A DNA stretch of 64,000 nt, taken from the NCBI GenBank assembly GCA_033286805.1, contig GCA_033286805.1_4727.1; one strand, 5' to 3'. The notes under the pieces are model-generated. The model was given only the letters and a program-made list of their open reading frames with translations, did no database searches and had not been told where the DNA came from. Numbering within the stretch: position 1 is the stretch's first letter; each line of letters begins with the position of its first letter. The translations under genes were made by a program, and so were the position numbers. This document shows positions 1 to 64,000 of this stretch, one piece after another. The stretch comes from a phage.

Positions 1-51
1 TGTTTCTGCGGGATTAAGTTCTTTATTGTCGATTGTGATGGTTAAAGCCAT
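1..51 (-). CDS. 5' end of a minus-strand gene that runs off the window start (partial)
   Basis: ATG at 49-51 on minus strand with GAGGT Shine-Dalgarno about 8 nt upstream; frame stays open to position 1. Confidence 0.3.
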   Translation of the reverse strand, partial: MALTITIDNKELNPAET

Positions 52-76
52 TTTATTATACCTCATCGAAATCAAA

Positions 77-418
77 TTAGTTCAGTTCTGGTTTATTAGC
101 AGCCAGACCAAGTCCAGCTAATATCACGTAGTCGTACCAAGTTTTTACTTTTGCTTTCGCTTCATCTAAACTATCTGCGTTGATGTGCTGAAACTCATCG
201 TTGACTGGGAAAGGTAAATCGCAGTCGTAGCTGGTATAATCCTTCCAACCTTTCCATTCGATAGTTAAAGAACCAAAAACGGTCTCAGCGACAACATGGT
301 TATAGCGACAGTTTTCACATGGCGTACGCTCTTCCGACCAAACAAGCTCATGCTGCGCTAAAAGTTGTTGTACGACCGATAACGGCTGCTCTTCATTAAG
401 TTCGATACTGTCTATCAT
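77..418 (-). CDS. hypothetical protein (113 aa)
   Basis: ORF in co-oriented block; stop/start overlap with upstream gene 415..1011. Confidence 0.55.
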   Translation of the reverse strand: MIDSIELNEEQPLSVVQQLLAQHELVWSEERTPCENCRYNHVVAETVFGSLTIEWKGWKDYTSYDCDLPFPVNDEFQHINADSLDEAKAKVKTWYDYVILAGLGLAANKPELN

Positions 419-1011
419 CGCATACCCTCCTTTTCCTTATCGTAATCACTGCAAATATTGACAAACGCCGTATTATCAGACAGCCTGCTGACCATCTGAC
501 GGATTGCGGCCAACGGTTCAAGTTTAGGATTGATTGATTCACCGGTCAACGCGCTTATCGCTCGTGTGATCTCAACCAAATCAACGTTCGGGTCTTTGTC
601 ATCAATAATGAGTAAACTCTTCGCCGGTTTCTGACGACGTTTGATGATCAACAAATACGTGATGAGGTTCTCACGCCAAGCGTCAGAATCCAGATTGCGT
701 ATCAGGGTTAACGCACGACGTTCTTCCGCCCACGATGGTTTCTCACGGATAACAGGCATGTAAGATAATTGCTCAGCAAGCCCTTTCAAGCTGACACGGT
801 TGGTGCCGCCAGGATGCTCGCTAATCCGCAACATCTCGGTTAACAGACGGACATAGGCGGCTGTTGTCGAAACACCCCTCAGCGGCAGAAACACATTATG
901 TCCTGGAACCCCATCGTGACTCAGCGGTGCGATATACGCCATGAATCGCCGAATATCATCATCGGTCTGTTCTCCAGCAACGAACTTAAACGCTTCACGT
1001 AAAACGCTCAC
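415..1011 (-). CDS. hypothetical protein (198 aa)
   Basis: ORF, operon-like 17-nt overlap with 995..1297; no recognisable motif. Confidence 0.6.
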   Translation of the reverse strand: MSVLREAFKFVAGEQTDDDIRRFMAYIAPLSHDGVPGHNVFLPLRGVSTTAAYVRLLTEMLRISEHPGGTNRVSLKGLAEQLSYMPVIREKPSWAEERRALTLIRNLDSDAWRENLITYLLIIKRRQKPAKSLLIIDDKDPNVDLVEITRAISALTGESINPKLEPLAAIRQMVSRLSDNTAFVNICSDYDKEKEGMR

Positions 1012-1297
1012 TATGAAGTCTCCTTAATGTTTCTTGCATACGTAGTCTCTCCGGCAGGTACAGACGTTTGTATAGATCAATTAACAGATAACGCATAACA
1101 GAAGCGACCACCAGGTATTCACCTTCAGCTTCCGAATAACGTATCATGTTAATTGGGTAATTCAAATAAGAATAAGAAAAGAGATCATCGTTGGTAAGGT
1201 GATGATCTTCAAGATACTGACGAAACAATTTTGCTAAGGCATCGTACTCCATTCCGTAGTAACACAACGACACCTGTCTTGCAGATAGTCGTTTCAT
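995..1297 (-). CDS. hypothetical protein (100 aa)
   Basis: ORF, 4-nt overlap with 1294..2136. Confidence 0.5.
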   Translation of the reverse strand: MKRLSARQVSLCYYGMEYDALAKLFRQYLEDHHLTNDDLFSYSYLNYPINMIRYSEAEGEYLVVASVMRYLLIDLYKRLYLPERLRMQETLRRLHSERFT

Positions 1298-2136
1298 GCT
1301 GGGTTACCTTTTAGTTTTCCACGTAACATGTCGACAACGCGTGAGGGATCAGAAATAACATTGGCGATAAGATGATCGATAGGTAGGTCGAGAATGATAT
1401 TCTTCAGCTGGAAAGCCGTATCTTTACGACGCACGCCGTAGAACACGCCATCTTTAAACACAACCTCGTACGAAATGGGGAGCTGGCTAATAACCGTGTT
1501 AGCGTAATCACCCAACCACATCGACCCCGCCATCAGATGCGCACAAACAGCATGACTAATACGCACATCTTTGTTCTTCCGGTTAACGTCTTTGGTTTTC
1601 GACATGGTAACCAGAAGCTCACCGATCTTACTCAGCATATCGTCGTATACCCCAAAGAACTTAATCAGTTGTCGGGCACCTAACGATATATATGTTTCTC
1701 GTGGTAAGACACAACACACCTGCGGTAACGTTCCAACACCATAGACACAACTGTGTGGTGATAATGGAAGCAAATCAGCAACCGCGTTCTTGATGTTGTT
1801 ATACTCAACGATATCGTTGAACGGTGAAAGACCTTTCGTAATCGGTTTATCAATCGCCACATCGAACTCCGCGAACGTCCATGCTGCTTTACGCGGTTCC
1901 CCTTTCTGGTACGGTGGAGCCAGTACCGCGACAACACGAAGTCGATGTTCATGGGTATCACGTAGCTTAAGTTGGATACCCTCACCGTCACCCTCACGCA
2001 CAAGTGAGTAGCGGCTTGCGCAGTCATCACATACCACCGTTGGTTCGTGTTGACCGTATGCTGCAAGCATCGGTTTACTAAGATCTTTATCACAGTGTTT
2101 ACAGCGATGATCCTGTTCCTGATAACTGATTTTCAC
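1294..2136 (-). CDS. hypothetical protein with N-terminal Cys4 zinc-ribbon (280 aa)
   Basis: CKHCD...CDDC pairs near N-terminus; long ORF, protein-like composition. Confidence 0.65.
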   Translation of the reverse strand: MKISYQEQDHRCKHCDKDLSKPMLAAYGQHEPTVVCDDCASRYSLVREGDGEGIQLKLRDTHEHRLRVVAVLAPPYQKGEPRKAAWTFAEFDVAIDKPITKGLSPFNDIVEYNNIKNAVADLLPLSPHSCVYGVGTLPQVCCVLPRETYISLGARQLIKFFGVYDDMLSKIGELLVTMSKTKDVNRKNKDVRISHAVCAHLMAGSMWLGDYANTVISQLPISYEVVFKDGVFYGVRRKDTAFQLKNIILDLPIDHLIANVISDPSRVVDMLRGKLKGNPA

Positions 2137-2151
2137 ACCGAGACCCCTTTG

Positions 2152-3108
2152 TTAATGCAAGACACGATCTGCTGGAATTATCGAGGCATTGCTGTCGGAC
2201 AGATTCGTCGCTTTACGATCAGGACTGAATCGACGAGCGTTCTCTTCATGGTAGTTGACGGGGTTATCCTGTTTTAACAGTTCCATTGCCTCATCAAACG
2301 TTAGTTCCCGAAATCCTCTTGGATAGAGGAACAGGGGTTCATCAACATCCAGCCCTTTAACAAACCCGTGTGACAACCAGACGCTACCATCAGCACTGTA
2401 AAGAACCGGCTCAACGTCATAATCCAAGACGTATTGATACCAGTAATTAAACAGTTGGGCGATCCATCGATTACGTAATAAATAATCGATTACAACCGCA
2501 CTACGCACGCTGTGGCACCAGCCGATCTTACCATCAACTTTCTGCAACAACGTACCCTCATTTGCTTGATGAATAACCGCATTAAATAACCACGCGAGAT
2601 CGGTTGCGAAAAGTGCGGCTTCTTGAATATCGCTAATGTAACGCACGGGTATCGTCAGATGCGTGCGGTAATGCGACATCGCCTCTTCGTAGTTGTCTCC
2701 TTCGATGCAGAGAGTCCCGTTTGGTGACAGATGTCCCTGATTCAACGACTGACCAATATAAAGATCAGCGATCGCGTTAATATATTCGACGGTGCCCAAG
2801 GTTAACTCAGACATAAAAGAATCGACATCAACAGCCATCGATGTGCTGGAAACAAACGGATTGGTTGGGCGAGTTGTATTAGAGAAAATAATCGACCAAA
2901 TCGCTTCGTGTTTTTCATCCGATGGCATAAACGAAATATGGCGTTCCGCGCTATTATCGACAACAAATACCTTTACGGTTTTCAAGCAGTTAGTACAAAC
3001 ATAGCACGTGTTCGGCAACGGCATATCCGAAAACATATCGTAACGAATAGATGCCAGCGAAATGTCATGTCCGCAATGAGGGCATGTCGTATCAATAAGC
3101 GTTTTCAT
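2152..3108 (-). CDS. hypothetical protein with N-terminal zinc-ribbon (318 aa)
   Basis: CPHCGH ... CYVCTNC motif pairs; long ORF. Confidence 0.65.
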   Translation of the reverse strand: MKTLIDTTCPHCGHDISLASIRYDMFSDMPLPNTCYVCTNCLKTVKVFVVDNSAERHISFMPSDEKHEAIWSIIFSNTTRPTNPFVSSTSMAVDVDSFMSELTLGTVEYINAIADLYIGQSLNQGHLSPNGTLCIEGDNYEEAMSHYRTHLTIPVRYISDIQEAALFATDLAWLFNAVIHQANEGTLLQKVDGKIGWCHSVRSAVVIDYLLRNRWIAQLFNYWYQYVLDYDVEPVLYSADGSVWLSHGFVKGLDVDEPLFLYPRGFRELTFDEAMELLKQDNPVNYHEENARRFSPDRKATNLSDSNASIIPADRVLH

Positions 3109-3371
3109 TATTGAATTCCTTTTGATAAGAATAACTGAATATCGGTAAACTGTTCTTCAGGAACATCGTCAGCAGCCGTTAGAACCTTAGAGCCATGTTC
3201 ATTGAGGTAAGCTTCCCGTAGACAACGATGACGTCGATTGGCTTCCTGGAACTCAGTGTCCGTCATGTAAACCAGCGTAAACTTCGAACGTTTATTCGGA
3301 TTGTATCTCTTATTACGTTTCTTTGGTTTCTTCGCCATAATAGCCTCGTGAAGGTGGATGGATACACCCAT
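3108..3371 (-). CDS. small basic protein (87 aa)
   Basis: ORF with Lys/Arg-rich segment AKKPKKRNKRYNPNKRSK; stop/start junction with 2152..3108. Confidence 0.45.
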   Translation of the reverse strand: MGVSIHLHEAIMAKKPKKRNKRYNPNKRSKFTLVYMTDTEFQEANRRHRCLREAYLNEHGSKVLTAADDVPEEQFTDIQLFLSKGIQ

Positions 3372-3386
3372 CCACCTTCCTCCATG

Positions 3387-3908
3387 TTAAAGTGCGTTCA
3401 ATTCTTCAGGTGTACGTACAGTACGCGTGTTGGGATCAACCATTGCTGGCACACCCGCTGGACATTTACGGACATCGATCCGCATCTCCGGTTCGATCGG
3501 ACGAACGCGATACGTTTTGCCATCATCGGTTAACACCGAAATGGTCAACGCTTGGTTCAATTCACTAACGAAGTTCACCAAACGTTGTTGTCCGCCCTTC
3601 GACCAGAAGTTAAGATCGGTTTCTCCATTGAAATAACTGATTCCATCAGCGGTTCCAATCGTGATTTTAACGATACCCGGATAGTCACGAAGAAGAGGTG
3701 CCTGATAACCTTCATCTTCCGTATCCAGTTTTACCCACACGCCTCCCGTAGACAAACAGTTAACTTCCAAGGCGGTTGGTGCGCTGACTTCCGCCGATGA
3801 CCAGGTATACATCGTGCCTAGTTTAGCGTGTCCGGTTTCCAGCTCGCTGTAATCCCAAGCATGTGCTGATGCCGTAACAAATAAAGCCGCAAGAAACAAC
3901 TTTTTCAT
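3387..3908 (-). CDS. secreted/periplasmic protein (173 aa) with Sec-type signal peptide
   Basis: N-terminus MKKLFLAALFVTASAHA followed by W: n-region, hydrophobic core, AxA cleavage site. Confidence 0.6.
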   Translation of the reverse strand: MKKLFLAALFVTASAHAWDYSELETGHAKLGTMYTWSSAEVSAPTALEVNCLSTGGVWVKLDTEDEGYQAPLLRDYPGIVKITIGTADGISYFNGETDLNFWSKGGQQRLVNFVSELNQALTISVLTDDGKTYRVRPIEPEMRIDVRKCPAGVPAMVDPNTRTVRTPEELNAL

Positions 3909-3963
3909 TCTTTTCGATTCCTATTAAAAGTGACCGATTTCTGTGGTCGAGATTGCTAATAAA

Positions 3964-4425
3964 TTAATTCCGGTTTTGTTTCCGTATTGCACGGTTACGT
4001 TTACGTTCTTGGTCTTTGACTGTACCAAGAAACTTCTTTAATTCTGACGGTTCGAGTGTACCCTCACGTACCACACCGTTTTGTTCGATATGGTACGACC
4101 AATAACCAACTTCAGCCGTTAAGGATAACGTTGTCGGTTGTTCGTCAGGTAACGATCGGGGTGAGAAAATAAAGAGTAATTCAAAAGGCGTTTCTCGGCT
4201 GATGGTGGGACGGATACTAACGTCAAGACCCTCCCATCGCTGAGGTTTAAATATTCCTCCAGCAGCAATGATTGTCTCCGAGCGTTGATCTACAAGCTCG
4301 GCTAATTCACGATCATCGTTGAAATAAATATCGTGAAGAATATCTGTGTCGATAAAAAACCCGCGTTCCAAATCGTGACGAACAATGGAATTCTTCATTC
4401 TGCTGCCTTTGTTGTTTGTTTTCAT
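3964..4425 (-). CDS. hypothetical protein (153 aa; start uncertain, ATG also at 4398)
   Basis: ORF; no motif recognised. Confidence 0.5.
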   Translation of the reverse strand: MKTNNKGSRMKNSIVRHDLERGFFIDTDILHDIYFNDDRELAELVDQRSETIIAAGGIFKPQRWEGLDVSIRPTISRETPFELLFIFSPRSLPDEQPTTLSLTAEVGYWSYHIEQNGVVREGTLEPSELKKFLGTVKDQERKRNRAIRKQNRN

Positions 4426-4474
4426 GTCCTATACGAACACGAAAAACCGTTAATTTTTACCATAACCACATGCG

Positions 4475-4750
4475 TTAAAATTCCACACCGCGACCCGTCA
4501 TCGACGAAGGAACCGCGCGATAATAGAAGTAGATGTAATGGTCACGATGGCTAAAATAGTTTTTGCAAGCATAGAACTCTCCAGATCCAATGAATGATTT
4601 AATACGTGTAACTTGAGGGTGTCGTGCGATTAACGCCTGTATGACGATTTCCATTTGGTGTGCGCTCAAACCAGGTCGAGCTGCAACATGATAATGAAGC
4701 TCCCTAAGAAATCGTTTCCAGGGATCAGGTTGTGTCGATGATCGAGACAT
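4475..4750 (-). CDS. hypothetical protein (91 aa)
   Basis: ATG preceded by AAGGAGATAAAG; lies directly after terminator hairpin 4789..4806. Confidence 0.5.
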   Translation of the reverse strand: MSRSSTQPDPWKRFLRELHYHVAARPGLSAHQMEIVIQALIARHPQVTRIKSFIGSGEFYACKNYFSHRDHYIYFYYRAVPSSMTGRGVEF

Positions 4751-4788
4751 CTTTATCTCCTTAACGGTTGCTGGTAACGCGGCATAAA

Positions 4789-4806
4789 CCCTCCCCGAAG
4801 GGAGGG
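4789..4806 (-). terminator. intrinsic terminator hairpin (minus-sense CCCTCCC-UUCG-GGGAGGG) with TTTATGCCG tail
   Basis: 7-bp GC stem with UUCG tetraloop 11 nt after the stop of 4817..5374. Confidence 0.6.
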
Positions 4807-4816
4807 TGATTAACGA

Positions 4817-5374
4817 TTACTCCATCCATACTTCTTCGTCGTAATGATTTTCTATCGCATTACGCCAAAAACGCACGGTGTCCAAACTAATCGGCGCATA
4901 AAAATGCTGATCAACGCCGACATTAAGTCCGTTGGCCTTCGCTAACATACAGCGATGAATATGACCGAATAGATTGAAGTAGCCTGGGTTTCTTTCGCTG
5001 GGCTTATGGCATAGCCAGTAGGATTCGTCATTGCTAATCGGCAACACCAACGGATGTTCATAAACCGCAGCAAACCCCATACCGAGCAATTTATCACGCC
5101 ATGCTTCAAAGCTTAATCCTGTTGCTTTGTATGCGTCTTCGTCCCAATTCCCCAATACCAATTGAACCTGGATATCAGAACGAATGGCTTCCACGAACTC
5201 GAACTTACCCCAATCACCTAAATGCCATAACACACTGTTCTTTGGAAGCTTGTTGATGGCTTTCAGCATATGCTGGTTCATATCGGCGACGCTTGCGAAC
5301 GGACGGCGTGAATACGTCCATGTACGCTCGCTATCAAAATGGGTATCCGACATAAAGAAGATGGACGGGGTCAT
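4817..5374 (-). CDS. metallophosphoesterase (calcineurin-like, possible Ser/Thr phosphatase type), 185 aa
   Basis: Ordered metal-binding motifs SDTHF (DxH), GDWG (GD), GNWDE (GNHD/E-like), GHIH (GHxH). Confidence 0.7.
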   Translation of the reverse strand: MTPSIFFMSDTHFDSERTWTYSRRPFASVADMNQHMLKAINKLPKNSVLWHLGDWGKFEFVEAIRSDIQVQLVLGNWDEDAYKATGLSFEAWRDKLLGMGFAAVYEHPLVLPISNDESYWLCHKPSERNPGYFNLFGHIHRCMLAKANGLNVGVDQHFYAPISLDTVRFWRNAIENHYDEEVWME

Positions 5375-5853
5375 TGATCTAATTGCTCCAGAAATGCACG
5401 ACCCGATTTACTTGCTTTTAAATGCTGTTCTGCGGAAGTAAGCAGAAGATCGGTTGGTGTATATGCAGCGCTACCTTTCCACGCTGTTTTCAGTTTACCC
5501 TTTTCGATACTGAACTGAATCAGTTGTTGGGTACCGAAGTTAAGCGTGTTCGTCGCGGCGCTAAATACACCACCCATCATGCTGTAACCAAAGACTTTCA
5601 CGTTTTCCGTGTAGAAGTCATTGTCGATCAATTTGTTCTGGAGCTCGAGTTGGTCGGACGGCAGCAATCCCCCATCGAAGACGCTTAAAATACCAGCCAG
5701 GCGATACATACTCACCTTTCCTGAAACGCCCACCACGTAGTTGCCGTACACGGTTTCTTCCAGTTTAGCAACAACGGTGCGATCGTCGGAGGTTTTCATC
5801 GAAACCTCAATACCATCACCAACTTCTGTTAACGTTAAATCAACGATACTCAT
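5371..5853 (-). CDS. hypothetical protein (160 aa)
   Basis: ORF with 4-nt overlap to 4817..5374. Confidence 0.55.
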   Translation of the reverse strand: MSIVDLTLTEVGDGIEVSMKTSDDRTVVAKLEETVYGNYVVGVSGKVSMYRLAGILSVFDGGLLPSDQLELQNKLIDNDFYTENVKVFGYSMMGGVFSAATNTLNFGTQQLIQFSIEKGKLKTAWKGSAAYTPTDLLLTSAEQHLKASKSGRAFLEQLDQ

Positions 5854-5875
5854 TCATTATTCTCCGCTTTCATGT

Positions 5876-6562
5876 TTAACACATGATTTCACCATGTTTC
5901 TTTTCAACATACGTATAAACGTCATCCAAATAAGCAATGAGTTTATCACGATCCGCACAGAGCGATTTAATCATCGCAATCTCTTTCATATAAAGCTGCT
6001 GACCTAACGCCGGATAGGTAATCCAAGCGTAGCCGTCAGGCGCAAATTTAGAAATAAGATAATCGGCGGTTTCCTGTAATGCGAACTCTTTGCTCATCTG
6101 GCCGTAACGATGTTCGATTGCACGGATACCAAAACGTTCGCTATCGAGACGACCCATATCCGCCAGACGAAGCACCTGAGAAGCAACAGAACTACGTGGA
6201 CCAGAGTGCGAGGCACGATGTTCAGCAATAAGTACGCGTATCTCCTCGATGTCTTCCGGTGTGAAAATATCCTGCTCGTTACGAAGCAGGATAACCGATG
6301 CACGAATACCACCGATAAGGTGGTGGTATGTTCTGTTTTCGTGGCAAGCGATATCATGCATAAAAGCAGCGGTTAATAGACGACGACGTTCCGTGGGTCT
6401 GATGATCCCAACCACATCAGCAAGTTCATTTGCCAGTTCAACAACAGCAAGCACATGTTCTTCTTGATGTGCAAGATCGTTCTTCCGAATATTTTCAATT
6501 ACTTCAGCGCGAGTTTCCTGAGATAAGAAATTTAAACAATCCAACGAATATAAAGATTTCAT
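5876..6562 (-). CDS. HD-domain phosphohydrolase (228 aa)
   Basis: H ... FMHDIACHE ... H ... LRLADM arrangement typical of the HD superfamily; early-promoter-like motif 49 nt upstream. Confidence 0.6.
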   Translation of the reverse strand: MKSLYSLDCLNFLSQETRAEVIENIRKNDLAHQEEHVLAVVELANELADVVGIIRPTERRRLLTAAFMHDIACHENRTYHHLIGGIRASVILLRNEQDIFTPEDIEEIRVLIAEHRASHSGPRSSVASQVLRLADMGRLDSERFGIRAIEHRYGQMSKEFALQETADYLISKFAPDGYAWITYPALGQQLYMKEIAMIKSLCADRDKLIAYLDDVYTYVEKKHGEIMC

Positions 6563-6603
6563 CGCACGTACCTCTTTGAATCTATTAATAAATTTTCTTT
6601 ACT

Positions 6604-6627
6604 CACGTAAGTAATATAGCCGTGAAA
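6604..6627 (-). promoter_or_regulatory. early-promoter-like motif (minus-sense TTTCACGGCTATATTACTTACGTG)
   Basis: One of four near-identical copies, each 49-94 nt upstream of a minus-strand start codon; core TATATTAC. Confidence 0.5.
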
Positions 6628-6706
6628 GGATTTGTGTTGGTCCGTTTCGATGCCCATCGTATTTTATGGATTGTCGAATGACGTCATTTTAAGGGACATC
6701 CCCGGC

Positions 6707-6740
6707 CTCCTCCCCAGGAAAGGTGTGGGGAGGAGTTTTT
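6707..6740 (+). terminator. GC hairpin plus T5 run (plus orientation); role unclear
   Basis: ctcctcccca / tggggaggag 10-bp stem, 9-nt loop, then ttttt; no upstream plus-strand gene. Confidence 0.35.
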
Positions 6741-6770
6741 ATCATACATTCTATTAAATCGAGCGCGATT

Positions 6771-8852
6771 ATGTTGGATAGAATCAATCGTTTAATGAAC
6801 CGAATAACGGTTAAAAATCAGAGTAACAATACCGTGCATATCGGGGGTATCGATGCCTGGCGTCTTTCAGATGACATTCAGCGAATATGGGGTACCTCCC
6901 GATTTATGAAACATATGTTTCGTAATTTCTCTTCTAGTGGACTCAGTCTCCACAATTTTTACCTTCCCGATTTCGTTTATATTCTCGAAACGATCATCGA
7001 AGCAAAGAATACCCGCAGTAATAAACGCATGCTGAAACACCTTATTGAGGTACTGCTGCAGGAAACCTGGTTGCAAAATACCACAATCGAGCAACCTGCA
7101 ATCCTCGATAAAGCACGCATGAACAAAATGCTAACGCTCTCCCTGTTCGATTATCAAGATGAGTTTATCGACATCTATAACCGTAACGTACCTAAATATC
7201 GACTGAAAGGATACGTGTGTGCGATGGGTGCGGGTGCTGGTAAAACAATCACCGCATTGGCTTTAAGCGCCGCAATGAACGTCGACGTATTTGTGGTCTG
7301 CTGTCCTAAGAACACCATGCGTTCAGCATGGCAATCCGATGTAAACAAAGCCATCGTTGACCCCGCAACAGAAACCGCATTCTGGTCAGATACAATGCCA
7401 CCATCACAGCTGCAGAAAAGCGATAAGTATTATTTTCTGCATTACGAGTCGATGGGTTTATTAAACGATGTAATGATCAAGCATAAACGCACCGCGAAGC
7501 GAGTTCTTATTGTTGTTGACGAAAGCCATAACTTCAACGACAAGAACAGCCAACGTTCCCAACGACTGGTTGATCTCGTACAGACGATGCGTCAGACCAT
7601 GAATGCTGATGTTCATGTCTTGTTTATGTCGGGTACGCCTGTTAAACAAATGGGTTCTGAGATGATCCCGTGTTTAGGTTGTATTGACCCAATGTTCCAA
7701 GGACAGGTGGTCGATAGCTTCAAAGCAATTTACGGTTTAACCAGCAGTCGCGCTAACGATATCCTCAGACATCGTCTTGGGTTCATGATGCATGTCGTAC
7801 CTAAAGAGGCTTATCGTAAAACCCGTCCGGAAGTTCAGGACGTTTACGTGAAGCTCCCTAACGGTAGCGATTATACCATCTCAAGTATCCGCGACGACAT
7901 GGCGATATTTGTACGCGATCGGGCAAAGTATTACAAGGATAACTGGGGGCATTACAGAAAGATTTTTGATGACGCCTTGGACTACTATCGTAAGACTATT
8001 CGTACCGATGGTGAACGTAAAGAGCTATCTCGATACGAATCGATTGTTGCTCGTTTCCAGAAAGGTTACGACCCCGTCAGAGACAAAGAAGATGCGATGT
8101 TCTGCAACGCGTTTGAAAAACGTTCCATCATGCCGGTTCTTCCTTCCGATTTAAGGGTTGCTTTCAAAGACGCCAAGAGCGTCATCAAGTACGTTGGGTT
8201 GAAAATTCAGGGTGAAGCGTTGGCACGTGTTCTAGGTGCAGCCCGCATTCGGTGTCATGTCGACATGGTGGAGTACATCGACTTCGAAGGGTACATCAAT
8301 AACGCCGAAGCCAAAGTGTTGATCTTCACGTCGTACGTTCAGGTGGTTGAACGCGTCGACAACATGCTTCGTGATGCGGGTTTCTTACCTGAACCCATTT
8401 ACGGGAAGACCAACAAGAACATCAACCAAATACTTGCTCGTCTACGCGATGATCCTGACAGCGGTCCCGCTATCGCAACATTTGATAGCTTAGCTGAAGG
8501 GGTTCCGATGCTGATGTGTAATGTCGGCCTTTTCCTGAACAATCCATGGCGTTCATCCGATGAAATCCAAGCCATCAGCCGTCTCGATCGTGTAGGGCAA
8601 ACGCAGCCCGTTCGGATTTATCGTTTCATGTTGGATACAGGAAGCGAGGGTAACGTTTCTACACGTAGCCACGAAATCATGGAGTTAAGTCGACAGCTTG
8701 TTGAAGAAATCACGGGTGTCAAATATGTAGTGAACAAGCAAGACGATGTTAACTTGCAAGAAACGTTGGCGATGGAAGGATACGATCAATACGTTACCGT
8801 AAACACCACGGAATACGATATTAAACCGCGACCTGCATTCTTGGAATGGTGA
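6771..8852 (+). CDS. SNF2/Rad54-like superfamily-2 helicase/ATPase
   Basis: Walker A GAGAGKT, DExH box VVDESHN, motif III MSGTP, C-terminal helicase domain with Q..R..R.GQ-like motif VI (AISRLDRVGQ); start moved to ATG 6771 because the GTG at 6723 lies inside a hairpin. Confidence 0.7.
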   Translation: MLDRINRLMNRITVKNQSNNTVHIGGIDAWRLSDDIQRIWGTSRFMKHMFRNFSSSGLSLHNFYLPDFVYILETIIEAKNTRSNKRMLKHLIEVLLQETWLQNTTIEQPAILDKARMNKMLTLSLFDYQDEFIDIYNRNVPKYRLKGYVCAMGAGAGKTITALALSAAMNVDVFVVCCPKNTMRSAWQSDVNKAIVDPATETAFWSDTMPPSQLQKSDKYYFLHYESMGLLNDVMIKHKRTAKRVLIVVDESHNFNDKNSQRSQRLVDLVQTMRQTMNADVHVLFMSGTPVKQMGSEMIPCLGCIDPMFQGQVVDSFKAIYGLTSSRANDILRHRLGFMMHVVPKEAYRKTRPEVQDVYVKLPNGSDYTISSIRDDMAIFVRDRAKYYKDNWGHYRKIFDDALDYYRKTIRTDGERKELSRYESIVARFQKGYDPVRDKEDAMFCNAFEKRSIMPVLPSDLRVAFKDAKSVIKYVGLKIQGEALARVLGAARIRCHVDMVEYIDFEGYINNAEAKVLIFTSYVQVVERVDNMLRDAGFLPEPIYGKTNKNINQILARLRDDPDSGPAIATFDSLAEGVPMLMCNVGLFLNNPWRSSDEIQAISRLDRVGQTQPVRIYRFMLDTGSEGNVSTRSHEIMELSRQLVEEITGVKYVVNKQDDVNLQETLAMEGYDQYVTVNTTEYDIKPRPAFLEW

Positions 8853-8858
8853 TTAAGA

Positions 8859-8884
8859 AGCTCTGCCTGACATCAGGCAGAGCT
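8859..8884 (+). terminator. hairpin terminator after the SNF2 helicase gene
   Basis: Perfect 11-bp stem agctctgcctg / caggcagagct with 4-nt loop; weak T-rich tail. Confidence 0.45.
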
Positions 8885-8951
8885 TCATGCTGTATTTGTT
8901 GCAAGATCGTATGACGTATATGCGTTGTACTTATTTAATAAGGCAGAATAA

Positions 8952-10403
8952 ATGAAACTTAAACAAAGCTGGAAAGACGAACTTCTCGCGTTAGTAAATA
9001 GCAAAAACAGTTTACAGCTGACATTAGCCGACGTAAAATTTGAGTTAACTGAACCGGTAAGCGAAGTGCCCGGAACGGTTGTTGTTACGATCAAACCGAA
9101 CGATGATAGCCGTTACTTTAACGAGCAGTCTCTGACCTACATTCGTCGAGACATCGCTAAAAACTTCACCGGGATCCCGTTACGGGTTATCGTTAAAAAT
9201 GATACCGCCGTAAGGGATATCATCAACACGATCGCTGAACGTTACGGATTGGTATTTGACACAACCGTCGACTTCCTCGAATCCGAACTGAATAAACAAA
9301 TTACGTTCGAAGACACCGGTATTAAAGACATTACGGTTCCGGTTGCAAACACGTCTTATGTTTGGGCTGGTAATCTTCAGTTCAATATCGCTAACGATAC
9401 GTTGAGCTTGATTACGATCATCAAGCAAACCAATCTTACGAATCTGGTTTATCTGGATGGTGTTGAATCTAACACATCGGGTTCGTTACTATTAGCAACG
9501 ACCTCGGTTATCGGCGAAAACGGAAATGCCGAAACAACTGAAGGTGTCCTTGACGCCGCGTACTTCCAGAATATCCTGAACGTCATGGTTCGTTATGGTG
9601 ATATTACCAGCGAACAAATGCAACAAGCAATGCAGACAATTAACGGAAGCGAAGACGCTCGTAGAGTAGAGGTGCGGTCATACGGTGACGCCGAATTATT
9701 GGTAACCACCAAGAAAGATTGGGTTATCGGTAGCCTTAAGGGTGCTATGGTTGTTGGTCACGCTTCACCTAAACCAATCCAATACGTTCTTAAAACAAAA
9801 GGCGGCACCATTATATTGTCATTAGATGGTTGGACAAATGTCAATATCGATTGGGGTGATGGGAATAAGACGACGCAGGACTCCGGCGATAATGAATATC
9901 AGCACAATTACGCGGACACTACAGAACGTACGATCGTCGCTACGGGTACCCCTACCAACGTTGAAGATACAGACGTACAGCAAAGCTTCACCGGTGGTAA
10001 CATCACTGAAATCGTTGACTGGAACAACGGATTACCTAAGGCCCCATCATTACTTGCGGCGAACAGTTTAATTAAGGTTCCCGATTATATCCCGGCATAC
10101 TGGACATCGTTAGAAGGTATGTTTACGCGATGCAGCGCTATTAACGACGTGAACATCACCAAATGGAACACCCGCAACATTACTTCAATGAAGGACCTCT
10201 TCTACGGTTGCGCTACGTTCAACCAACCGATCGGTTCGTGGGATGTTTCGTCTGTTAAGAATGCAGACAATATGTTGTCTGGGTGCTTCGCGTTCAATCA
10301 GGATCTGAGTGGTTGGACATTCCCGGCAGGCACTTCACACATCAACTACGACGCCATGACCGCCGCATGGCAGGCTGGTTATAAACCACACTTCACCGAG
10401 TAA
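8952..10403 (+). CDS. PKD-domain plus DUF285 (BspA/Mycoplasma-type surface repeat) protein, 483 aa
   Basis: IDWGDGNKT...YQHNY (PKD WxFGDG...HxY signature); C-terminal repeats FYGCATFNQPIGSWDVSSV / GCFAFNQDLSGW matching the DUF285 repeat. Confidence 0.65.
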   Translation: MKLKQSWKDELLALVNSKNSLQLTLADVKFELTEPVSEVPGTVVVTIKPNDDSRYFNEQSLTYIRRDIAKNFTGIPLRVIVKNDTAVRDIINTIAERYGLVFDTTVDFLESELNKQITFEDTGIKDITVPVANTSYVWAGNLQFNIANDTLSLITIIKQTNLTNLVYLDGVESNTSGSLLLATTSVIGENGNAETTEGVLDAAYFQNILNVMVRYGDITSEQMQQAMQTINGSEDARRVEVRSYGDAELLVTTKKDWVIGSLKGAMVVGHASPKPIQYVLKTKGGTIILSLDGWTNVNIDWGDGNKTTQDSGDNEYQHNYADTTERTIVATGTPTNVEDTDVQQSFTGGNITEIVDWNNGLPKAPSLLAANSLIKVPDYIPAYWTSLEGMFTRCSAINDVNITKWNTRNITSMKDLFYGCATFNQPIGSWDVSSVKNADNMLSGCFAFNQDLSGWTFPAGTSHINYDAMTAAWQAGYKPHFTE

Positions 10404-10459
10404 AAAAAAAAAAATAGATAGCATATCTTCCTCCCTACCCATAACGGGCGGGGAGGAAG
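10402..10459. terminator. bidirectional terminator between convergent genes (hairpin plus A13/T13 run)
   Basis: cttcctccc / gggaggaag stem at 10427..10459; 13-A homopolymer 10402..10414 gives a T13 tract for minus-strand transcripts. Confidence 0.55.
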
Positions 10460-10476
10460 GTTTATGTCAATTTAAT

Positions 10477-10815
10477 TTAGAACCAGAGTTCTTTCATGAG
10501 GTAAGCTTCCATATCGTAGATAAGCCACTCGTCAGGGATTTCTAAAGGATCGTCTTCGGTTAAGGTCAGCATGTGCAGGGCGAACGCACGCTTAATATCG
10601 TTCAGCAGTTTTTCGTCGTCGTAACCTTCTGGTAGTTTACGGTCTACCAGCTGGGTTTGTTTATAGACATCGCGGAATGCTTCAGGGCTGTGTTTGTCCA
10701 TCGGAAATTGTTCAGCAGCCTGAACCATAGAAAGCGTCCAGCTTACAACATTGTAACGCTCACCGTTAATTTCACTGAACTGATCATCGATTAAACAGAT
10801 TTGTTGTACATTCAT
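10477..10815 (-). CDS. hypothetical acidic protein (112 aa)
   Basis: ORF convergent with 8952..10403; terminator between them. Confidence 0.5.
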   Translation of the reverse strand: MNVQQICLIDDQFSEINGERYNVVSWTLSMVQAAEQFPMDKHSPEAFRDVYKQTQLVDRKLPEGYDDEKLLNDIKRAFALHMLTLTEDDPLEIPDEWLIYDMEAYLMKELWF

Positions 10816-11705
10816 TCATTTTCTCCATTCTTATCTTGGTCGCAATCACACTCTTCGACGTCTTTCTTACTTAAACGTAAGACGCCGAGTGCGGCATGCT
10901 TGAGTTCTTGCAACGCGCTTTTCAGCTGACCTTCTTCATCGAAATCAAAATACTTCTCGTTGTAGCTTAACGCTGGAATCATATTTACGAGAGGTTCGAT
11001 GGCGGGCATCAGCATTTCAATGACGACCTTAGGATCAACAAAGCGTTCGAACCCTTCAGGAAGTTTGCTCGCTACAACCTTATCGTTTTTGATGTAGAAT
11101 TTGTTCTTGAACAAATCGTCAAGAATAGCATTCTCTTCATCCGTACGTTTTGCGTGAGGACGATCGATCATCTGCACAAACACATCGCTCAACGCTTCAG
11201 GCAACGTCGGATTTTCACGAAGATAAGTTCCGGCTGGAATTTCAATATCGATCTTCGTCCACTCAACAACCTGGTGGTCTCGCGTATAGATGACGTCAAC
11301 TTCCCATGCCAGGCCATCAGCGCTTTCTACGGTGTAACGTGTTTTCGCCTGGCCTTCAGGAGCCATGCGTTCGATCGCGTCAAACATCTCGACTGGGATT
11401 TCGACTTCGCTTTCCGTCGCATCACCTGGACCACGATACACCTTCGTGGTCATGATGTATTTCGGCTCTTCGTTATCGATCTGGATCGCACGTGCGCGCA
11501 CCTGACCTTTCACGCCACCAACGGCCGTGTTATCAAACAACCACTGATGTTGCACCATATGTTCGATTTTTGATGCGACTTGACGAAGACGTTCAACACC
11601 GTCTTCAGCCAGTTTACCAAAGAAGACCAGCTCACGTTCCTGCTGTGTCTCACCACTTAACATCATTAAATTGGCGATTTGTTTCACGCCTCTTACTTGT
11701 GACAT
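10812..11705 (-). CDS. hypothetical protein (297 aa)
   Basis: Long ORF; 4-nt overlap with downstream gene. Confidence 0.6.
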   Translation of the reverse strand: MSQVRGVKQIANLMMLSGETQQERELVFFGKLAEDGVERLRQVASKIEHMVQHQWLFDNTAVGGVKGQVRARAIQIDNEEPKYIMTTKVYRGPGDATESEVEIPVEMFDAIERMAPEGQAKTRYTVESADGLAWEVDVIYTRDHQVVEWTKIDIEIPAGTYLRENPTLPEALSDVFVQMIDRPHAKRTDEENAILDDLFKNKFYIKNDKVVASKLPEGFERFVDPKVVIEMLMPAIEPLVNMIPALSYNEKYFDFDEEGQLKSALQELKHAALGVLRLSKKDVEECDCDQDKNGENE

Positions 11706-11773
11706 ACATGCTCCGGTTATAAGGGCCTACATCGAGGCCCCTCATTGATTTTTGATTCCACCAAACGCTATCG

Positions 11774-14404
11774 TTACAATTCAAAATCTTCATCGATAAC
11801 ACGCTGGGTAAGCACTTTGTCGCTGAAGAACTCCACCTTGCGCTGATGGTATTTACGGTGCGCTTCGATAGAAGTACATACCAGATACCAGAACGTTGGC
11901 GTCATTCCTTCAAACTTCCCTTTCAGCTGACGCAGTCGTCCCAACACCTGAATGTTGCCGGTTCGTGACCCCATCGCTAACGTCATGAACGTCATCACCA
12001 AGTCAGGAAGGTCGATACCGGTACCTGCCGATTTCACGGTTGTAACGCTAATATCGTTATCCAGCAAGACCATGAAATCTTCTTCAGCAGTATAAGGACC
12101 GATCTCTAGCTCAGGAATACGTTCACTGAGATAATGCGACAACGACTTACACATATCAACGGTTGCACAATACACCAGCATCTTCATACCTTCCTGATAC
12201 TGGTTCATAAAACCTTTGATAATAACGGTATAGATGAAGTTAAAGTACGCGAGTTTGAGTTGCTTGTTCTTCATGATAGACTGTTCAAATATCGTGTGCG
12301 AATAAGCTCCACCAAACCCTTTGTATCTGACTTTATCTGTACTGCGTAGTCGATATGTTACCGCATTTACCGCAATGTATTTCTTGTATTCGCCTTTCGC
12401 ATAACGGGCTTCTTTCGGATACATCAAATACAGCATCTGTTCGATAAACGGATCATCGGATACCGCTGTTGCCGACAGATAAATGATTTCCGGAATATTG
12501 GCGTAACACTTGACCTTAAACAAGAAATGCAATGCTTCGTGACACTCGTCATGAATCAGCAAACCTATGCCGGTCTTTTCCCAAAACTCAGCGGGATGGA
12601 AGGCATATGGCGCAACGCAGTTATTCTTCTCGTAGTCCGCAATATAACGTTGGAACATGTTCAAGGAGAACAATGCGATTTTGAAGTCGAGTTCACCCTG
12701 TTCAACCAAGGTTTGAAACTCCAGCATGCTGTAACGAGGAATGTCGGGATGCGGTGGATCCTCCTTAGCGTTCCCGCGTATCTCGATAACATCCCCTGGT
12801 TCCATCCCGAAGAAGTTCAGCAGCGAGCTTCGCCAACCTGGCATATACCGTGGAGAAAGTATAATGCCTGTGCGCACACCCCGTCTAAACACGATTTCCT
12901 GCGACATCGCGGTGTTGTGTGTGACGATAAAGTCTTTCACCACAAACAACGCTGAAGGATCATCGATCGTAATGCAACGTGCATCCGCAACACGGGAAGG
13001 TTTGATTGACAGTACACGCAGCATACTTTCGAAGTATTGTCCGTCGACAGGACAACGTTCCAGCTTCTTCGGAAGTGTAACGATTTCATGTGGACGTTTA
13101 TACCGTATCGTAACCATGTACGCCAATCGTCCCTTATGTCTTTCCCCCTTGTAGGTGTAATACGGTTGTTTAATACGTAGACGAGCATATCCACCGATCG
13201 AACGAACCAAGTAGATAACGTCATCTGAAAGCTGTTTGCTCGAAGTACAGAAAACAATAGATCCGCCTTTATCTACCGTTCCGTCGGTATCGATAAGACC
13301 TGCAAGTATTTCGCAACGCTGTCTATGCGACGCCATCATGTACTGTTTCGGAACAAACTTCTCCCAGGCTCGTTTACCCATCAACCCCAACTGATCAAGC
13401 GCGGATGCTGTCTCCGACCGCCCACCGTAATTGATTAACGTTGCGGCAGGCGTCTTCGTTACCGCATAGTCGTATTTGTCACGGTACTGTATTTCACAGT
13501 CATCAGGAAGACGACTTAACACCTTATTCAAGATGAAATCGTCAGGAGTTGTAATGATTGGAGATGTCGTTAAATGACCGTCCCCTAACAGAACACCAAG
13601 CACGTACGGATCAAGCGGTAAATCTGCATCAGGAGTATCCTCAGACTCACAATACGGAATGTAAAGTCGTTTATTGGACAGCTCCAGGATACGAATCATC
13701 TCAAGTGTATTGATAACCCGCATGGGATAAGGATTGTTTTTGTCCCATCCCCAGTTAGGTCTCATGCACGCCCAGAGATGCTCGCCGCAGGCTTCAACAC
13801 GACGACCGTCAGCAAAGACAATCTCATAGAGCTGTTTTGCTTTATGGTCGAAGATATTGGTTACCTTCGTTGGTCGGCCATTAGCAGCCGTGATGGTATC
13901 ACCTAGCTTCAAATCGCCTAATTGACGCCATCCGCCAGGGACTTTTACGAGCGTGGTAAGCGGATTCGCTTTACCAGACCCCGTTTGAGCGGTGTTTAGG
14001 CTCATTCTGAAGGGGGTATCCTTACCCCCGTTCATGTACTCCAGCCATTCTTGTTGATCTTCACGCCACGGAAACTTCCATTTCTTTACGAACTCCACTT
14101 CCTTACCTGGTACCGGATCGTGATAAACGATTTCCAACCACTCTTTTCGGATTCCTCGAGAGAAGATAAAATCCAAAAACGATTTCAACTGTTCGCGGAG
14201 TAAGTATACCTCGCTATAATCGCTTCTCGCTGCGGCGTAGGTGTTAATGGTATCGGTGACCATTCTCCGTGTACGAGGGTCGCGTCGTTTCCGTAGATGC
14301 AAACAACGGTCTCGAAGGTAATGGCCAATCAAATGGGCAAATCGAAGTCCGTATCCGCTCAGCCTCATGCCATGCGAGAAGACGTCGATACGAGCTAACT
14401 TCAT
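11774..14404 (-). CDS. SF2 DEAH-type helicase interrupted by an intein (876-aa precursor; mature helicase about 524 aa)
   Basis: Extein halves TGSGK / T reconstitute a P-loop GSGKT after removing residues 146-497; downstream DECH box and SAT motif; ATGA overlap with upstream RNAP gene. Confidence 0.75.
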   Translation of the reverse strand: MKLARIDVFSHGMRLSGYGLRFAHLIGHYLRDRCLHLRKRRDPRTRRMVTDTINTYAAARSDYSEVYLLREQLKSFLDFIFSRGIRKEWLEIVYHDPVPGKEVEFVKKWKFPWREDQQEWLEYMNGGKDTPFRMSLNTAQTGSGKANPLTTLVKVPGGWRQLGDLKLGDTITAANGRPTKVTNIFDHKAKQLYEIVFADGRRVEACGEHLWACMRPNWGWDKNNPYPMRVINTLEMIRILELSNKRLYIPYCESEDTPDADLPLDPYVLGVLLGDGHLTTSPIITTPDDFILNKVLSRLPDDCEIQYRDKYDYAVTKTPAATLINYGGRSETASALDQLGLMGKRAWEKFVPKQYMMASHRQRCEILAGLIDTDGTVDKGGSIVFCTSSKQLSDDVIYLVRSIGGYARLRIKQPYYTYKGERHKGRLAYMVTIRYKRPHEIVTLPKKLERCPVDGQYFESMLRVLSIKPSRVADARCITIDDPSALFVVKDFIVTHNTAMSQEIVFRRGVRTGIILSPRYMPGWRSSLLNFFGMEPGDVIEIRGNAKEDPPHPDIPRYSMLEFQTLVEQGELDFKIALFSLNMFQRYIADYEKNNCVAPYAFHPAEFWEKTGIGLLIHDECHEALHFLFKVKCYANIPEIIYLSATAVSDDPFIEQMLYLMYPKEARYAKGEYKKYIAVNAVTYRLRSTDKVRYKGFGGAYSHTIFEQSIMKNKQLKLAYFNFIYTVIIKGFMNQYQEGMKMLVYCATVDMCKSLSHYLSERIPELEIGPYTAEEDFMVLLDNDISVTTVKSAGTGIDLPDLVMTFMTLAMGSRTGNIQVLGRLRQLKGKFEGMTPTFWYLVCTSIEAHRKYHQRKVEFFSDKVLTQRVIDEDFEL
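12914..13969 (-). mobile_element. intein (352 aa) with LAGLIDADG homing endonuclease; class-3-like (Ala1, WCT triad)
   Basis: Hint block A-like N-terminus TLVKVPGG...GD...NGRP; two LAGLIDADG motifs (LGVLLGDGHL, ILAGLIDTDG); C-terminal FIVTHN followed by Thr+1; residue 1 is Ala; Trp in GEHLW, Cys in ARCITIDD and Thr before HN fit the class-3 WCT pattern. Confidence 0.65.
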
Positions 14405-16407
14405 AACGTGATTACATCCTCCGGTTTAGGTTCTTTACGCGGTAAAAGCATGTAGTCGATCGGATGATCCGGCTTCATGGTTGGGATATAACTGTTCGGG
14501 TTTTGGAACGCATCCAGTTGCTCTTGGTGAGCGAACTTCATACTCAAGGAGCGCATGTTCATGTTCTTCTTGAAGGTACTGAAGTATCGTGTTGTTCCCT
14601 GTTTCGGCATGCGATAATCTTTCGTGTGTGGCGAACGAATCATGCTGGCGTAGAGAATAACGTCGAGATGCGAAAGGTTCATTCGCAGACGCTGGGCACA
14701 CAGGCGATGCCAATAATACAGCACGTTTGCAACTTCTTCCGGTGTTGCTTCGTCTTCCGAGAGGAATCCGGCACTGAAAGAACCTTTCCCGAATTTGAAC
14801 TCACGTTCGATTTCTTTTGCGTATTCCATCATGTTTTTGTGGATTAACGGCATCTGGAATAACGTACGTGAATTGTCCCAATGTTTCAAGTCGAAAATCA
14901 CAATCCCGTCAGACGTCACTTCCCAGCTATGGCGTTTAAGATAACGGATAAACGCTTTACTCGGGACGACGGGACGTCCACAGAAATCGAAATTGACTTT
15001 GAGCTTACGATAGCTTTCATCTTTCCTGTCGTAAATCTCCATATCACAAAGCGTCATGTTAAACAGACGTTGCGGTATCAGCGAACTGATTTCTTCCGCT
15101 TCGGCTACATCGTACAACATGTTCGCAAGACCTAACTTCATCTTAATCAGCACGTGTTTACCTTTCAGCTCACGTGCGAGTTTGATGTCGTTCATGTTCT
15201 GGCTGTAGCGAAGGATATGTTGATATTCCGGCGGGATTGGTGCTGTGGATACCGTTGACGAACCATCGTGGTGTTTGGTGGAAAGAATGTTCTGCGTTAC
15301 CTGTTGCGAACAGGTACGCGCTGCGCCATCGCCAACATTATCGGTTAGTGCGAAGTTATGACTTAATTCACCATAACACGTTGTACATACCCCAGCAGGA
15401 TCGGGATGATGACAATAGTTAACGGAGCGCATGCGTACCGTCGTGCCGATCAATTCTTTCATGTGTGGTTGTATAGCTACCAACGAACCGTCATCACGAA
15501 TAATGAATCGACCATGGAAGCCACGCAGGTCGGTCTCATCGCGGATTGGCATCGGGATGGTCTCTTTACTACCACAATCACCAGGATGAAGTCGTTGTAC
15601 AACCGCTGTCGCTATCTGAAGTTCACGACCGAAATATTCAGACTTTTTAATCTGCTCTTTGTTGAACAGCAACGATTTCGCCGCAGAACGACTTTCTTTC
15701 AAGCTGTCGGGAAGAGAGATCAAACCAGCTGCGTATGACCGCATTACTGGATCACGGAATATCTCGGAGTTAATATCAGTCAAGAATCCACGCATCCCAA
15801 TACACTGTAGCACCTGCCCAATCGAAACGTGTTCGGTTCTTACCGCACGTGCAATAGGGTTTGCATGTAACGTTTTATCGGTGCTCAGTACCTTCGTCAG
15901 TTTCTTGTATGCGCTTTCGATACCTTCGCGGGTGGGTTCCGCTTCAGCGATGATTTTCTTAACTTCAGGGTGTACAGTAATCTGATAAAAATCATCCGCA
16001 CAAATAGTTGTTACGTATTCCTCCAACGCATACGTAAAGAAGTTATACACATTGTTAAACATATCGAACAATGCTTTCCAGAGAACCTCGCGATTCTCTT
16101 GTGGGTAAGCATACATACATTGACGATACGCTGCGCTTTGCAACGCAACCGACGAACCAGCAGTAAACTTGCGTTTATCGACCAGGTTCTCTTTTGTCAA
16201 CGGTGTCTCAGGATACATGCGATGCACAGACCAATGCATGTAACTAAAGAAAATGCGTCGCGCACGTAATTCATGAACGCCATCGTCCATCTCGATATAT
16301 ACACGGTCATTAGGCTGTGCCCATTCGAACACCTCATCAACCGGCCAGTGCATAAGCTCGCGTGCCCTCACACGACGTTTCGTGGTGGTCGTCTGTGTTG
16401 TATTCAT
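14401..16407 (-). CDS. multisubunit RNA polymerase beta' subunit, C-terminal fragment (668 aa)
   Basis: AGVCTTCYG matches the beta' GVCAHCYG zinc-binding segment; SQQVTQNILSTKHHDGSS resembles the trigger-loop GTQLTMRTFHIGGA. Confidence 0.65.
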   Translation of the reverse strand: MNTTQTTTTKRRVRARELMHWPVDEVFEWAQPNDRVYIEMDDGVHELRARRIFFSYMHWSVHRMYPETPLTKENLVDKRKFTAGSSVALQSAAYRQCMYAYPQENREVLWKALFDMFNNVYNFFTYALEEYVTTICADDFYQITVHPEVKKIIAEAEPTREGIESAYKKLTKVLSTDKTLHANPIARAVRTEHVSIGQVLQCIGMRGFLTDINSEIFRDPVMRSYAAGLISLPDSLKESRSAAKSLLFNKEQIKKSEYFGRELQIATAVVQRLHPGDCGSKETIPMPIRDETDLRGFHGRFIIRDDGSLVAIQPHMKELIGTTVRMRSVNYCHHPDPAGVCTTCYGELSHNFALTDNVGDGAARTCSQQVTQNILSTKHHDGSSTVSTAPIPPEYQHILRYSQNMNDIKLARELKGKHVLIKMKLGLANMLYDVAEAEEISSLIPQRLFNMTLCDMEIYDRKDESYRKLKVNFDFCGRPVVPSKAFIRYLKRHSWEVTSDGIVIFDLKHWDNSRTLFQMPLIHKNMMEYAKEIEREFKFGKGSFSAGFLSEDEATPEEVANVLYYWHRLCAQRLRMNLSHLDVILYASMIRSPHTKDYRMPKQGTTRYFSTFKKNMNMRSLSMKFAHQEQLDAFQNPNSYIPTMKPDHPIDYMLLPRKEPKPEDVITL

Positions 16408-16505
16408 TATTGCTTTCCGATTTAAATGGTTTTATCATACGGTTTACCAAATCCGTTGGACTTTACTATCGTTGTGATAGCATCGGGAATCCCTTCCCTT
16501 AGGTT

Positions 16506-16530
16506 ATGTAGGTGTTAATATATCTCCACT
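16506..16530 (-). promoter_or_regulatory. degenerate variant of the early-promoter-like motif
   Basis: taggtgttaatatatctcc; about 110 nt upstream of the beta' C-fragment start. Confidence 0.2.
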
Positions 16531-16552
16531 GCTGGCCTTTATGTCGGCAGCA

Positions 16553-17038
16553 TTATCCAGCTTTCTGTTGTAAAGCGTATGGATCCATAGCGTCAGACAT
16601 ATCCGCAAAAACGGTGAGAATAAACCCCTTTATCTGTCTCACCTCGGTTACACGAAGCCCTTTATCATTGCGATATACGTTTTCTTCACCGACCAACTTT
16701 GGTCGAATAACATAAACTCCATCAACAAGCGGGAATGTCGGATACGGATAAATACCGATACGAATGATGTTTGGGTGATCGCCTAGAAGGTCACGTCCAA
16801 ACTTATCGACTCGACCATAAATCGCCCCATCCACACCTTCCACTTCAATGAGATCGTTTCGAATATCCTGAAATAGCTGCTCTAACGTGTCGGCGGGGTA
16901 CGTATATGCGACACCTAACGCTGGATCCTCAATGGTTTTGACACTGAATCCGTTAAGCCAAACAATCTGTTCATCCGCCCATGTTTCTTCATATACCGTT
17001 AATCCATCGCCGTATATGTTGGCGTGTGCTATCTCCAT
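16553..17038 (-). CDS. hypothetical protein (161 aa)
   Basis: ORF bounded by terminator-like hairpins. Confidence 0.5.
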   Translation of the reverse strand: MEIAHANIYGDGLTVYEETWADEQIVWLNGFSVKTIEDPALGVAYTYPADTLEQLFQDIRNDLIEVEGVDGAIYGRVDKFGRDLLGDHPNIIRIGIYPYPTFPLVDGVYVIRPKLVGEENVYRNDKGLRVTEVRQIKGFILTVFADMSDAMDPYALQQKAG

Positions 17039-17152
17039 AATCTCATTTCCTCTTATACGTTAGGATAGATGACATGTTGGATATACGTTGCCTTTGCATA
17101 TATTGCTTTATTTCCGTCAGAAATAACGGAAAATAAAAACAACGACATAATT

Positions 17153-17182
17153 CCCTCCCACCTCCACATGGGAGAGGGAGGG
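17153..17182 (-). terminator. hairpin terminator (ccctccc / gggaggg)
   Basis: GC stem followed on minus sense by ATTATGTCG and a T-rich run. Confidence 0.45.
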
Positions 17183-17195
17183 TTATTCGTGTTTA

Positions 17196-17558
17196 TTATT
17201 CTACGCTGTCTTCTTCCGTATCTTCCTCTTCGGAACCATCGAATGTTTTCATTGTGACGGTGGTATCCCAGTTAGCCGCGTAATCAGCCATCGCTTCACG
17301 CAGCGCTTCTTCACCAGCATCACCAGCCAGGTCAAGTACAACCAAACCCTGTGCGACGTTTTGAGCAACGGTATCAATAACGGTTGCATCTTCTTCAAAA
17401 CTACGTACGGGTTCAATGGTACCTACATCAACAGCGTAGTTCGTGGTTGCTGTAAACACGGCGACTTGTAGCGCATTGCTATCTTCATCATGCAGTGCTG
17501 CTTCAATACCGATCGGACGAGCCAGTTCTTGTAGTGTTAATTTGCGAATTAAGTTCAT
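17196..17558 (-). CDS. hypothetical acidic protein (120 aa)
   Basis: ORF with Asp/Glu-rich C-terminal tail. Confidence 0.5.
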   Translation of the reverse strand: MNLIRKLTLQELARPIGIEAALHDEDSNALQVAVFTATTNYAVDVGTIEPVRSFEEDATVIDTVAQNVAQGLVVLDLAGDAGEEALREAMADYAANWDTTVTMKTFDGSEEEDTEEDSVE

Positions 17559-17590
17559 TATGTTTTCCTCAGGTGAATGTTAGCAATCGT

Positions 17591-18016
17591 TTAAAACTTT
17601 AAAACTTTTTCGATACGATGGTTGACGAGTTCATTGAACGACTCTTCAGCTTGTTCGATGATTTCATCAACGTCGATATCTAATTGTTGGGGTTGGATAA
17701 CATGCTCTTTCATGGTTTCCAGCCAGTATTCGGCTTTAATCATGACGTTAGCGACGTGTTCGACCTGGCTGCGTATGTCGACGATCTGGCAGTCAGGATT
17801 GTTAATATCGATGATGTGTCCGTGGTGGTTGATAAAACCTAGCTTATTTGATGCCCTTACCGCATCGCGGGTAAGTTCTTGCAAGATTAAATTATTAACG
17901 TAGTTCACTGCTACGGAACGATTTTCGTTATCACTCATACCAGGGATCCTCTTTAAGTCATCACATTCTAGTGTTAAGCAGTTAAAATAAACCGTTCCTT
18001 TTATCAGCATAAACAT
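17591..18016 (-). CDS. hypothetical protein (141 aa)
   Basis: ORF between hairpins. Confidence 0.5.
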   Translation of the reverse strand: MFMLIKGTVYFNCLTLECDDLKRIPGMSDNENRSVAVNYVNNLILQELTRDAVRASNKLGFINHHGHIIDINNPDCQIVDIRSQVEHVANVMIKAEYWLETMKEHVIQPQQLDIDVDEIIEQAEESFNELVNHRIEKVLKF

Positions 18017-18045
18017 CCTCCTCCCACCACATGGGTAGGAGGAGG
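18017..18045 (-). terminator. hairpin terminator (cctcctcc / ggaggagg)
   Basis: 8-bp stem followed on minus sense by TTTATGCTG. Confidence 0.45.
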
Positions 18046-18056
18046 CGTAATATGCA

Positions 18057-18467
18057 TCAGAAAGGAGGACGATCTTTAAATTCTAGCAACGTGTCTTCGA
18101 AGCAAGCGATGAGTTCAGACTGCAATTCGGTACGGCCTTGTTCACCGAAGAGTTCCAGCAACATTAACCCCCGAGCGGTCTTCGTAGCAACCTCTTCGCA
18201 GATGCGGAGATCGCGAACTTCATCATCGCCGACATCTTTACGTAACTGCGCTGCAATGGGCTTAAGATTACCGTTTTCATCGTGTTCGTCACGAAATGCA
18301 TCATAAGCCGCATCGATGTTCGCGATCCGTGTCAACCCTTCAGAATCCCGCCAGTCTCGATATAATCCAAGCAGACGGTTATGATTCTTCGTTTTGACGT
18401 TCGGTGCTGGAAGGTTGCGCAACAGATGTGGTGTAATCATTGCTATCACGCTATCCGAATGATCCAT
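18057..18467 (-). CDS. hypothetical protein (136 aa)
   Basis: ORF. Confidence 0.5.
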   Translation of the reverse strand: MDHSDSVIAMITPHLLRNLPAPNVKTKNHNRLLGLYRDWRDSEGLTRIANIDAAYDAFRDEHDENGNLKPIAAQLRKDVGDDEVRDLRICEEVATKTARGLMLLELFGEQGRTELQSELIACFEDTLLEFKDRPPF

Positions 18468-18478
18468 CGTATACCTCG

Positions 18479-20647
18479 TTAGCTTTCGCAGTCATCTGCG
18501 TCGATGATTTGTCCGCCAGCAACGTTCAGTTGATGATACAGAATCCTCAACGCACGGTTGCCGCCAATGGGATACTTCTCGAAGTTGGTCGCAATAGGAA
18601 TCGCTGACGGTTTATCGGTCGCATAGATGCTTTCAGTGATGCTATCCACCTGTTTTGGATTGTTCGCATAATCCATAAAGACGCTTGCGAACCATCCGCC
18701 AGCAAAGGCGGTAACTTCGCGATGTTCAGATTCACCACAGTAACGAGTTGGTTGCTCTTTACCCGGAGAACTGTATTTATCGCTATTACTGAGTTTCGAC
18801 GGTAATCCATGCGCTTGCAGTTTAGGGATGCCCACCGCTGACCAGTCGTTCGCCGTCTTCTCCAACATCATGATGTACGTGTCACCGATCGCAATATCGT
18901 TCTTGGTTGTCCGCCATTGCCCAGAACGTCCACGATACCGTACAGGACCTTTCTTCAACGGGAACTCACGAATCAGATTCTCCATACGTTCTGAACCTGC
19001 TGCGATACTGTCCGTCGGGATATAAACTTCCGTACCGTGGCGCTGTACGTACCGTAAATGATCCCATTTATCCTCATCCGTGATACAGTATTTTTCAACA
19101 ACCTGTTCCACGAACTCAGGACTGACGATATAGTAGTAGCGCATCAGTGTGTTCCAAGCGGTCTCCAGATCGCCTGCATCCATCACCGGTTTCAGTTCAC
19201 GCATGATCTGATCACCAACGCCGTTGATGTACGGTGCGTTAACACGACTTAAACTCATCCTTTTGATTACCGTACTATCGTCGAACATGAAGTCCGCAAC
19301 GTTACCCCATTGGTCGACCGGCATTTCATCGTCTTCCATGATGTCGGTTACGACGAATTTATCACCCGCCATACCGGTGAATTTAAACCCGATACCTGGA
19401 ACGACGTCGTACGTGTACGTGATGGTCACACGCCAATCATCGAGATTCTCTTTGCGGTAATCGCGAGTCGGTAGCACATGACGTAGCTGTCCGTTGGGAT
19501 TGCGGATATCAATACCATGTTCAGCATCAGCCAGGTTCAACCACCACATCACCGTTTGATGATGACGTATCGGCGTACCAACGCGTTCACGTTCGTACTT
19601 ACGAACAGCATCCTGAATCCGGGTGTAAAGCAAACCGATTGCGTTCTCGTATTTCAGGAATTGACGATACGGAGGACGCATCTTCTCTTCCATCATAATC
19701 GCACGCTCGCGGGCTTGACGTCCAGAACGACGATGTCGATCGCTGACAACATCGATATCCGTTACACGCGCATTCGGTTCCGCGTAAGTGAGGTCATCGT
19801 AAACATAATCCACGCGCTGAAGATTACACGTCATCATGTCAACAACGCTAAGGATAGGATCGATTTCGCGTGTTGCTGCGAGTAACCCATCCTTACGAAT
19901 ACGCTCACCGTTCTCGGGTATTGCTTGATATACCTCGTCATCACCGTAGAGATTGATTGGGTATCGCGATTTACCTGACGTGATTGTTCGCTTCTCAATA
20001 CCGGTACTGGTGAAATGCTTCAATACACCACGACGGGCAACGCCACCATCTTCAATACACTGATAGAAGCTACCGAAACACACCTTGCAATCGCGACCGT
20101 AGCCCCACTCGCGCGTTTCTTGATTGATCGCTGGGCTTTCCATCAAACGAGAATATCGCGGTACGATCTGGCCTCGACGGAGGGAATGGAACAAGTTGGT
20201 TGGTCGAAAACGGAAACCGTACTGCTGATGCATGATGTGATGCTCAGGCACTTCGAGCAAACGCAGTTCGTGACGGTTACCATCCTCTTGGTTTTCATAC
20301 AGCACGTAATGCATCGTGTTTGTTTTGATGCTGTTTGCTGTATGCCCCGGTTGGAAACGTGGGATGATATCTATGATGCGAGATTCAACTGGAAACTCTA
20401 CTGACCACGTGTTCTGTCCGTACTGGTATTCGATCCCCGTCGTCAGTCGGGACGGTTTCGCATCTTTGATAACCAACGCTTGGCTAAGATGTCCACCAAA
20501 CATCGCAGCGCGCTGTGCTGAGTTATAATGCAATAGCCCGTTAAGTCCTGTCCCTACGCCAGTATACTCCTGTTTAATGGGAATGATTTTACCTTCAGCG
20601 ATTGCCTGCTTCACAGATTCATAAAGAGGTTTTTCTTTATAATGCAT
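18479..20647 (-). CDS. multisubunit RNA polymerase beta subunit, C-terminal fragment (about 722 aa)
   Basis: SAQRAAMF...AKPSRLTTGIE resembles beta NMQRQAVP...DKPLVGTGME; GMAGDKFVV...DEMPVD resembles GRHGNKGV...EDMPYD; RYCGESEHREVTAFAGG resembles RFGEMEVWALEAYGAA; start moved to ATG 20647 (AGGAAG SD) because the 55-aa extension is Ser/Arg-rich and overlaps the plus-strand gene. Confidence 0.65.
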   Translation of the reverse strand: MHYKEKPLYESVKQAIAEGKIIPIKQEYTGVGTGLNGLLHYNSAQRAAMFGGHLSQALVIKDAKPSRLTTGIEYQYGQNTWSVEFPVESRIIDIIPRFQPGHTANSIKTNTMHYVLYENQEDGNRHELRLLEVPEHHIMHQQYGFRFRPTNLFHSLRRGQIVPRYSRLMESPAINQETREWGYGRDCKVCFGSFYQCIEDGGVARRGVLKHFTSTGIEKRTITSGKSRYPINLYGDDEVYQAIPENGERIRKDGLLAATREIDPILSVVDMMTCNLQRVDYVYDDLTYAEPNARVTDIDVVSDRHRRSGRQARERAIMMEEKMRPPYRQFLKYENAIGLLYTRIQDAVRKYERERVGTPIRHHQTVMWWLNLADAEHGIDIRNPNGQLRHVLPTRDYRKENLDDWRVTITYTYDVVPGIGFKFTGMAGDKFVVTDIMEDDEMPVDQWGNVADFMFDDSTVIKRMSLSRVNAPYINGVGDQIMRELKPVMDAGDLETAWNTLMRYYYIVSPEFVEQVVEKYCITDEDKWDHLRYVQRHGTEVYIPTDSIAAGSERMENLIREFPLKKGPVRYRGRSGQWRTTKNDIAIGDTYIMMLEKTANDWSAVGIPKLQAHGLPSKLSNSDKYSSPGKEQPTRYCGESEHREVTAFAGGWFASVFMDYANNPKQVDSITESIYATDKPSAIPIATNFEKYPIGGNRALRILYHQLNVAGGQIIDADDCES

Positions 20648-20678
20648 AGGACTTCCTATTATCGAATTGAGGTACGTC

Positions 20679-21032
20679 ATGTCTAACACGCCCCTGAACG
20701 ACTTTCTTAAGACAAACCCCGATGACCTCATCCACGATCTTGATTTCAGGAACGTTGTTGAGATGCATCTGGAATATTTCAAAAATGCCGGACTGGTCTC
20801 TACGATAGACATACCACCCGAACGCGCCTACGAATTCGATGGTAACTTTTATGGATTGTGTCGTGTTCTGCTCGGTGAGGGCAGTGAACCAATGCACTGG
20901 ATAACCATGAGACTCAATGGTTATCGCGACCCTACGGAATACACCGCCGATGTTCTAACCATGAGGATTGTCGATACAAGCGCAATCAACACATTAAAAC
21001 AACAGTACCGCACAATCCACTACAGCGCTTAA
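20679..21032 (+). CDS. hypothetical protein (117 aa), lone plus-strand gene
   Basis: ATG with GAGGT SD; followed by hairpin terminator 21038..21066. Confidence 0.5.
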   Translation: MSNTPLNDFLKTNPDDLIHDLDFRNVVEMHLEYFKNAGLVSTIDIPPERAYEFDGNFYGLCRVLLGEGSEPMHWITMRLNGYRDPTEYTADVLTMRIVDTSAINTLKQQYRTIHYSA

Positions 21033-21037
21033 GATAA

Positions 21038-21066
21038 CCCTCCCACAGCGTAAAGCGTAGGGAGGG
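21038..21066. terminator. hairpin terminator between convergent genes
   Basis: ccctccc / gggaggg stem; plus-sense tail CATTTATGCCG. Confidence 0.5.
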
Positions 21067-21097
21067 CATTTATGCCGTCGTTCGATGACTTAATACA

Positions 21098-22378
21098 TCA
21101 GAAACGATTCACAGTACGTCCTGTCCACGCGCTCAGGATGTTGTTACGTTCCATCTCAGCACGACGACGTAAACCGTTTGGCGACTGCGGTGCTTGCGGC
21201 ATCCCCCATCCAGCCGGTTGCATACCCATGCCCGGCCAAGCAGCGTTATTGAACATCGTACCGTTACGTTCCGCAACACGGTTCATCAGCGCATCAAACG
21301 TGCTATTACCTGCCGGTTGGTTACCGCCGCTTTCCCACTGATTAGGTTGGACAGGTGCGGTTTTACCTAACAGGTTATCGATCACACTGCCTGTTGAAGC
21401 AGGACGCGGTTGCATACCTTCATGTGCAGCTGCTGATGGATTTGGCTTAACCGTCGGCTGCGGACGACTGTTCAGCGTTACACCCATGTTGTATTTCGCT
21501 GGCGGAATCTGACCACGATGTTGATTGATCGGTTCAAAATCCTCAACCCAGGTAACATCACAATAACCGTTCTCTTTACCGTCGTACTTATCACCAAACA
21601 GTTTGATGAGATTGTTCAGCGGTTCCATCAGCTTAGCGAAGCTGTGGATAAGACAATCGAAATACGGAGCATGAGGATCGCTTGACCCAGCGTTGTACGT
21701 TTCGCTTACTTCACCCGCGTGCGGGATAACGTACTCAACCAGGTTTCTCAGCATGTTAAGATCTTTCTTGGAAATCTCAACACCACACCAGTACGTTTTC
21801 TTATCTTTCGTGCTGATATGTTCTTCTTCCATGAACGGGAAAGTAACGACCGCAACACGGGTCATCTTCTTACCCATGTAGGTTGCACCAGTACGACGAA
21901 GATAAATTTTAGACAACGTATACGGTGTGTCACGTTTCAACCAAACGGTGACCAGTTTACCTAACGTCGTTAGCGTTTTATCGCTGGCGTCCGCAAGGAT
22001 GTTGAAGAACTCTTTTTGCTTCGGTCCGAAACGTTTTGCTTCTTTAGGGTTGATTGCGGTTTCAACCATCCAAATCAACATGGAGCACAGCGTGGCATTA
22101 AAACGAACAACCATCGCACGACGCAGGAATTGAAGGACTTCCGATTCGCCGTTCATCACGTCTTCACTTAGCGGATGGAACAGCACACGTTCAGCCAGCT
22201 GATTTCCGGTACGGACTTCGGAAACCGGCATAAGCAACGGCATGCTTTCCACGGTAGCGGCAACTGCAACAACTTTACCATCCCCATCCGTAAAACGATA
22301 TTCTAATTCGTGGGCGTCATTCTCAAAATAGTTAACGCTCTGTAGTGCTTTGCGATAAGCTTCGATAAGCTTCGACAT
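21098..22378 (-). CDS. hypothetical protein with Pro/Gln/Gly/Met-rich low-complexity C-terminal tail (426 aa)
   Basis: Long ORF; C-terminal 110 aa rich in P, Q, G, N, M (GMGMQPAGWGMPQAPQ). Confidence 0.6.
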   Translation of the reverse strand: MSKLIEAYRKALQSVNYFENDAHELEYRFTDGDGKVVAVAATVESMPLLMPVSEVRTGNQLAERVLFHPLSEDVMNGESEVLQFLRRAMVVRFNATLCSMLIWMVETAINPKEAKRFGPKQKEFFNILADASDKTLTTLGKLVTVWLKRDTPYTLSKIYLRRTGATYMGKKMTRVAVVTFPFMEEEHISTKDKKTYWCGVEISKKDLNMLRNLVEYVIPHAGEVSETYNAGSSDPHAPYFDCLIHSFAKLMEPLNNLIKLFGDKYDGKENGYCDVTWVEDFEPINQHRGQIPPAKYNMGVTLNSRPQPTVKPNPSAAAHEGMQPRPASTGSVIDNLLGKTAPVQPNQWESGGNQPAGNSTFDALMNRVAERNGTMFNNAAWPGMGMQPAGWGMPQAPQSPNGLRRRAEMERNNILSAWTGRTVNRF

Positions 22379-22433
22379 ATTGTATTTCCTTTTCTTTACG
22401 TCAACGGTCCCCCTACAACAGGGGACCTATGGA

Positions 22434-24020
22434 TTAGAAGTTGCCTTTGGTAGTTACCGCATCCACCAGGTTAAACAAATCAACGCTCAGCTTATACACC
22501 TCCTGCTGGCTACGGTTGAGCAGCGGACTGTATGCAGATGGGTTGATGTTCGGCATGGTGTACGGAATCGGTGCAGAACCGTCAACGCTGATCTTGAACT
22601 GGCTGTCCAGGAACAGGTTAATCGCGCCGCTCACCATAACCGCATTCGGGTTGTTGCCCAACATGGAGGGTAGGATATTGGTAATCATGTCAGAACGCAT
22701 TTGTTCAGCAGCACGGTTACAATCGTATCCTTTAATGAACGGTACTGCGTCGGTAACCGCAACCGCCCACTGACCTGGCATGATACCGAGTTCTGGGTGA
22801 CCATGGTTGTCAGCAATGAAACGGAACGATTCCAACATGCGATACGTCATCGCAGCAGGCATCATTGCAGCAAGCGATGAACAATACAGCGTTGGATAAT
22901 CGATCACATCCCAGCTCTGGCTGTCGGTCGGCATCCAACCAAACTCGGTGGTTGCTGATGTACCACGACGAGCTTCCACATACGGGAATAACGTTAAGAC
23001 GTCACGGATATGTTCACCGAACATCCGTTTCATGTCAGCCCAACTCAGGCTACCGCTGAAAGCGAATCCTTCATCACGCATAATCGCACCGAATACCGGA
23101 TGCGCAACCAACGGTTCTTCACGAACAGCTTGAGCGGCTTCCACGTAAATATCCTCGTTCTCTGCGCTACCTGGATGAGACCCGCTTTCGTACGTCTGAC
23201 GAATAGCTCCAACATTATCGAAGGCTTTTCTCAGATAGATGGTTGGGATGTTCGTATCGGCACTAGCGGGTTTGATTTTCTCTGTCGCGAAACACATTGC
23301 TGCTTCCACACCACGGAAAACCGGTTCCGGTTGCGGTGGATAGGATGTACGATGAACCACATCAGCGTAGGCTGGATCGAACTGTTGCATCACGTTCTGC
23401 ATGGCTGGGTCCATGAACTGGTTATCAAAACCACCATTACCTACCCAACGTGCTGTTGATGCATAGGTCAGCGTATCCTGAACACGAGTACTGAACTGAA
23501 CATCACGATTAACAGGGTCGTATGCGCCGGTCAACAGGTTCGTTGCGTCCATCGGGGTCGCGCGAACGATTTGCTTACCGAACATATCTGTCGTGGTTGT
23601 TTCGGTTACCTGGATTACGTTCGTGAAGAAGAACACCAGTTCATTCGGCAGATCGATAGCACGCGTTGTAAACGCATCGAGGCTTACAGAATGGTCGGTG
23701 TATCCAGAAATGTAATGGACACGCTTGGTTCCTGGTGCAAGGGCCAAGGATTCTTCTACCGCCATCATGAAATGGAAACGGCGTGTGCCCCAACCATTCG
23801 CAATCTCCGAAACCCCCTCAGGTTCTGCAGACTGCTGCAACAAACCGGTTGCAAGCTTATTGATTGCTGATGGTGTTGTTGCCGTACCGAACCGCGTCGT
23901 GTTAATAAAGTCTTCGATGCTACGCATGCTATCTGCGTGGAATCGTAGTGGACGACGTTGTACGTTGTTGTACGGTGCGGTTTCAACCATCAGTATTTCA
24001 CGAACATTCATCGGGATCAT
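22434..24020 (-). CDS. hypothetical protein (528 aa), possibly abundant/structural
   Basis: Long ORF with preference for cgt/ctg/ggt-type codons. Confidence 0.6.
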   Translation of the reverse strand: MIPMNVREILMVETAPYNNVQRRPLRFHADSMRSIEDFINTTRFGTATTPSAINKLATGLLQQSAEPEGVSEIANGWGTRRFHFMMAVEESLALAPGTKRVHYISGYTDHSVSLDAFTTRAIDLPNELVFFFTNVIQVTETTTTDMFGKQIVRATPMDATNLLTGAYDPVNRDVQFSTRVQDTLTYASTARWVGNGGFDNQFMDPAMQNVMQQFDPAYADVVHRTSYPPQPEPVFRGVEAAMCFATEKIKPASADTNIPTIYLRKAFDNVGAIRQTYESGSHPGSAENEDIYVEAAQAVREEPLVAHPVFGAIMRDEGFAFSGSLSWADMKRMFGEHIRDVLTLFPYVEARRGTSATTEFGWMPTDSQSWDVIDYPTLYCSSLAAMMPAAMTYRMLESFRFIADNHGHPELGIMPGQWAVAVTDAVPFIKGYDCNRAAEQMRSDMITNILPSMLGNNPNAVMVSGAINLFLDSQFKISVDGSAPIPYTMPNINPSAYSPLLNRSQQEVYKLSVDLFNLVDAVTTKGNF

Positions 24021-24021
24021 T

Positions 24022-25608
24022 TTATTTTTTTCCTCTTAAATTTACTACGTGTTCATTTAATCGAACAACTAATTGCACAAGCTGCTGACGGATATCTGCT
24101 GGACAAAGCATCAATCCTTTACGATCAGCTGGGACTTTCTCAAGGATTTCCGGGCCTGCTGCTGAAACATCCCAGTCCCATTCACAAAACGCATCGGCCA
24201 CCATGTTAATACCGACAACCGGTAAAGTTGTACGTTCATCTTCATACATGGCGTGTGGATACAATTTATTGACAGTAATGATCTCCTGTGGTTTTAATTG
24301 GTGGATAATCTGATAAACATCGTCGCGTTTAACCTGGATACCTACGGTCAGCGCTGCTAGTTGAGGAAAACCCCAATGGTCTAATAAGCAAGCTGCGATC
24401 GCTAACGCTTTTGCTTGATGCACGGCTTCAATCGGTGCCAGACTTCTCGCCGGAAGATGGCTATCAAGCAACCATTGTGCCAGTGCTCGGCATCCACGGT
24501 TGATTGGTTTTAACTCAACGGTGTCATCATGTTTAGCGTACGTGTATCCGTCGTAACGTTTTGCGATACGCGCATACATGTCTTCAACTTTACCGTAAGG
24601 TGCTGTTTCGTCGACGTCGTGTAACACACGTTCCATCTGGGTAAGATACGCAATGTCGAGAATGAGTACACGTGGTGAACGTTTATCTTTCACCATCAAC
24701 GCATCAATCACGCCTTGACTATCTTCATCTTGCGCGTTCCCTCGCGGGGTTTTCTCACGAATCGGTCCGCTGAAACGTCGTTCCGTACAAAGGTTATTCA
24801 CATAGCTAAAGATCAGTGTTACCAGATGCGTACAACTCACCAACACCCCATCTTTAACGACAGGCTGTACGGCTTGGTCCAAGTCGCGTACGGCGAGGCG
24901 GCGGACGATGGCTTGTGAACGCAACCAGCCGGGCACTTTCTCCGTCGACATGTAATCCACGGTCATCGACAGTGTGATCTTTTTATCACCCGTCTGTGCG
25001 CGGATATAGTCTTCCAGTCGGTCGTAAGCGGCGATATCATGGATGCGTGTTTTATACATCAACGACATGGCCACTTCTTCTTTACGGACTGTCCCGTACG
25101 TTTTCCCTGCGTCAATCAGAAACTCTGCCCAAATCGGCACCATCAGACGGACGTAGATCGCTAACGCTGTTAACTCAACGTAATCATTTCGTAAATAGGT
25201 TTTCTCAGGTATGTCATCCTCACCTAATGTTGTTTTCATGTCTGGTGGTAATTTTACCCAACCTGGGGTATTACACAACGCCAGAATCTCTTCATACACA
25301 ACCGGTTTGTAAATTTCACCAACAGCGCGACTCAACTCCTCCATTTGTTGTTGTGGAGCAATGTAGTTATCCATCGCTTCACGTGCTTTAACGAACCCTT
25401 CGAAGATGTCGTCAATTCGACGTGGGTTCTTTTGTTCTATCCAGGCGAGATACTTGTTAATCTCCCGCATCTGATTGCTAGCCATATCCCCATCAATCTT
25501 GATGTAACCCTGACCTGAAAATTCTACAGTACGTCCATCACGATGTTTGATGAGATAGTGATCCAGCTTTTCTTTTCCTTGCGTCGTAATGACGGGCACT
25601 ATGTGCAT
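24022..25608 (-). CDS. hypothetical early protein (about 528 aa)
   Basis: Start moved to ATG 25608 (AGAGG SD); early-promoter-like motif at 25659..25682 lies inside the track-extended N-terminus. Confidence 0.6.
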   Translation of the reverse strand: MHIVPVITTQGKEKLDHYLIKHRDGRTVEFSGQGYIKIDGDMASNQMREINKYLAWIEQKNPRRIDDIFEGFVKAREAMDNYIAPQQQMEELSRAVGEIYKPVVYEEILALCNTPGWVKLPPDMKTTLGEDDIPEKTYLRNDYVELTALAIYVRLMVPIWAEFLIDAGKTYGTVRKEEVAMSLMYKTRIHDIAAYDRLEDYIRAQTGDKKITLSMTVDYMSTEKVPGWLRSQAIVRRLAVRDLDQAVQPVVKDGVLVSCTHLVTLIFSYVNNLCTERRFSGPIREKTPRGNAQDEDSQGVIDALMVKDKRSPRVLILDIAYLTQMERVLHDVDETAPYGKVEDMYARIAKRYDGYTYAKHDDTVELKPINRGCRALAQWLLDSHLPARSLAPIEAVHQAKALAIAACLLDHWGFPQLAALTVGIQVKRDDVYQIIHQLKPQEIITVNKLYPHAMYEDERTTLPVVGINMVADAFCEWDWDVSAAGPEILEKVPADRKGLMLCPADIRQQLVQLVVRLNEHVVNLRGKK

Positions 25609-25658
25609 AACAACCTCTTTTCGCGGTTCCCTGTTAAAACGTCTTCTGTGACGTCTAC

Positions 25659-25682
25659 CACAAAGGTAATATAAGCGTGAAT
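25659..25682 (-). promoter_or_regulatory. early-promoter-like motif (minus-sense ATTCACGCTTATATTACCTTTGTG)
   Basis: Same motif, 58 nt upstream of ATG 25608. Confidence 0.5.
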
Positions 25683-25812
25683 AATTTTGGATTCCGGCTG
25701 AGTTATCGCTCAGCATGCAAGGCATCCCGCCGAAGCGAGACACCTTGCACTAACGGAAAATATTCGCGTTACCTTCTGAATCGAAGACTCAGAATGCGAT
25801 ACTAAAGCATCA

Positions 25813-26601
25813 TTAGAATGCTAAACCATCAAAGGCGATTGACGGATCATCGTCGTCATTTGCGCTAGGCGCGTCCCAACGTGTGTCAGGGGCTGCTGAA
25901 GCCGAACTTGAGGCATTAGAGTTACCGTTGTACTGGCCGTTACCAGCATTACGGTTACCGCCACCGTTGTTATTGTTACGATTGTAGCTGTTGTTACCAT
26001 TGCTTACGCTACGACTTTCACCGTCAAAGTTGGTTGCGAGGATGCTTGGTAACACCGCACGATGGATACGTACGAATTCCAGCGCACAAAGCGGAGAAAC
26101 AACACCGATCTGCAAAGGTTGTCCAGACTCATCAACCAAAGCGTGGAAACGCGGCGGTTTGAACACGAATTGGATGTTCGGTTTTTGGTACGCGGTTACC
26201 GCGATGTACACCGAACCATCGTCATTCTTACCCACCCACGTTGTGCTCTCGGTAATCTGCTTTTTCTTACCTGGGTTATTGCGATCATCGATAACCTTTT
26301 CGTTCTTCATCGCAAAGCGTTGACCAGGTTTACCCTTAGCAACCTGCTCGAGGATCGCAAGCAGGTTATAGAACGCGTATGAGCTCATGCGTGCCCAAAT
26401 GCTTTCAGCGCGACCCTGCTGGTCTTTACGACCGGTGTAAACCGTGATACGCGGTTGATTCTTAGCAACGCTAATTTTCAATGAGGGGACTGAATTACCG
26501 CCCTCAACCTTTTCGTCCGCCCACAGTTTCCAGTTGTTGTCGTCATACGCTGTAGGAATAATGTTTCCTTGTGGTTTACTGCCCGAATTCCAATTGCTCA
26601 T
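25813..26601 (-). CDS. putative nucleic-acid-binding protein with disordered Asn/Gly-rich linker and acidic tail (SSB-like architecture), 262 aa
   Basis: Folded N-terminal ~180 aa, then NGNNSYNRNNNNGGGNRNAGNGQYNGNS low-complexity, ending NDDDDPSIAFDGLAF; architecture only, no fold evidence. Confidence 0.4.
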   Translation of the reverse strand: MSNWNSGSKPQGNIIPTAYDDNNWKLWADEKVEGGNSVPSLKISVAKNQPRITVYTGRKDQQGRAESIWARMSSYAFYNLLAILEQVAKGKPGQRFAMKNEKVIDDRNNPGKKKQITESTTWVGKNDDGSVYIAVTAYQKPNIQFVFKPPRFHALVDESGQPLQIGVVSPLCALEFVRIHRAVLPSILATNFDGESRSVSNGNNSYNRNNNNGGGNRNAGNGQYNGNSNASSSASAAPDTRWDAPSANDDDDPSIAFDGLAF

Positions 26602-26674
26602 TTTCAGCCTCGTTACGTAGTGTGAATCAATTTCTGGTTCAGATGATAGTTAATATTAGTTAAAAATTACAGCC

Positions 26675-27472
26675 TCAGCGGAACATGTCCAACAGAAAAC
26701 GTTTTGCAAAGGGGTCACGTAACTGGTTGACGCCAAAGCGCGTACGGTCTTCCGTTGTTAATGGATTCCACTGACTCTGTTTCGCAAGATCTAACAGCAT
26801 CCTTTTTATTTTCACCGGCCCACTGTTAAACTGTACGGCTTGGTCACCGAACGTTCCCAAGGTCATCTTTGTAAATGGAAGATTCGCAACCTCTGGACGA
26901 TCCCCACCAGTAAGTTTAGTCGACCACTGATGTTTTCGTTTCAAGGTTCCGGTATGGCTCTCTACCAAAATAAGTTCACCAAAACCGGTTCTTGCCAACA
27001 AGTCAGAAACATAGTGCGTGGTGATATACGATGTCTTGGTTATCGCGGGTAATTTACAATCCATCGATTCGATATTAGGGAGTCGATCTACAGACGCCAT
27101 TAACCCACGATAAAGTGTCGCGAGTCCTTTTTGTTTTTCGGTGTGTGGCTCCTTATGTATAGCGTGCGGATAAACACGCTTTATTGATGCGTAGGTTGGC
27201 GCATATATCCGCAAGCGAATATGAGGAACGAGTTCATTCACCAGCTGCCTTAGCTGCAGTAATTCGTTTTGAAAATCCCCCGTTATCGTCGACAACGGTA
27301 ATTTATGTTGTTCAACGTCTTCAAAGCTTTCAACGAAATTGCGTGCTAAAGTACGCAGGTTGAACAACCAATCCATCGGTGTTTCTGGCTGTTGCTGCAC
27401 TGCGGATAGTGTTGCTGATGTCCCTACCGATAAAGGATAATCACCTAACGTGCGGGCGTACATATCGCTCAT
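26675..27472 (-). CDS. hypothetical protein (about 265 aa)
   Basis: Track start is TTG at 27508; first ATG with AAGGAG SD is at 27472. Confidence 0.5.
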   Translation of the reverse strand: MSDMYARTLGDYPLSVGTSATLSAVQQQPETPMDWLFNLRTLARNFVESFEDVEQHKLPLSTITGDFQNELLQLRQLVNELVPHIRLRIYAPTYASIKRVYPHAIHKEPHTEKQKGLATLYRGLMASVDRLPNIESMDCKLPAITKTSYITTHYVSDLLARTGFGELILVESHTGTLKRKHQWSTKLTGGDRPEVANLPFTKMTLGTFGDQAVQFNSGPVKIKRMLLDLAKQSQWNPLTTEDRTRFGVNQLRDPFAKRFLLDMFR

Positions 27473-27491
27473 ACCCCACAACTCCTTCTTA

Positions 27492-28634
27492 TCATGGCAA
27501 CGTATCAAGCCAAGCAGAAACCTTTAAGGCGTCAACGTTCGGGTATTTATTACGGATGCGTTCAACCAACAAACGCTTAACGTTGTCCTTTGTCAAGTCC
27601 CCACCTTTCTCGATAACGTTATTGACAAAACTGTTCTTTAATAGCGACTGGTTGTTCTTGGCATCCGTTTTAATTGACCAGACAAAGCCCGGATACAAAG
27701 AAGGGATAGAACGAAACGTTTTCGCTGCGTCGTCTTCCTTATCGCAGCGTATTCGAATATGATCGCCCTTCTTCAATGGAGCCAATTCCCGTTCCAACAC
27801 ACGGACAATTTCATCTCCAACAAGACCATGCAGTTTTATCGTCTTATAGACATCTGCTTTCTTGTTCTCAACAAATTCCCACTGGTCGTTAAACGATTCT
27901 GTTAACGTATAACGGAGATACCCCTTTGGACCTTCTTCGCCATGCGCCAAGCGACCAAACGAACCGCCAACCATGATACGTCCTTTCTGGGATTGTAAGT
28001 GGATATGCCCGCTCACAATCCATCCCTGGGTCTTCTCTACCATTGAGTTATACGCATCACTGCTATGAACACATGTTGCTTTTAACGCTTCTGGTGGAAG
28101 CTGATATTCAAACGCACCGTGCATCAGAATGAAGTCTGGCGATCCCTTCTCATCAATAAGTCGGTTCACGGCCGACAACGTCACATCCGGATCGTGGCTG
28201 TAGTTATCTGGAAGATAAAGCACTTTTAAACCAAAGTCTTCATCAACCATGCAGAGGTCATCGTAATAACGAACTTTCGCTCCTATCTCCATGACCTCGT
28301 TCTGTTCAACGAACCACTGACTTTGCTTCTGGTCGTGTAAATTGGTACCCTCAAGAAAGATCAACGTAATATCGTGTTTTCTCGCATACCGTAACAACCA
28401 GGTACCCCAGGCACGAACAGCAACCACATCACTCGTCACAAATGTCGTAATACGATCGAAGACATCGCCACTGAACGTAATCACATCAAGCAGCGCAGGA
28501 TCTTCTTTTGTAATGTAATAACGCAGTTGGCTAATCAGGTTTACTGTCGGTGTTTGACGATGGATAAAGTGAATATCCGACAAATTGATTCCACGTAATA
28601 CCCCAGGCGTTTTATTTCGACTGAAGTCTCGCAT
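27492..28634 (-). CDS. Mre11/SbcD-like metallophosphoesterase nuclease (380 aa)
   Basis: Ordered phosphoesterase motifs DIHF, GDVFD, GTNLHD, H, GHIH. Confidence 0.6.
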   Translation of the reverse strand: MRDFSRNKTPGVLRGINLSDIHFIHRQTPTVNLISQLRYYITKEDPALLDVITFSGDVFDRITTFVTSDVVAVRAWGTWLLRYARKHDITLIFLEGTNLHDQKQSQWFVEQNEVMEIGAKVRYYDDLCMVDEDFGLKVLYLPDNYSHDPDVTLSAVNRLIDEKGSPDFILMHGAFEYQLPPEALKATCVHSSDAYNSMVEKTQGWIVSGHIHLQSQKGRIMVGGSFGRLAHGEEGPKGYLRYTLTESFNDQWEFVENKKADVYKTIKLHGLVGDEIVRVLERELAPLKKGDHIRIRCDKEDDAAKTFRSIPSLYPGFVWSIKTDAKNNQSLLKNSFVNNVIEKGGDLTKDNVKRLLVERIRNKYPNVDALKVSAWLDTLP

Positions 28635-29416
28635 CAGAATTCCTCTAGGTTGCTGCTGCTAATAGTCCCCGTCGTAGACGGCATGTTTCTACTGCTCGCT
28701 GACGCAGTTGTTGAAGAAGTTCTGGCTAGATTCAATCCATTTAATAACCCACGCTCTTTTACTGTACGACGTGAACCATCACGAACGTCGTAAAGGGGTA
28801 CGTTATAATGGTCAAAAATCCGAAGCCATTGCACGTAATCAGCAACAACATGGTCTTTGCTTTCATTCGGGGCAAAGCGATCAAGCTGATGGTCGACGTA
28901 AGCTTTAGCGCTTTCAGGATTGAAGTTATACTGTCGACGTGCTTTGTCCACCATCGCGAGGAAACACGTGTTGGGGTCACGATTGATGTATGAACGCGTC
29001 CTGATAAAGATAGCCGGTACCGTAAACAGAACCTTGTTGTTATTCCCATCAGCAACGATGTTAACCGCACGATGTGGTTGGCCTGCTATCTTGCACCAAT
29101 CGTGAACAATGGTGCTATTACTCAGCATCTCCGCGTATTCAGGATCCTGCGAAAACATTCCTGCGAACGGATACAAGAAATGTTTAACAAACAGCGACTC
29201 AGGCAGGATGTTGGGACGCGTCATCTCCTGTAAACCTTTTCGTAGAAGCTCGCTGTTGTCTACCAGCTCCTGCCACATGTCCGGTCGTGTTTTCGGGATG
29301 GACGGATCCTGAGCGCGGCGAATGCGCTCTTCCTCATTTACAACCACTACCCCAGCCGGATACCCCAATAAATCCGTTCCTTCGCTAACGTTGCTGTTAG
29401 TTTGGCGCGCCTTCAT
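28634..29416 (-). CDS. hypothetical protein (260 aa)
   Basis: ORF; stop overlaps start of 27492..28634. Confidence 0.55.
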   Translation of the reverse strand: MKARQTNSNVSEGTDLLGYPAGVVVVNEEERIRRAQDPSIPKTRPDMWQELVDNSELLRKGLQEMTRPNILPESLFVKHFLYPFAGMFSQDPEYAEMLSNSTIVHDWCKIAGQPHRAVNIVADGNNNKVLFTVPAIFIRTRSYINRDPNTCFLAMVDKARRQYNFNPESAKAYVDHQLDRFAPNESKDHVVADYVQWLRIFDHYNVPLYDVRDGSRRTVKERGLLNGLNLARTSSTTASASSRNMPSTTGTISSSNLEEF

Positions 29417-29804
29417 TTACTTCCTCCTGCCACTTGATAAAATTACCACGCTCGGATCGCAGAACACCGCCCAAATCGTACGATATACCTTTCTCTGTGA
29501 CAATCCCACCAATCTGGAGATCAACACGTTCCGTCGTCGGATCGATATACTTGACACGGACTTTCAATTCCACGCGATCGTAATAACGCATTAAATAATC
29601 ATACAACATCCGGTATGTCGCATCTTCCAATTTGGGTGCGCTATACTGCGATGTTGCAATGAGGTACGGTAGTGAAACGATAGAGCCTTGGTAGCAATAC
29701 GACTGGGAATAATTCGATATTGCAAAATTGGTCATTAATCCATCCAGCTTTTTTCCCGACGCGGTTAAAAAGCTCGACAGTCCCGGTAACGGATTCGATG
29801 CCAT
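29397..29804 (-). CDS. hypothetical protein (135 aa)
   Basis: ORF. Confidence 0.5.
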   Translation of the reverse strand: MASNPLPGLSSFLTASGKKLDGLMTNFAISNYSQSYCYQGSIVSLPYLIATSQYSAPKLEDATYRMLYDYLMRYYDRVELKVRVKYIDPTTERVDLQIGGIVTEKGISYDLGGVLRSERGNFIKWQEEVNEGAPN

Positions 29805-29817
29805 GAGGAACTCCTCT

Positions 29818-30291
29818 TTAAGCGTAATTCATTCCAACCAATCTATCGTAGTTAGGCATATGCCCTAACTCCAGTTCGACGGGCATGGATACATTGGTGC
29901 GTGGCGCGTAAAATGTTCGCGTATGCATATCGATATACCCACAGTCCAAATAAACAATATCGGACAACTCCGCTGGATGTTTAGGTGCGGGAATCTTTAA
30001 GCGATTGTAACACTCAAGCTGCCACCAGGCATGAAAAAAGTTATTGTAGGCGTACGATTTACTGTTGGCAACTTTAAGTCCGTAGATCACCCATAACGCC
30101 GCCATGAAGTTGGTCGCGTTAATTCGCATCGGTTGTTCATTATTGAGCATGTGCGTGTAGGTAAACAACGGTGTGTTACCATCACCGAAACGTCCGACTA
30201 AGGTATTGTTCGTGTGTTCGACCTCAAAGGAAAAATGCTGGCTGCTATTGCCATCAAAATGGATCATTCCGTTCTCCTCAAGCTTTTTCAT
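29818..30291 (-). CDS. hypothetical protein (about 157 aa)
   Basis: Track start 30357 lies inside the terminator hairpin; start moved to ATG 30291 (MKKLEENG). Confidence 0.45.
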   Translation of the reverse strand: MKKLEENGMIHFDGNSSQHFSFEVEHTNNTLVGRFGDGNTPLFTYTHMLNNEQPMRINATNFMAALWVIYGLKVANSKSYAYNNFFHAWWQLECYNRLKIPAPKHPAELSDIVYLDCGYIDMHTRTFYAPRTNVSMPVELELGHMPNYDRLVGMNYA

Positions 30292-30351
30292 TTCATAGAG
30301 TGGTGGAAATTCGTAGAAAGTTACAAAAATAAAAAAGAATGGGCAGCCCCT

Positions 30352-30369
30352 CCCCACCCGAAGGTAGGG
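30352..30369 (-). terminator. hairpin terminator with UUCG tetraloop
   Basis: minus-sense ccctacc-ttcg-ggtgggg (one U-G wobble), T-run 12 nt downstream. Confidence 0.45.
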
Positions 30370-30386
30370 AGAGACCGCAAATATAC

Positions 30387-30851
30387 TTAAACCAAAGCTG
30401 CGATAACGTCGTTAACATTACGGCCTCGCAACTCTGCCGCTAAACGAATAACCTCATCCAGGGAACGGTTTGTACGAATCTTGGCCACTTTCCAATTTTC
30501 AGGATACTGTTCGAAGTTAAGCAACCAAGTCATTACCTTTGCTTGTTCCATACCGTTGAGTTTGATTGTCGTGCGCGGATTGGCTTTGAACCACTTCTTG
30601 CTCAGCTGCGCCATACGGCGAACAGGGTAAGCGTAAGCGCGAGTCCAGTCTTTGGACAGATTGTCGAGTAATTCACGGTAGCTGCTGTCGTAGTCTTTGT
30701 TGATACGACGTAATAACCAGTTGGCGGTCATCTGGTAAAGTTTATCATCTTCACGTAACCGCATACCCGCTACTGCTAAATAAATGATAAGACCTGCGCC
30801 CAGGATGAGAGACAGGATAAACAGAATTTGGGTTTCTTGTGCTAAAGTCAT
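30387..30851 (-). CDS. small membrane-anchored protein (154 aa), early-promoter-driven
   Basis: N-terminal hydrophobic helix ILFILSLILGAGLIIYLAVAGM; promoter-like motif 94 nt upstream. Confidence 0.55.
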   Translation of the reverse strand: MTLAQETQILFILSLILGAGLIIYLAVAGMRLREDDKLYQMTANWLLRRINKDYDSSYRELLDNLSKDWTRAYAYPVRRMAQLSKKWFKANPRTTIKLNGMEQAKVMTWLLNFEQYPENWKVAKIRTNRSLDEVIRLAAELRGRNVNDVIAALV

Positions 30852-30937
30852 TTTATTATCCTCGGATTTCGTTAGGATTTAATTTCCAATATAAGGGCAA
30901 TGTGATATGCCTTATACAGTCGATTGATGTTGTACAT

Positions 30938-30961
30938 CACTTAAGTAATATAGCCGTGAAA
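30938..30961 (-). promoter_or_regulatory. early-promoter-like motif (minus-sense TTTCACGGCTATATTACTTAAGTG)
   Basis: Same motif, 94 nt upstream of the membrane-protein gene. Confidence 0.5.
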
Positions 30962-30970
30962 AATGTTGGA

Positions 30971-31768
30971 TTAACGTGTTCTCCTATCACGATGCGTATA
31001 CGACTGAAGACCGATGTCCATATGCGGTAACGTCAGCGTCTGCCAGATCTGTCGTGCGTAGCGATCGAGCGTATGATCATCAGTAACACAATCGACGGGT
31101 TCGATGAGGTGAGTCGTATACTGGCTTTTCTCAGAGAAAGGTTCGATGTTAGCTGTATCTCCTAATCCGCTTTTCACCGTGAAGACAAGACGTGTGACTA
31201 TCATCGCCTTATGTTGCTGTTCGTTATAACGAAGGCTGCGGTATACGGCATAGCTTCCTCCTTTTAGGCTTCGGGTATAACGAAGGTCGGAGGTCGTCTC
31301 GGAAATCTGATACAGCATCCAGTCCAACGTATCACGCCAGTACGCATCATCCACATCAGGAACCGTGATACCGTATCGCGTAGGCAGCAGTTCTAAAAGC
31401 AATTTATAAAGTCCGCGACGCAGACCATGCTCTTCTGTTTCCGATAAACCGTTTCCAACGTAACGTGAAATACGCGTACGTAAATACGTACGGATGAACA
31501 TATTCGCCATCAGTGTTTTCACTCTGCTACTTGTATCCTCAAAGCGATCAACGCTGAAACTCGTTTCAATCAGCCGTCCATTAAAATACAATGCGGCAAC
31601 ATACATCGCGTTATTGCTATCACGTTCAATGTTTAAACGACCGCAGATATTGGCTGCGTCGTTCATGGTAAATTCTAATTTATCGTGTTCGATACGATAG
31701 ATAATATCCTCTTGGGTTGCCAGGCTCGCAATGCGACGGTAGCCCGGAGAAGTACGTTTTACACTCAT
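30971..31768 (-). CDS. hypothetical protein (about 265 aa)
   Basis: Track ATG at 31807 is the ATG inside the terminator tail TTTATGCCG; ATG 31768 has GAGGA SD. Confidence 0.5.
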   Translation of the reverse strand: MSVKRTSPGYRRIASLATQEDIIYRIEHDKLEFTMNDAANICGRLNIERDSNNAMYVAALYFNGRLIETSFSVDRFEDTSSRVKTLMANMFIRTYLRTRISRYVGNGLSETEEHGLRRGLYKLLLELLPTRYGITVPDVDDAYWRDTLDWMLYQISETTSDLRYTRSLKGGSYAVYRSLRYNEQQHKAMIVTRLVFTVKSGLGDTANIEPFSEKSQYTTHLIEPVDCVTDDHTLDRYARQIWQTLTLPHMDIGLQSYTHRDRRTR

Positions 31769-31810
31769 GATTGTCCTCGTTTTCAATTTTAAGATTGCAT
31801 GCGGCATAAA

Positions 31811-31835
31811 CCCTCCCCGCCTTATGCAGGGAGGG
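31811..31835 (-). terminator. hairpin terminator with TTTATGCCG tail
   Basis: ccctccc / gggaggg stem. Confidence 0.55.
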
Positions 31836-31850
31836 TAGCCATTAAATGGA

Positions 31851-32489
31851 TTAACCTAATTTACCACCGGCGATGTTGGTGAAATCTTCGCCATCAGGAA
31901 CTTGCAGTAGGATACGTGCCATGTCCCAGTTGGTTAATGTAATTGCTTTATCATCGATACTCAGTTCTGGTAGGTCGAGTTCATGATCATCAAACTCGTA
32001 GGAAATACTCCACGTTTCGTCTGTTTTAGGATCGGTTATCAACACACCGTCTGTTACACGCATGTAGTCCGGATGCAATTCATTACTGAATGTGCTGAAC
32101 GGATCGGTGTAACACTCAGCATACCCCTCGATCTGCTGACGCTGTGCCTTCGTACGTAATTCAGGGCACGCCATGATCAGTTGTCGAGATATGCCGTTTG
32201 CAGCACGGAAGTCTTCCACGGTGTTACATGGCATAACCACATCGTCATGGAAGATGTTCTCCGATTGTCTCAGCAAAGTCTTACGGAGTTCAGCATAGTT
32301 TATCTGATTGAATGCATCGAACGTTGCTAACGATTCAGCGTAAAAATGCTTTACGTGTTCGCTCGCGCCGCCGAGGCTATTCATCAACTTGTGTCCATAC
32401 TCCATGAAGCTTTTATCGAGACCGGAGGACATTTCTCCGAACCTCAGTGCACGATAACTGTCTCGTCCACCTGTAAATATTTGCGCCAT
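31851..32489 (-). CDS. hypothetical protein (212 aa)
   Basis: ORF; protein-like composition. Confidence 0.55.
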   Translation of the reverse strand: MAQIFTGGRDSYRALRFGEMSSGLDKSFMEYGHKLMNSLGGASEHVKHFYAESLATFDAFNQINYAELRKTLLRQSENIFHDDVVMPCNTVEDFRAANGISRQLIMACPELRTKAQRQQIEGYAECYTDPFSTFSNELHPDYMRVTDGVLITDPKTDETWSISYEFDDHELDLPELSIDDKAITLTNWDMARILLQVPDGEDFTNIAGGKLG

Positions 32490-32504
32490 TACAGGCGTCC
32501 TCCT

Positions 32505-32741
32505 TTAGCAATGGTTGTTAGTTGCTTCTATTTCGTCAAGATAAGGTTCTACGTCATCGCCCTCCACGAATTCGTTGAACCAACAGTCAATGGTAGAAAT
32601 AACCGGTGACTGGTGTTCACATTTCTTAGATACCTTAAAAGGTACGTTATTATCCATCATACCGAGTTCGGGTCGGAATCTCCCGAAATGTTTCGCAGTC
32701 CAAATGTCTGGGACGATATGGTTGTTCATCAATATCTTCAA
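32505..32741 (-). CDS. small hypothetical protein (78 aa), doubtful
   Basis: TTG start in track, no convincing SD; abuts tandem structured element A. Confidence 0.3.
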   Translation of the reverse strand: MKILMNNHIVPDIWTAKHFGRFRPELGMMDNNVPFKVSKKCEHQSPVISTIDCWFNEFVEGDDVEPYLDEIEATNNHC

Positions 32742-32749
32742 TACGAATC

Positions 32750-33122
32750 GCTACTTCGTATCCGCAGCATTACCTGCAGCTCCTGGTGTTACCAGGATGT
32801 TGAGAGTATATCATGTCCATATTCCAAATGGAACGTAGGACTTCCGCGCTGGATCTCGCTTGAGACCGCTTACTCGTTGAACGTTCTCCTAAACGGAGCT
32901 TCGCTGCTGATTGGACATTGTTACGTACGGTAGGCGTCCCATTAAAGGGATTTTCATTGAAGCCGCGTACATCCGTTACCTTGTTTCTACCTTATCGGTT
33001 CCTCTTACGAGGCGTAACGGCTTTAGCCTATTCCAGCAATTCACGGAATGCATATTCTCCTTTTCAGGAGATAAGGCCATGGCTCTGGCATCACCGTCAA
33101 AGTCCACGTATCTTCAGTATGG
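32750..33122. repeat. structured element A (about 373 nt), unit 1 of a diverged tandem pair
   Basis: Shares collinear conserved blocks with unit B (ccgcagcattacctgcagctcctggtgttaccagga, gctgctgattg, ccttatcgg, ggctttagcc, cagcaattcacggaat); no ORF above 61 aa. Confidence 0.6.
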
Positions 33123-33480
33123 TTCGCTACTCCATACCCGCAGCATTACCTGCAGCTCCTGGTGTTACCAGGACGGAGAGATCATCTCATCACCCACGAA
33201 GGGTGTTCCGCGCTACCCTCAGCGAATTCGAGGGACATGATCGTTGAACCTTCCACCGATAATCGGCGGCTAGGCTGCTGATTGAACATTGTACGTTGGG
33301 GTGGCATCCTGGTGCAGGACTGTCGTTGAAGCCTCCCAACATCCACTCACTTATTTCCGCCTTATCGGCTCCCACAAGGGCAGAGTGGCTTTAGCCCGTC
33401 TCAGCAATTCACGGAATTCAAGCTCTTCCTTTCGGAAGGCAGGGCCTCATTTGAAGCGTTGTATCCCTTAAGGATCATCA
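33123..33480. repeat. structured element B (about 358 nt), unit 2 of the tandem pair; overlaps last ~26 codons of the beta' N gene
   Basis: Collinear with unit A; stems differ by compensatory changes (aggc/gcct vs gggc/gccc; tctcc/ggaga vs cttcc/ggaag). Confidence 0.6.
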
Positions 33481-34705
33481 CGCTTAACCCGATGGTGTTA
33501 TCCTGCGGATCGCGTTTAACCTTGGTGATTTCAAGACATTGGTTACTGCTTCGGTCAAGTGATGGGTTTCGAACAAAGCCGCACACAATCCCATCGAACG
33601 GTGTATCAGCAATAAGCTCATCGTGCAGCTCGCTCATCATCGGATGATAATTACGGACATGTTCCGCAACGAACGCACGTGCCGCTCTTGGCGAATAACC
33701 ACGATGGAATAACTTGGATTGGATATGTTCTTTATTGGTTAAAGTAAATGGTGCGTATGGGAAATGCAGATGATAATAACGATGGTTCGCTGTTATCGAA
33801 CTGATTACAGTACGCGTGGTGAATGGATGTAATGTACCTAATATGTTTTTACGTGTGATACCTTTCTTCTTACCGATGAACTCATCGAAAATTGCTGCGT
33901 GGTATTGCAGTAGCTTCAGTTGTACTTTCGCCATCCAGTTTTCTTTCTTTCTGGCGCTCAAAGGTGTTGTTGGGTGATAGATACTATTCAACGTACCGAT
34001 AGCATCGATCGCACCTTCCATTTTGCTATCTGCATAACGACCGGTCGGCGTATTTTCGATAACGAACATCATGGCCGCAGGAAAGCTGATATACTGACTG
34101 AAGAACTTATCACGATGGATACGGATGAATTCTCGTAGCGTGTCAACTTTCTCCGTGTTCTTCGGTCCACGTAACGTGGGTCCTTTATACAAGATCTCCA
34201 TGATACGATCGAAGTTCTGTATAAAGCTATTTACGCCACGTCGTATCCCGAATGCATCAAATTGCTGCTCTAGATAGTTCTTGAGTTCAATGGGTCGTTT
34301 TACATTTGGACGGTAACTGGCATCAATGAGCCACGTCATCGTTTCAAAGCTTTTGATATTCAACTCGCTTGCCAGCACGAGATGGACCAACGGGTTAATG
34401 AACGCATCGATTCCTTCAGGGACACGCGCCCAGACCGTCGAACGAATCTCTTGTTCTGCTGGGTAGGTTACAACCGTTTTACAGTTTGGACACACCGTGC
34501 CGAGTAGCTCACCACGATTGTAGAAACCACAACCACATTGTGGTGTGATATCCAACGTATCGCTGGAGTAAACACGGGTGATAAAACTGTTTAATTTCTT
34601 CTTCTCTTCGACGACTTTTGTATCGTAATCATTCAACAAAATCGGCGTAAAAGGAAGTTCTGCGAGCTGTCTATCGAAACTCACGATATCGAGCATGATG
34701 GCCAT
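33401..34705 (-). CDS. multisubunit RNA polymerase beta' subunit, N-terminal fragment (434 aa)
   Basis: CGCGFY...CPNCKTVV matches the beta' N-terminal zinc finger; GTLHPFTTRTVISS resembles GKRVDYSGRSVITV; EHVRNYHPMM...IVCGFV resembles EVIREHPVLL...LVCAAY; ORF ends where NADFDGD would follow. Confidence 0.65.
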   Translation of the reverse strand: MAIMLDIVSFDRQLAELPFTPILLNDYDTKVVEEKKKLNSFITRVYSSDTLDITPQCGCGFYNRGELLGTVCPNCKTVVTYPAEQEIRSTVWARVPEGIDAFINPLVHLVLASELNIKSFETMTWLIDASYRPNVKRPIELKNYLEQQFDAFGIRRGVNSFIQNFDRIMEILYKGPTLRGPKNTEKVDTLREFIRIHRDKFFSQYISFPAAMMFVIENTPTGRYADSKMEGAIDAIGTLNSIYHPTTPLSARKKENWMAKVQLKLLQYHAAIFDEFIGKKKGITRKNILGTLHPFTTRTVISSITANHRYYHLHFPYAPFTLTNKEHIQSKLFHRGYSPRAARAFVAEHVRNYHPMMSELHDELIADTPFDGIVCGFVRNPSLDRSSNQCLEITKVKRDPQDNTIGLSVMILKGYNASNEALPSERKSLNSVNC

Positions 34706-34747
34706 GGGGTATCTCCTACAAATGAAAAAGAACGTTAGGACGTATAA

Positions 34748-34771
34748 GGGAGGGAGGTTGCCCTCCCTCCC
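34748..34771 (-). terminator. strong hairpin after the candidate chimallin gene
   Basis: Perfect 10-bp stem gggagggagg / cctccctccc with 4-nt loop, 27 nt after the stop. Confidence 0.55.
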
Positions 34772-34797
34772 GTCAGATTACATCGAACGTTCTTCCA

Positions 34798-36693
34798 TTA
34801 GAACAGGTTGAATGCCCCACCCATGTTGTTAACGCCAACATTCGGACGATCGCTACGTGCGTAGATGTTACCGGAGATGTTACCCAGACCACGAGCACGT
34901 GCTGCCATGTTACCACGAACGGCGGTACCTGCCAGATGCTGGATGTTCTCAGGACGGATGGTGAAGCCAGCATCAGCCGCAGCTTCGATCAGCGCCTGCA
35001 GTGCTAACGGATCGAAGTCGTAACGCATTGCCCAGCCGGTTTGTTCCCAGCTACCAGACAGAACACGATCGATGATTTCGTGACGAGCGACAACACGCTG
35101 AGACATCGTCATATCGGTACGGTCGAAGCTGTCTTCCCAAGCTTCTACGGTATCCGGGTTAGTGATGTTCATCATGTACAGATCGTCCATATCACGAATA
35201 TCGTGACGGTGACCATCCTGGTGGTTGTAGTAACCCAGCGGGATACGGTTACCGGTAGCGTAGACCAGCGGTTGGCCGTATTGATATTTCTTGCTGAAGC
35301 AACCCAGGGTAGTATCATCGAAGGCACGGTAGAGTGCTTTGTAACCTTCGGAGATTTCCCGGACTTCACCTTCAACTTTGCCCGTAAAGATCTTCTCAGC
35401 CGCCGGGATCATACGCAGCAGCCAGCTATACTCGCCTTCTTCTGGTACGTCGATAGAAATCAGCAGAGACGGATACAGAACCTGTTGCAGGAACTTGTAA
35501 ATCTGCTCGTTGGTTTGCGTAGACAGATCCAGCGGTGCAGTCACTTCAGGATCCAGCACCATCGCCAGAGCACCTGGGTTATGCGGACCAATACCACGAG
35601 CCGCGTTGCTGATTAAAGACTGTGCCCATGCCATGCCGCTGTTCAGCGTAGCGATGGTACCAATCAGACCCAGCACGAAGCTGTTCGGTGTGAACGCATC
35701 CAGCTCCAGCGGGTAAACGCTGGTCATCACGTAACGCGGCTGGTATTGTACAGTCGGCGGTACCGGATAGCCGTTAACCAGAACAGGGCCTTGGTTGAAG
35801 GTCGGGTTCTGCGGGCTGTAGGTCAGGTCAATGTAACCGGTGGTGGCGACCAGACGCTGTTGACTATCGTAATCGCTCATCGCTTGACGGATGCGGTTAG
35901 AGATAGTTACAGTGATGTCAGAACGCACAGGGTTACCAACAATATCGCTGTCCTGCATACCGCTGGTGTTGTACTGAACGCTGCTGATTGGCTGATCGCT
36001 TGCCATCATGCCCAGGTTGAACTGCGGCAGACCCAGTTTATCACCGAGACGGATTTCGATCGCGGTTTGGATTGCGTTATCTGCAGCAGACAGCAGGGTG
36101 GTTGCCAGATGCGCAGATTCAGCGGTGATTTCATTGGTCACCACAGCCAGACCAGCGATACGAACAGTACCGTTAGACTTACCGCCAATAGCTGAATACA
36201 TTGCCGCCATGACTTCGTTGATGAACGTACCGTTCAGGTTATCAACCCAGGTACGCGGTACCAGAATGTTACCATGCGGACCTTGTTCTTCACGACGCGG
36301 CAGCGGAGCCAGACCAGCAACCAGCGGCAGGACGTAACCGAAGAAGTGGTTATGATCACCAACTTTTGCACCGCTCATAACAACCAGGGTCGGATACGGT
36401 ACGCTGTACTGGTTCGGGTCAACCGCAACAAAGATGAAGTCGTCTTTGAACTGGGTATCTTCCAGATATTTCTCCATCAGACGACGGAGATTCAGTACCT
36501 GCTCGGAGCCGGTATTACGGCTGATACGACGGCTCAGTGTACGGTTGATCGTACGCATCGTATGAGTTACTTTAGGACGGTCGGCAAAATCTGCAGCGGT
36601 TTCCAGCGCCTCATCAGCACGTTGTGCGGTGCGGGTTTCAGCTGCACGAATTTCTACATTATCGTTACCGTTATTACGTACGTCTAAGCCCAT
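34798..36693 (-). CDS. chmA: candidate chimallin (phage-nucleus shell protein), 631 aa
   Basis: Length matches recalled chimallin size; strong codon bias; early-promoter-like motif 73 nt upstream; GC hairpin terminator just downstream; PhuZ-like gene 11 genes away; no alignment done. Confidence 0.5.
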   Translation of the reverse strand: MGLDVRNNGNDNVEIRAAETRTAQRADEALETAADFADRPKVTHTMRTINRTLSRRISRNTGSEQVLNLRRLMEKYLEDTQFKDDFIFVAVDPNQYSVPYPTLVVMSGAKVGDHNHFFGYVLPLVAGLAPLPRREEQGPHGNILVPRTWVDNLNGTFINEVMAAMYSAIGGKSNGTVRIAGLAVVTNEITAESAHLATTLLSAADNAIQTAIEIRLGDKLGLPQFNLGMMASDQPISSVQYNTSGMQDSDIVGNPVRSDITVTISNRIRQAMSDYDSQQRLVATTGYIDLTYSPQNPTFNQGPVLVNGYPVPPTVQYQPRYVMTSVYPLELDAFTPNSFVLGLIGTIATLNSGMAWAQSLISNAARGIGPHNPGALAMVLDPEVTAPLDLSTQTNEQIYKFLQQVLYPSLLISIDVPEEGEYSWLLRMIPAAEKIFTGKVEGEVREISEGYKALYRAFDDTTLGCFSKKYQYGQPLVYATGNRIPLGYYNHQDGHRHDIRDMDDLYMMNITNPDTVEAWEDSFDRTDMTMSQRVVARHEIIDRVLSGSWEQTGWAMRYDFDPLALQALIEAAADAGFTIRPENIQHLAGTAVRGNMAARARGLGNISGNIYARSDRPNVGVNNMGGAFNLF

Positions 36694-36758
36694 TTGGGAT
36701 TCCTCTTTTCTTAAACTTTATTAAATGACGTCATTGAATCAGCTTCTACTCGCTCATT

Positions 36759-36782
36759 CACCTAGGTAATATAACCCTGAAA
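36759..36782 (-). promoter_or_regulatory. early-promoter-like motif (minus-sense TTTCAGGGTTATATTACCTAGGTG)
   Basis: Same motif, 73 nt upstream of the candidate chimallin gene. Confidence 0.5.
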
Positions 36783-36947
36783 TTTTTTTCAATATTGGTG
36801 TAACCACATTGAACGATATAAACCCCCAGGCGAACGCTGCCGAGAAGCAACATTCTTTCTACATATAATCAGGATATGTCTGTAAACTTTTACTTCTCTT
36901 ATTGAGAGTAAAGTCATATCCGTTTACCATCTTCTTACGGAGTTCGT

Positions 36948-38042
36948 ATGTTTCGTGTTTTAAATAACCTCCCGCGAACATCATCGGGTGTGCAACCCGT
37001 CCCTCAGAAAGACTATCTAATACGTGAAGTTCAAAGAAACCTACAGACAATCCAGAACCACTATCAAGGTTTTACCTTCGCGGTTCAGAGCGATCACATC
37101 CTTGCATTGCTGCTCGCACAGCTCCCTATGAGATACGACATCTCAGTACAAACTTACTACGACATGATTCTCGATCTTACGCCAGAATTGGGTAATCGTG
37201 TCAAGTTGACAACATCAAGATACGCGGGTAAGTTATTCGACGGTGCTTTCTATCCGGGATTGCACGAAGCTATTATCGCAACCGGTGAAAGTCGTCTTAT
37301 TTCACGTGATGTTCTTGACAACTGGCGTAATTGGTCACCAGTTAGAATCGTGACGCACCCATACGCAAATCTTCGTTACATTCCTCTTCACCAAAAGCAG
37401 GTTGAAGAAGGACGAGGTTTTGCGGTCATTATGGTTGACGTACCTTTATTAGCGCTACAGTATCGAATGTGGTCTTTGGTCATGGGTCATAACGTCGACG
37501 GTAAATGGGTGGTTAAAGAACCGGTTACAAGCTTCCTTGCGAGTTTTCCGTTGGTTAACGTATTATACTCACACAACGATGTTGTTATACGTAATCGTTG
37601 TTTGTGGGTATCTCCGGCTAAGAATCCACTCAAATCACCAATTTACGTTAACGACCTTGATAACGTATTCAGCCAAGTCGTTCTGTCCGTACAGCATCAT
37701 TTATTACGAAGAAGACGAAGCTACACCGACATGCTTAAACAGATACCGAGTTTATACGGGGATCAGTACCAAGCAACCCGGATGGGCTATACCGTCGATC
37801 TTCGACAAACACGATGGGCAAGGGATCTGGGTTGTCTGTCATTATGGCAACAACTCGTCACACTACAAAACGTATCTGAAAGCGTCGGGTTCAGCAGTCA
37901 AATCGATAACGACCTGTATCGTGCCGCCGACCGAAGTCTAAAAGAAGGTAACTGGGAATCCTCTCCGTTACCTGGCGATTTAAGACGTGAAGTTATCGCA
38001 CAGGTTGCCGACCTCTTAAAAATTCTTCCTGCTGGTACATAA
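36948..38042 (+). CDS. hypothetical protein (364 aa)
   Basis: ATG with ACGGAG SD; convergent with 38109..40262, hairpin between. Confidence 0.55.
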   Translation: MFRVLNNLPRTSSGVQPVPQKDYLIREVQRNLQTIQNHYQGFTFAVQSDHILALLLAQLPMRYDISVQTYYDMILDLTPELGNRVKLTTSRYAGKLFDGAFYPGLHEAIIATGESRLISRDVLDNWRNWSPVRIVTHPYANLRYIPLHQKQVEEGRGFAVIMVDVPLLALQYRMWSLVMGHNVDGKWVVKEPVTSFLASFPLVNVLYSHNDVVIRNRCLWVSPAKNPLKSPIYVNDLDNVFSQVVLSVQHHLLRRRRSYTDMLKQIPSLYGDQYQATRMGYTVDLRQTRWARDLGCLSLWQQLVTLQNVSESVGFSSQIDNDLYRAADRSLKEGNWESSPLPGDLRREVIAQVADLLKILPAGT

Positions 38043-38046
38043 TCAC

Positions 38047-38090
38047 CTCCCTCTTCCCTTGCATCCTCCCAACCCGTAAGGGAAGGGAGG
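38047..38090. terminator. extended imperfect hairpin between convergent genes
   Basis: tccctcttccct / agggaagggagg arms. Confidence 0.4.
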
Positions 38091-38108
38091 ATGGGGTGGT
38101 GGATTATG

Positions 38109-40262
38109 TTACTCTGCGGTTTCTCGCTTCGGTAAATAACTTGCTGCGATGTCTTGGGCCAACAATGTATTGTTTTTATTCGAGATGAAAATACCGTAAC
38201 TTTCCATTAACGCGTAATACGAACGCACGAGCGTAGAGATCAATCGACGAATATCCATACCTTGAATAAAGATATCGGGAAGCCCGGAGGCTTCGATCAC
38301 CGGTAATGGTATCGTTAAGTTGCTTATCGTTTTCTTATCGTTACGTACAATCCAATCACGGAAACGTTGTTGTAACCCTTTATCCTCCCAGGAATCAATC
38401 CAATCGTTAAGAAGCGTTTTGTTCTTCGTCGCCAACGGCACACGAACCCCAACATAGGGTGGTTCCTGGCAATGGCCGTACGATTGAGCAAACACCTCTT
38501 CCCACATATCGTAAGACTGTTTCGTTACTGCAACATGCGGTTTCACTTTAACACGTGTTAAGAAATCAGGATCACCACGTTTCATGGACTCAACGATTTC
38601 GTTTTCTAACGAGATAATATCATCAAGAACCAATCGAATGCTGATCTTCTCATTACGTAACAGCTTATCCATGATACCACACATCATGCGTTCAACACGT
38701 TTGACGATCATTTTTGGTGCTGACGCATCGCGCATAACCGGACCTTTCAATTCCAGCTTCGGTGGATTGATAGGAACCCCCTCACGCATGGTCATGTAAC
38801 CGTAATAGTTTTTACCCATCGAGGTTAACGACAGAATCAAGAACATATATTCGTTCTTCATTTCCATTACGTACATATGCTCTTTCGCCACACCGATATT
38901 ACCAGAACACATCGCCATCAGATGGACTGTAATCTGCGTAACCAGATAGATAAGCGTGTTTGCTAAGCGCGTCGAAACTGGATTGATCTCCATATTTCCA
39001 AATCGCCACTGAACCCACTCCTGGCAGGTAAACACCGTCGAGTCGGTATCAGACAACACGCCCACTTCACGGATTGCTGATGGGAAAGCATAAACACCAG
39101 CCGGTTGGTTCTCGGTACGCCAGAACGCCATAATCAAATCAGCATAGCTTTGAATACGCTGTAGCATTAATTTTGTCGTTGCTGCAGTAAGACGATAACC
39201 AAGCTCATTTCCTTTTTCTAGCGCTACGTAAATCGCTTCCCCATTCAAGAACTCCGTACATTGTGCTGTAATCCAAGCGACCGTGTTGTTATCCATGGAA
39301 GCAATAATGGCTTTAGCCTCTTCCATCGTTTCAACAGGTTCGGATGCCAGCTCGCATAACGAATCAAGAAAATCTCGAACAAATTCAGGATTAAGCTCAC
39401 GTAACGAGTACAGGTTATTGCTGTACATGTAGCAGGCGCGTTCCAGTGGGGTTAAACCGGTAATTAACTCCCGGATAGTCAGTTCTTTCTCTGGGTCGAA
39501 AGTATACCGATGCAAGCATTTCGATACGTTAGCCCAAACCTCTTCCGGCGTAGGGTAATGTAGTTTGTATTTTACCATTACCTGTTCAATGGCTTTACGA
39601 TCGCTGTTGCGGACAATACTCACGATGTTTTCAATTGCGATATCACAATCGTAATAATGGAAATTGCCCGCAAGGAAGCGTTCGTTGTTCGCATTGGCTG
39701 AACCTGAAGCACAGCGACATGTTGTCGTTAAACTTGGATGTGCGATCGGATTATAAAAAGGGTTAAACTTGGACGCCTGGGTTCCTGACAAACTGTTGTT
39801 ATCTAACTTGGTGTTGGTTTGTCGTTTATCGTGTAACTCAGCTTCATCTTTACGTCCGTGTGCTTGTGCTATCGACATTTGTTTCTTTTGTTTCTTACGC
39901 AACTTACCGTTTTCAACCGCGAAATCGCTTAGCACACTGGAACGTGTTTCACGTGGATAACAGTTAGCCCATACCGGCGTGATAATTAAATTATTTTCTT
40001 TAATATCATTGAAGTATTGGCTGAACTTAATGACTTCTTTTTCTCGATTTCCTTCGGTACGCTGTGTTAATACAAGACAGTCGGGATCAACCATCCCGTA
40101 TTTTCCACCGGGACGAACCGTATCAAGGACAAACTGTAACGCTTCCTGCTGTGATATCCCACGCATGCGCATTAAGAACAGGGTATAATCCTGTACCGCT
40201 TCTTTGGTCATATCCAACGTACGACCATATCCGTTTTCATCGTAAAAGAACGGATTTTCCAT
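38109..40262 (-). CDS. large hypothetical protein (717 aa); function unassigned
   Basis: Long ORF with GGAGG SD; contains LSDTDS and KNYYGY motifs but in the wrong order for a family-B polymerase. Confidence 0.6.
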   Translation of the reverse strand: MENPFFYDENGYGRTLDMTKEAVQDYTLFLMRMRGISQQEALQFVLDTVRPGGKYGMVDPDCLVLTQRTEGNREKEVIKFSQYFNDIKENNLIITPVWANCYPRETRSSVLSDFAVENGKLRKKQKKQMSIAQAHGRKDEAELHDKRQTNTKLDNNSLSGTQASKFNPFYNPIAHPSLTTTCRCASGSANANNERFLAGNFHYYDCDIAIENIVSIVRNSDRKAIEQVMVKYKLHYPTPEEVWANVSKCLHRYTFDPEKELTIRELITGLTPLERACYMYSNNLYSLRELNPEFVRDFLDSLCELASEPVETMEEAKAIIASMDNNTVAWITAQCTEFLNGEAIYVALEKGNELGYRLTAATTKLMLQRIQSYADLIMAFWRTENQPAGVYAFPSAIREVGVLSDTDSTVFTCQEWVQWRFGNMEINPVSTRLANTLIYLVTQITVHLMAMCSGNIGVAKEHMYVMEMKNEYMFLILSLTSMGKNYYGYMTMREGVPINPPKLELKGPVMRDASAPKMIVKRVERMMCGIMDKLLRNEKISIRLVLDDIISLENEIVESMKRGDPDFLTRVKVKPHVAVTKQSYDMWEEVFAQSYGHCQEPPYVGVRVPLATKNKTLLNDWIDSWEDKGLQQRFRDWIVRNDKKTISNLTIPLPVIEASGLPDIFIQGMDIRRLISTLVRSYYALMESYGIFISNKNNTLLAQDIAASYLPKRETAE

Positions 40263-40337
40263 AAATCCTCCAAAAGTTATTTAGTCTGTCTACATCATCT
40301 CGTATATCTGTTAAAAAAGAAGGACGGCATAAAAAAG

Positions 40338-40365
40338 AACCGATCCAGCCGAAGCCAGATCGGTT
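40338..40365 (-). terminator. intrinsic terminator: 12-bp stem, UUCG tetraloop, U-tract then TTTATGCCG
   Basis: minus-sense aaccgatctggc-ttcg-gctggatcggtt with two G-U wobbles that are valid only on the minus-sense RNA. Confidence 0.65.
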
Positions 40366-40561
40366 AAAAAAGGATAATAACTGACAGAAAGATATCGATG
40401 ATGTTCGTGAAACAAGATCTTCTCTCGTGTACAATGATGCTAGATCAGAGGGAGGTTGTAACACGAGAGGTGGTCCGCCAAAGAAGGAATAAAAACACGA
40501 ACCTATCTTATTTCACTGATGGCACTAACCACTCAAAATATATAGTACCGTATGTAAAAGT

Positions 40562-40975
40562 TTACTGATTAATCAAGTCGTTAGCAACAATCTTGGTGTA
40601 ACCTGCTTGATTAAGAATTTGATTAATTTTCGTCACGTCGGTCGCATCCTCAATAACGATGCTGGGTTTATAGATCAGCGTCTTGGTAACGACGATTGTA
40701 CTCTCCTTAATCCAAGGAATCCCTAGAATCACATACTCACCATCGGCTGTAATGACCTCGACGTAATTGTATTTCGTCGGATCGTTCGGTACACTAGACG
40801 GGAGCCGGGAATAAATCTGTTGGTGAATGGCATCTACATCACGACCGTTACGTACAGCTGTGCGATAATTGTACACAGCGCTAATTTCTACTCCGTTGAA
40901 GTTAACCCCAAGTTCTGGGGCGTACACATCAAAACTCACAACAGAGCCAATCTTTTCTAAATCAGAAGCTGGCAT
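40562..40975 (-). CDS. hypothetical protein (137 aa)
   Basis: ATG with AAGGA SD. Confidence 0.5.
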   Translation of the reverse strand: MPASDLEKIGSVVSFDVYAPELGVNFNGVEISAVYNYRTAVRNGRDVDAIHQQIYSRLPSSVPNDPTKYNYVEVITADGEYVILGIPWIKESTIVVTKTLIYKPSIVIEDATDVTKINQILNQAGYTKIVANDLINQ

Positions 40976-40990
40976 AATAGCATCCTTTAT

Positions 40991-41386
40991 TTAAAAAATG
41001 TATTCATATCCGAAAGTCGTCGCTGACCAGACCCGGATAGATGATAGTGTTCCGCCACGATAAAACGTTTTTGTGAATTCCATATCCTGGACAACACGAT
41101 AATAAACACGTCCGATAATACGTACGATAAGGTTTCGTGATAACGATCTCTCCTCGCAGTATTCATCGATAAAGTCATCGTCGATATCCGATAAGACAAC
41201 ATCCGCAATTTCTTGCAGTAGATTCCTCATCAGCATCTGCCTTCCTTCGGTACCCCACCCAGACAAACAGTAATCGTCTTCTGCCTGACTATAGATGTCG
41301 TTAACCGCCTGTTCGAGCAGTTGCTCAAGATAGTAGTCATCGCGTTTTATAACGTGGCGACGGCGCTCAGTGGCGTATTTTTCCAT
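40991..41386 (-). CDS. hypothetical protein (about 131 aa; start uncertain, track start 41509)
   Basis: Overlaps 41347..41835 in another frame. Confidence 0.35.
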   Translation of the reverse strand: MEKYATERRRHVIKRDDYYLEQLLEQAVNDIYSQAEDDYCLSGWGTEGRQMLMRNLLQEIADVVLSDIDDDFIDEYCEERSLSRNLIVRIIGRVYYRVVQDMEFTKTFYRGGTLSSIRVWSATTFGYEYIF

Positions 41387-41835
41387 CCTGTGTTTCTCTT
41401 GTTCGGCGTATGTATTAACGACGCCACAGTCTTTTCTGGATCGTCCCACAATGCACGACGAAAACTGGATACTACCATAACGGTAGGATAGATTTGTACA
41501 ACCTCCCATCCGTAACGATGTGCGTTAGTCGTACGTCCGACATTGAACAGACATAGCTGATTTAAGAAACAGAGCTGCATCTTCGTAAATAACACCATGT
41601 CTTCACGTTTAACGTATCCGAGGATATACGCATTCTCGAACGCCTCGCGCGACAAGACGGGACGATTAAGATACCGCAACGACAGTACCAACAACGTTGT
41701 TATACGCAACGGATCTTCTGGGTCATTCATGGTGCTCAGCTCTGCTTGTAACCAGTCAGGGATAGTAACCGTCAGACGATAGGTATCTGTTCCACGATCA
41801 ACCACATTCAATGTTGAAAAAGGCAACATATCCAT
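41347..41835 (-). CDS. hypothetical protein (162 aa)
   Basis: ATG with GAAGGA SD. Confidence 0.45.
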   Translation of the reverse strand: MDMLPFSTLNVVDRGTDTYRLTVTIPDWLQAELSTMNDPEDPLRITTLLVLSLRYLNRPVLSREAFENAYILGYVKREDMVLFTKMQLCFLNQLCLFNVGRTTNAHRYGWEVVQIYPTVMVVSSFRRALWDDPEKTVASLIHTPNKRNTGWKNTPLSAVATL

Positions 41836-42292
41836 GAATTCCTTCTAGCTCGAGGTTATTCTCGCCCGTCTTCGGTAATAACCCACTGGCCGTTAACATC
41901 TGCGTCATCGAGTAGTCAAAGCACGGAAATATCAGGTTAACGGTTTCCTGGATCGCGTCAACATAACTATAAATGGCTTCATAATACTCACCGTCATGAT
42001 CTACACTAACCAGTTCCTGACACAGTTCTTCGCTTATCATTTCATATACCGGTGGATACCATGATTGAAATGGTCGCTGCATACGTAACGACCAATACTC
42101 GTACGTCGTATACTGAAGCACGTCGTAAGCCGATACGTTAATGCGGTCGAAGAAAGCATACTTGTCCATATGCTGATACAACATCGCCAGCACGGTTTCC
42201 AAGCACACCGATATCCGCACGCCGTCATCTTTCCCGTTAAGAAAATTAGGTTTCTGCCGATAACGCACAAATGCCGACGGCTTTGATTGCAT
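41798..42292 (-). CDS. hypothetical protein (about 164 aa)
   Basis: Start moved to ATG 42292 in a TAATG stop-start junction with the upstream gene. Confidence 0.45.
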   Translation of the reverse strand: MQSKPSAFVRYRQKPNFLNGKDDGVRISVCLETVLAMLYQHMDKYAFFDRINVSAYDVLQYTTYEYWSLRMQRPFQSWYPPVYEMISEELCQELVSVDHDGEYYEAIYSYVDAIQETVNLIFPCFDYSMTQMLTASGLLPKTGENNLELEGIHGYVAFFNIECG

Positions 42293-42777
42293 TATTCCAC
42301 CACCAACCATAACGTCATACTCGTATCTAACGTAAAATTGAAATGCCACCAATCTTCTACACGTGGAATCCACGTACGAAGGATTTGGTTAACTTCGCTT
42401 CGCATCACCGATAAACGACAACGAAAATCGAACTTCTCATCATGACCGTAGTCTTCATGCATGAAAACTTCATCCAAAACGAACTCAAGTTGCATGTCGA
42501 CATCACGACCAGAGATATTCCGTTTGTACAAATACAACTCAATCGTGTCGTAAAGCAACGTATGAATATCATAATTTCCGTTCGGTGAGAAATAAGGTAA
42601 TCGCTCATCGAACATCGAAAACAGATATTCGCTGTAGTTTAATAACGGGATGATGTACCGACGCCCTGTCTGTGGTGTGCGAATATGTATCGAAACCTGA
42701 CTTGGGCGCGGAATAACCGACGGCTTAGAATCGTCTCTCTGAAATTGCTCTAAAGATCGCAACAAAGGTGGCCGCAT
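42292..42777 (-). CDS. hypothetical protein (about 161 aa)
   Basis: Start moved to ATG 42777 with GGAGAG SD. Confidence 0.45.
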   Translation of the reverse strand: MRPPLLRSLEQFQRDDSKPSVIPRPSQVSIHIRTPQTGRRYIIPLLNYSEYLFSMFDERLPYFSPNGNYDIHTLLYDTIELYLYKRNISGRDVDMQLEFVLDEVFMHEDYGHDEKFDFRCRLSVMRSEVNQILRTWIPRVEDWWHFNFTLDTSMTLWLVVE

Positions 42778-43021
42778 TGTAACTCTCCAACGCCCAATTG
42801 TAAGGCCCTTCCAACATGTGTTCCCATACGTGAATAAACTCACTACCGAAGACAGGCTCTAGCGCCATAGTGAGATTCGTAAGTTCTGACGCGGCCGCAT
42901 GGTAAGCATCAACATGTCTTTCCATTGACGGATCGTCTTCATTGAAAATACGTTCTGTATCGCCAGCGCGCTCAATAAGTTCGGTAATGAGATCTGTCCA
43001 TGTCTCGTGACACGTCATCAT
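42725..43021 (-). CDS. hypothetical protein, or the C-terminal part of a frameshifted 42725..43949 gene
   Basis: Protein-like sequence begins upstream of the first plausible ATG, inside the overlap with 42972..43949. Confidence 0.3.
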   Translation of the reverse strand: MMTCHETWTDLITELIERAGDTERIFNEDDPSMERHVDAYHAAASELTNLTMALEPVFGSEFIHVWEHMLEGPYNWALESYNAATFVAIFRAISERRF

Positions 43022-43949
43022 TTCCTGTTCTCGACTTAGTATGCCGATGTCTGCGTGGACGCTGGACTCGAACCGGTCTAAAAGGACCCGAAGAACGTGC
43101 ACCTTGTCGATGTATTTCACCGTTATCCAAGAAAGCGGTTGCCACCGACTCAGCATCCATCCGGTACTCGGGAACCCCAAACTCATATAGTACGGGTTGC
43201 ACCGGACCGAAGACGGAGCGACGTTGTTTAAATCGCTCCTTAAGGGCAAGGCCTTGTTTAATATAAACGGGTTCATTGGCGAGTTGTTCCGCTTTTCGTT
43301 TTGCGTGAGCCAATCGAAGTTCTTCCAATTGCCCAAGCCATTCAAATTGTTCATCTGTTAGCTCCTGGGGACGTTCAACAATCGCGCCAGACGGGCAGAT
43401 ATTGATCGTAATGTTAATTGACGGCATCGCCATCACTCGAGGATTACTATTACGTACGCGGACAACGTGTTCGGTTGCTGATTTACGATCGACGCAATAC
43501 TCTGTTTCTTGGAACTCAAATGCTTTTAACGGCGCTGGTTTTGTTTGACGTTTAGGAACGCGACCAAGATCAACAATATAGGCATAATCGCACACACGTT
43601 CTATTCCGTAAATACGGTTATCCGACCAGTTCTTACCAAACAGCTTGTTGTGATGATAAGACAAATATTCGGTTACCATACCCTGGACAACATCGAAGTC
43701 TTCTCGAAATTCGGGTTGGTACCAAATCGGGCCGAGAATATCTGCGAACGATTCATGACGATATCGAGGATCATGTCGAGTCCAGGTCATTCTCTGGTTA
43801 AGATCGAAATCCACCAACAACTCGGTTAATTGCAATTTTTCCTTCGGAGAAAGCTGGCGTTGATGATGCAAACTCAGGCAATCGATAAGCGGTAATGAAA
43901 CCCACGATGCTAATGTGTACAAATCGATCCTGGCTAATCTCTTGGTCAT
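42972..43949 (-). CDS. hypothetical protein (325 aa; Arg-rich C-terminal ~50 aa may be out of frame)
   Basis: Protein-like until about 43127, then Arg-rich tail; the +1 frame becomes protein-like at the same point. Confidence 0.45.
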   Translation of the reverse strand: MTKRLARIDLYTLASWVSLPLIDCLSLHHQRQLSPKEKLQLTELLVDFDLNQRMTWTRHDPRYRHESFADILGPIWYQPEFREDFDVVQGMVTEYLSYHHNKLFGKNWSDNRIYGIERVCDYAYIVDLGRVPKRQTKPAPLKAFEFQETEYCVDRKSATEHVVRVRNSNPRVMAMPSINITINICPSGAIVERPQELTDEQFEWLGQLEELRLAHAKRKAEQLANEPVYIKQGLALKERFKQRRSVFGPVQPVLYEFGVPEYRMDAESVATAFLDNGEIHRQGARSSGPFRPVRVQRPRRHRHTKSRTGNDDVSRDMDRSHYRTY

Positions 43950-44040
43950 ACTCTTTTCCTAAGTCCCCATTGTTTATACACACGATATCTGGGAATAGTT
44001 AAAATATACGGCGTAAAACGAAGCAGGAGAGTTTCTGACG

Positions 44041-44361
44041 TCATTTTCTCCCTCTTCGAATACCACCGATACCTCTTTCGTCTAAGACGTCCCAAGCACG
44101 CTTTATTTCATCCTCCGTTGCTCTGGTATCTGGAGGGACAACCATAACACAGTCGTGGAATGGCCAATGTGTAGGTCTGGGGTTAGCGAACAAATCATCC
44201 CATTCAAATGTCCATTCTTTCTTTGAGCGATTGTAGTAGAGCGTAAGGTACGTGTTGGTATACGCCGGATAACCGCGCATAACTTCAATATCCTTACGAT
44301 CTTGCCGTTCCTGATTCCAATCGTTAAACCGCTTTCTTATTTTCTCCCACCACTTTCCCAT
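44041..44361 (-). CDS. hypothetical protein (106 aa)
   Basis: ATG with AGGAG SD directly after terminator 44385..44404. Confidence 0.55.
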   Translation of the reverse strand: MGKWWEKIRKRFNDWNQERQDRKDIEVMRGYPAYTNTYLTLYYNRSKKEWTFEWDDLFANPRPTHWPFHDCVMVVPPDTRATEDEIKRAWDVLDERGIGGIRRGRK

Positions 44362-44384
44362 GCTTTCTCCTAGACGGCATAAAA

Positions 44385-44404
44385 GCCTGCCCCGAAGGAC
44401 AGGC
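44385..44404 (-). terminator. intrinsic terminator: 8-bp stem, UUCG tetraloop, TTTTATGCCG tail
   Basis: minus-sense gcctgtcc-ttcg-gggcaggc (one U-G wobble). Confidence 0.6.
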
Positions 44405-44414
44405 TCGATAGAAC

Positions 44415-44615
44415 TTAACGACCATCCAATTTCAATGAAGGATGGTTGACGATATGTGCGTGTTTTGCTGGGTCATATAGCTGATATGGAAAATAGCCAT
44501 GCCATTGACGGCCTTGGCATTTCGTACACAGGAACTGACCAACACCTTGTCGATTCTCGTAAGCGAGTTCGGTACTATCAACATGTCCGCAACGTTCGCA
44601 GATAAACAGCGACAT
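44415..44615 (-). CDS. small zinc-ribbon protein (66 aa)
   Basis: CERCGH ... CTKCQG Cys pairs. Confidence 0.5.
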   Translation of the reverse strand: MSLFICERCGHVDSTELAYENRQGVGQFLCTKCQGRQWHGYFPYQLYDPAKHAHIVNHPSLKLDGR

Positions 44616-44652
44616 AGCGCATCCCCATTCACTTGAACCTTTTGGTTCGGCA

Positions 44653-45633
44653 TTAGAAAAGCAAGAAACCGCTATTCTTCGCTTCCGCTACAGTTTCGTC
44701 ACCAACTTTCGGTGCTTGTTGACGTGCGTTACGATGTTCGATGTAACGTTTCGCTTCGTCCGCGATCTGTTTGATAATACCCCCTAAACGATCGGTACTT
44801 AAAACAAACGACGTCGCTTCACGAATCGGGCTGCTTTCAGGCACAAAACCATCACAGCTATAAATAGCGCTAACACCCATGACTTTTGTCGCGTCTTTCG
44901 GATAAAGCGTACAGAAAGCAATCGGGCTATCGTTCTCTTTCGTCCAATCGTATCCCATGAACGTATTCAGTTCGGTGATCGTTGGTTCCAAACCGGTAAC
45001 ACGTGGATGGTTTAAGAAGTTTTCCAGGTCGGCGCTGTCAAGACGACGGTTCTCGCCAGAAAACAGAACACAAAGCTGGCTAATAACAACCTGGACGTCC
45101 AGGTTGACATCCTGCTCCGATTTCCCATTTTCGCCATTCATGTGATAGCTAACAATCACCGGACGTTTCAATCCTTCTGCGGCTGCCATCAGTCCTTTGA
45201 AGGTGCGATCGGCGTTGATCGTCTGGCGCTCATCATCGAACGAGGCAACGATACAACACACCACACGTTCACCGCGTTCCAGCAGGTTAGCAACCAACGC
45301 AGGACCGGCAACAGAACCTGAACCACCGCTCAAACTAAAGACCACGATATTAAATTTACCCGGCGTATGCTTATTGAGAATACCTGGGATTTGTGAACAG
45401 ATCAGTTCAGCGTTCTCATCACGCTTCTTACCAGAACCGTCTAACTCACGACCAGCTGCATCTTTAAAGATGTAAATATGATCGTCGCCCAGTGTGCTAT
45501 CGCGTAGGTTAGCGCGGCTGGTATCAACATACGTCATGCTGTGTAATCCTTTCGCGACTTCGCCTTCAAATGCTGAGCCGATTTCGCCACCACAACCACC
45601 GACAGCCCAAATATGTACTTGGTTCTCTTGCAT
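44653..45633 (-). CDS. phuZ: PhuZ-type phage tubulin (TubZ/FtsZ-like GTPase), 326 aa
   Basis: N-terminal nucleotide loop AVGGCGGEIG; tubulin signature-like SLSGGSGSVAGP (GGGTGSG family); strong AGGAG SD. Confidence 0.75.
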   Translation of the reverse strand: MQENQVHIWAVGGCGGEIGSAFEGEVAKGLHSMTYVDTSRANLRDSTLGDDHIYIFKDAAGRELDGSGKKRDENAELICSQIPGILNKHTPGKFNIVVFSLSGGSGSVAGPALVANLLERGERVVCCIVASFDDERQTINADRTFKGLMAAAEGLKRPVIVSYHMNGENGKSEQDVNLDVQVVISQLCVLFSGENRRLDSADLENFLNHPRVTGLEPTITELNTFMGYDWTKENDSPIAFCTLYPKDATKVMGVSAIYSCDGFVPESSPIREATSFVLSTDRLGGIIKQIADEAKRYIEHRNARQQAPKVGDETVAEAKNSGFLLF

Positions 45634-45697
45634 GTGAACTCCTAACTTAATATGTATTTAACGCACAATGAATCTTTCTTTGCTAAAGGGGTGACCC

Positions 45698-46540
45698 ATG
45701 GGTGCTATTGACTACAGTGTAGATCGTATCTGTCGTACAATACCGGCAGATATCCTACAGTATTGCTATATCGATCGTTACGACTGGCGTAATCGCTATC
45801 CTCGTTCCGTAGAAGACATCATTACCGATTGGGTAATCCGTAAACGGGTTATCGGCGACATCGATATATACGGGGGACTACAAACCGTTATCCCCCTTGA
45901 TGATGCCGGTGTCACTATCGAAGAAGTCACCATTAACTGTTATGTTTTCCACATCCCGTTGGAAGCCACACAGGGACGTTATATCACGTCTGCATTATCC
46001 ATTATTTCAGGGAGCGTGAACAACTACGGAATAAACTATAACGGGCAATGGGGTGCTTTCAACCAAACCCAGTTTCAACGTCAGCTTTGTGGGTGGAACC
46101 CTGCAAGCAACACGTTACAGCAGGGGATGAACGCGTTCGGTCCTATGAACGTTCTTAGTACAGCCAACGTTGATATCATCGCCCCTAACACCATCATGGT
46201 GAACAACGTCACGCCGGTACAATTTCCCCTGAGCCTACGTTGTTTCCTTGCCCACGATCCGGAACTTACTAACCTCAGCATGGAGGTTTGGAACGACTTC
46301 TACAAACTCTGTTTATACGCCACACAAAGTGACATCTATAACAGAACCGTTATCCGTCTCGATAGAGGTGTTACAGCACAAGGACAAGAAGTCGGTGCAT
46401 TCAAGGAATACATCGATCGCTTTGCCGATGCTGAAAACACATATCAGGAATTCCTCAACGAAACGTGGGCAGGCGTTGCCGCCTGGAACGATCCGCAAAC
46501 TAAACGTCGCGCCATTCGACTACAAACCGGTTACTTCTGA
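45698..46540 (+). CDS. hypothetical protein (280 aa)
   Basis: Divergent from phuZ; followed by plus-strand terminator 46554..46578. Confidence 0.55.
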   Translation: MGAIDYSVDRICRTIPADILQYCYIDRYDWRNRYPRSVEDIITDWVIRKRVIGDIDIYGGLQTVIPLDDAGVTIEEVTINCYVFHIPLEATQGRYITSALSIISGSVNNYGINYNGQWGAFNQTQFQRQLCGWNPASNTLQQGMNAFGPMNVLSTANVDIIAPNTIMVNNVTPVQFPLSLRCFLAHDPELTNLSMEVWNDFYKLCLYATQSDIYNRTVIRLDRGVTAQGQEVGAFKEYIDRFADAENTYQEFLNETWAGVAAWNDPQTKRRAIRLQTGYF

Positions 46541-47067
46541 TTAACGACAGCTTCCTCCCTCGGAGTTTTCGAGGGAGGTATTTGCCGCTTGAACACTTTC
46601 AGCATGTTCGCAAAATCAGCAGCAATAATACAGGCCGAGGTTGACAGCTTATTGCTGAAAATGAGATCGTCCGGTAAACAATCGAACTGAATACCGTATT
46701 GCGTCTTTGTCTCATCAACGATCAATGATGGTGTCGATCTTGTCTTCGCGATGTCGGTGATATACAAACGTAAAAATAATTCACCGTCTTCGCTATCCAT
46801 AAAACGATAAGCGTTACCAGAAAATGCAGCATGTGGCGTAACGATAAATTGAACACGATCGTCGGTCGGATGGATATTTAACCAACGTTCGATATCACTG
46901 CTACTCACATTTTGCATATTTACTACGGTAAAAGCAAATAGCGTATCGTGATGTTTGGAATAATGCAGCACATACGCCGCATCTTTCTTTCCGTGAATCC
47001 CTTCAATGTATTCTATTGTCGTATAGCCGGATTTATATAGCTTTACTTGCGGTTTATCACTCATCAT
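46531..47067 (-). CDS. hypothetical protein (about 178 aa)
   Basis: Start moved to the ATGA stop-start junction at 47064-47067. Confidence 0.45.
   Translation of the reverse strand: MMSDKPQVKLYKSGYTTIEYIEGIHGKKDAAYVLHYSKHHDTLFAFTVVNMQNVSSSDIERWLNIHPTDDRVQFIVTPHAAFSGNAYRFMDSEDGELFLRLYITDIAKTRSTPSLIVDETKTQYGIQFDCLPDDLIFSNKLSTSACIIAADFANMLKVFKRQIPPSKTPREEAVVNQK
46554..46578 (+). terminator. hairpin terminator after plus gene 45698..46540
   Basis: Perfect 9-bp stem cctccctcg / cgagggagg, loop gagtttt, tail TATTTGCCG. Confidence 0.55.
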
Positions 47068-47363
47068 AACAACCCTTCCCGTTTCATCGCAGCACGCATA
47101 CTTGCGTAAAGCGCATTCCTCATTGCACCCGGACGCAACGGATAACAAATCTCATATCGACGTCCTTGTTTTACAGCAATTTTCCTTCCATTCAGAAACA
47201 ACGTGCCATTATCCAGCAACAACTCACCTTGTAGTACCATGAGTCCTGCTTTAACATGACGTCCTTCTTCTTTAGTTAAGACCTTATAGCCGTGTTTATC
47301 CAATAACCACAATTCGTAGATACCATGCGCAGCCTTCGGCATTACTTTCTTCTTCGTCGTCAT
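47064..47363 (-). CDS. hypothetical protein (99 aa)
   Basis: ORF. Confidence 0.45.
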   Translation of the reverse strand: MTTKKKVMPKAAHGIYELWLLDKHGYKVLTKEEGRHVKAGLMVLQGELLLDNGTLFLNGRKIAVKQGRRYEICYPLRPGAMRNALYASMRAAMKREGLL

Positions 47364-47375
47364 GGAAGATCCTCC

Positions 47376-47750
47376 TTAAACTCCTTGTCGGATCATCACC
47401 AACCGGAGCATGTTGTATTCCAATGTAGCGCTTTCTAATTCGAATTCATATCGATACCAGAAATTCGGCTCTAATTGACCTACAACACATTTACGAACAT
47501 CTGTCTGCACCTTCCTCGACAACACCTGTAACAGTTGTGTTATCTCCGGCTTGAAGTAATGCGCCAAACCTAACTGATCAGAATAAAACAGGCCACAATC
47601 AAAGATGGCCTGTAAAATAACATATTCAACCATCAGGTGACGCGCATCGGGGTCAGGGAATGGCGAACGTAAAGCGAGGTCTAACACATCGACAATTGGG
47701 CCGACATAAATGGCGGCACGGTACTCACGAATAACACTGATGTTATCCAT
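47376..47750 (-). CDS. hypothetical protein (124 aa)
   Basis: ORF. Confidence 0.5.
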   Translation of the reverse strand: MDNISVIREYRAAIYVGPIVDVLDLALRSPFPDPDARHLMVEYVILQAIFDCGLFYSDQLGLAHYFKPEITQLLQVLSRKVQTDVRKCVVGQLEPNFWYRYEFELESATLEYNMLRLVMIRQGV

Positions 47751-47763
47751 GATAACCTATTCG

Positions 47764-48588
47764 TTAACTGTCGCTTTCTGACGTATCGACGTAGTTGAAA
47801 ATACGATCCCGCAAACACTCATAACGAGGCAACGCACTAAGAATGATCATCTTCAACTGCATCGCGATCGATACACGTTCTTCATCCGACGCATCGTCTC
47901 CCCATTTACCTGGCTTAACCTGAATAGGTTCGTGCGGATCCTGCGGGAATATAAAACTTAACAACAGATAATCCGTACGGAACTCCCATACTTCTCGACC
48001 GTTGTTATCGGTTTCTTTACGCAACGTGAAGAGTTGGCGTTCGGTGGTTGGATCCAGCATCAGCGGTCGGCCACGAACAATCTCCAGTTTACGTGGGCTG
48101 ACGAACGTCGTACGTTCAGGAAGGTATTTTTCAACATCATCCGTATCCAACAAGAACAAAATGATGTCGTCGAAATACTTCGGTGCGTACGTGTGTATCG
48201 GTTCGCCGTCGCTATACGAAGAGATCTCTTGAAGTATTGGTGTCTTACACGAAAAGTTCTGGCACGAACCACGGGTGATCGGTAAGGTGGTCCATTGATG
48301 TTCTGTAGACAATTCAACAGGCACCAACGGATAATCATCGATGAAGACCACGCACGTTGTGCTAATGGGTATTCTTCCATCATTACCTGGTTCAAAAACC
48401 AAACGTATCTTACCAGTAATCAGCGCCATCTCATCTGGCATTAAATGGCTTGCTGAACGAGCAAGTCTGAAACCGGCCGCCTGTTTATAAGGTTCGGGTT
48501 TATAGCCACGGACAATAAGAGAGACATCCGCAAGTTCAACGCTCACGAACGCATCTTTGGTGTCTTCATTGTTCGTCGTTAACGTCAT
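47764..48588 (-). CDS. hypothetical protein (274 aa)
   Basis: ORF; 23-nt overlap with upstream gene. Confidence 0.55.
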   Translation of the reverse strand: MTLTTNNEDTKDAFVSVELADVSLIVRGYKPEPYKQAAGFRLARSASHLMPDEMALITGKIRLVFEPGNDGRIPISTTCVVFIDDYPLVPVELSTEHQWTTLPITRGSCQNFSCKTPILQEISSYSDGEPIHTYAPKYFDDIILFLLDTDDVEKYLPERTTFVSPRKLEIVRGRPLMLDPTTERQLFTLRKETDNNGREVWEFRTDYLLLSFIFPQDPHEPIQVKPGKWGDDASDEERVSIAMQLKMIILSALPRYECLRDRIFNYVDTSESDS

Positions 48589-49603
48589 TGCTCATTTTCT
48601 CCACTGCAACAAATCGTTCAAGCTCGCGTAATAAACGCTCTTTTAACGCAGGATCAACTTCCGGAGCATGTTTATCACGATACCATTCGGTCCCGTTGTA
48701 TTGCAGGCTAACATGCCATGTTCCTAACGGGCTTTCCTCTGCAGCGGCGATGAAATTCTTAACGCCGGTTTTGGTAGGATACTCCATGATAGGAACAGCC
48801 TGCTTCAGATCCATTACGGTAAGATCCTGGAAGTTGTAGTCCAGGAGCGTTAATGCACGTTTGTCGCGTAGCAGTAACCCGCAATCCAAGATGGTGAAAT
48901 CAATACCCCAGAAACGTAACTTACCTCCAACCCCAACAGGAGTGTGACCACGATAAACCGCGAGATAAATCTCACCTTTATCGGTTTCTTTGTTGTATCC
49001 AGCAATGAAAGCGGCTGTGATTAATGGTTGGTGTCCTTTCGCTAAGAAGACAGGGTGGTTATGATACAACCAGTCACTACGAATCAGATCGGTAACCTGA
49101 CCTAAACGTGCTGTTGGTACCATCACCGATCCCAGAGTTTCATCAACAGGAACCTGGTAATATTCAAACAGAACACCATCGATTTCTTCGGTAGCGTAAG
49201 GGGTACGTGCTGGATCGTTAAGGAGTTTACGGAGTTTTGTGTCGATTTCGTTAACACGGCTACCCTGTTCTTTCTCGCGACTACCGATCACAAAAGCAAC
49301 AAGATTGCGTACGCTAACAAAAACATCATCTTTCTCGGTGTCGCTGAGATCAGCTTCATCAGGCATTGTTGTCCAATGTAACGGGCCTTCAACAACCTTA
49401 AGCCATCTATCTTCACGTCCCGGATAAACAAAAGGCTTATGCACAGGAACACTGGTATGCTGAACCCGTAATAACAGGCTACATAACGGTGGTAATGTTT
49501 TCTCTAGAGGAGGAACAATACCTGATGTAACAGCGATGACGTGACGGTTAAGAACAAGAGAAGCTGAATAGGTGATGTTATCTAATCCTGGTAATTGATC
49601 CAT
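48566..49603 (-). CDS. hypothetical protein (345 aa)
   Basis: ATG with AAGGA SD at the end of a 308-bp AT-rich gap. Confidence 0.55.
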   Translation of the reverse strand: MDQLPGLDNITYSASLVLNRHVIAVTSGIVPPLEKTLPPLCSLLLRVQHTSVPVHKPFVYPGREDRWLKVVEGPLHWTTMPDEADLSDTEKDDVFVSVRNLVAFVIGSREKEQGSRVNEIDTKLRKLLNDPARTPYATEEIDGVLFEYYQVPVDETLGSVMVPTARLGQVTDLIRSDWLYHNHPVFLAKGHQPLITAAFIAGYNKETDKGEIYLAVYRGHTPVGVGGKLRFWGIDFTILDCGLLLRDKRALTLLDYNFQDLTVMDLKQAVPIMEYPTKTGVKNFIAAAEESPLGTWHVSLQYNGTEWYRDKHAPEVDPALKERLLRELERFVAVEKMSNDVNDEQ

Positions 49604-49763
49604 GATAGGAATCCTTAGTATGTTTGATATGTTGTTTAATTGACATATTAAGTTTAAAAGAGGTTATGTTTTACGTATGGTTAATAAAGTATTCTTATCT
49701 CTATTAAGTTATATTCTATCTAAAGATAGTAAACAGATATAATGCTCCCCACCTCCCCATTCT

Positions 49764-49780
49764 CCCAAGTAATACTGGCC
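49764..49780 (-). promoter_or_regulatory. degenerate variant of the early-promoter-like motif
   Basis: cccaagtaatactggcc (11 of 14 core positions match) inside the AT-rich gap. Confidence 0.2.
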
Positions 49781-49858
49781 TACCGGCCCTCTCCTTTTTA
49801 AGGGAGAGAGTAAGCATTCAGTATTGCTCAAATGAATAAGCAAAACAGTATAAACTTA

Positions 49859-49882
49859 CCGTCTCGAGTCGTCTCGAGACGG
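49859..49882. terminator. perfect 10-bp hairpin after gene 49912..50265
   Basis: ccgtctcgag-tcgt-ctcgagacgg, T-rich flanks on both strands. Confidence 0.55.
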
Positions 49883-49911
49883 CGTAGTAGTATCTGTTTA
49901 TCTCTTTTATG

Positions 49912-50265
49912 CTAACAGCCTATTTCTGCATGAACCTTTAACGATTCGAATACATCTTCCTTCTTTGTCATCGTCTTGTATAAACGTGATTGAGCAATGA
50001 TCTTTATCCATTGTTGTGGATCGCGTAAATTCACATTTTCAAAACGGGGTGGGGTATTATCTCCGTCGAGTCGGATATACCCTAAGAGCAATCCTTCATG
50101 GTCTCCTCGACGGATTTCGATATGCGGTTTGAGGAAGACACGATTGTCTGGTGGATACCAGCTTACGGTGTAGTAATGGTTTCCTGAAACAACGAATTCG
50201 TGAACGGTTTTTGTCTCATCGTCAATGACCGCATTTACGCTGGGAATCATTAATTTTTGAAGCAT
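49912..50265 (-). CDS. hypothetical protein (117 aa)
   Basis: ORF followed by perfect 10-bp hairpin terminator. Confidence 0.5.
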   Translation of the reverse strand: MLQKLMIPSVNAVIDDETKTVHEFVVSGNHYYTVSWYPPDNRVFLKPHIEIRRGDHEGLLLGYIRLDGDNTPPRFENVNLRDPQQWIKIIAQSRLYKTMTKKEDVFESLKVHAEIGC

Positions 50266-50849
50266 GGGACATAAACCTCCATCAACATCGCATAAAGCGC
50301 ACCAAGCCCATGCAGGACTTGGTTAGGTGCAAAGGTCGGAGTGTAACATACTTGTTCGGTTGGTGCTTGTTGACGTAAGTCTAACGGATCTCCGTTGATA
50401 AGCATCTGCAGGAGATCAGCATCATCTTGCAATGTGTCTTCATCGATATACGCATCAACACAAAGCAGTCGGTGTAACTGTTCGGGTTTAATTGAAATAC
50501 CTACAACCATGCAGTTGTTGTAGGTGGCGTTGTCCAGAAAGAAGTGGATGACGCCCGCTTGAGGATCGCCACCGTAGTGAAGCCAACGCGTAAAACCAGC
50601 CGACATCATCCATAGCGGGTTGTGTTGTAACGCACTGACGACACGGGTCTCGAAATCCAAACCAAACTTCTGGAAGATTGCACCCATCTGGAAACGATCT
50701 TCATCGAGACGGTAGCGGAATATACAGGCATCCGATCCCGTTGAGTTATCGTACACCGAAAGATACCCACGATGGATTTCCACAGTAACATTGTTGTCGT
50801 CAAGCGTAGCGCTCGCAACGCCGTTAGAAAAGGTTGGAACAAAGCTCAT
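50250..50849 (-). CDS. hypothetical protein (199 aa)
   Basis: ORF; 4-nt overlap with upstream gene. Confidence 0.55.
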   Translation of the reverse strand: MSFVPTFSNGVASATLDDNNVTVEIHRGYLSVYDNSTGSDACIFRYRLDEDRFQMGAIFQKFGLDFETRVVSALQHNPLWMMSAGFTRWLHYGGDPQAGVIHFFLDNATYNNCMVVGISIKPEQLHRLLCVDAYIDEDTLQDDADLLQMLINGDPLDLRQQAPTEQVCYTPTFAPNQVLHGLGALYAMLMEVYVPCFKN

Positions 50850-51397
50850 CTTGTAATCCTTAATTTACCTGAATGAATTATCGTTGACGGGTCCACGACG
50901 CGACCGTATTTCGCGTTACGTAATACACGATGCCCAAAGAAGTCAGCGGTTTCCAAAACAACCGTATAACAACCCAGCTGATGTTGATGTCCCCAAAACC
51001 GTTCAATGGGAATCCAGCAGGGCGACATGCCTTTGTGTCGCCAATCCGTAACACAACCGAATTCAGCAAACTGTTCAGTAAACCACTCGTCAATATCGGT
51101 ATCCGTAAAGAGAAACACGTGGTTTTTAACCAGATAAGCGAACCCAGGATAAAAAAGCTGAGGGTCATCCGGGTCACGGAGATAAACACGAAGTTTGTCT
51201 AGCGTACCCTCGACAACGATTGTATCGGGTAATCCTGGCGGCGTGAACCGAAGTTGGAAGTTATCCTCGTTTGCCGAGGCGTTAACCAAATACCCCAGTT
51301 GAAGGGGTCGATGCAGTTCGAAAAGGTTAAACGTTAATGCATATTCGATATACTCTAATCCTATATTCATGTCTGGCCTATGTGGTATGGACGGCAT
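50846..51397 (-). CDS. hypothetical protein (183 aa)
   Basis: ORF. Confidence 0.55.
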   Translation of the reverse strand: MPSIPHRPDMNIGLEYIEYALTFNLFELHRPLQLGYLVNASANEDNFQLRFTPPGLPDTIVVEGTLDKLRVYLRDPDDPQLFYPGFAYLVKNHVFLFTDTDIDEWFTEQFAEFGCVTDWRHKGMSPCWIPIERFWGHQHQLGCYTVVLETADFFGHRVLRNAKYGRVVDPSTIIHSGKLRITR

Positions 51398-51508
51398 TGC
51401 ATTGCCTTCCGCGAGTGTAATCAGGAAGGTAATGTAGGTTTATTTTAATCTCCATTTCGCGATGATATGACAGTCTTTATTACGTTTACCATCTGAGGGA
51501 GCATGCTC

Positions 51509-52747
51509 ATGTCTTCTATTTTACAGGTGTTTAATGCGCATGCGGAAGGCATTGACATCGACGAGTATTTTGTTAATCAGGTTATCCGTTACGCGACACG
51601 CTTCCGTACGCAAGACCAAGAACACATGCGTTTTTTCGGTGGGGTTCTGTTAGGTGTACAGAAAATCCGATTCACAACAAGACATAACGATACATGGTTT
51701 TCCGACGTCTTGATGATGGATGAAGAAAGCTTACGGCGCGATTTGAGTAAACTGCCCTTCTACAATACGCAGACCAACCGTGTTGCCTCAAACGCCTTTA
51801 ACCTAAGTTGCTGTTGGTTGCTTTATGCGATCTTCCACAGCAAACAAATCAAAAAAGAAAAGGTTCGTGAAGCCGGGATGCTTGCAGCAATGCAAGTCCT
51901 CCATTATAAATTCATTTGTGGTCTGGTAGCACGACGTTATCCTTATAACGCCGATCCGGCTATCGCCATTAAGGCGTACGATGAGTTAACACTCAAATCA
52001 GGCATCAAGCGCATGAATAGCTGGAATGAGTACATCGACGAACGCTGTAACGCCATCATCGCGCGTAATAGTACACATTTCAGTCGTTGGTCAACCCTGG
52101 AACCTGATAGCGTCGCCGAACGTTTTGTGCGTGATGTGAATACCGGAATCCGTAAGGTTATCAACCGTATCACCGATACGTACTACGCGATGTACGAAGA
52201 AGGTAAGAAGATAGGCACGTCTTCTCAAACTGTAGAATTAGACGATGGTCTCGCTGTCCGCGATATTAAACGCAACGAAACCACTTATCGTCAATATCTG
52301 TTCGAAATCGCTTATGACCGAACGAGTTTCGTTAAACGTGAACTCATGATCGTCATCCTCGACGTGCATCATACTACCAATCTTTTATCCCTTGAGCGAG
52401 CGTTAAGCTATATCAGCGCTAACGTAGAACGACCGACAAGAGACGGAAAACAGGTCTCTCAGATGTTGCGGCTTGTAATGGAGCATGCTATCGAGTATAT
52501 CATCTTGAATAAGGTCGATATGCGCGATCTTACGTTCTTATTCTACATGCGTAACGTGTACACGTCTAACCGCACTAGCAACCCGAAACTGTTAGAACTG
52601 CGTAAAATTGGCTCTGAAGTCATTAAGAAAGCAACCAATGCGAGAAACGACGCTGAAGCTGCAGCGACACGTACTGGTGTCTTTCTGTATATCCTACTTC
52701 GTGTGTTTAGCCGTAACTATTACGTTCGACGTGCGATGTCACGTTAA
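51509..52747 (+). CDS. hypothetical protein (about 412 aa), lone plus-strand gene
   Basis: GAGGGA SD 8 nt before second in-frame ATG at 51509; followed by 11-bp hairpin 52900..52928. Confidence 0.55.
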   Translation: MSSILQVFNAHAEGIDIDEYFVNQVIRYATRFRTQDQEHMRFFGGVLLGVQKIRFTTRHNDTWFSDVLMMDEESLRRDLSKLPFYNTQTNRVASNAFNLSCCWLLYAIFHSKQIKKEKVREAGMLAAMQVLHYKFICGLVARRYPYNADPAIAIKAYDELTLKSGIKRMNSWNEYIDERCNAIIARNSTHFSRWSTLEPDSVAERFVRDVNTGIRKVINRITDTYYAMYEEGKKIGTSSQTVELDDGLAVRDIKRNETTYRQYLFEIAYDRTSFVKRELMIVILDVHHTTNLLSLERALSYISANVERPTRDGKQVSQMLRLVMEHAIEYIILNKVDMRDLTFLFYMRNVYTSNRTSNPKLLELRKIGSEVIKKATNARNDAEAAATRTGVFLYILLRVFSRNYYVRRAMSR

Positions 52748-52899
52748 CAATGTAACGGTAAAACTTTACTGACGTTGGTTATTATTTGAAGCATAGGGCT
52801 TCACCCAGGAGTACCATCCCTTTAAGTCGTTTGTCCTCTCCTGGTTAACTGTCGTTCTCTCACAGTGCTCGACAGACCAAAAATGCTCAGGCCTCATAG

Positions 52900-52928
52900 C
52901 CTCCTCTGGGAATGGAACCCAGAGGAGG
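52900..52928. terminator. hairpin between convergent genes
   Basis: Perfect 11-bp stem cctcctctggg / cccagaggagg with 7-nt loop. Confidence 0.5.
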
Positions 52929-52940
52929 ACTATGTTTGCC

Positions 52941-53249
52941 TTAAAATTCAATGCGACCTTTTGTCGTAAACAATACGCCTCTTTGCCAACAGAAAAGATC
53001 CTCCGATTGAGCGCAAACACGAATACCTGCATCGAATAGATGTTTTGTTCTGGCGCTTAAACAATCTGGATCTTCTATATACAACAGAAGACGCTGGCAT
53101 TTATTTTGAATGCGTTCGACAAGGATGTTCTTATCGCTTAAAATAAAATGCGCGTTATCTGTTAAGTTATCGTCGGTTTCCAGCTGCCCGACAAGTTTGA
53201 TTAAAATACGTAATTGCTCAAGTGTGTCATGATCAAGTGAATCACCCAT
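52941..53249 (-). CDS. hypothetical protein (about 102 aa)
   Basis: Track start is TTG at 53261; ATG 53249 has GAGGT SD. Confidence 0.4.
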   Translation of the reverse strand: MGDSLDHDTLEQLRILIKLVGQLETDDNLTDNAHFILSDKNILVERIQNKCQRLLLYIEDPDCLSARTKHLFDAGIRVCAQSEDLFCWQRGVLFTTKGRIEF

Positions 53250-53296
53250 GGCGTACCTCAACGTTATACGTCGTTTGTATTATAATACGCTATCGT

Positions 53297-53320
53297 CTCC
53301 CCGCCTGTATTAACGGGGAG
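53297..53320 (-). terminator. hairpin after the terminase gene
   Basis: ctccccg / cggggag stem, 10-nt loop. Confidence 0.4.
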
Positions 53321-53334
53321 TCTGCAAACTACTC

Positions 53335-55566
53335 TTAGAAAAAACCGCCCGGACGGTATTGACCCATCGTCATCCACGCATTACGAGAAATATTCCGTTC
53401 ATTCGAAGAGCGGCTTATTTGACGATAAGTATTCGCTCGTTCCTCCCTTGCTTTCGTGATCATCGCATCAATAGAAACAGCCGCTGAATCTTCCCCACGT
53501 ATTTTTCCTTTATACGTAAGAAGCTCTGCCTCCAATCGATCCAAGATAAGACCGTTGGTTTCGGTCTTAAGCAACTCATAGATTTCAGCAACGCGTTGAC
53601 GCAGCTTCGCCTGCTGTTGGTTAAGATACGCTTCATACGGATCGATTTCACCCGTCACAGATGCCGGTAAACGACTCATGACTTTAAGTGGATCGATACC
53701 GTAATGAATCTGTTTCTTAGCACGCTTGATGAACCACATCGCTAACATCCAGGCGAACGTCATGTCATCGTGCATTCCATCCTGGTGGTCGACACGCCCA
53801 TCTTTGATAACCAATCCAAGGATCTCGGAACACAACATCTTATCACGTAATTGCCCACGGGTTTCTACAATACCTTCCATCAAGATGTCGGAATACAACT
53901 CCATACGTTTGCGCGCATCCGTTGTGAAGCCCAGGTGCCGTTTACGTTGAGCGTACCAACTTTCATCACGCATACTCAATGGTAATTTCAGGTCTTCGAA
54001 CATCGCTGGGTTATCAGCATGTCTGTCCACAATAGTGTTGTACACGCGTTTGAACACGTCGATGCCCGCTTGTCTCAGGAACTCTTCAATTGCGTCTAAC
54101 AGCATGATTGCACTGCTTTTACGTTCAGGAATCAACGTAACGTTCTTAAAACGCATCATGAAGTTGGCCATCCAACGAGCAAAAGAAAGCAGGCTCAGTT
54201 TATTAAAACGTCCTGTCGCAACAACTTCTGCTGTTTCCACATCCACCATCACCAAACCGATCGCGTCACGACCGATCGCGTCACTGGTGTCTAAACCAGC
54301 AACCACCTTATTGTTCTGCATGTATGTCTCGATTTGACCTCGAGGTATATACCAGTTAATGCAGTAGCCTTCAGGTGAGATCTCGATATGGTCGATTTCA
54401 CGTTGTCCTGCCATGATCATTTCAACCATCTCAGCGGTTAACGGGCTTTCTGCTGAACCGTTGGTCCAGATGTTCATGTAGTCACGGTCTTTCTGAAGTT
54501 TATCACCTTCCGTTTCGTTCATGGTTTTTGCTAACCATTCGTCACTGAATCCCAATTGGGCATGGTTCCATTGTGCCCCGATCCTGACGGTCGCTTTGCT
54601 GAGCTCGCACGGTACGTTGTTCAATACCGTCTGATGCAGATGCTTTTCGTTACGGCAGTCAAAGAAACTTTCAGAGAACGGCGCGGAACGCATGAAAACT
54701 TCATAAGCCCATTTGCCTTCGCGTTTATCCAACTCACCTGCCGTTGTCGTATAGATGATACTTGTCAGGTCGCCGTTGCTTAATGCTTCATCGCGTGCCG
54801 CACCCATCGCACCGATACCAGCAGGAACAATAATTTCGATATACTTCGTAAATGCGGTTTCGTCGCTATGGAATATCGGGGTTGTTAGGCCACGACCGAT
54901 GTTCGTTGCTTGTTTCTTATCCGAACGTGGAATCTTTACCGATAACTTGTTCTTGAAACGTGTGTAGGTTACGTTCTCTTTGTTCGATGAATCGCGACTA
55001 TCCAGCGTCCAGAGATATGCAGGCAACAGATCGCGTATACTACGCACGTCTTCTACCGTTTTCGTACGGGCGTCACCGTCTTTTGTTAACTGAATAACCT
55101 CGGTGTTTCGACTACGAACGTAGGTTAGATAACAGAACAATCCTAACATGGTCATGGATTTACCCGTCTGACGTATCTGTATCTGATACCAGTTCGTTCG
55201 GGTAAATATCCCCCAGAGCATCGGAATGTTACCGCGGTTAGCACGGAATGAGATTTTGTTATCACCCGCTTTAGCCGGAACGCGCATCACTTCACGGAAG
55301 AAGTACCATGGATTAAGATAGCATTCCGCACTGATCATCTGAATCTGTTCTGACGTCAAATTCGGTGCGTGGGGATCAACACCAATCAATCTTGGGTTTA
55401 ATAACGCCATGAAAAACGCAGAGTTCCGGACACCGAATTCACGACGATATAAGATCGCTAAATCACGCCAACTTGTGTTTGTTGTTTCCCAGTGTGGAAC
55501 AGCCTGAGGAAAATAATCCCAATCTTCCTCAAACAGGATGATTTTCTTCGGATCGACAATCGACAT
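53335..55566 (-). CDS. terL: terminase large subunit (743 aa)
   Basis: Terminase-type P-loop IRQTGKS (T4 gp17 has SRQLGKT); C-terminal nuclease-like acidic motifs GLDTSDAIG and HDDMTFAWMLAMW; strong GGAGGAG SD. Confidence 0.65.
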   Translation of the reverse strand: MSIVDPKKIILFEEDWDYFPQAVPHWETTNTSWRDLAILYRREFGVRNSAFFMALLNPRLIGVDPHAPNLTSEQIQMISAECYLNPWYFFREVMRVPAKAGDNKISFRANRGNIPMLWGIFTRTNWYQIQIRQTGKSMTMLGLFCYLTYVRSRNTEVIQLTKDGDARTKTVEDVRSIRDLLPAYLWTLDSRDSSNKENVTYTRFKNKLSVKIPRSDKKQATNIGRGLTTPIFHSDETAFTKYIEIIVPAGIGAMGAARDEALSNGDLTSIIYTTTAGELDKREGKWAYEVFMRSAPFSESFFDCRNEKHLHQTVLNNVPCELSKATVRIGAQWNHAQLGFSDEWLAKTMNETEGDKLQKDRDYMNIWTNGSAESPLTAEMVEMIMAGQREIDHIEISPEGYCINWYIPRGQIETYMQNNKVVAGLDTSDAIGRDAIGLVMVDVETAEVVATGRFNKLSLLSFARWMANFMMRFKNVTLIPERKSSAIMLLDAIEEFLRQAGIDVFKRVYNTIVDRHADNPAMFEDLKLPLSMRDESWYAQRKRHLGFTTDARKRMELYSDILMEGIVETRGQLRDKMLCSEILGLVIKDGRVDHQDGMHDDMTFAWMLAMWFIKRAKKQIHYGIDPLKVMSRLPASVTGEIDPYEAYLNQQQAKLRQRVAEIYELLKTETNGLILDRLEAELLTYKGKIRGEDSAAVSIDAMITKAREERANTYRQISRSSNERNISRNAWMTMGQYRPGGFF

Positions 55567-55577
55567 ATAAACTCCTC

Positions 55578-55606
55578 CGATGGAGGGTGCCGGGCACCCT
55601 CCATCG
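55578..55606 (-). promoter_or_regulatory. 29-bp perfect palindrome in the leader of the terminase gene
   Basis: cgatggagggtgcc-g-ggcaccctccatcg (14-bp arms); 3' arm is 12 nt upstream of the terminase SD. Confidence 0.4.
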
Positions 55607-55616
55607 TTGTATTACC

Positions 55617-57356
55617 TTATGCGACTTTACTAATAACGACTGCAGTGATACCAAGATGTAGGTCGACGCCATTCTGTACTTTAATCCAGCGGATATACAG
55701 GTTAGCGTTATCCTGTCCCGTACCACCTGGGACGTTATTGTTCCTATTCCATTGCGAGATTTCGAAACGTTTCTGCACGTTAGGACCAACCATGATTTCA
55801 AAGTGGGTCGGTTCTGGTGCTTTCGATTCCGTTTTCTCAAGATAGAGCGGATGCGTCGGGTAGTAAAGTTGGTTCAACCATTCACCCAGATCTGAGTGTT
55901 TGTTCGTCAAGTCAACATACGCGTTACCAGCAACATCGTAAGTAAACAGCGCTTTCGTGTTACGACCGTACACATCCGTTGTTGTCGGCGTTGTTTGCGA
56001 ACTGAACGTTACTGTCCAGTAATCACCGGATGTTGCCGAACCTGCTTGCAGTAACGTCATTCGAATCGTCTGCGTATGACGTACGCGTTTGTAAACAGTA
56101 GGATCGACTTCATCTAACCAGATGTTGTACGCAAATTCCTGAGGTTGTCCGTATTTCTTCGGATTAAACTCAGGGCTGTTCAGCGCCAATTGTACTTTAT
56201 CGGTTACGTTGTAGTAACGTTCACGGTCGACGTTGTACAACCAGAACACCAGCTCGTACCCCACAGCATCAGATACCCATTGTGGATAGCAGAACAGTTT
56301 AACACTGTAAGCCCCTTTCGCTTCTTTAGAAACGACGGTATAAGGGACACTGATATGTTTCACTGCGCCAGGTAACGCGTAGGATGTGTCCTCATCGTCG
56401 TCCAGGTAGTAGTGTAACGCCAACGGATGTTTGCTGTTGATGACCTGGGACGTGAAGACGTTAAGGCCGTCCAACACAACCTTGTTACCAGTAACCGGCC
56501 AATGTTTAATGGAACCGTCACTGTAGGTGACTTCAGCCTGAAGGTCAACAGAGTCCAGGTTGACATTAATCGGCAGCTCGAGTAGTTTGGTATCGCTGCT
56601 GCTCAGCCATGTTGACTTCAGTCGTACCCCGTCTTCCAGAATATATTTAATACCCTGGTCTGGTGTGCGTACATAGTCGGTGATACGAACGATCATACGT
56701 TTCATGGATAGCGGCTGTGGACCATCGCCATAACCTACTACCATCACCTGCTCAAAATCTTCGACGGGCTTAATGCAGTAACCTTCACGAGGTGCCCAGA
56801 TAGCTTTATTCGTTCCGTCTTTGTAAGCGATAAGCTGACACGGAATGAAATCGCTGATCTTATTCCCGCTGTTGTCATACATCGCACTGATGATTTCGCC
56901 TTTGGCGCTGATATCAGAACCACGGAACACAGCAATACGTCGAATATCTGATCCATGCAAATGGAAACGACGATCGATATTCATTGTAGCAGGGATCGTG
57001 TTCGTATTAATCAATACACGCCATGTATCGTACGACCACGTCGGATCAATACCTTCGAAGGTTGTCGTCCCATCGTCCTGACCATCGAACGGAGCAGAAA
57101 GCTGACCGATAAGTTTAAGGGTACTTAGTTTAGTGCGATCGTCTACGGCGATAACACGGTATACTGCGTTGGTATCCCAGTCTTCAACTTTATCGTCCAC
57201 GTTGGGAACGTAAAGTTTCCAGTCTTCTTCAACGCCATTATAGATCTCTTTATACGCATAGGTGGTATAGCGTCTGTCGAGATCCTGAATAGCGAGTTTA
57301 TCCGGATGCTGTTGTGCATAAAGCACCGGATTGGTAATCTCTCTTCCCATTATCAC
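55617..57356 (-). CDS. hypothetical protein (579 aa), possibly virion-associated
   Basis: Long ORF directly upstream of terminase; Thr/Ser/Asp-rich. Confidence 0.55.
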   Translation of the reverse strand: MIMGREITNPVLYAQQHPDKLAIQDLDRRYTTYAYKEIYNGVEEDWKLYVPNVDDKVEDWDTNAVYRVIAVDDRTKLSTLKLIGQLSAPFDGQDDGTTTFEGIDPTWSYDTWRVLINTNTIPATMNIDRRFHLHGSDIRRIAVFRGSDISAKGEIISAMYDNSGNKISDFIPCQLIAYKDGTNKAIWAPREGYCIKPVEDFEQVMVVGYGDGPQPLSMKRMIVRITDYVRTPDQGIKYILEDGVRLKSTWLSSSDTKLLELPINVNLDSVDLQAEVTYSDGSIKHWPVTGNKVVLDGLNVFTSQVINSKHPLALHYYLDDDEDTSYALPGAVKHISVPYTVVSKEAKGAYSVKLFCYPQWVSDAVGYELVFWLYNVDRERYYNVTDKVQLALNSPEFNPKKYGQPQEFAYNIWLDEVDPTVYKRVRHTQTIRMTLLQAGSATSGDYWTVTFSSQTTPTTTDVYGRNTKALFTYDVAGNAYVDLTNKHSDLGEWLNQLYYPTHPLYLEKTESKAPEPTHFEIMVGPNVQKRFEISQWNRNNNVPGGTGQDNANLYIRWIKVQNGVDLHLGITAVVISKVA

Positions 57357-59947
57357 TCACCTTTGATTGTGTAAAACTTCGTGAAGTCCACGCGATCTTT
57401 CAAGAACTCACGACTGACACGTTCTAAGAACCGCAGTTGTTTAACCGTAACTTCAAGCGGCGTCCAACTGTCATGTGGATGAATAGAGACCATCCGCCAA
57501 TCGTACTTACGTAACGCAGGATCGTAGTCATAGAACCATTTATACGGCTCCATGAAATCCATCAGTTTAACGTCCTGCATATCAGGATCGGGATCGATAA
57601 CACCATTGATAAGATCGTACGTTACCGCCATCAACGTTGGGCTGATAAGCTGGTATTTGTTTTCAATCGTTACCGGCGTATCGTACTTCACACGAGGGAA
57701 ATACAAGGACATATAGTCTTCAACGCGTTTATCGGTTTCAAGACTTTTGTCGCGTAGATAATACGTGTCTGTGTTCACGAGACCACGGATAGGGGCAATA
57801 ACGTGGTAAATCGCATAAGGTACCCCATCGTTGACTTTGATGTCGGCAGGGTATTGCGTGTCCTCAGCTGTAACCACTTCGCTACGATCGTAAATGCGTC
57901 CACCAACCACAATACGAACAACATGGTCGTCACGAACATTGAACACATCGTCGTAAGAAAGCTGATTATGCATCGTCCAACCGGTATCGTAAACGTCTTC
58001 GCCGGTTAAGTCCGTGCGTGGAAAACCGGTGCATCTCACGGTAACCGTGTGCGTGTTCCCTTCACTGAAATACCGTTTCGCGTTGATTACGATCGTTGGC
58101 CATTTTACGATATAATCGATATCGCGTACCAAGCTGTAGCTTTTGGTTGCTCGCTCGTCACCTAACCATACTTCGATTTGACCAGGTTCGAAAGGCAGCG
58201 GATATTCAACATCAATACCCGTCGTAACATCCAACCATACGGTGTGATTACGATGCTGTATCGTGGTCTTATACGCTAAGAAGTAGGTGTCGAACAATAC
58301 TAAACCGGTTTGCTTTCTTCCATCCAACGACCATTTTATTACCCCGTTCTCTTCCGTTACCACAGAAGCATCGTCGGTAACGTCCTTCCATGTGTTCGCA
58401 ACAGGTTGTCCGTTACGAAGGTTTACGCTATAACAGCGGTAACTCGCCCATTCACGGATTGGGACGTCAGCAACACCCATTACGTAATCAAGCGTTCTCC
58501 CACCAACACCCGATCGACCCTCAACATAGGACGTGGTTTCATATTGCGGATAAAAATGTCGGCCTGCCGGATGTTGCGTGATACCCAATAATAGACCGTC
58601 ACTGTCGTACTCAAAGAACGTCGCATTTGCACGCAAACCCCATGGTACTTCAGCGGTAGGGGTACCCATATCGTCAGTAACGCGTTGTGGACTATCTGCA
58701 ACCAGTTTTGCCATCGCGTTATACCCGTAAGCGGAGGTCACCATGTCGATCGTGATATTGCTTTCCTTATTACGCATGACGCGTGTATAATCACTGGCTT
58801 CAAGCGTGCGTGCAAAGAACTCGGGTATATTCGCGTTCTGTTCTAACATCGCACCGACGATGACGTCGTCTGGAAGTTTATACAATTCGTGGATGCGGTT
58901 ATGTTCAAAGGTTAACTGCGTTTTCAAACCGCTATCACGGACAACCACTTCCAGGGTTAAATCACGAAGCGATTCTGCACCATCAACTCGTTCGACGAAG
59001 TAACTGACATAATCAACAGGAATCCCGTAATCACGATGCGTGAGCATGCGGATACTATTTTCCTGGTTGGTATGGTAATAACGTCCTTTTCCGTTAGGCC
59101 CTTTCACGTAGATATCAACGTCATCACGATACCGGATCTTGGTATCCACTTCATCTTTCGGTGGATGAATAAGATACTTCACTTTTTTGTCCAGATCGCT
59201 GTTGTACGTTTTAAGATCTTCTACACGGAAGCTGTACCGATGAACAACGGTACCGTCATAGACGACCTGAATGCTATCACCGATCTTAAAACTTGACGGT
59301 GGGATGTCTTCAACCGCTTCACCATTGATACTGCAGTGCGTCCAGCCGATACCGGTTTCCTGGATCTTTTTACGCCAGGCGTATAGCTGACGCTGCCACT
59401 GTAGAACCTGTGTCGAGCTGGTTACAATCCCCCCAAGGACATGCACTTCACGCCCCGTCGGTTTCGTATATGCCGGATAGCCTTCTGCGAAGTCAGCGTT
59501 GAGATAAGTTCGCCAGTAATAATCACCAACGCCAAGATCGGCGATATTCGGTTGGTCGAGCACACAGACCAGCATCGTTTCGTTTTCCAGATTACCCGTC
59601 CACGTTAATGTCAACGGGAATTCTTTACCGTCCTCGGTATAGATGTTGTAATACGATCCCTTCACCTCACAGAACTTGCTGAGTTCTCGCCACCATAACC
59701 GCCCAGCCCCGACATTAAAATCCTCCCCCATATGTCGTCCAATAACAAACACATGGAACGTATTGGTATCATCAGGAAGATTGAAGGTTCGATGCCAAGC
59801 GGTAAAATTTTTTACAGCGCCGGTTTTTCCGGTGATACGACGCATCTTGATACGATGCTGGTTGTCCATTAATGGACGGCAGTTCACATTCAGCGCAGCA
59901 TGATTTATCAAGTATTGCGCTGTAGGATTAGAAGCGTTCAACACCAC
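57353..59947 (-). CDS. hypothetical protein (864 aa), possibly virion-associated
   Basis: Long ORF, 4-nt overlap with downstream gene. Confidence 0.55.
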   Translation of the reverse strand: MVLNASNPTAQYLINHAALNVNCRPLMDNQHRIKMRRITGKTGAVKNFTAWHRTFNLPDDTNTFHVFVIGRHMGEDFNVGAGRLWWRELSKFCEVKGSYYNIYTEDGKEFPLTLTWTGNLENETMLVCVLDQPNIADLGVGDYYWRTYLNADFAEGYPAYTKPTGREVHVLGGIVTSSTQVLQWQRQLYAWRKKIQETGIGWTHCSINGEAVEDIPPSSFKIGDSIQVVYDGTVVHRYSFRVEDLKTYNSDLDKKVKYLIHPPKDEVDTKIRYRDDVDIYVKGPNGKGRYYHTNQENSIRMLTHRDYGIPVDYVSYFVERVDGAESLRDLTLEVVVRDSGLKTQLTFEHNRIHELYKLPDDVIVGAMLEQNANIPEFFARTLEASDYTRVMRNKESNITIDMVTSAYGYNAMAKLVADSPQRVTDDMGTPTAEVPWGLRANATFFEYDSDGLLLGITQHPAGRHFYPQYETTSYVEGRSGVGGRTLDYVMGVADVPIREWASYRCYSVNLRNGQPVANTWKDVTDDASVVTEENGVIKWSLDGRKQTGLVLFDTYFLAYKTTIQHRNHTVWLDVTTGIDVEYPLPFEPGQIEVWLGDERATKSYSLVRDIDYIVKWPTIVINAKRYFSEGNTHTVTVRCTGFPRTDLTGEDVYDTGWTMHNQLSYDDVFNVRDDHVVRIVVGGRIYDRSEVVTAEDTQYPADIKVNDGVPYAIYHVIAPIRGLVNTDTYYLRDKSLETDKRVEDYMSLYFPRVKYDTPVTIENKYQLISPTLMAVTYDLINGVIDPDPDMQDVKLMDFMEPYKWFYDYDPALRKYDWRMVSIHPHDSWTPLEVTVKQLRFLERVSREFLKDRVDFTKFYTIKGE

Positions 59948-60875
59948 GGCATGCCTCCAGGAGGTATTTCATGTTGGCTTGGAAATCATTGACGTCACGC
60001 GCCATACGACGCTGATCCGCCATGAGACGAGCCAACACGGTATCACGGTAACCACGATCGTGGTCAGCAGCAGAGCATAAAAGAATAAATGTTGGTGGAT
60101 GCTCTAAAGCAATCCCGGCAACTTCTTTACTATAACCCCCAACCCAACTGTAAGCGGTGATTTCAAACAACAACGCCTGGGTTAACGTGTTCAAACGGGG
60201 ACTAATATTACTTTCTTTTAGTGCGGTTACAAAAGCTGCCATGTTAGGGATATAACCCAGGTTTTCGGTTACGATACCGATGCTCGCAAAATCGTAACGA
60301 AGCGTTGTCTGGATGGTGCGCACCATAGTTAGTCTTTCATTATTTGTAAGGCTATCTTTAAACAAGCAAAGATAATACCATGCTGTTATGATGGCAACAT
60401 CACGACGTTGTTGAAGGTCCAGACCTAAACGCTGTGTGATTTGTCCGCTAATCCAATCACAAAAGACACGCATCGGGATAGGGCCAAGACGTTCAAAAGG
60501 ACGTGTGCCCAAGGATTCCCATCCTACCTGAAGATACGCACGTGATTGAAGAAAGTTATATTCACGTTCGTTAACAACGGTAGTACGCGATCCTGGGCGT
60601 GAAGTATCTGTTGGGGTGCGCGCGTAAGCGCGTTGGTCGATAACAACGCGCTGTCCGTCCATCACTGTTTTAATGACCAACGGATGGCCGAAAGAAGGGA
60701 TATCGTCCAACGTATTTTTGTTGCCGATGACTTCGAGAACGGGAGTGTTTACGCCACTTTCTTCACCGGGTGCACTTAACAATCCGCCGACGTAAGCAAC
60801 TTCGATAGCGGTTCGGATACGGTCAATGCCTTTTAGTTTTGTTCCAACAGTTGTGTCGTAAGGAGAGATGAACAT
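59928..60875 (-). CDS. hypothetical protein (315 aa)
   Basis: ORF; divergent from 61019 plus gene. Confidence 0.55.
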   Translation of the reverse strand: MFISPYDTTVGTKLKGIDRIRTAIEVAYVGGLLSAPGEESGVNTPVLEVIGNKNTLDDIPSFGHPLVIKTVMDGQRVVIDQRAYARTPTDTSRPGSRTTVVNEREYNFLQSRAYLQVGWESLGTRPFERLGPIPMRVFCDWISGQITQRLGLDLQQRRDVAIITAWYYLCLFKDSLTNNERLTMVRTIQTTLRYDFASIGIVTENLGYIPNMAAFVTALKESNISPRLNTLTQALLFEITAYSWVGGYSKEVAGIALEHPPTFILLCSAADHDRGYRDTVLARLMADQRRMARDVNDFQANMKYLLEACRGVERF

Positions 60876-60930
60876 ATGTAATTCCTTTATTACGGCATAT
60901 AAGAAAACGGGTTAAGCACACAGATTTACG

Positions 60931-60950
60931 CATAATTGTAATATTTTACG
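60931..60950 (-). promoter_or_regulatory. degenerate variant of the early-promoter-like motif
   Basis: cataattgtaatattttacg; about 75 nt upstream of gene 59928..60875. Confidence 0.2.
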
Positions 60951-61018
60951 TTATGCCTATGACATTGTGTCACGTGTGCAATTATGTCATACAATTTCCT
61001 TAAATTAAGGAGAGTTCC

Positions 61019-63091
61019 ATGAGGCTTAAGAATAGCACGCCTCGCGCGATTTTTACGGGCTTTAAAGAGGGTCTTACCACGGATCCGGTTACAGCCCCTG
61101 AGATCACGCCCATTCACCTCCCGTATGTATTCATTCAGGGCGGTCGTGGTAAAGAGGACACCTTGCTGTTAACAGGGGACGCCCTGTCTACAGTCTACGG
61201 TGAAGATACGCTGAACTACCGCAGTAAGTACGCTTCTCCAGCAACACTGATTGCTCGCCAGGCGGCTTCTACAGGTAGCGCGATCTTCACAAAACGTTTG
61301 GTTGCGCCGGATGCAACGGCAGCACGCATCCGTATCGGTGTTGAAGTGGTCGCCGATAAACTGGTCGTTTACCAGCGTAACGCTGACGGGTCCTTTATGA
61401 AGGACACGCTCGGCAACAAAATCCCTGACGGCGATAAAACCGTTGATGGGTTGAAAATGCGTTGGGTTGTTAACCACGACAAAGATGCCGAAACACCTAA
61501 TGCTTTCGGTAAAGATGAAGTGGTTCTCGGACAACTGACTGCAACGGATGGTGCCCAGAGCAACTACTATCCTATTCTGGATGGATTGGTGAGCTGGCGT
61601 GGTGCTGAAGGGGACAACATCGGCTTACGTCTGGAAGCACCGACCGCGCTGAGCAGTAACCCTACCCGTACCGATATCATCGAACGTATCGGTGCTTTCC
61701 TGTACCGCATTCAGTTCGTGGAACGTAAGTCTTCACGTACTGCGCCGACGGTCATTCGTACGATCAGCGGTATGGAACAAGAAACCTTCGCGTTGCAGGA
61801 AGGTGTTATCCAGCCTGATGACGAAACCGATCTGTCCTTCGGTAAAGTGGTGGTTGATGCCTACGAGTATAATGAGACGGGTAATACCCCGATCTTTGCT
61901 CCGATGGATCAGATGCATCTTTATCAGAAGAACATCGACGAAATCGTCAAGAAGCTGTACGAATCTGAAAGCAAAGTTAACAACGATCTGTTAACCGACG
62001 TCGAATTCGTCGAAGGTCAGATGAACATCTTCACCGGTGTCGATTACAACGGCATTCCGTATCAAACCATCGAAGTTCTCGATGCGGATCAGGGTGGTGC
62101 TATCTTCGACGGTACCAGCACCTTCTACGCAATTGATGGTAGCGACGGTGACGTCGACTGGGATACCTTCGATGCGTTAGCGAAACAGCAGTTCGAATCG
62201 TTCGGCAAAATGGGTGAAGATCTGGAAGACATGGCTTTCTATCCGTTCTCCATCGTGTATGACATTGGTTACAAAGTCGACACGAAGAAAGCGATGGCAA
62301 ACGTCTTGTCTCTGCGTCCGGATGTCATGATCATTGCGTCAACCCATACCTGGAAGGGTGTGGAACTGAATGTCGATGAAGAAAGCTCCATGGGCGCGAT
62401 GCTGCGTAACTACTACCGTCTGCATCCAGAAAGCGTGCTTTACAATACCCCAGCTTGCCGTGCTGCTGTATTCATGCAATACGGTGAAAGCATCGAAGCG
62501 CCAAGCCTGGGTAAAGTTCCGTTGACGCTGGAAGTTGCGAATAAACTTGCAACTTACATGGGTGCTTCGGATGGTGTTATCCGTGGTACTCGCATCGATA
62601 ACAACCCTGGTAACGTTGTCACAACGATGCGTAAAATCAACAAGACGTATCGTAACGCAACGGTCCGTGATCGTGATTGGGAAAACGGCTTGAACTATGT
62701 TCAGACCTACAACCGTAATTCCAACTTCTTCCCGGCTTGGGGCACGATCTACAATAACGACCGTTCGGTATGGCGTTCGTTGATCAACGTGATCATCGGT
62801 TGCGATCTGACTCGTGTCTGCTATCGTCTCTGGGCAGAAACCACCGGTACTACAGGAATGGATGAAACGCTGTTCCTGAAACTGATGGGCGAACGCTTCC
62901 TGGAATACACCACGGGTCGTTACAACGACCACGTGACTGTTAAGGGACGTTTCTACCTGGATAAAGAAGACGGTTACAACGGCTTCAGCTATCACGGCGA
63001 TATCAGCCTGATCGGCGATCCAGGCATGACCGTGGGTACGTTTACCATCACCGGGCTGCGTCGTAACACCGAAGCAGCAGAAGCGGCGTAA
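61019..63091 (+). CDS. candidate tail sheath protein (690 aa)
   Basis: Strong SD TAAGGAGAG; high-expression codon bias; followed 15 nt later by a ~300-aa gene (sheath-then-tube order); size is in the myovirus sheath range; no alignment done. Confidence 0.4.
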   Translation: MRLKNSTPRAIFTGFKEGLTTDPVTAPEITPIHLPYVFIQGGRGKEDTLLLTGDALSTVYGEDTLNYRSKYASPATLIARQAASTGSAIFTKRLVAPDATAARIRIGVEVVADKLVVYQRNADGSFMKDTLGNKIPDGDKTVDGLKMRWVVNHDKDAETPNAFGKDEVVLGQLTATDGAQSNYYPILDGLVSWRGAEGDNIGLRLEAPTALSSNPTRTDIIERIGAFLYRIQFVERKSSRTAPTVIRTISGMEQETFALQEGVIQPDDETDLSFGKVVVDAYEYNETGNTPIFAPMDQMHLYQKNIDEIVKKLYESESKVNNDLLTDVEFVEGQMNIFTGVDYNGIPYQTIEVLDADQGGAIFDGTSTFYAIDGSDGDVDWDTFDALAKQQFESFGKMGEDLEDMAFYPFSIVYDIGYKVDTKKAMANVLSLRPDVMIIASTHTWKGVELNVDEESSMGAMLRNYYRLHPESVLYNTPACRAAVFMQYGESIEAPSLGKVPLTLEVANKLATYMGASDGVIRGTRIDNNPGNVVTTMRKINKTYRNATVRDRDWENGLNYVQTYNRNSNFFPAWGTIYNNDRSVWRSLINVIIGCDLTRVCYRLWAETTGTTGMDETLFLKLMGERFLEYTTGRYNDHVTVKGRFYLDKEDGYNGFSYHGDISLIGDPGMTVGTFTITGLRRNTEAAEAA

Positions 63092-63106
63092 TGAGAGGAG
63101 TCCATA

Positions 63107-63997
63107 ATGCGTCCTGATAATACCCTACTCGGTGAACAGGGTGTTGGTGCTCTTAGCAACGCGGCTATGGTCGATATTCGTGCAGGTGCCCAAAACGGGT
63201 ACATCAGCAATATCGGTACGTACGTTGCTAACGCCAACTACATTCCGAACCAAATGTTCTGTCTCCTGCTGGAGGCACCACGTGGTTTCAACTATCTGCC
63301 TAACCCGGATGTACAGATTGGTTATCTGAAGGCGCTGGTAGAAGAAGTTGCGCATTCGATTACCGGTCTGCAACGTGGACTGGAAGTTGAATTCGTTAGC
63401 GTCCCGGTTTCTGGTTCCGGTGAAATCCAGGAAGAAGTCTCTGACGTTAAACGTCCTCGCTCTAACCCGACTTTCGGGATCTATGAGAAAGAAGGTCGTT
63501 CCGTTAGTTACTTCCTGGAACAATGGATCACGTATCTGTTGATGGATCCGGACGCCAAATATCCGATGTTGTCGTCTATCGTATCCACCGGTGGTCCAAC
63601 CGACCTGCTGGCGGATTATCGTAGCGCAACAATGCTGTTCGTTGAGCCAGACCGTCAACACAAGAAAGTGGTTAACGCCTGGCTGTGCACGAACATGATG
63701 CCTCACGGTACCGGTGACTGGACATCACGTCGTAACAAGAACGATGCGCCAAACGTGGTAGAATTGAGCATTCAGTTCACTGCGTTAACACAGACCAACT
63801 ACGGTGTGCGTGCTTTTGCACAACGTCTGCTGGATAAGATGAACCTGCTCAAAGTGAACCCGGATTTCCGTCCGGCTTATCTGAGCGACATCGATCCGGC
63901 TGTGGCAGCGCAGAAGGTTGGCTATACCTTCGACTTTGATAACAACGATACCTTTGAGGTACCGAATACTTATCAAAACGTAACACCTCGCGTGTAA
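63107..63997 (+). CDS. candidate tail tube protein (296 aa)
   Basis: GAGAGGAG SD; strong codon bias; position immediately after the candidate sheath gene. Confidence 0.35.
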   Translation: MRPDNTLLGEQGVGALSNAAMVDIRAGAQNGYISNIGTYVANANYIPNQMFCLLLEAPRGFNYLPNPDVQIGYLKALVEEVAHSITGLQRGLEVEFVSVPVSGSGEIQEEVSDVKRPRSNPTFGIYEKEGRSVSYFLEQWITYLLMDPDAKYPMLSSIVSTGGPTDLLADYRSATMLFVEPDRQHKKVVNAWLCTNMMPHGTGDWTSRRNKNDAPNVVELSIQFTALTQTNYGVRAFAQRLLDKMNLLKVNPDFRPAYLSDIDPAVAAQKVGYTFDFDNNDTFEVPNTYQNVTPRV

Positions 63998-64000
63998 CGT

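Follow-up and report, generated by a model that had tools for sequence, protein, structure and literature searches.

An early gene block of a Goslar-like phage encoding an HD-domain protein, a metallophosphoesterase found in purified virions and a predicted exported protein

Gene content and early transcription of the block

The stretch of phage DNA analysed here (the window, 64 kb) has 96.6% nucleotide identity to Escherichia phage Goslar and comes from a close relative of this nucleus-forming E. coli phage. Positions 3387-6562 of the window are the counterpart of Goslar gp154-gp159 (vB_EcoM_Goslar; MK327938 / NC_048170), with unchanged gene order and promoter sequence, amino acid identities of 97.5-98.9% and only point differences within the block; outside the block, the window lacks the HNH endonuclease and the group I intron of Goslar. 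The genes lie on the minus strand. Counting from the promoter, they encode an HD-domain phosphohydrolase (5876..6562, 228 aa; gp159 orthologue, 97.8% amino acid identity, dN/dS 0.10), the gp158 orthologue (5371..5853, 160 aa; dN/dS 0.11), a small binuclear metallophosphoesterase (MPE; 4817..5374, 185 aa; gp157 orthologue, 98.9% amino acid identity), the orthologues of gp156 (4475..4750, 91 aa; dN/dS 0.15) and gp155 (3964..4425, 153 aa as the longest open reading frame, the start annotated in Goslar being nine codons further in; dN/dS 0.10), and a predicted exported protein (3387..3908, 173 aa; gp154 orthologue, dN/dS 0.03). The three genes at 5371-5853, 4475-4750 and 3964-4425 went unmentioned in the initial annotation. 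Family profile searches found no known domain in the gp156 orthologue, nor was one found in those of gp155 and gp158; in L003, which carries a related operon, gp156 has no conserved counterpart and gp155 has weak similarity to positions 7402-7923. The minus-strand run goes on beyond 3387 as far as the window start, and includes, outside the block, the orthologues of gp153 (3108-3371, 87 aa; dN/dS 0.08) and gp152 (2152-3108, 318 aa; dN/dS 0.11; zinc-ribbon-like CxxC...CxxC motif at the N-terminus), whose transcripts in Goslar are of the early class (defined below). For all eight minus-strand open reading frames from 2152 to 6562, dN/dS in comparison with Goslar is 0.02-0.15, which indicates that they are real genes.

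The run is headed by the motif TTCACGGCTATATTACTTACGTG (6604..6626, minus strand), which precedes the HD start codon by 41 nt, with a Shine-Dalgarno sequence (AAGAGG) between the two. The 23-nt pattern occurs four times in the window, each time on the minus strand and with extended similarity among the copies, and not once in 100 shuffles; the 8-nt core TATATTAC by itself is not enriched in the window (4 found vs 2.3 expected). The motif agrees with the early promoters predicted for 201phi2-1, phiKZ and N1M2. The published consensus sequences of phiKZ-like phages (phiKZ, TATATTAC; 201phi2-1, TTTRARR-BTATATTACDWHDGTG; N1M2/OBP), which are themselves predictions, share with the Goslar-type motif the TATATTAC core, the upstream TTTCA and the downstream GTG, whereas in the Goslar type the spacer is fixed as CGG/GGG (TTCACGGCTATATTAC). 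In the Goslar genome, gp159, gp175, gp182 and chmA are all preceded by this motif, and it falls within the stretch covered by the published chmA start-site figure, which starts 91 nt before the ATG. L003, RisingSun, ACP1 and pTD1 have likewise kept a related motif in front of their HD genes. Judged by its sequence, the motif at 6604-6626 is an early-type chimallivirus promoter, and its initial description as early-promoter-like is borne out.

The orthologous genes are transcribed early in Goslar. In published RNA-seq data, knockdown of ChmA changed transcripts of gp147-gp159 by only +0.2 to +1.1 log2 units, whereas gp160 and gp161 fell by about 5 log2 units and the divergent helicase fell about 30-fold. 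Transcript levels that are held when nucleus formation is blocked define the early class as used here, so that gp147-gp159 belong to it, in Goslar rather than in the exact phage of the window. Genes that follow the remaining copies of the motif, chmA included, behave in the same way (Supplementary Table 2 of that study: gp159, +0.9 to +1.1; chmA, +0.7 to +1.1; gp182, +1.1 to +1.3; gp175, +0.8 to +1.0; compare gp160, -5.1 to -5.8). The early expression that had been proposed for the run is supported by these data, but is not distinctive, because 175 of the 249 Goslar genes (about 70%) are expressed at 5 min.

The genes of the run are separated by -4 to 66 nt, a terminator scan of the run called no minus-strand terminator, and Goslar RNA-seq read density is similar across the block (640-1370 reads per kb). 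Directly after the MPE stop codon, a GC-rich hairpin (ACCCTCCC-TTCG-GGGAGGGT) followed by TTTAT lies at 4784..4807 (minus strand), in a 66-nt spacer with a folding energy of -19.6 kcal/mol (RNAfold). The scan did not call this hairpin because its T-run is too short; Goslar read density is about equal on either side of it, and it might act as a weak terminator or affect RNA stability. Synteny extends to a relative with 38-51% amino acid identity, which has the promoter, HD gene, gp158-like gene, MPE gene, variable small open reading frames and exported protein gene and, further downstream, genes for dCTP deaminase/dUTPase, thymidylate synthase and an exonuclease. The block would form the part next to the promoter of a long polycistronic early operon that probably runs as one transcription unit from gp159 to at least gp147. 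The RNA polymerase that is injected from the virion would read this operon from the chimallivirus early promoter; its cargo would be lineage-specific accessory genes whose products are bound for different places. With somewhat better than even confidence, the whole is best explained as such an operon, encoding an HD nucleotide hydrolase, virion-associated gp158 and MPE, and Sec-exported gp154.

The HD-domain protein and the metallophosphoesterase

Goslar gp159 and gp157 are labelled in GenBank as 'putative HD superfamily hydrolase' and 'putative phosphoesterase', respectively. The assignment of the product of 5876-6562 to the HD-domain phosphohydrolases holds: it matches Pfam HD (PF01966; E 4.2e-8, 33.9 bits against a gathering cut-off of 22), as do all six family members tested (best 5.3e-11), and phrog_3921 (E 4.6e-30). 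In an alignment of six sequences with 27-37% identity, the metal-binding residues H36, H69-D70 and D135 are invariant, as are H32, H80, H81 and H115. Homologues occur in 94 phage records, nearly all of them jumbo or chimallivirus-like; the gene family is widespread in chimalliviruses, whereas its pairing with the MPE is specific to the Goslar lineage. Among known structures, the family profile matches E. coli YedJ (3GW7; 6.8e-7) and the Thermotogales protein 2PQ7 (3.5e-6), which resemble the phage protein in being stand-alone HD proteins with a length of about 220-240 aa. The match spans the N-D-x-A-H ... H ... HD ... H-R/S ... AD-R/G segments; identity is about 20-25%, over 110 residues only, and the phage family has in addition an HH pair and, at the C-terminus, the motif G-Y-x-W-x-x-Y-P, both conserved. 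YedJ and 2PQ7 are functionally uncharacterised; the characterised relatives of YedJ, YpgQ and PenF, act on nucleotides. In the Vibrio phages pTD1 and Aphrodite1, the HD homologue adjoins thymidylate synthase and DHFR genes; adjacency of HD and ThyA genes is known from one phage lineage only.

The 185-aa protein of 4817-5374 is likewise an MPE with its metal-binding motifs, as first annotated. It matches Metallophos_2 (E 3.7e-8, 34 bits; cut-off 27) and has a complete set of metal ligands in the motifs D10-x-H12, G53-D54, G75-N76-W77-D78, H123 and G137-H138-x-H140; in 72 sequences, D10/H12, G53/D54, G75/N76, H123 and G137/H138/H140 are invariant or nearly so. The His of GNH[DE], which is not a ligand, is replaced by Trp here and by Tyr in the family consensus. 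Other active MPE subfamilies vary at this motif III His too, e.g. GNCD in MJ0936/YfcE. The structure model of the MPE is of high confidence and has the beta-sandwich MPE fold; its nearest structure is 1XM7, followed by LpxH, the PolD DP1 exonuclease, MJ0936 and a P. putida nuclease MPE, and its neighbours also include Mre11/SbcD. By both sequence and structure, the closest solved relative is Aquifex aeolicus aq_1665 (PDB 1XM7), of the COG4186 small MPE subfamily, which has 25% identity to the phage MPE, is functionally uncharacterised and retains GNHD where the phage family has GNYE/GNWD. Mycobacteriophage A10ZJ24 Gp48 (Bxb1 gp47) is, like the gp157 orthologue, an early phage MPE and a plausible functional analogue; it has phosphodiesterase activity and is reported to damage host DNA and to blunt defence (EMBO Rep 2025, PMC12287305). 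However, it is 255 aa long with a canonical GNHD, and has only the superfamily in common with the gp157 type. A profile of the 72 MPE sequences did not match Bxb1 gp47 even at E <= 10 (hmmsearch), and membership in the MPE family of the cluster A mycobacteriophages was rejected on these grounds.

The homologues of both enzymes sit among genes for DNA, RNA and nucleotide metabolism: those of the MPE have as neighbours gyrase and dCMP deaminase; Thg1, CCA-adding enzyme and ligase; or ThyX, NUDIX and MazG. As both subfamilies are uncharacterised, substrate assignments rest on such neighbourhoods and on distant relatives. By analogy with these, the HD protein would remain in the cell as a metal-dependent phosphohydrolase acting most probably on nucleotides (of the 5'-nucleotidase or NTP pyrophosphohydrolase type) in the management of nucleotide pools, and the MPE would be a binuclear-metal phosphodiesterase or monoesterase whose target is most probably nucleic-acid ends or nucleotides.

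The predicted exported protein gp154

The gp154 orthologue begins with MKKLFLAALFVTASAHA, followed after the predicted cleavage site by WD. Residues 1-17 (codons 3858-3908, minus strand) have the features of a Sec/SPase I signal peptide, i.e., a positive n-region, a hydrophobic h-region of 7-15 residues, small residues at -3/-1 and no lipobox. The sequence reads MKK/LFLAALFVTA/SAHA before the W, with a mean Kyte-Doolittle hydropathy of 2.59 over 10 residues and no Cys at +1; this judgement was made by rule and by conservation. A homologue with 43% identity, P0097, keeps the signal peptide (MKHVVK/SVIAAALVF/SSSAFA before W), the A-x-A cleavage site before W, and both of the Cys residues conserved in gp154 (C51, C149). 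The signal peptide first noticed in the translation is corroborated by this conservation. The predicted mature protein has 156 aa, about 17.2 kDa and a pI of 4.6. Searches of profile and structure databases gave no family or PDB match, and its structure model (pLDDT 48) is unusable.

The initial annotation also regarded an early secreted protein as unusual. Support for this is confined to the window, where a crude screen for hydrophobicity and charge found a signal-peptide-like N-terminus in gp154 alone among 66 putative genes. Comparable envelope-directed phage proteins are T5 Llp and T4 Imm/Sp, which are small, made early and prevent further infection from outside the cytoplasm. They have no sequence similarity to gp154, which differs in lacking a lipobox Cys (and is not a lipoprotein) and a membrane anchor after the signal peptide. 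We infer from its sequence that gp154 would be exported through Sec, cut after AHA, and would probably form a periplasmic disulphide and act at the envelope, its likeliest role being exclusion or modulation of further infection. It could also enter the lumen of the early-infection membrane vesicle, not the periplasm alone; that lumen may be topologically periplasmic if the vesicle derives from the inner membrane.

Virion association, alternative readings and significance

The block consists mostly of ordinary accessory genes, with enzymes already annotated in Goslar. Its unexpected point is that public proteomics place the MPE and the product of the neighbouring gene, gp158, in purified virions. 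By mass spectrometry, the sole basis for this, both proteins were recovered from PEG- and CsCl-purified Goslar virions, with an estimated 926 or so copies per virion of gp158 (19 peptides) and about 75 of the MPE, and 62% peptide coverage for each. From the same operon, the HD protein was estimated at 1.1, gp155 at 0.9 and gp152 at 1.8 copies, and gp154 gave two peptides only; a virion RNA polymerase subunit was estimated at about 21 copies. The initial annotation had overlooked both the gp158 reading frame and this recovery from CsCl-purified virions. gp158 is found only in Goslar-like phages and in L003 (38% identity). The two reading frames overlap at ATGA (5371-5374), where gp158 stops and the MPE starts, and L003 has kept the two genes as a pair. 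Together with the MPE, to which it is translationally coupled, gp158 would become virion-associated, and both may be truly packaged or injected.

Alternatively, gp158 and the MPE could have co-purified with virions as early proteins that are abundant, stick to other material or assemble into particles by themselves, and the cluster would then be a set of unrelated intracellular accessory genes. Carry-over does exist, as about 20 copies of thymidylate synthase in the same dataset attest, and host proteins are also present; the authors validated only gp60, gp61, gp208 and gp209, and the published study makes no comment on the MPE. The gp158, gp168 and gp214 transcripts are all early-class, whereas those of the validated packaged proteins gp58, gp60/61 and gp78 are nucleus-dependent, a pattern that fits unusual packaging or co-purification alike. 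Given that gp158 and the MPE exceed their operon mates 70-900-fold at similar mRNA density, and given the purification and the peptide coverage, we regard such an artefact as possible but rather unlikely.

A stronger form of virion association would have the MPE packaged and injected as a nuclease or end-processing enzyme. It would act on host or phage nucleic acid in the first minutes and help to degrade host DNA or to counter defence, in the manner reported for A10ZJ24 Gp48, with gp158 as a packaging partner or capsid-internal protein. Its copy number above that of the virion RNA polymerase subunit, its coupling to the abundant gp158, its nuclease-like structural neighbours, the description of Goslar as degrading host DNA and the activity of A10ZJ24 Gp48 (PMC12287305) all speak for this reading, which we nevertheless consider unlikely. 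Quite unlikely is the fuller proposal that the MPE and gp158 are capsid-packaged and injected with the DNA and that, separately, gp154 enters the lumen of the early-infection vesicle. If true, the MPE would work before any phage gene expression, inside or beside that vesicle, where its roles could be destruction of host nucleic acid or immune nucleotides, or genome-end processing.

It had been suggested that the HD protein and the MPE clear host signalling nucleotides. As counter-defence hydrolases, they would destroy, early in infection, (p)ppGpp, the cyclic oligonucleotides of CBASS, type III CRISPR or Pycsar, or Thoeris signals. Both phosphohydrolases are expressed early and have their active sites intact, the HD profile weakly matches (E 0.009-0.1) cyclic-nucleotide phosphodiesterases, Ppx/GppA and HD-GYP proteins, and the L003 operon carries an AcrVA2-like gene, so that anti-defence cargo does occur in this operon. 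But the weak phosphodiesterase and HD-GYP matches span only the generic H...HD segment, the homologues' neighbours are metabolic rather than anti-defence genes, PADLOC gave no hits, and nothing links either enzyme to (p)ppGpp or cyclic oligonucleotides, their best relatives (YedJ/2PQ7 and aq_1665) being uncharacterised. Comparison with known degraders of immune nucleotides, e.g. Acb1 and Apyc1, found no significant homology or shared fold; the domains identified were HD and Metallophos alone. The folds of Acb1 and Apyc1 are 2H and metallo-beta-lactamase, respectively. This suggestion is very unlikely to hold. Protein dephosphorylation, also proposed at first, with the MPE as a Ser/Thr/Tyr phosphatase like that of bacteriophage lambda resetting host phosphorylation, is extremely improbable: the general-acid His of GNH[DE] is replaced, the nearest structures are other than protein phosphatases, the E. 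coli host has little Ser/Thr phosphosignalling, and nothing ties either enzyme to phosphoproteins.

As annotated, the block is routine: orthologues of annotated Goslar genes, two very large hydrolase superfamilies and membership of the majority early class. Yet little is understood of how infection by nucleus-forming phages proceeds in its first minutes, and the block gives two cheap testable leads. One is that the MPE and gp158, an orphan at about 900 copies, turn up in purified virions as products of an early operon. The other is gp154, the sole predicted exported protein in 64 kb, whose signal peptide and Cys pair are kept in a homologue with 43% identity. Each of these might bring to light new cargo that is injected, or a function directed at the envelope.

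Gene content of the operon and its relation to Goslar

The window is closely related to the nucleus-forming chimallivirus Escherichia phage vB_EcoM_Goslar, to which it is 96.6% identical over positions 3000-7000 in an end-to-end alignment. The interval 3387-6562 (-) corresponds to Goslar_00154 to Goslar_00159, with identical numbering in RefSeq (HOV27_gp154-gp159). The initial annotation described three genes here, encoding an HD hydrolase, a metallophosphoesterase (MPE) and a secreted protein; all three are present, but three of the six genes in the interval were left out. In the ORF listing, the order on the minus strand is: the HD protein (gp159 orthologue, 228 aa, 5876-6562), the previously unmentioned gp158 orthologue (160 aa, 5371-5853), the MPE (gp157 orthologue, 185 aa, 4817-5374), the orthologues of gp156 (91 aa, 4475-4750) and gp155 (153 aa, 3964-4425), and the gp154 orthologue with its signal peptide (173 aa, 3387-3908). 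The orthologues of gp153 (3108-3371) and gp152 (2152-3108) follow, and the minus-strand run extends to the window start; in Goslar it reaches gp147. All eight minus-strand ORFs from 2152 to 6562 have dN/dS ratios of 0.02-0.15 against Goslar (Nei-Gojobori), and are thus real genes under purifying selection. In GenBank, Goslar gp159 is labelled "putative HD superfamily hydrolase" and gp157 "putative phosphoesterase or phosphohydrolase"; the remaining four of gp154-gp159 are hypothetical.

Several features of the region may be recorded separately. For gp155, the longest ORF (3964-4425 (-)) gives 153 aa, and the start annotated in Goslar, nine codons downstream, gives 144 aa. The gp152 protein (2152-3108 (-)) has an N-terminal CPHCGH...CxxC, a zinc-ribbon-like motif, and Goslar gp151 is possibly a second copy of it. 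About 1.47 kb of Goslar (168195-169660), bearing the HNH endonuclease gp186 and an annotated group I intron beside the nvRNAP beta subunit gene, is absent from the window, which has about 400 bp of different sequence instead (33050-33455). With Rfam at gathering threshold, the whole window was devoid of RNA family matches. The offset to Goslar shifts by 1064 bases within 6627-21881 (136182 at 6604; 135118 at 21882), so about 1 kb extra relative to Goslar lies somewhere in that part of the window.

Early promoter and transcription of the operon

The early promoter proposed upstream of the HD gene is borne out. The motif, TTCACGGCTATATTACTTACGTG, lies at 6604-6626 (-). Its 8-nt core, TATATTAC, is not by itself enriched in the window (4 found, 2.3 expected; not significant). 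All four core copies have a much longer pattern in common, and this extended 23-mer, searched with up to three mismatches, is significant: four copies in the window, all on the minus strand, versus none in 100 shuffles. In Goslar, the four copies lie upstream of gp159, gp175, gp182 and the nuclear-shell gene chmA; by this comparison, the further copies at 25659-25681, 30938-30960 and 36759-36781 (all (-)) precede gp175, gp182 and chmA. The motif closely matches the predicted early promoters of phiKZ-like phages: phiKZ, TATATTAC; 201phi2-1, TTTRARR-BTATATTACDWHDGTG; and also N1M2/OBP (PMC7058600). In a divergent Goslar-like contig (L003), the HD gene is preceded by TCACGGCTATATTACCTAAGTG, and a hairpin plus related motif precede the HD orthologues of Erwinia phage RisingSun and Aeromonas phage ACP1, as well as the DHFR-HD-ThyA unit of Vibrio phage pTD1. 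A sigma-70 promoter scan gave fewer sites than shuffled sequence (2 vs 13), a scarcity consistent with host-independent transcription.

Published Goslar data agree with the early expression that had been proposed. Of the 249 Goslar genes, 175 are expressed by 5 min, and knockdown of the nuclear-shell protein ChmA blocks nucleus formation and leaves early transcription intact (Armbruster et al., bioRxiv 10.1101/2023.09.20.558163). Under this knockdown, gp147-gp159 keep their transcript levels (+0.2 to +1.1 log2), and the divergent helicase gene gp160 and gp161 are down 5-6 log2 units (Supplementary Table 2 of that work). Genes directly after the other motif copies respond like gp159. Thus, early expression of the operon is supported; early genes being the majority class, this is unremarkable in itself. 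The raw read density in the Goslar RNA-seq is similar throughout gp159-gp152 (640-1370 reads per kb) and genes in the run are spaced by -4 to 66 nt, which fits a single polycistronic transcript. A terminator scan of 2000-9000 called no minus-strand terminator, and there is no visible drop in Goslar reads downstream of a GC-rich hairpin with a short T-run that follows the MPE gene (4784-4807).

Two other observations concern termination. Under ChmA knockdown, gp182 goes up and gp181, directly downstream of it, goes down by about 1 log2 unit; these opposite responses suggest that transcription terminates beyond gp182. On the plus strand, a perfect 10-bp GC-rich hairpin (CTCCTCCCCA...TGGGGAGGAG then TTTTT, 6707-6740 (+)), annotated as a terminator in Goslar, sits in the gap separating two divergent genes, 29 nt upstream of the helicase start codon (6769). 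Since there is no upstream plus-strand gene for it to terminate, it may be a stop for antisense transcription or a leader structure.

The HD protein, the phosphoesterase and gp158, with a possible virion association of the last two

The protein families were correctly assigned in the initial annotation. The HD protein matches Pfam HD above threshold (E 4.2e-8) and phrog_3921, a family of unknown function (E 4.6e-30); the MPE matches Metallophos_2 above threshold (E 3.7e-8) and phrog_547 "phosphoesterase" (E 1.1e-30). NCBIfam gave sub-threshold matches only (HDIG, PdeM), and direct phmmer against the PDB gave no match for HD, MPE or gp154.

A word-indexed homologue search with the HD protein returned near-identical proteins only; relatives were therefore drawn from phage records. 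By tblastn, 94 records hold a homologue (about 30-34% identity), nearly all of them genomes of 210-295 kb from phages of Erwinia, Aeromonas, Vibrio, Klebsiella and Serratia. The gene goes unmentioned in the chimallivirus core-genome paper, which together with the many phage records makes it a widespread accessory gene. A six-member alignment (27-37% identity) conserves H32, H36, H69-D70, H80-H81, H115 and D135, and likewise a C-terminal GYxWxxYP motif. Among solved structures, the profile comes closest to E. coli YedJ (3GW7, E 6.8e-7) and 2PQ7 (E 3.5e-6), neither of which has been characterised. The literature groups YedJ, still termed uncharacterised, with YpgQ, a nucleotide pyrophosphohydrolase, and PenF, a nucleoside 5'-monophosphatase. 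The HD gene lies between the DHFR and thymidylate synthase genes in pTD1 and directly 5' of thymidylate synthase in Aphrodite1, and in L003 its operon runs on to dCTP deaminase/dUTPase and thymidylate synthase. On the basis of this grouping and these neighbourhoods, a role in the nucleotide pool is proposed with modest confidence. The initially suggested clearing of signalling nucleotides is unsupported and is not the preferred reading: the profile matches PDE9, Ppx/GppA and HD-GYP only weakly (E 0.009-0.1) and over the generic motif alone, the neighbourhoods are those of nucleotide metabolism, and PADLOC gave no hits.

In many chimalliviruses a gene for 150-170 aa comes after HD. The idea that HD and a downstream gene of roughly 160 aa form a conserved two-gene module was rejected, as these proteins are not homologous to gp158. 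Those of 150-165 aa in other chimalliviruses (L005 4678-5163, L008 4658-5152, L006 4654-5118 and L013 3630-4088, all phage genome regions) belong to a family unrelated to gp158; several have a hydrophobic stretch at the N-terminus, and RisingSun gp239 is a homologue of Miami gp243 (E 3e-10).

The MPE has 93 homologues, and 133 phage records of highly diverse kinds carry one, including Yoloswag-like phages of Erwinia (47% identity) and phages of Enterococcus, Streptomyces and Bacillus. In a 72-sequence alignment, D10, H12, G53, D54, H123, G137, H138 and H140 are invariant and G75 and N76 nearly so, with R24, P125 and N151-V-G-x-D155-x-H157 as family-specific residues; motif III reads GNWD in the window protein versus GNYE in the family. 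AlphaFold2 modelled the MPE with very high confidence (pLDDT 97.3). In large phage contigs, homologues neighbour genes for gyrase and dCMP deaminase, for Thg1, CCA-adding enzyme and NAD-ligase, or for ThyX, a second MPE, NUDIX and MazG; in Yoloswag, the gene is flanked by primase/exonuclease genes and an SSB gene. The sole functionally studied early phage MPE, mycobacteriophage A10ZJ24 Gp48 (PMC12287305), is of a different subfamily; a shared family was rejected, as Bxb1 gp47 does not match the MPE profile. Clusters of such genes were seen elsewhere. Enterococcus phage EFDG1 (L016 3998-6172) has three phosphoesterase-type genes in about 2.2 kb, in the order MPE homologue (annotated MutT/nudix phosphohydrolase), second phosphoesterase, small ORF and Ser/Thr phosphatase; another phage region (L020) has two adjoining MPE genes, then NUDIX, a small YacG-like gene and MazG.

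Label-free quantitative mass spectrometry of PEG- and CsCl-purified Goslar virions (2026 preprint, 10.64898/2026.04.21.720040) ranks gp158 second in abundance among ten function-unknown, unmodelled proteins. Its Table S4 estimates, per virion, are about 926 copies of gp158 (19 peptides, 62% coverage), 75 of the MPE gp157 (14 peptides, 63% coverage), 59 of the exoribonuclease gp147, 11 of gp154 (2 peptides), 1.8 of gp152, 1.1 of the HD protein, 0.9 of gp155 and 0.3 each of gp151 and gp149; gp156, gp153, gp150 and gp148 have no entry among the Table S4 matches listed. For comparison, there are about 75 copies of a tail fibre protein, 55-70 of the inner-body paralogues, 21 of a virion RNA polymerase subunit, 20 of thymidylate synthase, 11 of helicase and 0.1 of nvRNAP and DNA polymerase. 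Their operon mates have a similar mRNA density, so by comparison gp158 and the MPE show a 70-900-fold enrichment in virions. The gp158 stop and MPE start overlap as ATGA, and gp158 is confined to Goslar-like phages. Neither "gp157" nor "metallophosphoesterase" occurs in the main text of the preprint, so its authors leave the MPE undiscussed, and our literature search found nothing relevant on packaged phosphoesterases in jumbo phages.

The virion association of both proteins comes solely from mass spectrometry, and some carry-over is clearly present. The genes for gp158, gp168 and gp214, all high-copy, "virion-associated" and of unknown function, give early-class transcripts (gp168 and gp214, +0.8 to +1.3 log2 under ChmA knockdown); expression of gp58, gp60/61 and gp78, which are validated as packaged, depends on the nucleus and drops by about 4-6 log2 units. 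The early-class proteins would thus either reach the virion by an unusual route or co-purify with it. The MPE, a small member of the aq_1665 subfamily, may be virion-borne with gp158.

The predicted exported protein and the Goslar lineage

The gp154 N-terminus, MKKLFLAALFVTASAHA/WD, has a positive n-region, a 10-residue hydrophobic core and A-H-A at -3 to -1, with no lipobox; among 66 putative window genes, gp154 alone passes a simple signal-peptide screen. It has no relative in Pfam, PHROG, NCBIfam, PADLOC or PDB, occurs only in Goslar within the phage collection, and gave near-identical proteins only in a word-indexed search. When 1.8 billion representatives were searched exhaustively with HMMER, the only relatives were one at 92% and one at 43% (P0097). 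Two further candidates, P0098 and P0099 (1077 and 2304 aa), were spurious, being ankyrin-type repeat proteins with a 37-residue match. P0097 keeps the signal peptide (…SSSAFA/WE) and both cysteines, C51 and C149, which argues, at the level of sequence, for true export of gp154 with a periplasmic disulphide. Structure prediction from a four-sequence alignment gave a pLDDT of 48, too low to assign a fold. Our literature search found nothing relevant on signal peptides in chimallivirus early proteins.

P0097 is borne by L003, a 181.6-kb contig (Logan SRR31513740) that appears to be an undescribed Goslar relative at 38-51% protein identity. Its gene order is divergent helicase, early promoter, HD (238 aa), gp158-like (161 aa, 38% identity), MPE (183 aa, about 51%), three unrelated small ORFs and the exported protein; further downstream are gp152-like zinc-ribbon proteins, dCTP deaminase/dUTPase, thymidylate synthase, an Rv2179c-like exonuclease and an AcrVA2-like gene. 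The gp152 counterparts are two tandem paralogues with the gp152-type N-terminus (9588-10604 and 10620-11438), and the AcrVA2-like, dCTP deaminase/dUTPase and thymidylate synthase cargo occupies 11435-14414 and 16099-16531. From this synteny, the arrangement of HD, MPE and exported protein is conserved inside the Goslar lineage; it is not conserved outside it, because the phages bearing HD and those bearing MPE are largely different sets.

Thus, the original observation is confirmed and its interpretation partly supported. The block is best viewed as the portion nearest the promoter of an early accessory operon in Goslar-like phages, encoding a probable nucleotide-directed HD hydrolase, a small MPE that may be carried in virions with gp158, and a putative Sec-exported, lineage-specific protein. 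Novelty is low, as the members are of known kinds and largely annotated already; interest is modest, with a slight gain from the virion association and from the conservation of the exported protein.

Follow-up and report, generated by a model that had tools for sequence, protein, structure and literature searches.

The GC-rich intergenic hairpins in a window of 64,000 nucleotides of phage DNA (the whole stretch analysed here), many of them followed by a short conserved tail, are very probably factor-independent terminators of the Chimalliviridae type, serving the multisubunit RNA polymerases that the phage itself encodes. They share an anatomy, are enriched above expectation, occupy a consistent gene context, show a sense-strand bias and are conserved across the phage family. 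The signal is of a type already known from phiKZ and is not new in kind. The elements look like a conserved terminator signal common to the whole family and not like terminator–promoter cassettes.

The window is about 95% identical to the Escherichia coli jumbo phage Goslar (Chimalliviridae), and its sequence marks the source as a Goslar-like, nucleus-forming jumbo phage that is phiKZ-like. Subunits of a phiKZ-type non-virion RNA polymerase (nvRNAP) are encoded in the window (Table 1).

Hairpins of −10 kcal/mol or below number 95 in the window, against 45.9 ± 8.5 in 60 dinucleotide shuffles. The initial annotation had described at least a dozen intergenic hairpins with polypyrimidine and polypurine arms, several of them closed by C-UUCG-G. 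We count at least 13 with a polypyrimidine 5′ arm and a polypurine 3′ arm, and five window elements carry a c-UUCG-g loop on the sense strand (4795, 25730, 30358, 40349 and 44392). Of the G-U wobbles described, those in the stems at 30343, 40338 and 44383 are present, but the stem at 4788 has none and is perfectly Watson–Crick paired. The accompanying argument for a strand-specific RNA structure is supported family-wide, since among tandem-junction hairpins the sense RNA is the more stable in 84 cases against 24 (p = 5e-9).

The exact tail, TTTATGCCG, occurs five times in the window where 0.68 copies are expected, and none of 100 shuffles reached five. Each copy is found next to a GC-rich, intergenic hairpin (−15.7 to −22.0 kcal/mol), at −1 to +4 nt relative to its 3′ end. 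The initial annotation thus placed this 9-mer correctly as above chance and close behind hairpins; its sites hold, with coordinates 0–4 nt off, and its variants at 10460, 17150, 18010 and 46579 are all present. The degenerate form TTTATGYYG has 11 matches against 2.86 expected. Six follow hairpins and five have no adjoining strong hairpin, four of these being intragenic and one lying in the loop of a weak intergenic hairpin. A hairpin with a strict tail (TTATKYYG or TATGYYG) is found seven times, against 0.13 in shuffles (maximum 2), and in the whole Goslar genome TTATGYYG is found on 11 of 105 intergenic hairpins and on 0 of 362 coding ones. Enrichment and hairpin coupling agree with the idea of a terminator family whose conserved tail is other than a U-tract.

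The tail is not obligatory, because strong intergenic hairpins without it exist (22406, 53297 and 11721) and a plain T run follows the stem at 30343; as the latter element shows, plain U-tract terminators occur alongside those with the tail. Spacers of 3–9 nt occur at 18005, 40325, 38103 and 55561, and no single rigid geometry fits. A generic scanner requiring at least five T in eight recovers only one of the elements between positions 1 and 20000, at 18017.

Table 1. Hairpin elements and polymerase genes in the window; energies in kcal/mol
Coordinates	Strand	Feature and context	Hairpin or match	Tail
4780..4807	−	Predicted terminator 3′ of gp157-like gene	4788-4807, ACCCTCCC-uucg-GGGAGGGT, −15.7	TTTATGCCG (4780-4788)
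6707..6747	+	Polypyrimidine/polypurine hairpin, divergent region upstream of gp160-like gene	about −19 to −19.6	TTTTTATCATAC
8857..8898	+	Predicted terminator 3′ of gp160-like helicase gene	−24.3	Variant (CTTC)ATGCTGT
10418..10469	both	Bidirectional predicted terminator, convergent gp161-like (+)/gp162-like (−)	10426-10460, about −25 on both strands	Both sides: + TTTATGTCA (10461-10469); − TATGCTAT (10418-10425), then T run
14401..16407	−	phiKZ nvRNAP gp74 orthologue	PDB 7ogp_D, E = 1.3e-86	
17143..17182	−	Predicted terminator	CCCTCCCTCTCCCAT..GTGGGAGGG (17153-17182), −20.4	AATTATGTCG (17143-17152)
18005..18045	−	Predicted terminator 3′ of gp170-like gene	CCTCCTCCTACC-caugu-GGTGGGAGGAGG, −22.6	3-nt spacer, TTTATGCTG (18005-18013)
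18479..20647	−	phiKZ nvRNAP gp71-73 orthologue	PDB 7ogp_C, E = 6e-86	
21038..21077	+	Predicted terminator 3′ of gp172-like (+) gene, convergent junction	Bulged, CCCTCCC...GGGAGGG, −16.8	TTTATGCCG (21069-21077)
22399..22427	−	Intergenic hairpin without tail		GTTGACG in its place
25707..25750	−	16-bp c-UUCG-g hairpin	−26.5	..GCAT then GCTG (CATGCTG variant)
30324..30378	−	Predicted terminator, classical T-run tail	16-bp c-UUCG-g, −30.5	CCATTCTTTTTTATTTTTG
31802..31836	−	Predicted terminator 3′ of gp184-like gene	ACCCTCCCTGC-auaag-GCGGGGAGGGT, −22.0	TTTATGCCG (31802-31810)
34738..34771	−	Predicted terminator 3′ of chimallin gene	GGGAGGGAGG-gcaa-CCTCCCTCCC, −22.4	Variant TTATACGTCC
38062..38112	both	Bidirectional predicted terminator, convergent gp245-like (+)/DNA polymerase (−)	CATCCTCCCAACCC-guaa-GGGAAGGGAGGATG	+ ATTATGTTAC
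40325..40365	−	Predicted terminator upstream of DNA polymerase gene	AACCGATCTGGC-uucg-GCTGGATCGGTT, G-U pairs, −17.8	Spacer CTTT, TTTATGCCG (40325-40333)
44375..44406	−	Predicted terminator 3′ of gp235-like gene	GAGCCTGTCC-uucg-GGGCAGGCTT, G-U pairs, −17.4	TTTATGCCG (44375-44383)
46554..46587	+	Predicted terminator 3′ of gp233-like (+) gene, convergent junction	CCTCCCTCGGA-guu-TTCGAGGGAGG, −18.2	Variant TATTTGCCG (46579-46587)
49846..49883	−	Terminator-like hairpin	−19.2	Variant TTTATACTG
52890..52940	both	Bidirectional predicted terminator, convergent gp224-like (+)/gp223-like (−)	52900-52928, about −22	ACTATGTTTGCC (+), CTATGAGGCC (−)
53288..53320	−	Hairpin 3′ of terminase gene, without tail		
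55561..55606	−	Hairpin between gp221-like and terminase genes	−24.7	GAGGAG, then TTTATATGTCG

The elements sit downstream of co-oriented genes. At 21038..21077 no co-oriented gene follows, and the tail at 21069(+) runs into the opposing gene. Bidirectional copies occupy orthologous convergent junctions (DNA polymerase/gp052-like, and the PhuZ-neighbour gp042-like) in the window, as well as in almost every lineage checked against annotation. In Goslar, the orthologue of the element at 4780..4807 has TTTATGCTG as its tail, the counterparts of 40325..40365 and 44375..44406 are annotated as putative terminators and those of 8857..8898 and 6707..6747 as terminators, and about 25 copies of TATGCYG lie directly 3′ of hairpins of −16 kcal/mol or below.

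The combination of a hairpin with TTATG(C/T)(C/T)G is also present in eight other chimallivirus lineages, the shell proteins of which are only about 20–24% identical to that of the window. In an unseeded 5-mer test TTATG, TATGC and ATGCC were the top tail words 3′ of intergenic hairpins in Goslar, phiKZ, PhiPA3, Noxifer, Ea35-70, Eowyn, SA002 and LucasX, at 15- to 80-fold above expectation. In RSL2 (12 hairpins) TTATG occurs three times against 0.1 expected, but T-rich words rank first; the same test found this signature absent from the hairpin tails of T4 and AR9. In 69 of 107 cases the first T of TATG comes 2–4 nt past the final G:C pair, and the bases that follow TATG are C (64%), C (64%), G (62%) and T (46%). 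A search of IMG/VR (2.9 million viral contigs) with the exact structured pattern returned 101 stretches, mostly on contigs longer than 200 kb; 74 occur with Goslar-like proteins and four match T4 or AR9 control queries.

In phiKZ, 61 intrinsic terminators predicted by ARNold coincide with transcript 3′ ends mapped by ONT-cappable-seq, with the motif 5′-BCCYCCCCHWWDGGGRRGGBYTTATKYYGT-3′ (Putzeys et al., 2024, Microlife, PMC10914365). Motif A of the 201phi2-1 terminators resembles it, and eight terminators of that phage were active in a terminator trap, lowering downstream reporter expression (PMC11512511). Others have thus placed transcript 3′ ends at the motif in both relatives and recorded termination with reporters in 201phi2-1. 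The window shares with these phages the C-rich and G-rich arms, a short loop, TTAT-K-YY-G-T right after the stem, a position between genes (including bidirectional copies where genes converge), and phiKZ-type virion and non-virion RNA polymerases. Read directly, phiKZ DNA contains GCCTCCC-cuag-GGGAGGC-TTTATGCTG and similar elements. In contrast, the window phage has an E. coli host and belongs to a very distant lineage (shell protein about 20–25% identical), its tails prefer G over T, the alternative at the K position in phiKZ, and it has more c-UUCG-g loops, longer stems and a subfamily of near-identical repeated bidirectional elements.

Like a canonical Rho-independent terminator, the window elements have a GC-rich hairpin, a U-rich start to the tail and a position 3′ of genes, and long T runs of the canonical kind occur at 30343 and on the minus side of 10418. 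Otherwise only UUAU is left of the U-tract, with a conserved G-Y-Y-G behind it. The tail is GC-rich exactly where a canonical terminator has its U residues.

We propose that the nascent RNA would fold into a GC-rich hairpin, its 5′ arm usually rich in C and its 3′ arm in G, often capped by c-UUCG-g, the G-U pairs being functional on the sense strand only. Starting 2–4 nt past the last G:C pair, (U)UUAU-G-Y-Y-G-(U) would take the place of a long U-tract. Its four or five weak U/A hybrid pairs adjoining the hairpin may form the release segment, and the G with the GC-rich step (G, Y, Y, G) may stop the polymerase a set number of nucleotides beyond the stem, giving the hairpin the chance to act. 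As the arms are self-complementary, one hairpin with CATAA to its left and TTATG to its right could terminate both strands at convergent genes. The exact 3′-end nucleotide and the role of each tail position are inferred: release 7–9 nt from the stem would leave strong last hybrid pairs, and the release point and the role of GYYG are therefore guesses.

The initial annotation had suggested coupled cassettes. In these the hairpin would end transcription of the preceding unit, and the tail's TATG would serve as a late promoter from whose G the nvRNAP starts afresh for the next gene. The initial annotation named the promoter core correctly: phiKZ late promoters require T-3 A T G+1, transcription beginning at the G (PMC4666361), and a pocket of gp123 binds TATG in the non-template strand (PMC12809450). 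The tail has these same four bases, in a phage with an orthologous polymerase, and the overlap is real. Goslar gp039, the gp123 orthologue, keeps seven of 14 pocket residues (including F151, K158, K190 and H331; Y406 is replaced by F). G follows TTAT in 46–80% of tails, depending on lineage (seeded model), at tandem sites 13–63 nt, including a Shine–Dalgarno sequence, separate the tail from the start codon downstream, and two hairpin-less TATGCC copies stand in the divergent region that precedes the sheath and gp219-like late genes. Nevertheless, we regard the cassettes as unlikely. TATG follows 33 of 64 convergent-junction hairpins and 38 of 106 tandem-junction ones (approximate gene calls, with key examples checked against deposited annotations), and is thus at least as common where no co-oriented gene follows; many bidirectional terminators carry the tail on both sides, among them 10418-10469 and 52890-52940 in the window. 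Outside hairpin sites the extension CYG(T) is hardly ever seen, and at divergent, promoter-only junctions of Goslar TATGCYG is essentially missing, with one exception at gp219/sheath. Unlike the tail, phiKZ late promoters have neither an upstream hairpin nor conserved downstream bases. Positions −4 to −12 would fall in a GC-rich stem that is hard to melt, whereas in P119L, the reference late promoter, that region is AT-rich and lacks a hairpin. The variants at 8887 (in 8857..8898, where TATG is lost) and 25714 keep ATGCYG without the promoter-essential T-3, the phiKZ motif permits T for G, and the phiKZ sites were mapped as transcript 3′ ends (PMC10914365). Dual use of the tail, or its reading by the promoter-binding pocket, may nonetheless occur.

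The bias towards stable sense-strand RNA would also suit a role in RNA processing, in which polycistronic RNA is cut within the U/A-rich tail by a host or phage endoribonuclease, leaving a new 3′ end shielded by the hairpin; the phiKZ 3′ ends would then be processed ends and not termination sites. Single-stranded A/U-rich RNA beside a structure is the type of site cut by RNase E, and a G-rich stem followed by UUAU resembles such sites. Tuerk et al. are said to have described, in 1988, extra-stable C(UUCG)G hairpins in intercistronic regions of phage T4, and the same exceptionally stable tetraloop caps the five window elements; UUCG is, however, merely a loop choice, most window members use other loops and T4 tails are without TTATG. 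We consider this reading distinctly improbable as the main explanation, since phages of hosts as varied as Pseudomonas, Xanthomonas, Ralstonia and Enterobacteria share the conserved tail, no host RNase motif explains its GYYG, the phiKZ sites are intrinsic terminators according to ARNold (PMC10914365) and the 201phi2-1 terminators reduced downstream reporter expression (PMC11512511). Processing and termination are compatible and not mutually exclusive.

Near-identical copies at distant sites are what a dispersed REP- or MITE-like repeat, mobile or recombinational and unconnected with transcription, might leave: at least eight near-identical relatives of the element at 38062-38093 are present in Goslar, and the hairpin at 44383 has an identical copy at Goslar 3506. 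Stems and loops nevertheless mostly vary in sequence and length while composition, tail and spacing are kept, the copies are confined strictly to gene ends and follow the direction of transcription, and the signature persists between phages with about 20–24% shell-protein identity, all of which makes such an origin very hard to credit.

In the element at 31802..31836 the ATG of the tail is the first ATG of ORF 30971-31807. ORF callers chose the tail ATG for this ORF and for Goslar gp047, and GGGAGGG stands 4 nt upstream of the ATG, as if the G-rich arm (GGAGG) and the tail began short leader ORFs or the downstream gene. Such mimicry of a ribosome-binding site is extremely improbable: a stem of −15 to −30 kcal/mol sequesters the purine arm, no consistent frame follows the ATG (an ORF of 10–11 codons at 4780 and at 40325, and at 44375 a sequence that is out of frame) and at convergent junctions the motif would read into antisense sequence. 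The ATG that follows the hairpin at 55561..55606 is the start codon of the terminase gene, and the element at 6707..6747 is possibly a 5′-UTR terminator or attenuator.

The 9-mer TTTATGCCG, which the initial annotation had reported in five exact copies adjoining GC-rich intergenic hairpins, does occur five times in the window against 0.68 copies expected, and no shuffle got to five; the coordinates assigned to the copies were no more than 4 nt off. Every copy adjoins a hairpin of -15.7 to -22.0 kcal/mol, its first base falling at -1 to +4 nt relative to the hairpin's 3' end. The degenerate word TTTATGYYG has 11 matches, six of them directly after hairpins; of the five that lack an adjoining strong hairpin, four are intragenic and one falls between genes, where it is part of a weak hairpin's loop. 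The window is itself rich in hairpins, with 95 of -10 kcal/mol or lower against 46 in dinucleotide shuffles. The association of tail with hairpin claimed in that annotation was borne out by an enrichment test, in which TTATKYYG or TATGYYG follows seven window hairpins against an expectation of 0.13.

All intergenic gaps of at least 25 nt were folded. In the resulting catalogue about 17 elements bear the tail or a variant differing at one or two bases, one is of the classical T-run type and a few hairpins have no tail. Arms that are C-rich on the 5' side and G-rich on the 3' side characterize at least 13 intergenic hairpins (-12 to -30 kcal/mol), five stems are capped on the sense strand by a c-UUCG-g loop, and all five convergent junctions of the window bear such hairpins. 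The G-U pairs that had been described in four named stems are present in three; the fourth, at 4788, is a perfect Watson-Crick helix. Whereas the canonical bacterial intrinsic terminator ends in a mostly-U tract of about 7-9 nt, most tails of the window read UUAUGYYG. TATG is contained in most of them, and T runs are found only at 30324-30342, on the minus side of 10418 and partly at 40334-40337. A scan of the window against Rfam gave no family at gathering score, and the Rfam and tRNA scans returned nothing relevant to the hairpins. Interpretations of hairpin plus tail as a leader ORF with a ribosome-binding site, or as a mobile repeat, were considered and rejected.

Transcript ends of phiKZ have been mapped by ONT-cappable-seq in the work of Putzeys et al. 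(2024; PMC10914365). Over 70% of the intrinsic terminators predicted for six Pseudomonas phages are those of phiKZ; 61 of its terminator regions share 5'-BCCYCCCCHWWDGGGRRGGBYTTATKYYGT-3', a stem-loop followed by TTAT, and convergent genes are separated by bidirectional terminator regions in six places (PMC10914365). The commonest terminator motif of 201phi2-1 'strongly resembles' that of phiKZ, and eight terminators of this phage were functional in a reporter (PMC11512511). The window sequence ACCCTCCC-uucg-GGGAGGGT-TTATGCCG(T/C) agrees with the phiKZ motif almost letter for letter, and phiKZ DNA read directly contains GCCTCCC-cuag-GGGAGGC-TTTATGCTG, GCCCTCCC-auugc-GGGAGGGC-TTATGCCA and others. 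The defining features of the phiKZ motif, namely the C-rich/G-rich stem-loop, the TTAT-K-Y-Y-G-T tail, the intergenic site and bidirectional copies at convergent junctions, are all found in the window. The assignment of the window hairpins as predicted terminators is supported, and is already established in relatives. Terminators of chimallivirus RNA polymerases had previously been mapped only in these two Pseudomonas phages. Our literature search found no paper on transcript ends or a terminator tail in Goslar, the close relative of the window and an E. coli nucleus-forming jumbo phage (Chimalliviridae), and a 2026 jumbo-phage review makes no mention of terminators. The present description is the first findable for the Goslar lineage; the motif itself was already known.

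A 10-kb piece of the window had Goslar as its sole match in the phage collection, with 89% of the length aligned at 95.5% identity, and the Goslar annotation of this region includes chimallin (the nuclear shell protein), PhuZ tubulin, DNA polymerase, terminase, tail sheath and several 'RNA polymerase beta' genes. The initial annotation had assumed, without stating so, a phiKZ-like phage. The assumption is correct, since two window ORFs are clear orthologues of PHIKZ074 and PHIKZ071, subunits of the phiKZ-type non-virion RNA polymerase (nvRNAP). Genes of this multisubunit enzyme are present both in the window (gp74, gp71-73) and in Goslar (gp123). The Goslar orthologue of gp123, the nvRNAP beta-lobe subunit that binds promoter TATG in phiKZ, is gp039, annotated merely as 'polymerase'. 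Seven of the 14 residues of the TATG pocket are identical in gp039 (S144, F151, K158, K190, H331, S334 and Q466) and Y406 is replaced by F. Goslar gp078 and gp205 were rejected as gp123 orthologues, being beta'-like.

Polymerase genes, terminator-type elements and promoter-like motifs; positions refer to the window unless a phage is named
Feature	Position	Strand	Remark
PHIKZ074 orthologue (nvRNAP subunit gp74)	14401-16407	-	E = 1.3e-86
PHIKZ071 orthologue (nvRNAP subunit gp71-73)	18479-20647	-	E = 6e-86
gp123 orthologue, Goslar gp039	Goslar 39828-41624		Outside window; PDB 7ogp_E, E = 1.2e-40
Classical T-run element	30324-30378		
Elements with next gene on opposite strand (examples checked against deposited annotation)	10418-10469, 21038-21077, 38062-38112, 46554-46587, 52890-52940		
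Examples of such junctions, phiKZ	041.3/042, 051/052		Checked against deposited annotation
Examples, Ea35-70	205/206, 217/218		Checked against deposited annotation
Examples, Eowyn	00071/00072, 00104/00105		Checked against deposited annotation
Examples, Noxifer	gp032/033, gp047/048		Checked against deposited annotation
Examples, PhiPA3, SA002, LucasX	PhiPA3 050/051; SA002 2280/2290; LucasX 56/57		Checked against deposited annotation
Exact TATATTACYT	6609-6618, 25664-25673, 30943-30952, 36764-36773	-	All intergenic
Bidirectional element of ~45 nt	38062-38093; Goslar 4187, 27783, 49770, 63708, 72027, 93482, 134623		

The comparison covered the whole of Goslar and, for eight further phages (phiKZ, PhiPA3, Noxifer, Ea35-70, Eowyn, SA002, LucasX and RSL2), the 24-41 kb surrounding the chimallin gene. 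The chimallins of these eight are only 20-24% identical to that of the window. TTATGYYG follows 11 of 105 intergenic hairpins in Goslar and none of 362 in coding sequence; about 25 of the 86 copies of TATGCYG, essentially all of them extragenic, lie directly 3' of a hairpin of -16 kcal/mol or lower. An unseeded test of 5-mer enrichment in the 12 nt 3' of intergenic hairpins, with T4 and the non-chimallivirus jumbo phage AR9 as controls, was preferred over a seed-biased EM search. The words most over-represented in the chimallivirus lineages were TTATG, TATGC, TTTAT, ATGCC and TGCCG, with a 15- to 80-fold excess of the top tail words that was weakest in RSL2 (n = 12), where T-rich words ranked above TTATG; the two controls yielded T-rich words only. 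In 69 of 107 cases TATG begins 2-4 nt past the last G:C pair; after it come, across the family, C (64%), C (64%), G (62%) and T (46%).

A search of 2.9 million IMG/VR contigs for the exact pattern CCCTCCC-N3-7-GGGAGGG-N0-3-TTATGCCG gave 101 stretches. The 80 matches listed fall on 37 contigs, 26 of which exceed 200 kb, and some contigs among these matches carry at least ten copies of the exact pattern. When the motif-bearing stretches were checked by tblastn with phage ORFs, 74 of the 101 encoded Goslar-like proteins, compared with four that matched T4 or AR9 control queries. No conserved block was found from which to build a chimallin profile for viral contigs. These results are evidence that the hairpin-TTATGYYG signal is family-wide, extending over phages of E. 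coli, Klebsiella, Salmonella, Erwinia, Xanthomonas and Ralstonia.

Across the family, hairpins at tandem junctions favour the sense RNA, which folds more stably than the antisense RNA in 84 cases versus 24 (sign test p = 5e-9) and by 1.5 kcal/mol on average. This indicates selection on the RNA in one direction and agrees with the G-U pairs and UUCG loops noted earlier. In 24 elements compared between the window and Goslar, all three outer-stem changes preserve pairing (A-U to G-U, U-G to C-G), TATG has not changed and Y positions have changed twice; with so few substitutions the comparison has little power, and the pattern is no more than suggestive.

The initial annotation had further proposed that these elements couple a terminator to a promoter, the hairpin ending one transcript and the tail TATG starting another. 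The premise was sound, TATG being the core of phiKZ late promoters, which have the consensus T-3 A T G+1, start at the G and need every one of these positions in vitro (PMC4666361); the gp123 pocket holds the non-template TATG (PMC12809450). TTATGCC is also found upstream of the sheath gene at a Goslar divergent junction. Nevertheless, a mainly promoter role of the tail is at odds with four tests, and the coupling, though conceivable, is not supported. Firstly, TATG follows hairpins 3' of a co-oriented gene in 38 of 106 cases if the next gene is also co-oriented but in 33 of 64 if it lies on the opposite strand; bidirectional hairpins have the tail on both sides, and several elements at convergent junctions stand between a CATAA and a TTATG. 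Secondly, the extended word TATGCYG is tied to hairpins, occurring only once, upstream of gp219, in twenty divergent, promoter-only junctions of Goslar. Thirdly, the surroundings differ. The reference late promoter P119L (…GTATTTGCTATATTGCTATG↓TAGAC…) is AT-rich upstream, whereas positions -4 to -12 at tail sites form a GC-rich stem; phiKZ late promoters conserve nothing besides TATG and have no hairpin, and both the conserved CYG(T) and the hairpin 2-4 nt upstream that mark the tails are missing from P119L. Finally, the window tails at 8887 and 25714 retain ATGCTG, yet C replaces the T-3 that a promoter needs, and the phiKZ tail tolerates T instead of G.

Early-promoter-like motifs (…CACGGCTATATTACTT…) are separate from the tails and stand at expected promoter positions. 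Exact copies of TATATTACYT lie upstream of the gp159-like, gp175-like (phiKZ gp68 position), gp182-like and chimallin genes (the '-like' genes being named after the Goslar genes they resemble); they share the longer motif CACGG[C/T]TATATTAC[T/C]T..., also seen at other Goslar divergent junctions. These look like the early (virion polymerase) promoters of the phage, distinct from the terminator tails.

For the termination reading the most probable course is that the hairpin folds in the nascent RNA, leaving four or five rU/rA:dA/dT pairs that would form a very weak hybrid, and that the G and GC-rich step at a fixed distance from the stem would stop the polymerase there. Such a stop would be in line with the preference of elemental pauses of cellular multisubunit polymerases for Y-1/G+1. 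Since the hairpin arms are symmetric, one element can serve both strands. Tail-type elements lie 3' of presumed early and late genes, the latter including that of the major head protein (Goslar 43302).

The tail contains the exact word that the gp123 pocket recognizes at promoters, and it is conceivable, if in our judgement rather unlikely, that TATG marks both ends of transcription units, the gp123/gp039 pocket capturing the tail during elongation. The beta-lobe pocket that fixes the start at late promoters would then also grip the non-template TATG of the tail, which in elongation comes past this site when the RNA ends in ...UUAU; the elongating nvRNAP would stall at that point, with the hairpin a few nucleotides away, and this sequence-specific pause would hand over to the hairpin. 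Where genes stand in tandem, the enzyme, stalled or released, could use the tail's G as a new start. A pocket shared in this way would amount to sequence-specific, polymerase-encoded termination and would explain a near-invariant tail despite about 20-25% protein identity. The two structural papers make no mention of termination or pausing.

That the signal is kept across phages of these hosts shows a strong constraint on the tail, linked to the polymerase. Hairpin-TTATGYYG offers a simple sequence rule to annotate the ends of transcription units in any nucleus-forming jumbo phage and a diagnostic signature for such phages in metagenomes, and the predicted terminators are ready-made insulators for Goslar engineering. 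The overlap of tail and late-promoter TATG provides a concrete connection, open to test, between how transcription starts and how it ends in a highly divergent multisubunit RNA polymerase of still puzzling promoter specificity.

The ATG within the tail is a trap for gene callers. At 31805-31807 (minus strand) ORF callers take it for a start codon, as the Goslar annotation does for gp183 and gp047; an in-frame ATG at 31768 after GAGGA is the likelier start of the gp183-like gene.

A near-identical bidirectional element, some 45 nt long, has the form C/ATCCTCCCAACCC-guaa-GGGAAGGGAGGAT/G and an internal mismatch (A-A or U-U); it is flanked by CATAA and TATGCTGTTAT and occurs at least eight times in Goslar, mostly at convergent junctions; the near identity of the copies implies that some terminators spread as copies. 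Both ends of the Goslar record (1-60 and 237250-237307) carry the same hairpin-TATGCCG-poly(A), which reflects either a terminal repeat or how the assembly was opened. A strong polypyrimidine/polypurine hairpin at 6707-6735 (plus strand) lies in a divergent intergenic region; no co-oriented gene precedes it, and the gp160-like start codon follows 35 nt downstream. It is possibly a 5'-UTR attenuator, a type reported for 42 phage terminators (PMC10914365).

Two tandem group-I-intron-like elements lacking ORFs (32782-33102 and 33158-33465, within 32742-33465, minus strand) form a 376-nt direct repeat. They match Rfam Intron_gpI over the full model span at 28 and 26 bits, below the gathering score of 50, the respective E values being 7.6e-5 and 2.3e-4. 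The two elements seem to separate the nvRNAP beta'-N gene (33401-34705) and its last exon (about 32505-32741); in the same place Goslar carries one intron only, which contains an ORF for an HNH endonuclease. The helicase ORF at 11774-14404 (minus strand) encodes 876 residues, compared with 524 in Goslar gp164. Its extra segment, with a LAGLIDADG homing-endonuclease domain at residues 353-435 (Pfam PF14528, E = 2e-6), is probably an intein absent from Goslar and explains the 89% coverage of the 10-kb comparison.

Follow-up and report, generated by a model that had tools for sequence, protein, structure and literature searches.

A probable virion adhesin subunit of a Goslar-like jumbo phage joins a DUF7941 module to a DUF285 solenoid

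A 64,000-nucleotide stretch of phage DNA (here called the window) was found to encode a protein that is probably, at roughly two chances in three, a virion-associated accessory fiber or adhesin subunit of a Goslar-like jumbo phage (Chimalliviridae), built from a DUF7941 anchor and an exchangeable ligand-binding head. The evidence obtained from the window consists of the domain architecture of the protein, the LRR fold of its modeled C terminus, its paralogy to Goslar gp22 and phiKZ gp127, a conserved locus, and the replacement of a C-terminal cassette. From the literature come the presence of the orthologue in virions, the filaments formed by gp22, and the position of phiKZ gp127 at the peripheral baseplate. 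The gene is genuine and coherent, but it has been annotated and described before, as Goslar gp161, and the main contribution of the present analysis is a corrected domain call and evolutionary detail.

The open reading frame lies exactly at the position and on the strand given in the initial annotation (Table 1). Over positions 8000 to 11000 (a 3-kb query), the window was 96.8% identical at the nucleotide level to Escherichia phage vB_EcoM_Goslar, a 237-kb nucleus-forming jumbo phage of E. coli, with matching gene order around the target; the window is a close relative of Goslar, and this identity and gene order place the window among the chimalliviruses (nucleus-forming jumbo phages). The orthologue, Goslar gp161 (YP_009820846.1/QBO63954.1), was 96.3% identical to the window protein across all 483 residues and occupies the same locus: gp160 (the SNF2 helicase) and gp162 are its neighbors, and the same hairpins flank it. 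Of the 18 substitutions in the window protein, 5 are in the last 16 residues (468 to 480). As the initial annotation had stated, the target is directly downstream of an SNF2 helicase and on a plus-strand island: the adjacent 5' gene (693 to 709 amino acids) matched ResIII (47.4 bits), SNF2-rel_dom (31.9 bits), Helicase_C (30 bits), and phrog_62 (“DNA helicase”), and the helicase and the target form a small plus-strand pair with minus-strand genes on both sides. The order HD hydrolase, SNF2 helicase, target, gp162 and gp163 homologues, and SF2 helicase was kept in both relatives examined. In the Goslar annotation, gp161 has genes of replication and transcription around it and is distant from the structural clusters.

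Table 1. Features of the target gene and its flanks (positions in the window)
Feature	Position	Strand	Basis and properties
Stable hairpin with a 13-bp stem, between the helicase stop and the target	8857..8886	+	dG -25.8 kcal/mol, z -5.4, 0/200 shuffles as stable; Goslar annotation has “terminator” at the equivalent position
Complete CDS, 483 aa, orthologue of Goslar gp161 (YP_009820846.1)	8952..10403	+	ORF list; 96.3% aa and 96.8% nt identity; 18 aa differences
DUF7941 N-terminal globular domain and conserved linker strand (…GSLLLAT), residues 1-183	8952..9500	+	PF25613; phrog_1037; gp22/gp127 similarity; 88-97% same-locus identity
Helical and beta region, start of the variable cassette, residues 184-272	9501..9767	+	AF2 pLDDT 74-95; helices 202-237, strands 238-271
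PKD-like “WGDG…HxY” beta-strand leader before the DUF285 repeats, residues 273-345	9768..9986	+	Motif; sub-threshold PKD matches; leader profile; most variable segment of the protein
LRR-type solenoid, residues 346-466: two degenerate turns, then three canonical 25-26-aa DUF285/PARCEL repeats (389-466, nt 10116-10349)	9987..10349	+	
Variable C-terminal tail, residues 467-483, and stop codon	10350..10403	+	5 of 18 Goslar differences in residues 468-480
Strong hairpin between the convergent target and gp162 homologue	10425..10460		dG -29.8 kcal/mol (+, z -6.6) and -26.1 kcal/mol (-, z -4.5)

Several further observations concern the locus and its relatives. The start of the SNF2 helicase (6723-8852) is uncertain: the mechanical open reading frame from a GTG at 6723 gives 709 amino acids, the Goslar annotation uses an ATG equivalent to 6771/6772 (693 amino acids), and the call in a 238.6-kb relative (L005) is 648 amino acids. 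The gp162 and gp163 homologues (10477-10815 and 10812-11705, both minus strand), 3' of the target, had no Pfam family, and the sole match of the gp163 homologue was phrog_14791, a PHROG of unknown function (E=1.5e-18); both genes were present at the target locus in all relatives examined. Near-complete Goslar-like contigs of ~235 to 243 kb were found in assemblies labeled Escherichia coli, Salmonella enterica, Shigella flexneri, Shigella sonnei, and Enterobacter hormaechei and in many metagenomes, and Goslar-like jumbo phages thus appear to be widespread and co-sequenced with enteric isolates.

An intein was encountered in the neighboring SF2/RAD2-type helicase, the Goslar gp164 homologue (11774-14404, minus strand), which has 876 amino acids versus 524 in Goslar. 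The Walker A motif is interrupted (GSGK|T) by an insert of ~350 amino acids (~12917-13966), whose first residue is Ala and whose last residues are …THN, with Thr next. The insert bears a LAGLIDADG homing-endonuclease domain (LAGLIDADG_3, 28.4 bits versus a cutoff of 22.5); it is an intein, absent from Goslar. In L005, a 753-amino-acid version of the helicase (7823-10084 of that genome, minus strand) carries an intein at the same Walker A site, with splicing-domain ends ~70% identical to those of the window and a shorter, different middle. Because Goslar, L005, and the window differ, the intein content at this Walker A site varies among Goslar-like phages (absent, ~229 amino acids, or ~350 amino acids).

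Two very stable hairpins bracket the target gene (Table 1), which is consistent with an independent transcription unit and speaks against a functional operon with the helicase. The upstream hairpin probably separates the transcription units of the helicase and the target, and with this strong hairpin between the two genes, no functional link between them was indicated. At the other end, a run of 13 A residues (10402-10414) overlaps the stop codon of the target upstream of the second hairpin, and on the minus strand a U13 run lies a few bases past that hairpin, for the convergent gp162-homologue gene; the hairpin is probably a bidirectional terminator. A sigma-70 promoter scan returned 7 sites versus 8.5 expected and thus no enrichment. 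Goslar-like phages use their own RNA polymerases. TATG motifs were present upstream of the target gene.

The strongest domain signal in the target protein was DUF7941 (PF25613; residues 4 to 209, 88.1 bits versus a cutoff of 27), an N-terminal module that the initial annotation had overlooked. Among 35 aligned relatives (alignment A1), 28 likewise matched DUF7941, and the N-terminal region also matched phrog_1037, “virion structural protein.” Paralogy to characterized DUF7941 members was evident in sequence: residues 1 to 180 were 35% identical to Goslar gp22 over 191 amino acids (E=5e-29), a profile of the Goslar DUF7941 paralogues and the target matched PDB chain 9xqd_0, “PHIKZ127” (E=1.3e-11), and the conserved “IIK.T.L..L.Y” and linker motifs of DUF7941 were kept in the target. 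The other Goslar DUF7941 genes lie outside the 64-kb window, and phmmer searches for paralogues within the window, made with three parts of the protein separately, returned self-hits only. The AF2 model of residues 1 to 175 was poor (pLDDT 30 to 60), too weak for a comparison of folds or of docking mode. Residues 1 to 183 are taken to be the module that attaches the protein to the virion or to a filament, and this module best explains how the target protein joins the virion.

The same N-terminal module is found in Goslar gp22 and gp23 and in phiKZ gp126 and gp127, but gp22, gp23, and gp127 have no part other than DUF7941 and are the bulk subunits (gp22, ~580 copies; gp23, ~2140 copies), whereas the target, at ~110 copies, adds a head of 300 residues in which a PKD-like leader precedes a DUF285 solenoid. 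It also differs from classical trimeric tail fiber or tailspike receptor-binding proteins: no fiber, tailspike, or intramolecular-chaperone domain (e.g., Phage_fiber_2 or Peptidase_S74) was found in it with Pfam and PHROG, and such recognizable domains are present in a neighbor gene of a paralogue locus, described below.

The Goslar virion is the subject of a recent bioRxiv preprint, which combines a cryo-EM structure with quantitative proteomics (Basu et al., April 2026; 10.64898/2026.04.21.720040). Ten DUF7941 proteins of Goslar were reported (gp22, 23, 31, 33, 34, 86, 91, 92, 93, and 161), of which gp161 was detected in purified virions by 27 peptides with 53.8% coverage, with low, median, and high estimates of 74, 111, and 174 copies per virion, respectively (Table S4); a tryptic peptide covering its C-terminal tail was also seen in the virion mass spectrometry (10.64898/2026.04.21.720040). 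Purified gp22 formed filaments in negative-stain EM, AlphaFold predicted head-to-tail oligomers of DUF7941 proteins, and phiKZ gp127 was located at the outer peripheral baseplate; no DUF7941 density was seen in the map of the Goslar peripheral baseplate, and the authors proposed a baseplate-anchored “DUF7941 fiber cloud” for host recognition (10.64898/2026.04.21.720040). With the orthologue in virions and a proposed role in host recognition, the suggestion in the initial annotation of a virion or host-surface binding protein fits the evidence (10.64898/2026.04.21.720040).

Combined with the architecture described here, these reports suggest the following mechanism. The DUF7941 module would incorporate the target into DUF7941 assemblies, which are proposed to extend from the peripheral baseplate and in which gp22 and gp23, docked head to tail, would be the main components, a filament model that rests on the preprint and on AlphaFold predictions. 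The C-terminal 300 residues, comprising the helical and beta region, the PKD-like leader, and the short DUF285 solenoid of LRR type, would form an exchangeable cassette, which would be displayed as a ligand-binding head, establish initial contact with the surface of the host cell, and thereby contribute to adsorption and host range. Both the entry of gp161 itself into DUF7941 filaments and its binding of a ligand on the host surface are what we infer from this combination. Mass spectrometry gives no location for gp161 in the particle, which counts against this mechanism, as do the lack of DUF7941 density in the Goslar map and the setting of the gene among replication and transcription genes. 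In a different account, the protein would be carried inside the virion and injected, with its LRR solenoid binding an intracellular host protein in the manner of the LRR domains of IpaH, SspH1, and XopL and without any surface binding. Such a packaged effector is considered unlikely and ranks below the virion adhesin.

The pattern of variation along the protein bears directly on the adhesin reading. Among 54 orthologues of the same length, residues 1 to 175 averaged 96% identity to the query, and residues 273 to 345 had the lowest identity (73%). When the comparison was split at the conserved linker strand (…GSLxLAT, residue 183), same-locus orthologues were 88 to 97% identical in the N-terminal module and from 81% down to 40% identical in the C-terminal cassette; the corresponding values for true paralogues were 55 to 59% and 38 to 48%. 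The cassettes found at the same locus were therefore as divergent as those of true paralogues. In L005, nucleotide identity to the window was 93% over positions 3964 to 9499, up to codon 183; positions 9500 to 10404 had no detectable nucleotide similarity except in a 24-nucleotide island (9845-9868); and identity was back at 90% from 10405, immediately past the stop codon. Since similarity drops at 9500 and resumes at 10405, the boundaries of the replaced cassette are sharp. Judged from these alignments, the pattern points to the C-terminal 300 residues as a replaced cassette of the kind typical of receptor-binding proteins. Its first part, residues 184 to 272, aligned weakly with the C-terminal part of DUF7941 paralogues (gp22, gp31, gp33, and gp34; alignment A3) and was 39 to 53% identical in diverged orthologues. 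The island encodes NIDWGDGN and was 100% identical in L005 inside an otherwise dissimilar cassette of 900 nucleotides; it could reflect strong constraint on the motif or serve as a recombination anchor.

Not every related gene belongs to this locus. A 584-amino-acid class with DUF7941 and additional DUF285 repeats was considered as a same-locus allele and rejected, being a paralogue at a second locus of the same genome; that locus adjoins another DUF7941 gene and a 967-amino-acid tail-fiber gene, and Goslar has no such copy. Synteny with the helicase in other chimallivirus genera was likewise rejected: the nearest relative in Erwinia phage EarlPhillipIV is in an array of virion structural paralogues, and that in Serratia phage PCH45 is among unannotated plus-strand genes with no helicase annotated nearby.

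A displayed head need not bind bacteria. It might instead be an environmental adherence decoration, with the DUF285 head binding animal mucus or matrix glycans or other non-host surfaces, as proposed for the Hoc Ig-like domains (“bacteriophage adherence to mucus”), and promoting gut enrichment without recognition of the bacterial host. Most DUF285 and BspA-type repeat proteins carry annotations as surface proteins of microbes associated with hosts, Goslar came from duck dung and its relatives appear in enteric isolates and metagenomes, and the copy number is high (~110 per virion), all of which would suit such a role. Against it, the diversity of cassettes among very close phages fits variable bacterial surfaces better than conserved animal glycans, and the same module occurs in phages without a mucosal niche, namely, those of marine Synechococcus, Vibrio, and Shewanella. 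Adherence of this kind is improbable and, like the injected effector, less likely than a virion adhesin.

Within the cassette, the initial annotation had named two parts, a PKD-like Ig fold and DUF285 repeats. For the first, the motif IDWGDGNK…YQHNY is real (IDWGDGNKTTQDSGDNEYQHNY at residues 299 to 320, with the signature WxxGDG…HxY), but a PKD domain was not recovered at significance: the protein had no match to PF00801 or PF18911 at E<=1, and the isolated segment had no Pfam match of any kind at E<=10. Sub-threshold PKD matches were found in 11 of the 35 members of alignment A1 that were scanned (13 to 21 bits versus cutoffs of 23.5 and 27), each covering ~40 of the 80 to 85 profile positions; the best relative reached 21.1 bits versus 27 for PKD_4 and 19.7 versus 23.5 for PKD. 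In an alignment of the leader from 18 diverse sequences (A4), the W, G, D, H, and Y positions were invariant, and W301 and G302 were nearly invariant in the family. The six best matches of the A4 profile in the PDB were genuine PKD domains, at marginal E values of 0.0035 to 0.05 over profile positions 23 to 71, and included the M. mazei S-layer protein (1l0q), the ColH collagenase (full-length and isolated PKD entries), and SorCS2. The strand order of the AF2 model of residues 236 to 483 was compatible with PKD strands A-B-C-C'-E-F, and the core motif WxxGDG…HxY…YTVT is common to the target and to PKD domains (PF00801/PF18911; ColH PKD 4u6t and M. mazei S-layer 1l0q). Unrelated cellular proteins with DUF285 repeats (P0112, twice; P0114; P0117, from an archaeon; and P0120) also had the WGDG…HxY motif, placed 85 to 120 amino acids before the first repeat. 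On these sequence comparisons, our reading of residues 273 to 345 is that of a PKD-like, possibly PKD-derived leader that travels with DUF285 arrays rather than a demonstrable PKD domain.

The assignment of DUF285 was upheld: PF03382 matched residues 385 to 456 with E=7.9e-22 and 77.7 bits (cutoff, 25), and the 26-residue TIGR02167 “PARCEL” repeat model of NCBIfam matched marginally (30.3 bits versus a cutoff of 30). Three canonical repeats (389-414, 415-440, and 441-466) have W405, W430, and W455 in register and are preceded by two degenerate turns marked by W357 and W384; the curated cutoffs were passed, and the tandem units of ~25 to 26 residues have the conserved F, N, and W positions. In alignment A1, F417, W430, M441, F448, and W455 were invariant. 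The full-length AF2 model had a mean pLDDT of 74 and was good for residues 180 to 483, residues 236 to 483 modeled alone reached a pLDDT of 88 and a pTM of 0.82, and the modeled C terminus had an LRR solenoid fold. PDB sequences gave no meaningful matches either to the protein itself in phmmer or to the full-length family profile (A1), no solved DUF285/PARCEL structure was found by sequence search of the PDB, and Foldseek searches of the PDB with the full-length and C-terminal models returned nothing below E = 0.1; the matches to CBM86, cupin, and alpha-galactosidase structures (TM-score <0.35) were rejected as noise.

The target and cellular DUF285/PARCEL proteins belong to the same repeat family, with scores above the curated cutoffs, and several cellular members have the WGDG…HxY leader before the array, but they have at least 10 repeats versus the 3 canonical repeats of the target. 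Those of Mycoplasma and Listeria differ further in that the target has no signal peptide, lipobox, or wall anchor and is fused to a phage-specific virion module. No cell-surface targeting signal of these types was found in the target, whose N terminus is hydrophilic (maximum 19-residue hydropathy, 0.92); because a signal peptide and a hydrophobic segment are missing, it is not a cellular surface lipoprotein, despite its RefSeq name. The “BspA family” in that name is a fold-level label, since the window protein had no Pfam match to LRR_5 (PF13306) and is only 11% identical in sequence to BspA-type LRR proteins such as BACOVA_04585 (PDB 4fs7); 4 of the 35 relatives matched LRR_5, at most at 18.7 bits versus a cutoff of 27.7. 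None of the DUF285 proteins has a known ligand (PMC2996958), which also counts against the adhesin mechanism.

The view that such repeats are unusual in enterobacterial-type phages was not sustained. In tblastn searches, the segment with WGDG and DUF285 matched 108 phage records; among the matches listed, most were records of >200 kb, and Serratia, Klebsiella, Erwinia, Edwardsiella, and Kosakonia phages were included, together with Vibrio, Aeromonas, and Synechococcus phages and Lak megaphages. Citrobacter and Pantoea phages were further matches of the full-length query. With several phages of enterobacterial hosts matched, the statement fails for jumbo phages. Recent horizontal acquisition, also raised in the initial annotation, fared no better when GC and codon usage were compared with those of 60 window genes: GC content (0.455), GC at third positions (GC3, 0.504), and codon adaptation (CAI, 0.752) had z values of -0.12, 0.71, and 0.44, respectively, all within 1 standard deviation, and so gave no compositional sign of recent acquisition. 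The conserved locus in relatives also counts against it.

In its strongest form, acquisition would make the gene a “moron,” a cellular adhesin gene recently captured by horizontal transfer and without a virion role. The punctate occurrence of DUF285 in bacteria, archaea, eukaryotic microbes, and viruses suggests horizontal spread (PMC2996958), and the target is bracketed by hairpins on a small plus-strand island, as a captured gene might be. Yet its GC, GC3, and CAI are typical of the window, its N-terminal third is a chimallivirus-specific domain, its locus is kept in relatives with orthologues 59 to 99% identical to the window protein, its orthologue is abundant in virions, and the nearest cellular DUF285 proteins are at most ~36% identical over the common part. 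The capture of a cellular gene is therefore largely refuted already; it is highly improbable and ranks well below the virion adhesin.

The preprint's proposal of host recognition is a general one, to which the present analysis adds the boundaries of the cassette and the unit of leader and solenoid. Tentatively, and at somewhat less than even odds, the gp161 locus may be a dedicated site for host-range cassettes, at which a fixed DUF7941 anchor (residues 1 to 183) takes swappable heads of PKD-like leader and DUF285 solenoid, with recombination where the linker strand ends and at the stop codon; the pair of leader and solenoid would perhaps be an old mobile adhesion unit common to cellular surface proteins and jumbo phages. 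If so, non-fiber LRR heads on self-assembling filaments would constitute a mode of host recognition distinct from that of trimeric fibers.

Chimalliviruses are candidates for phage therapy that resist DNA-targeting defenses. The determinants of host recognition in chimalliviruses such as phiKZ and Goslar are poorly defined, and gp161, one of only three Goslar DUF7941 proteins with an obvious binding or hydrolase head, adds to this picture. The sharp boundary of its cassette offers a natural, engineerable site for changing host range, and the protein gives an experimental handle on the DUF285/PARCEL repeats, a very widespread family.
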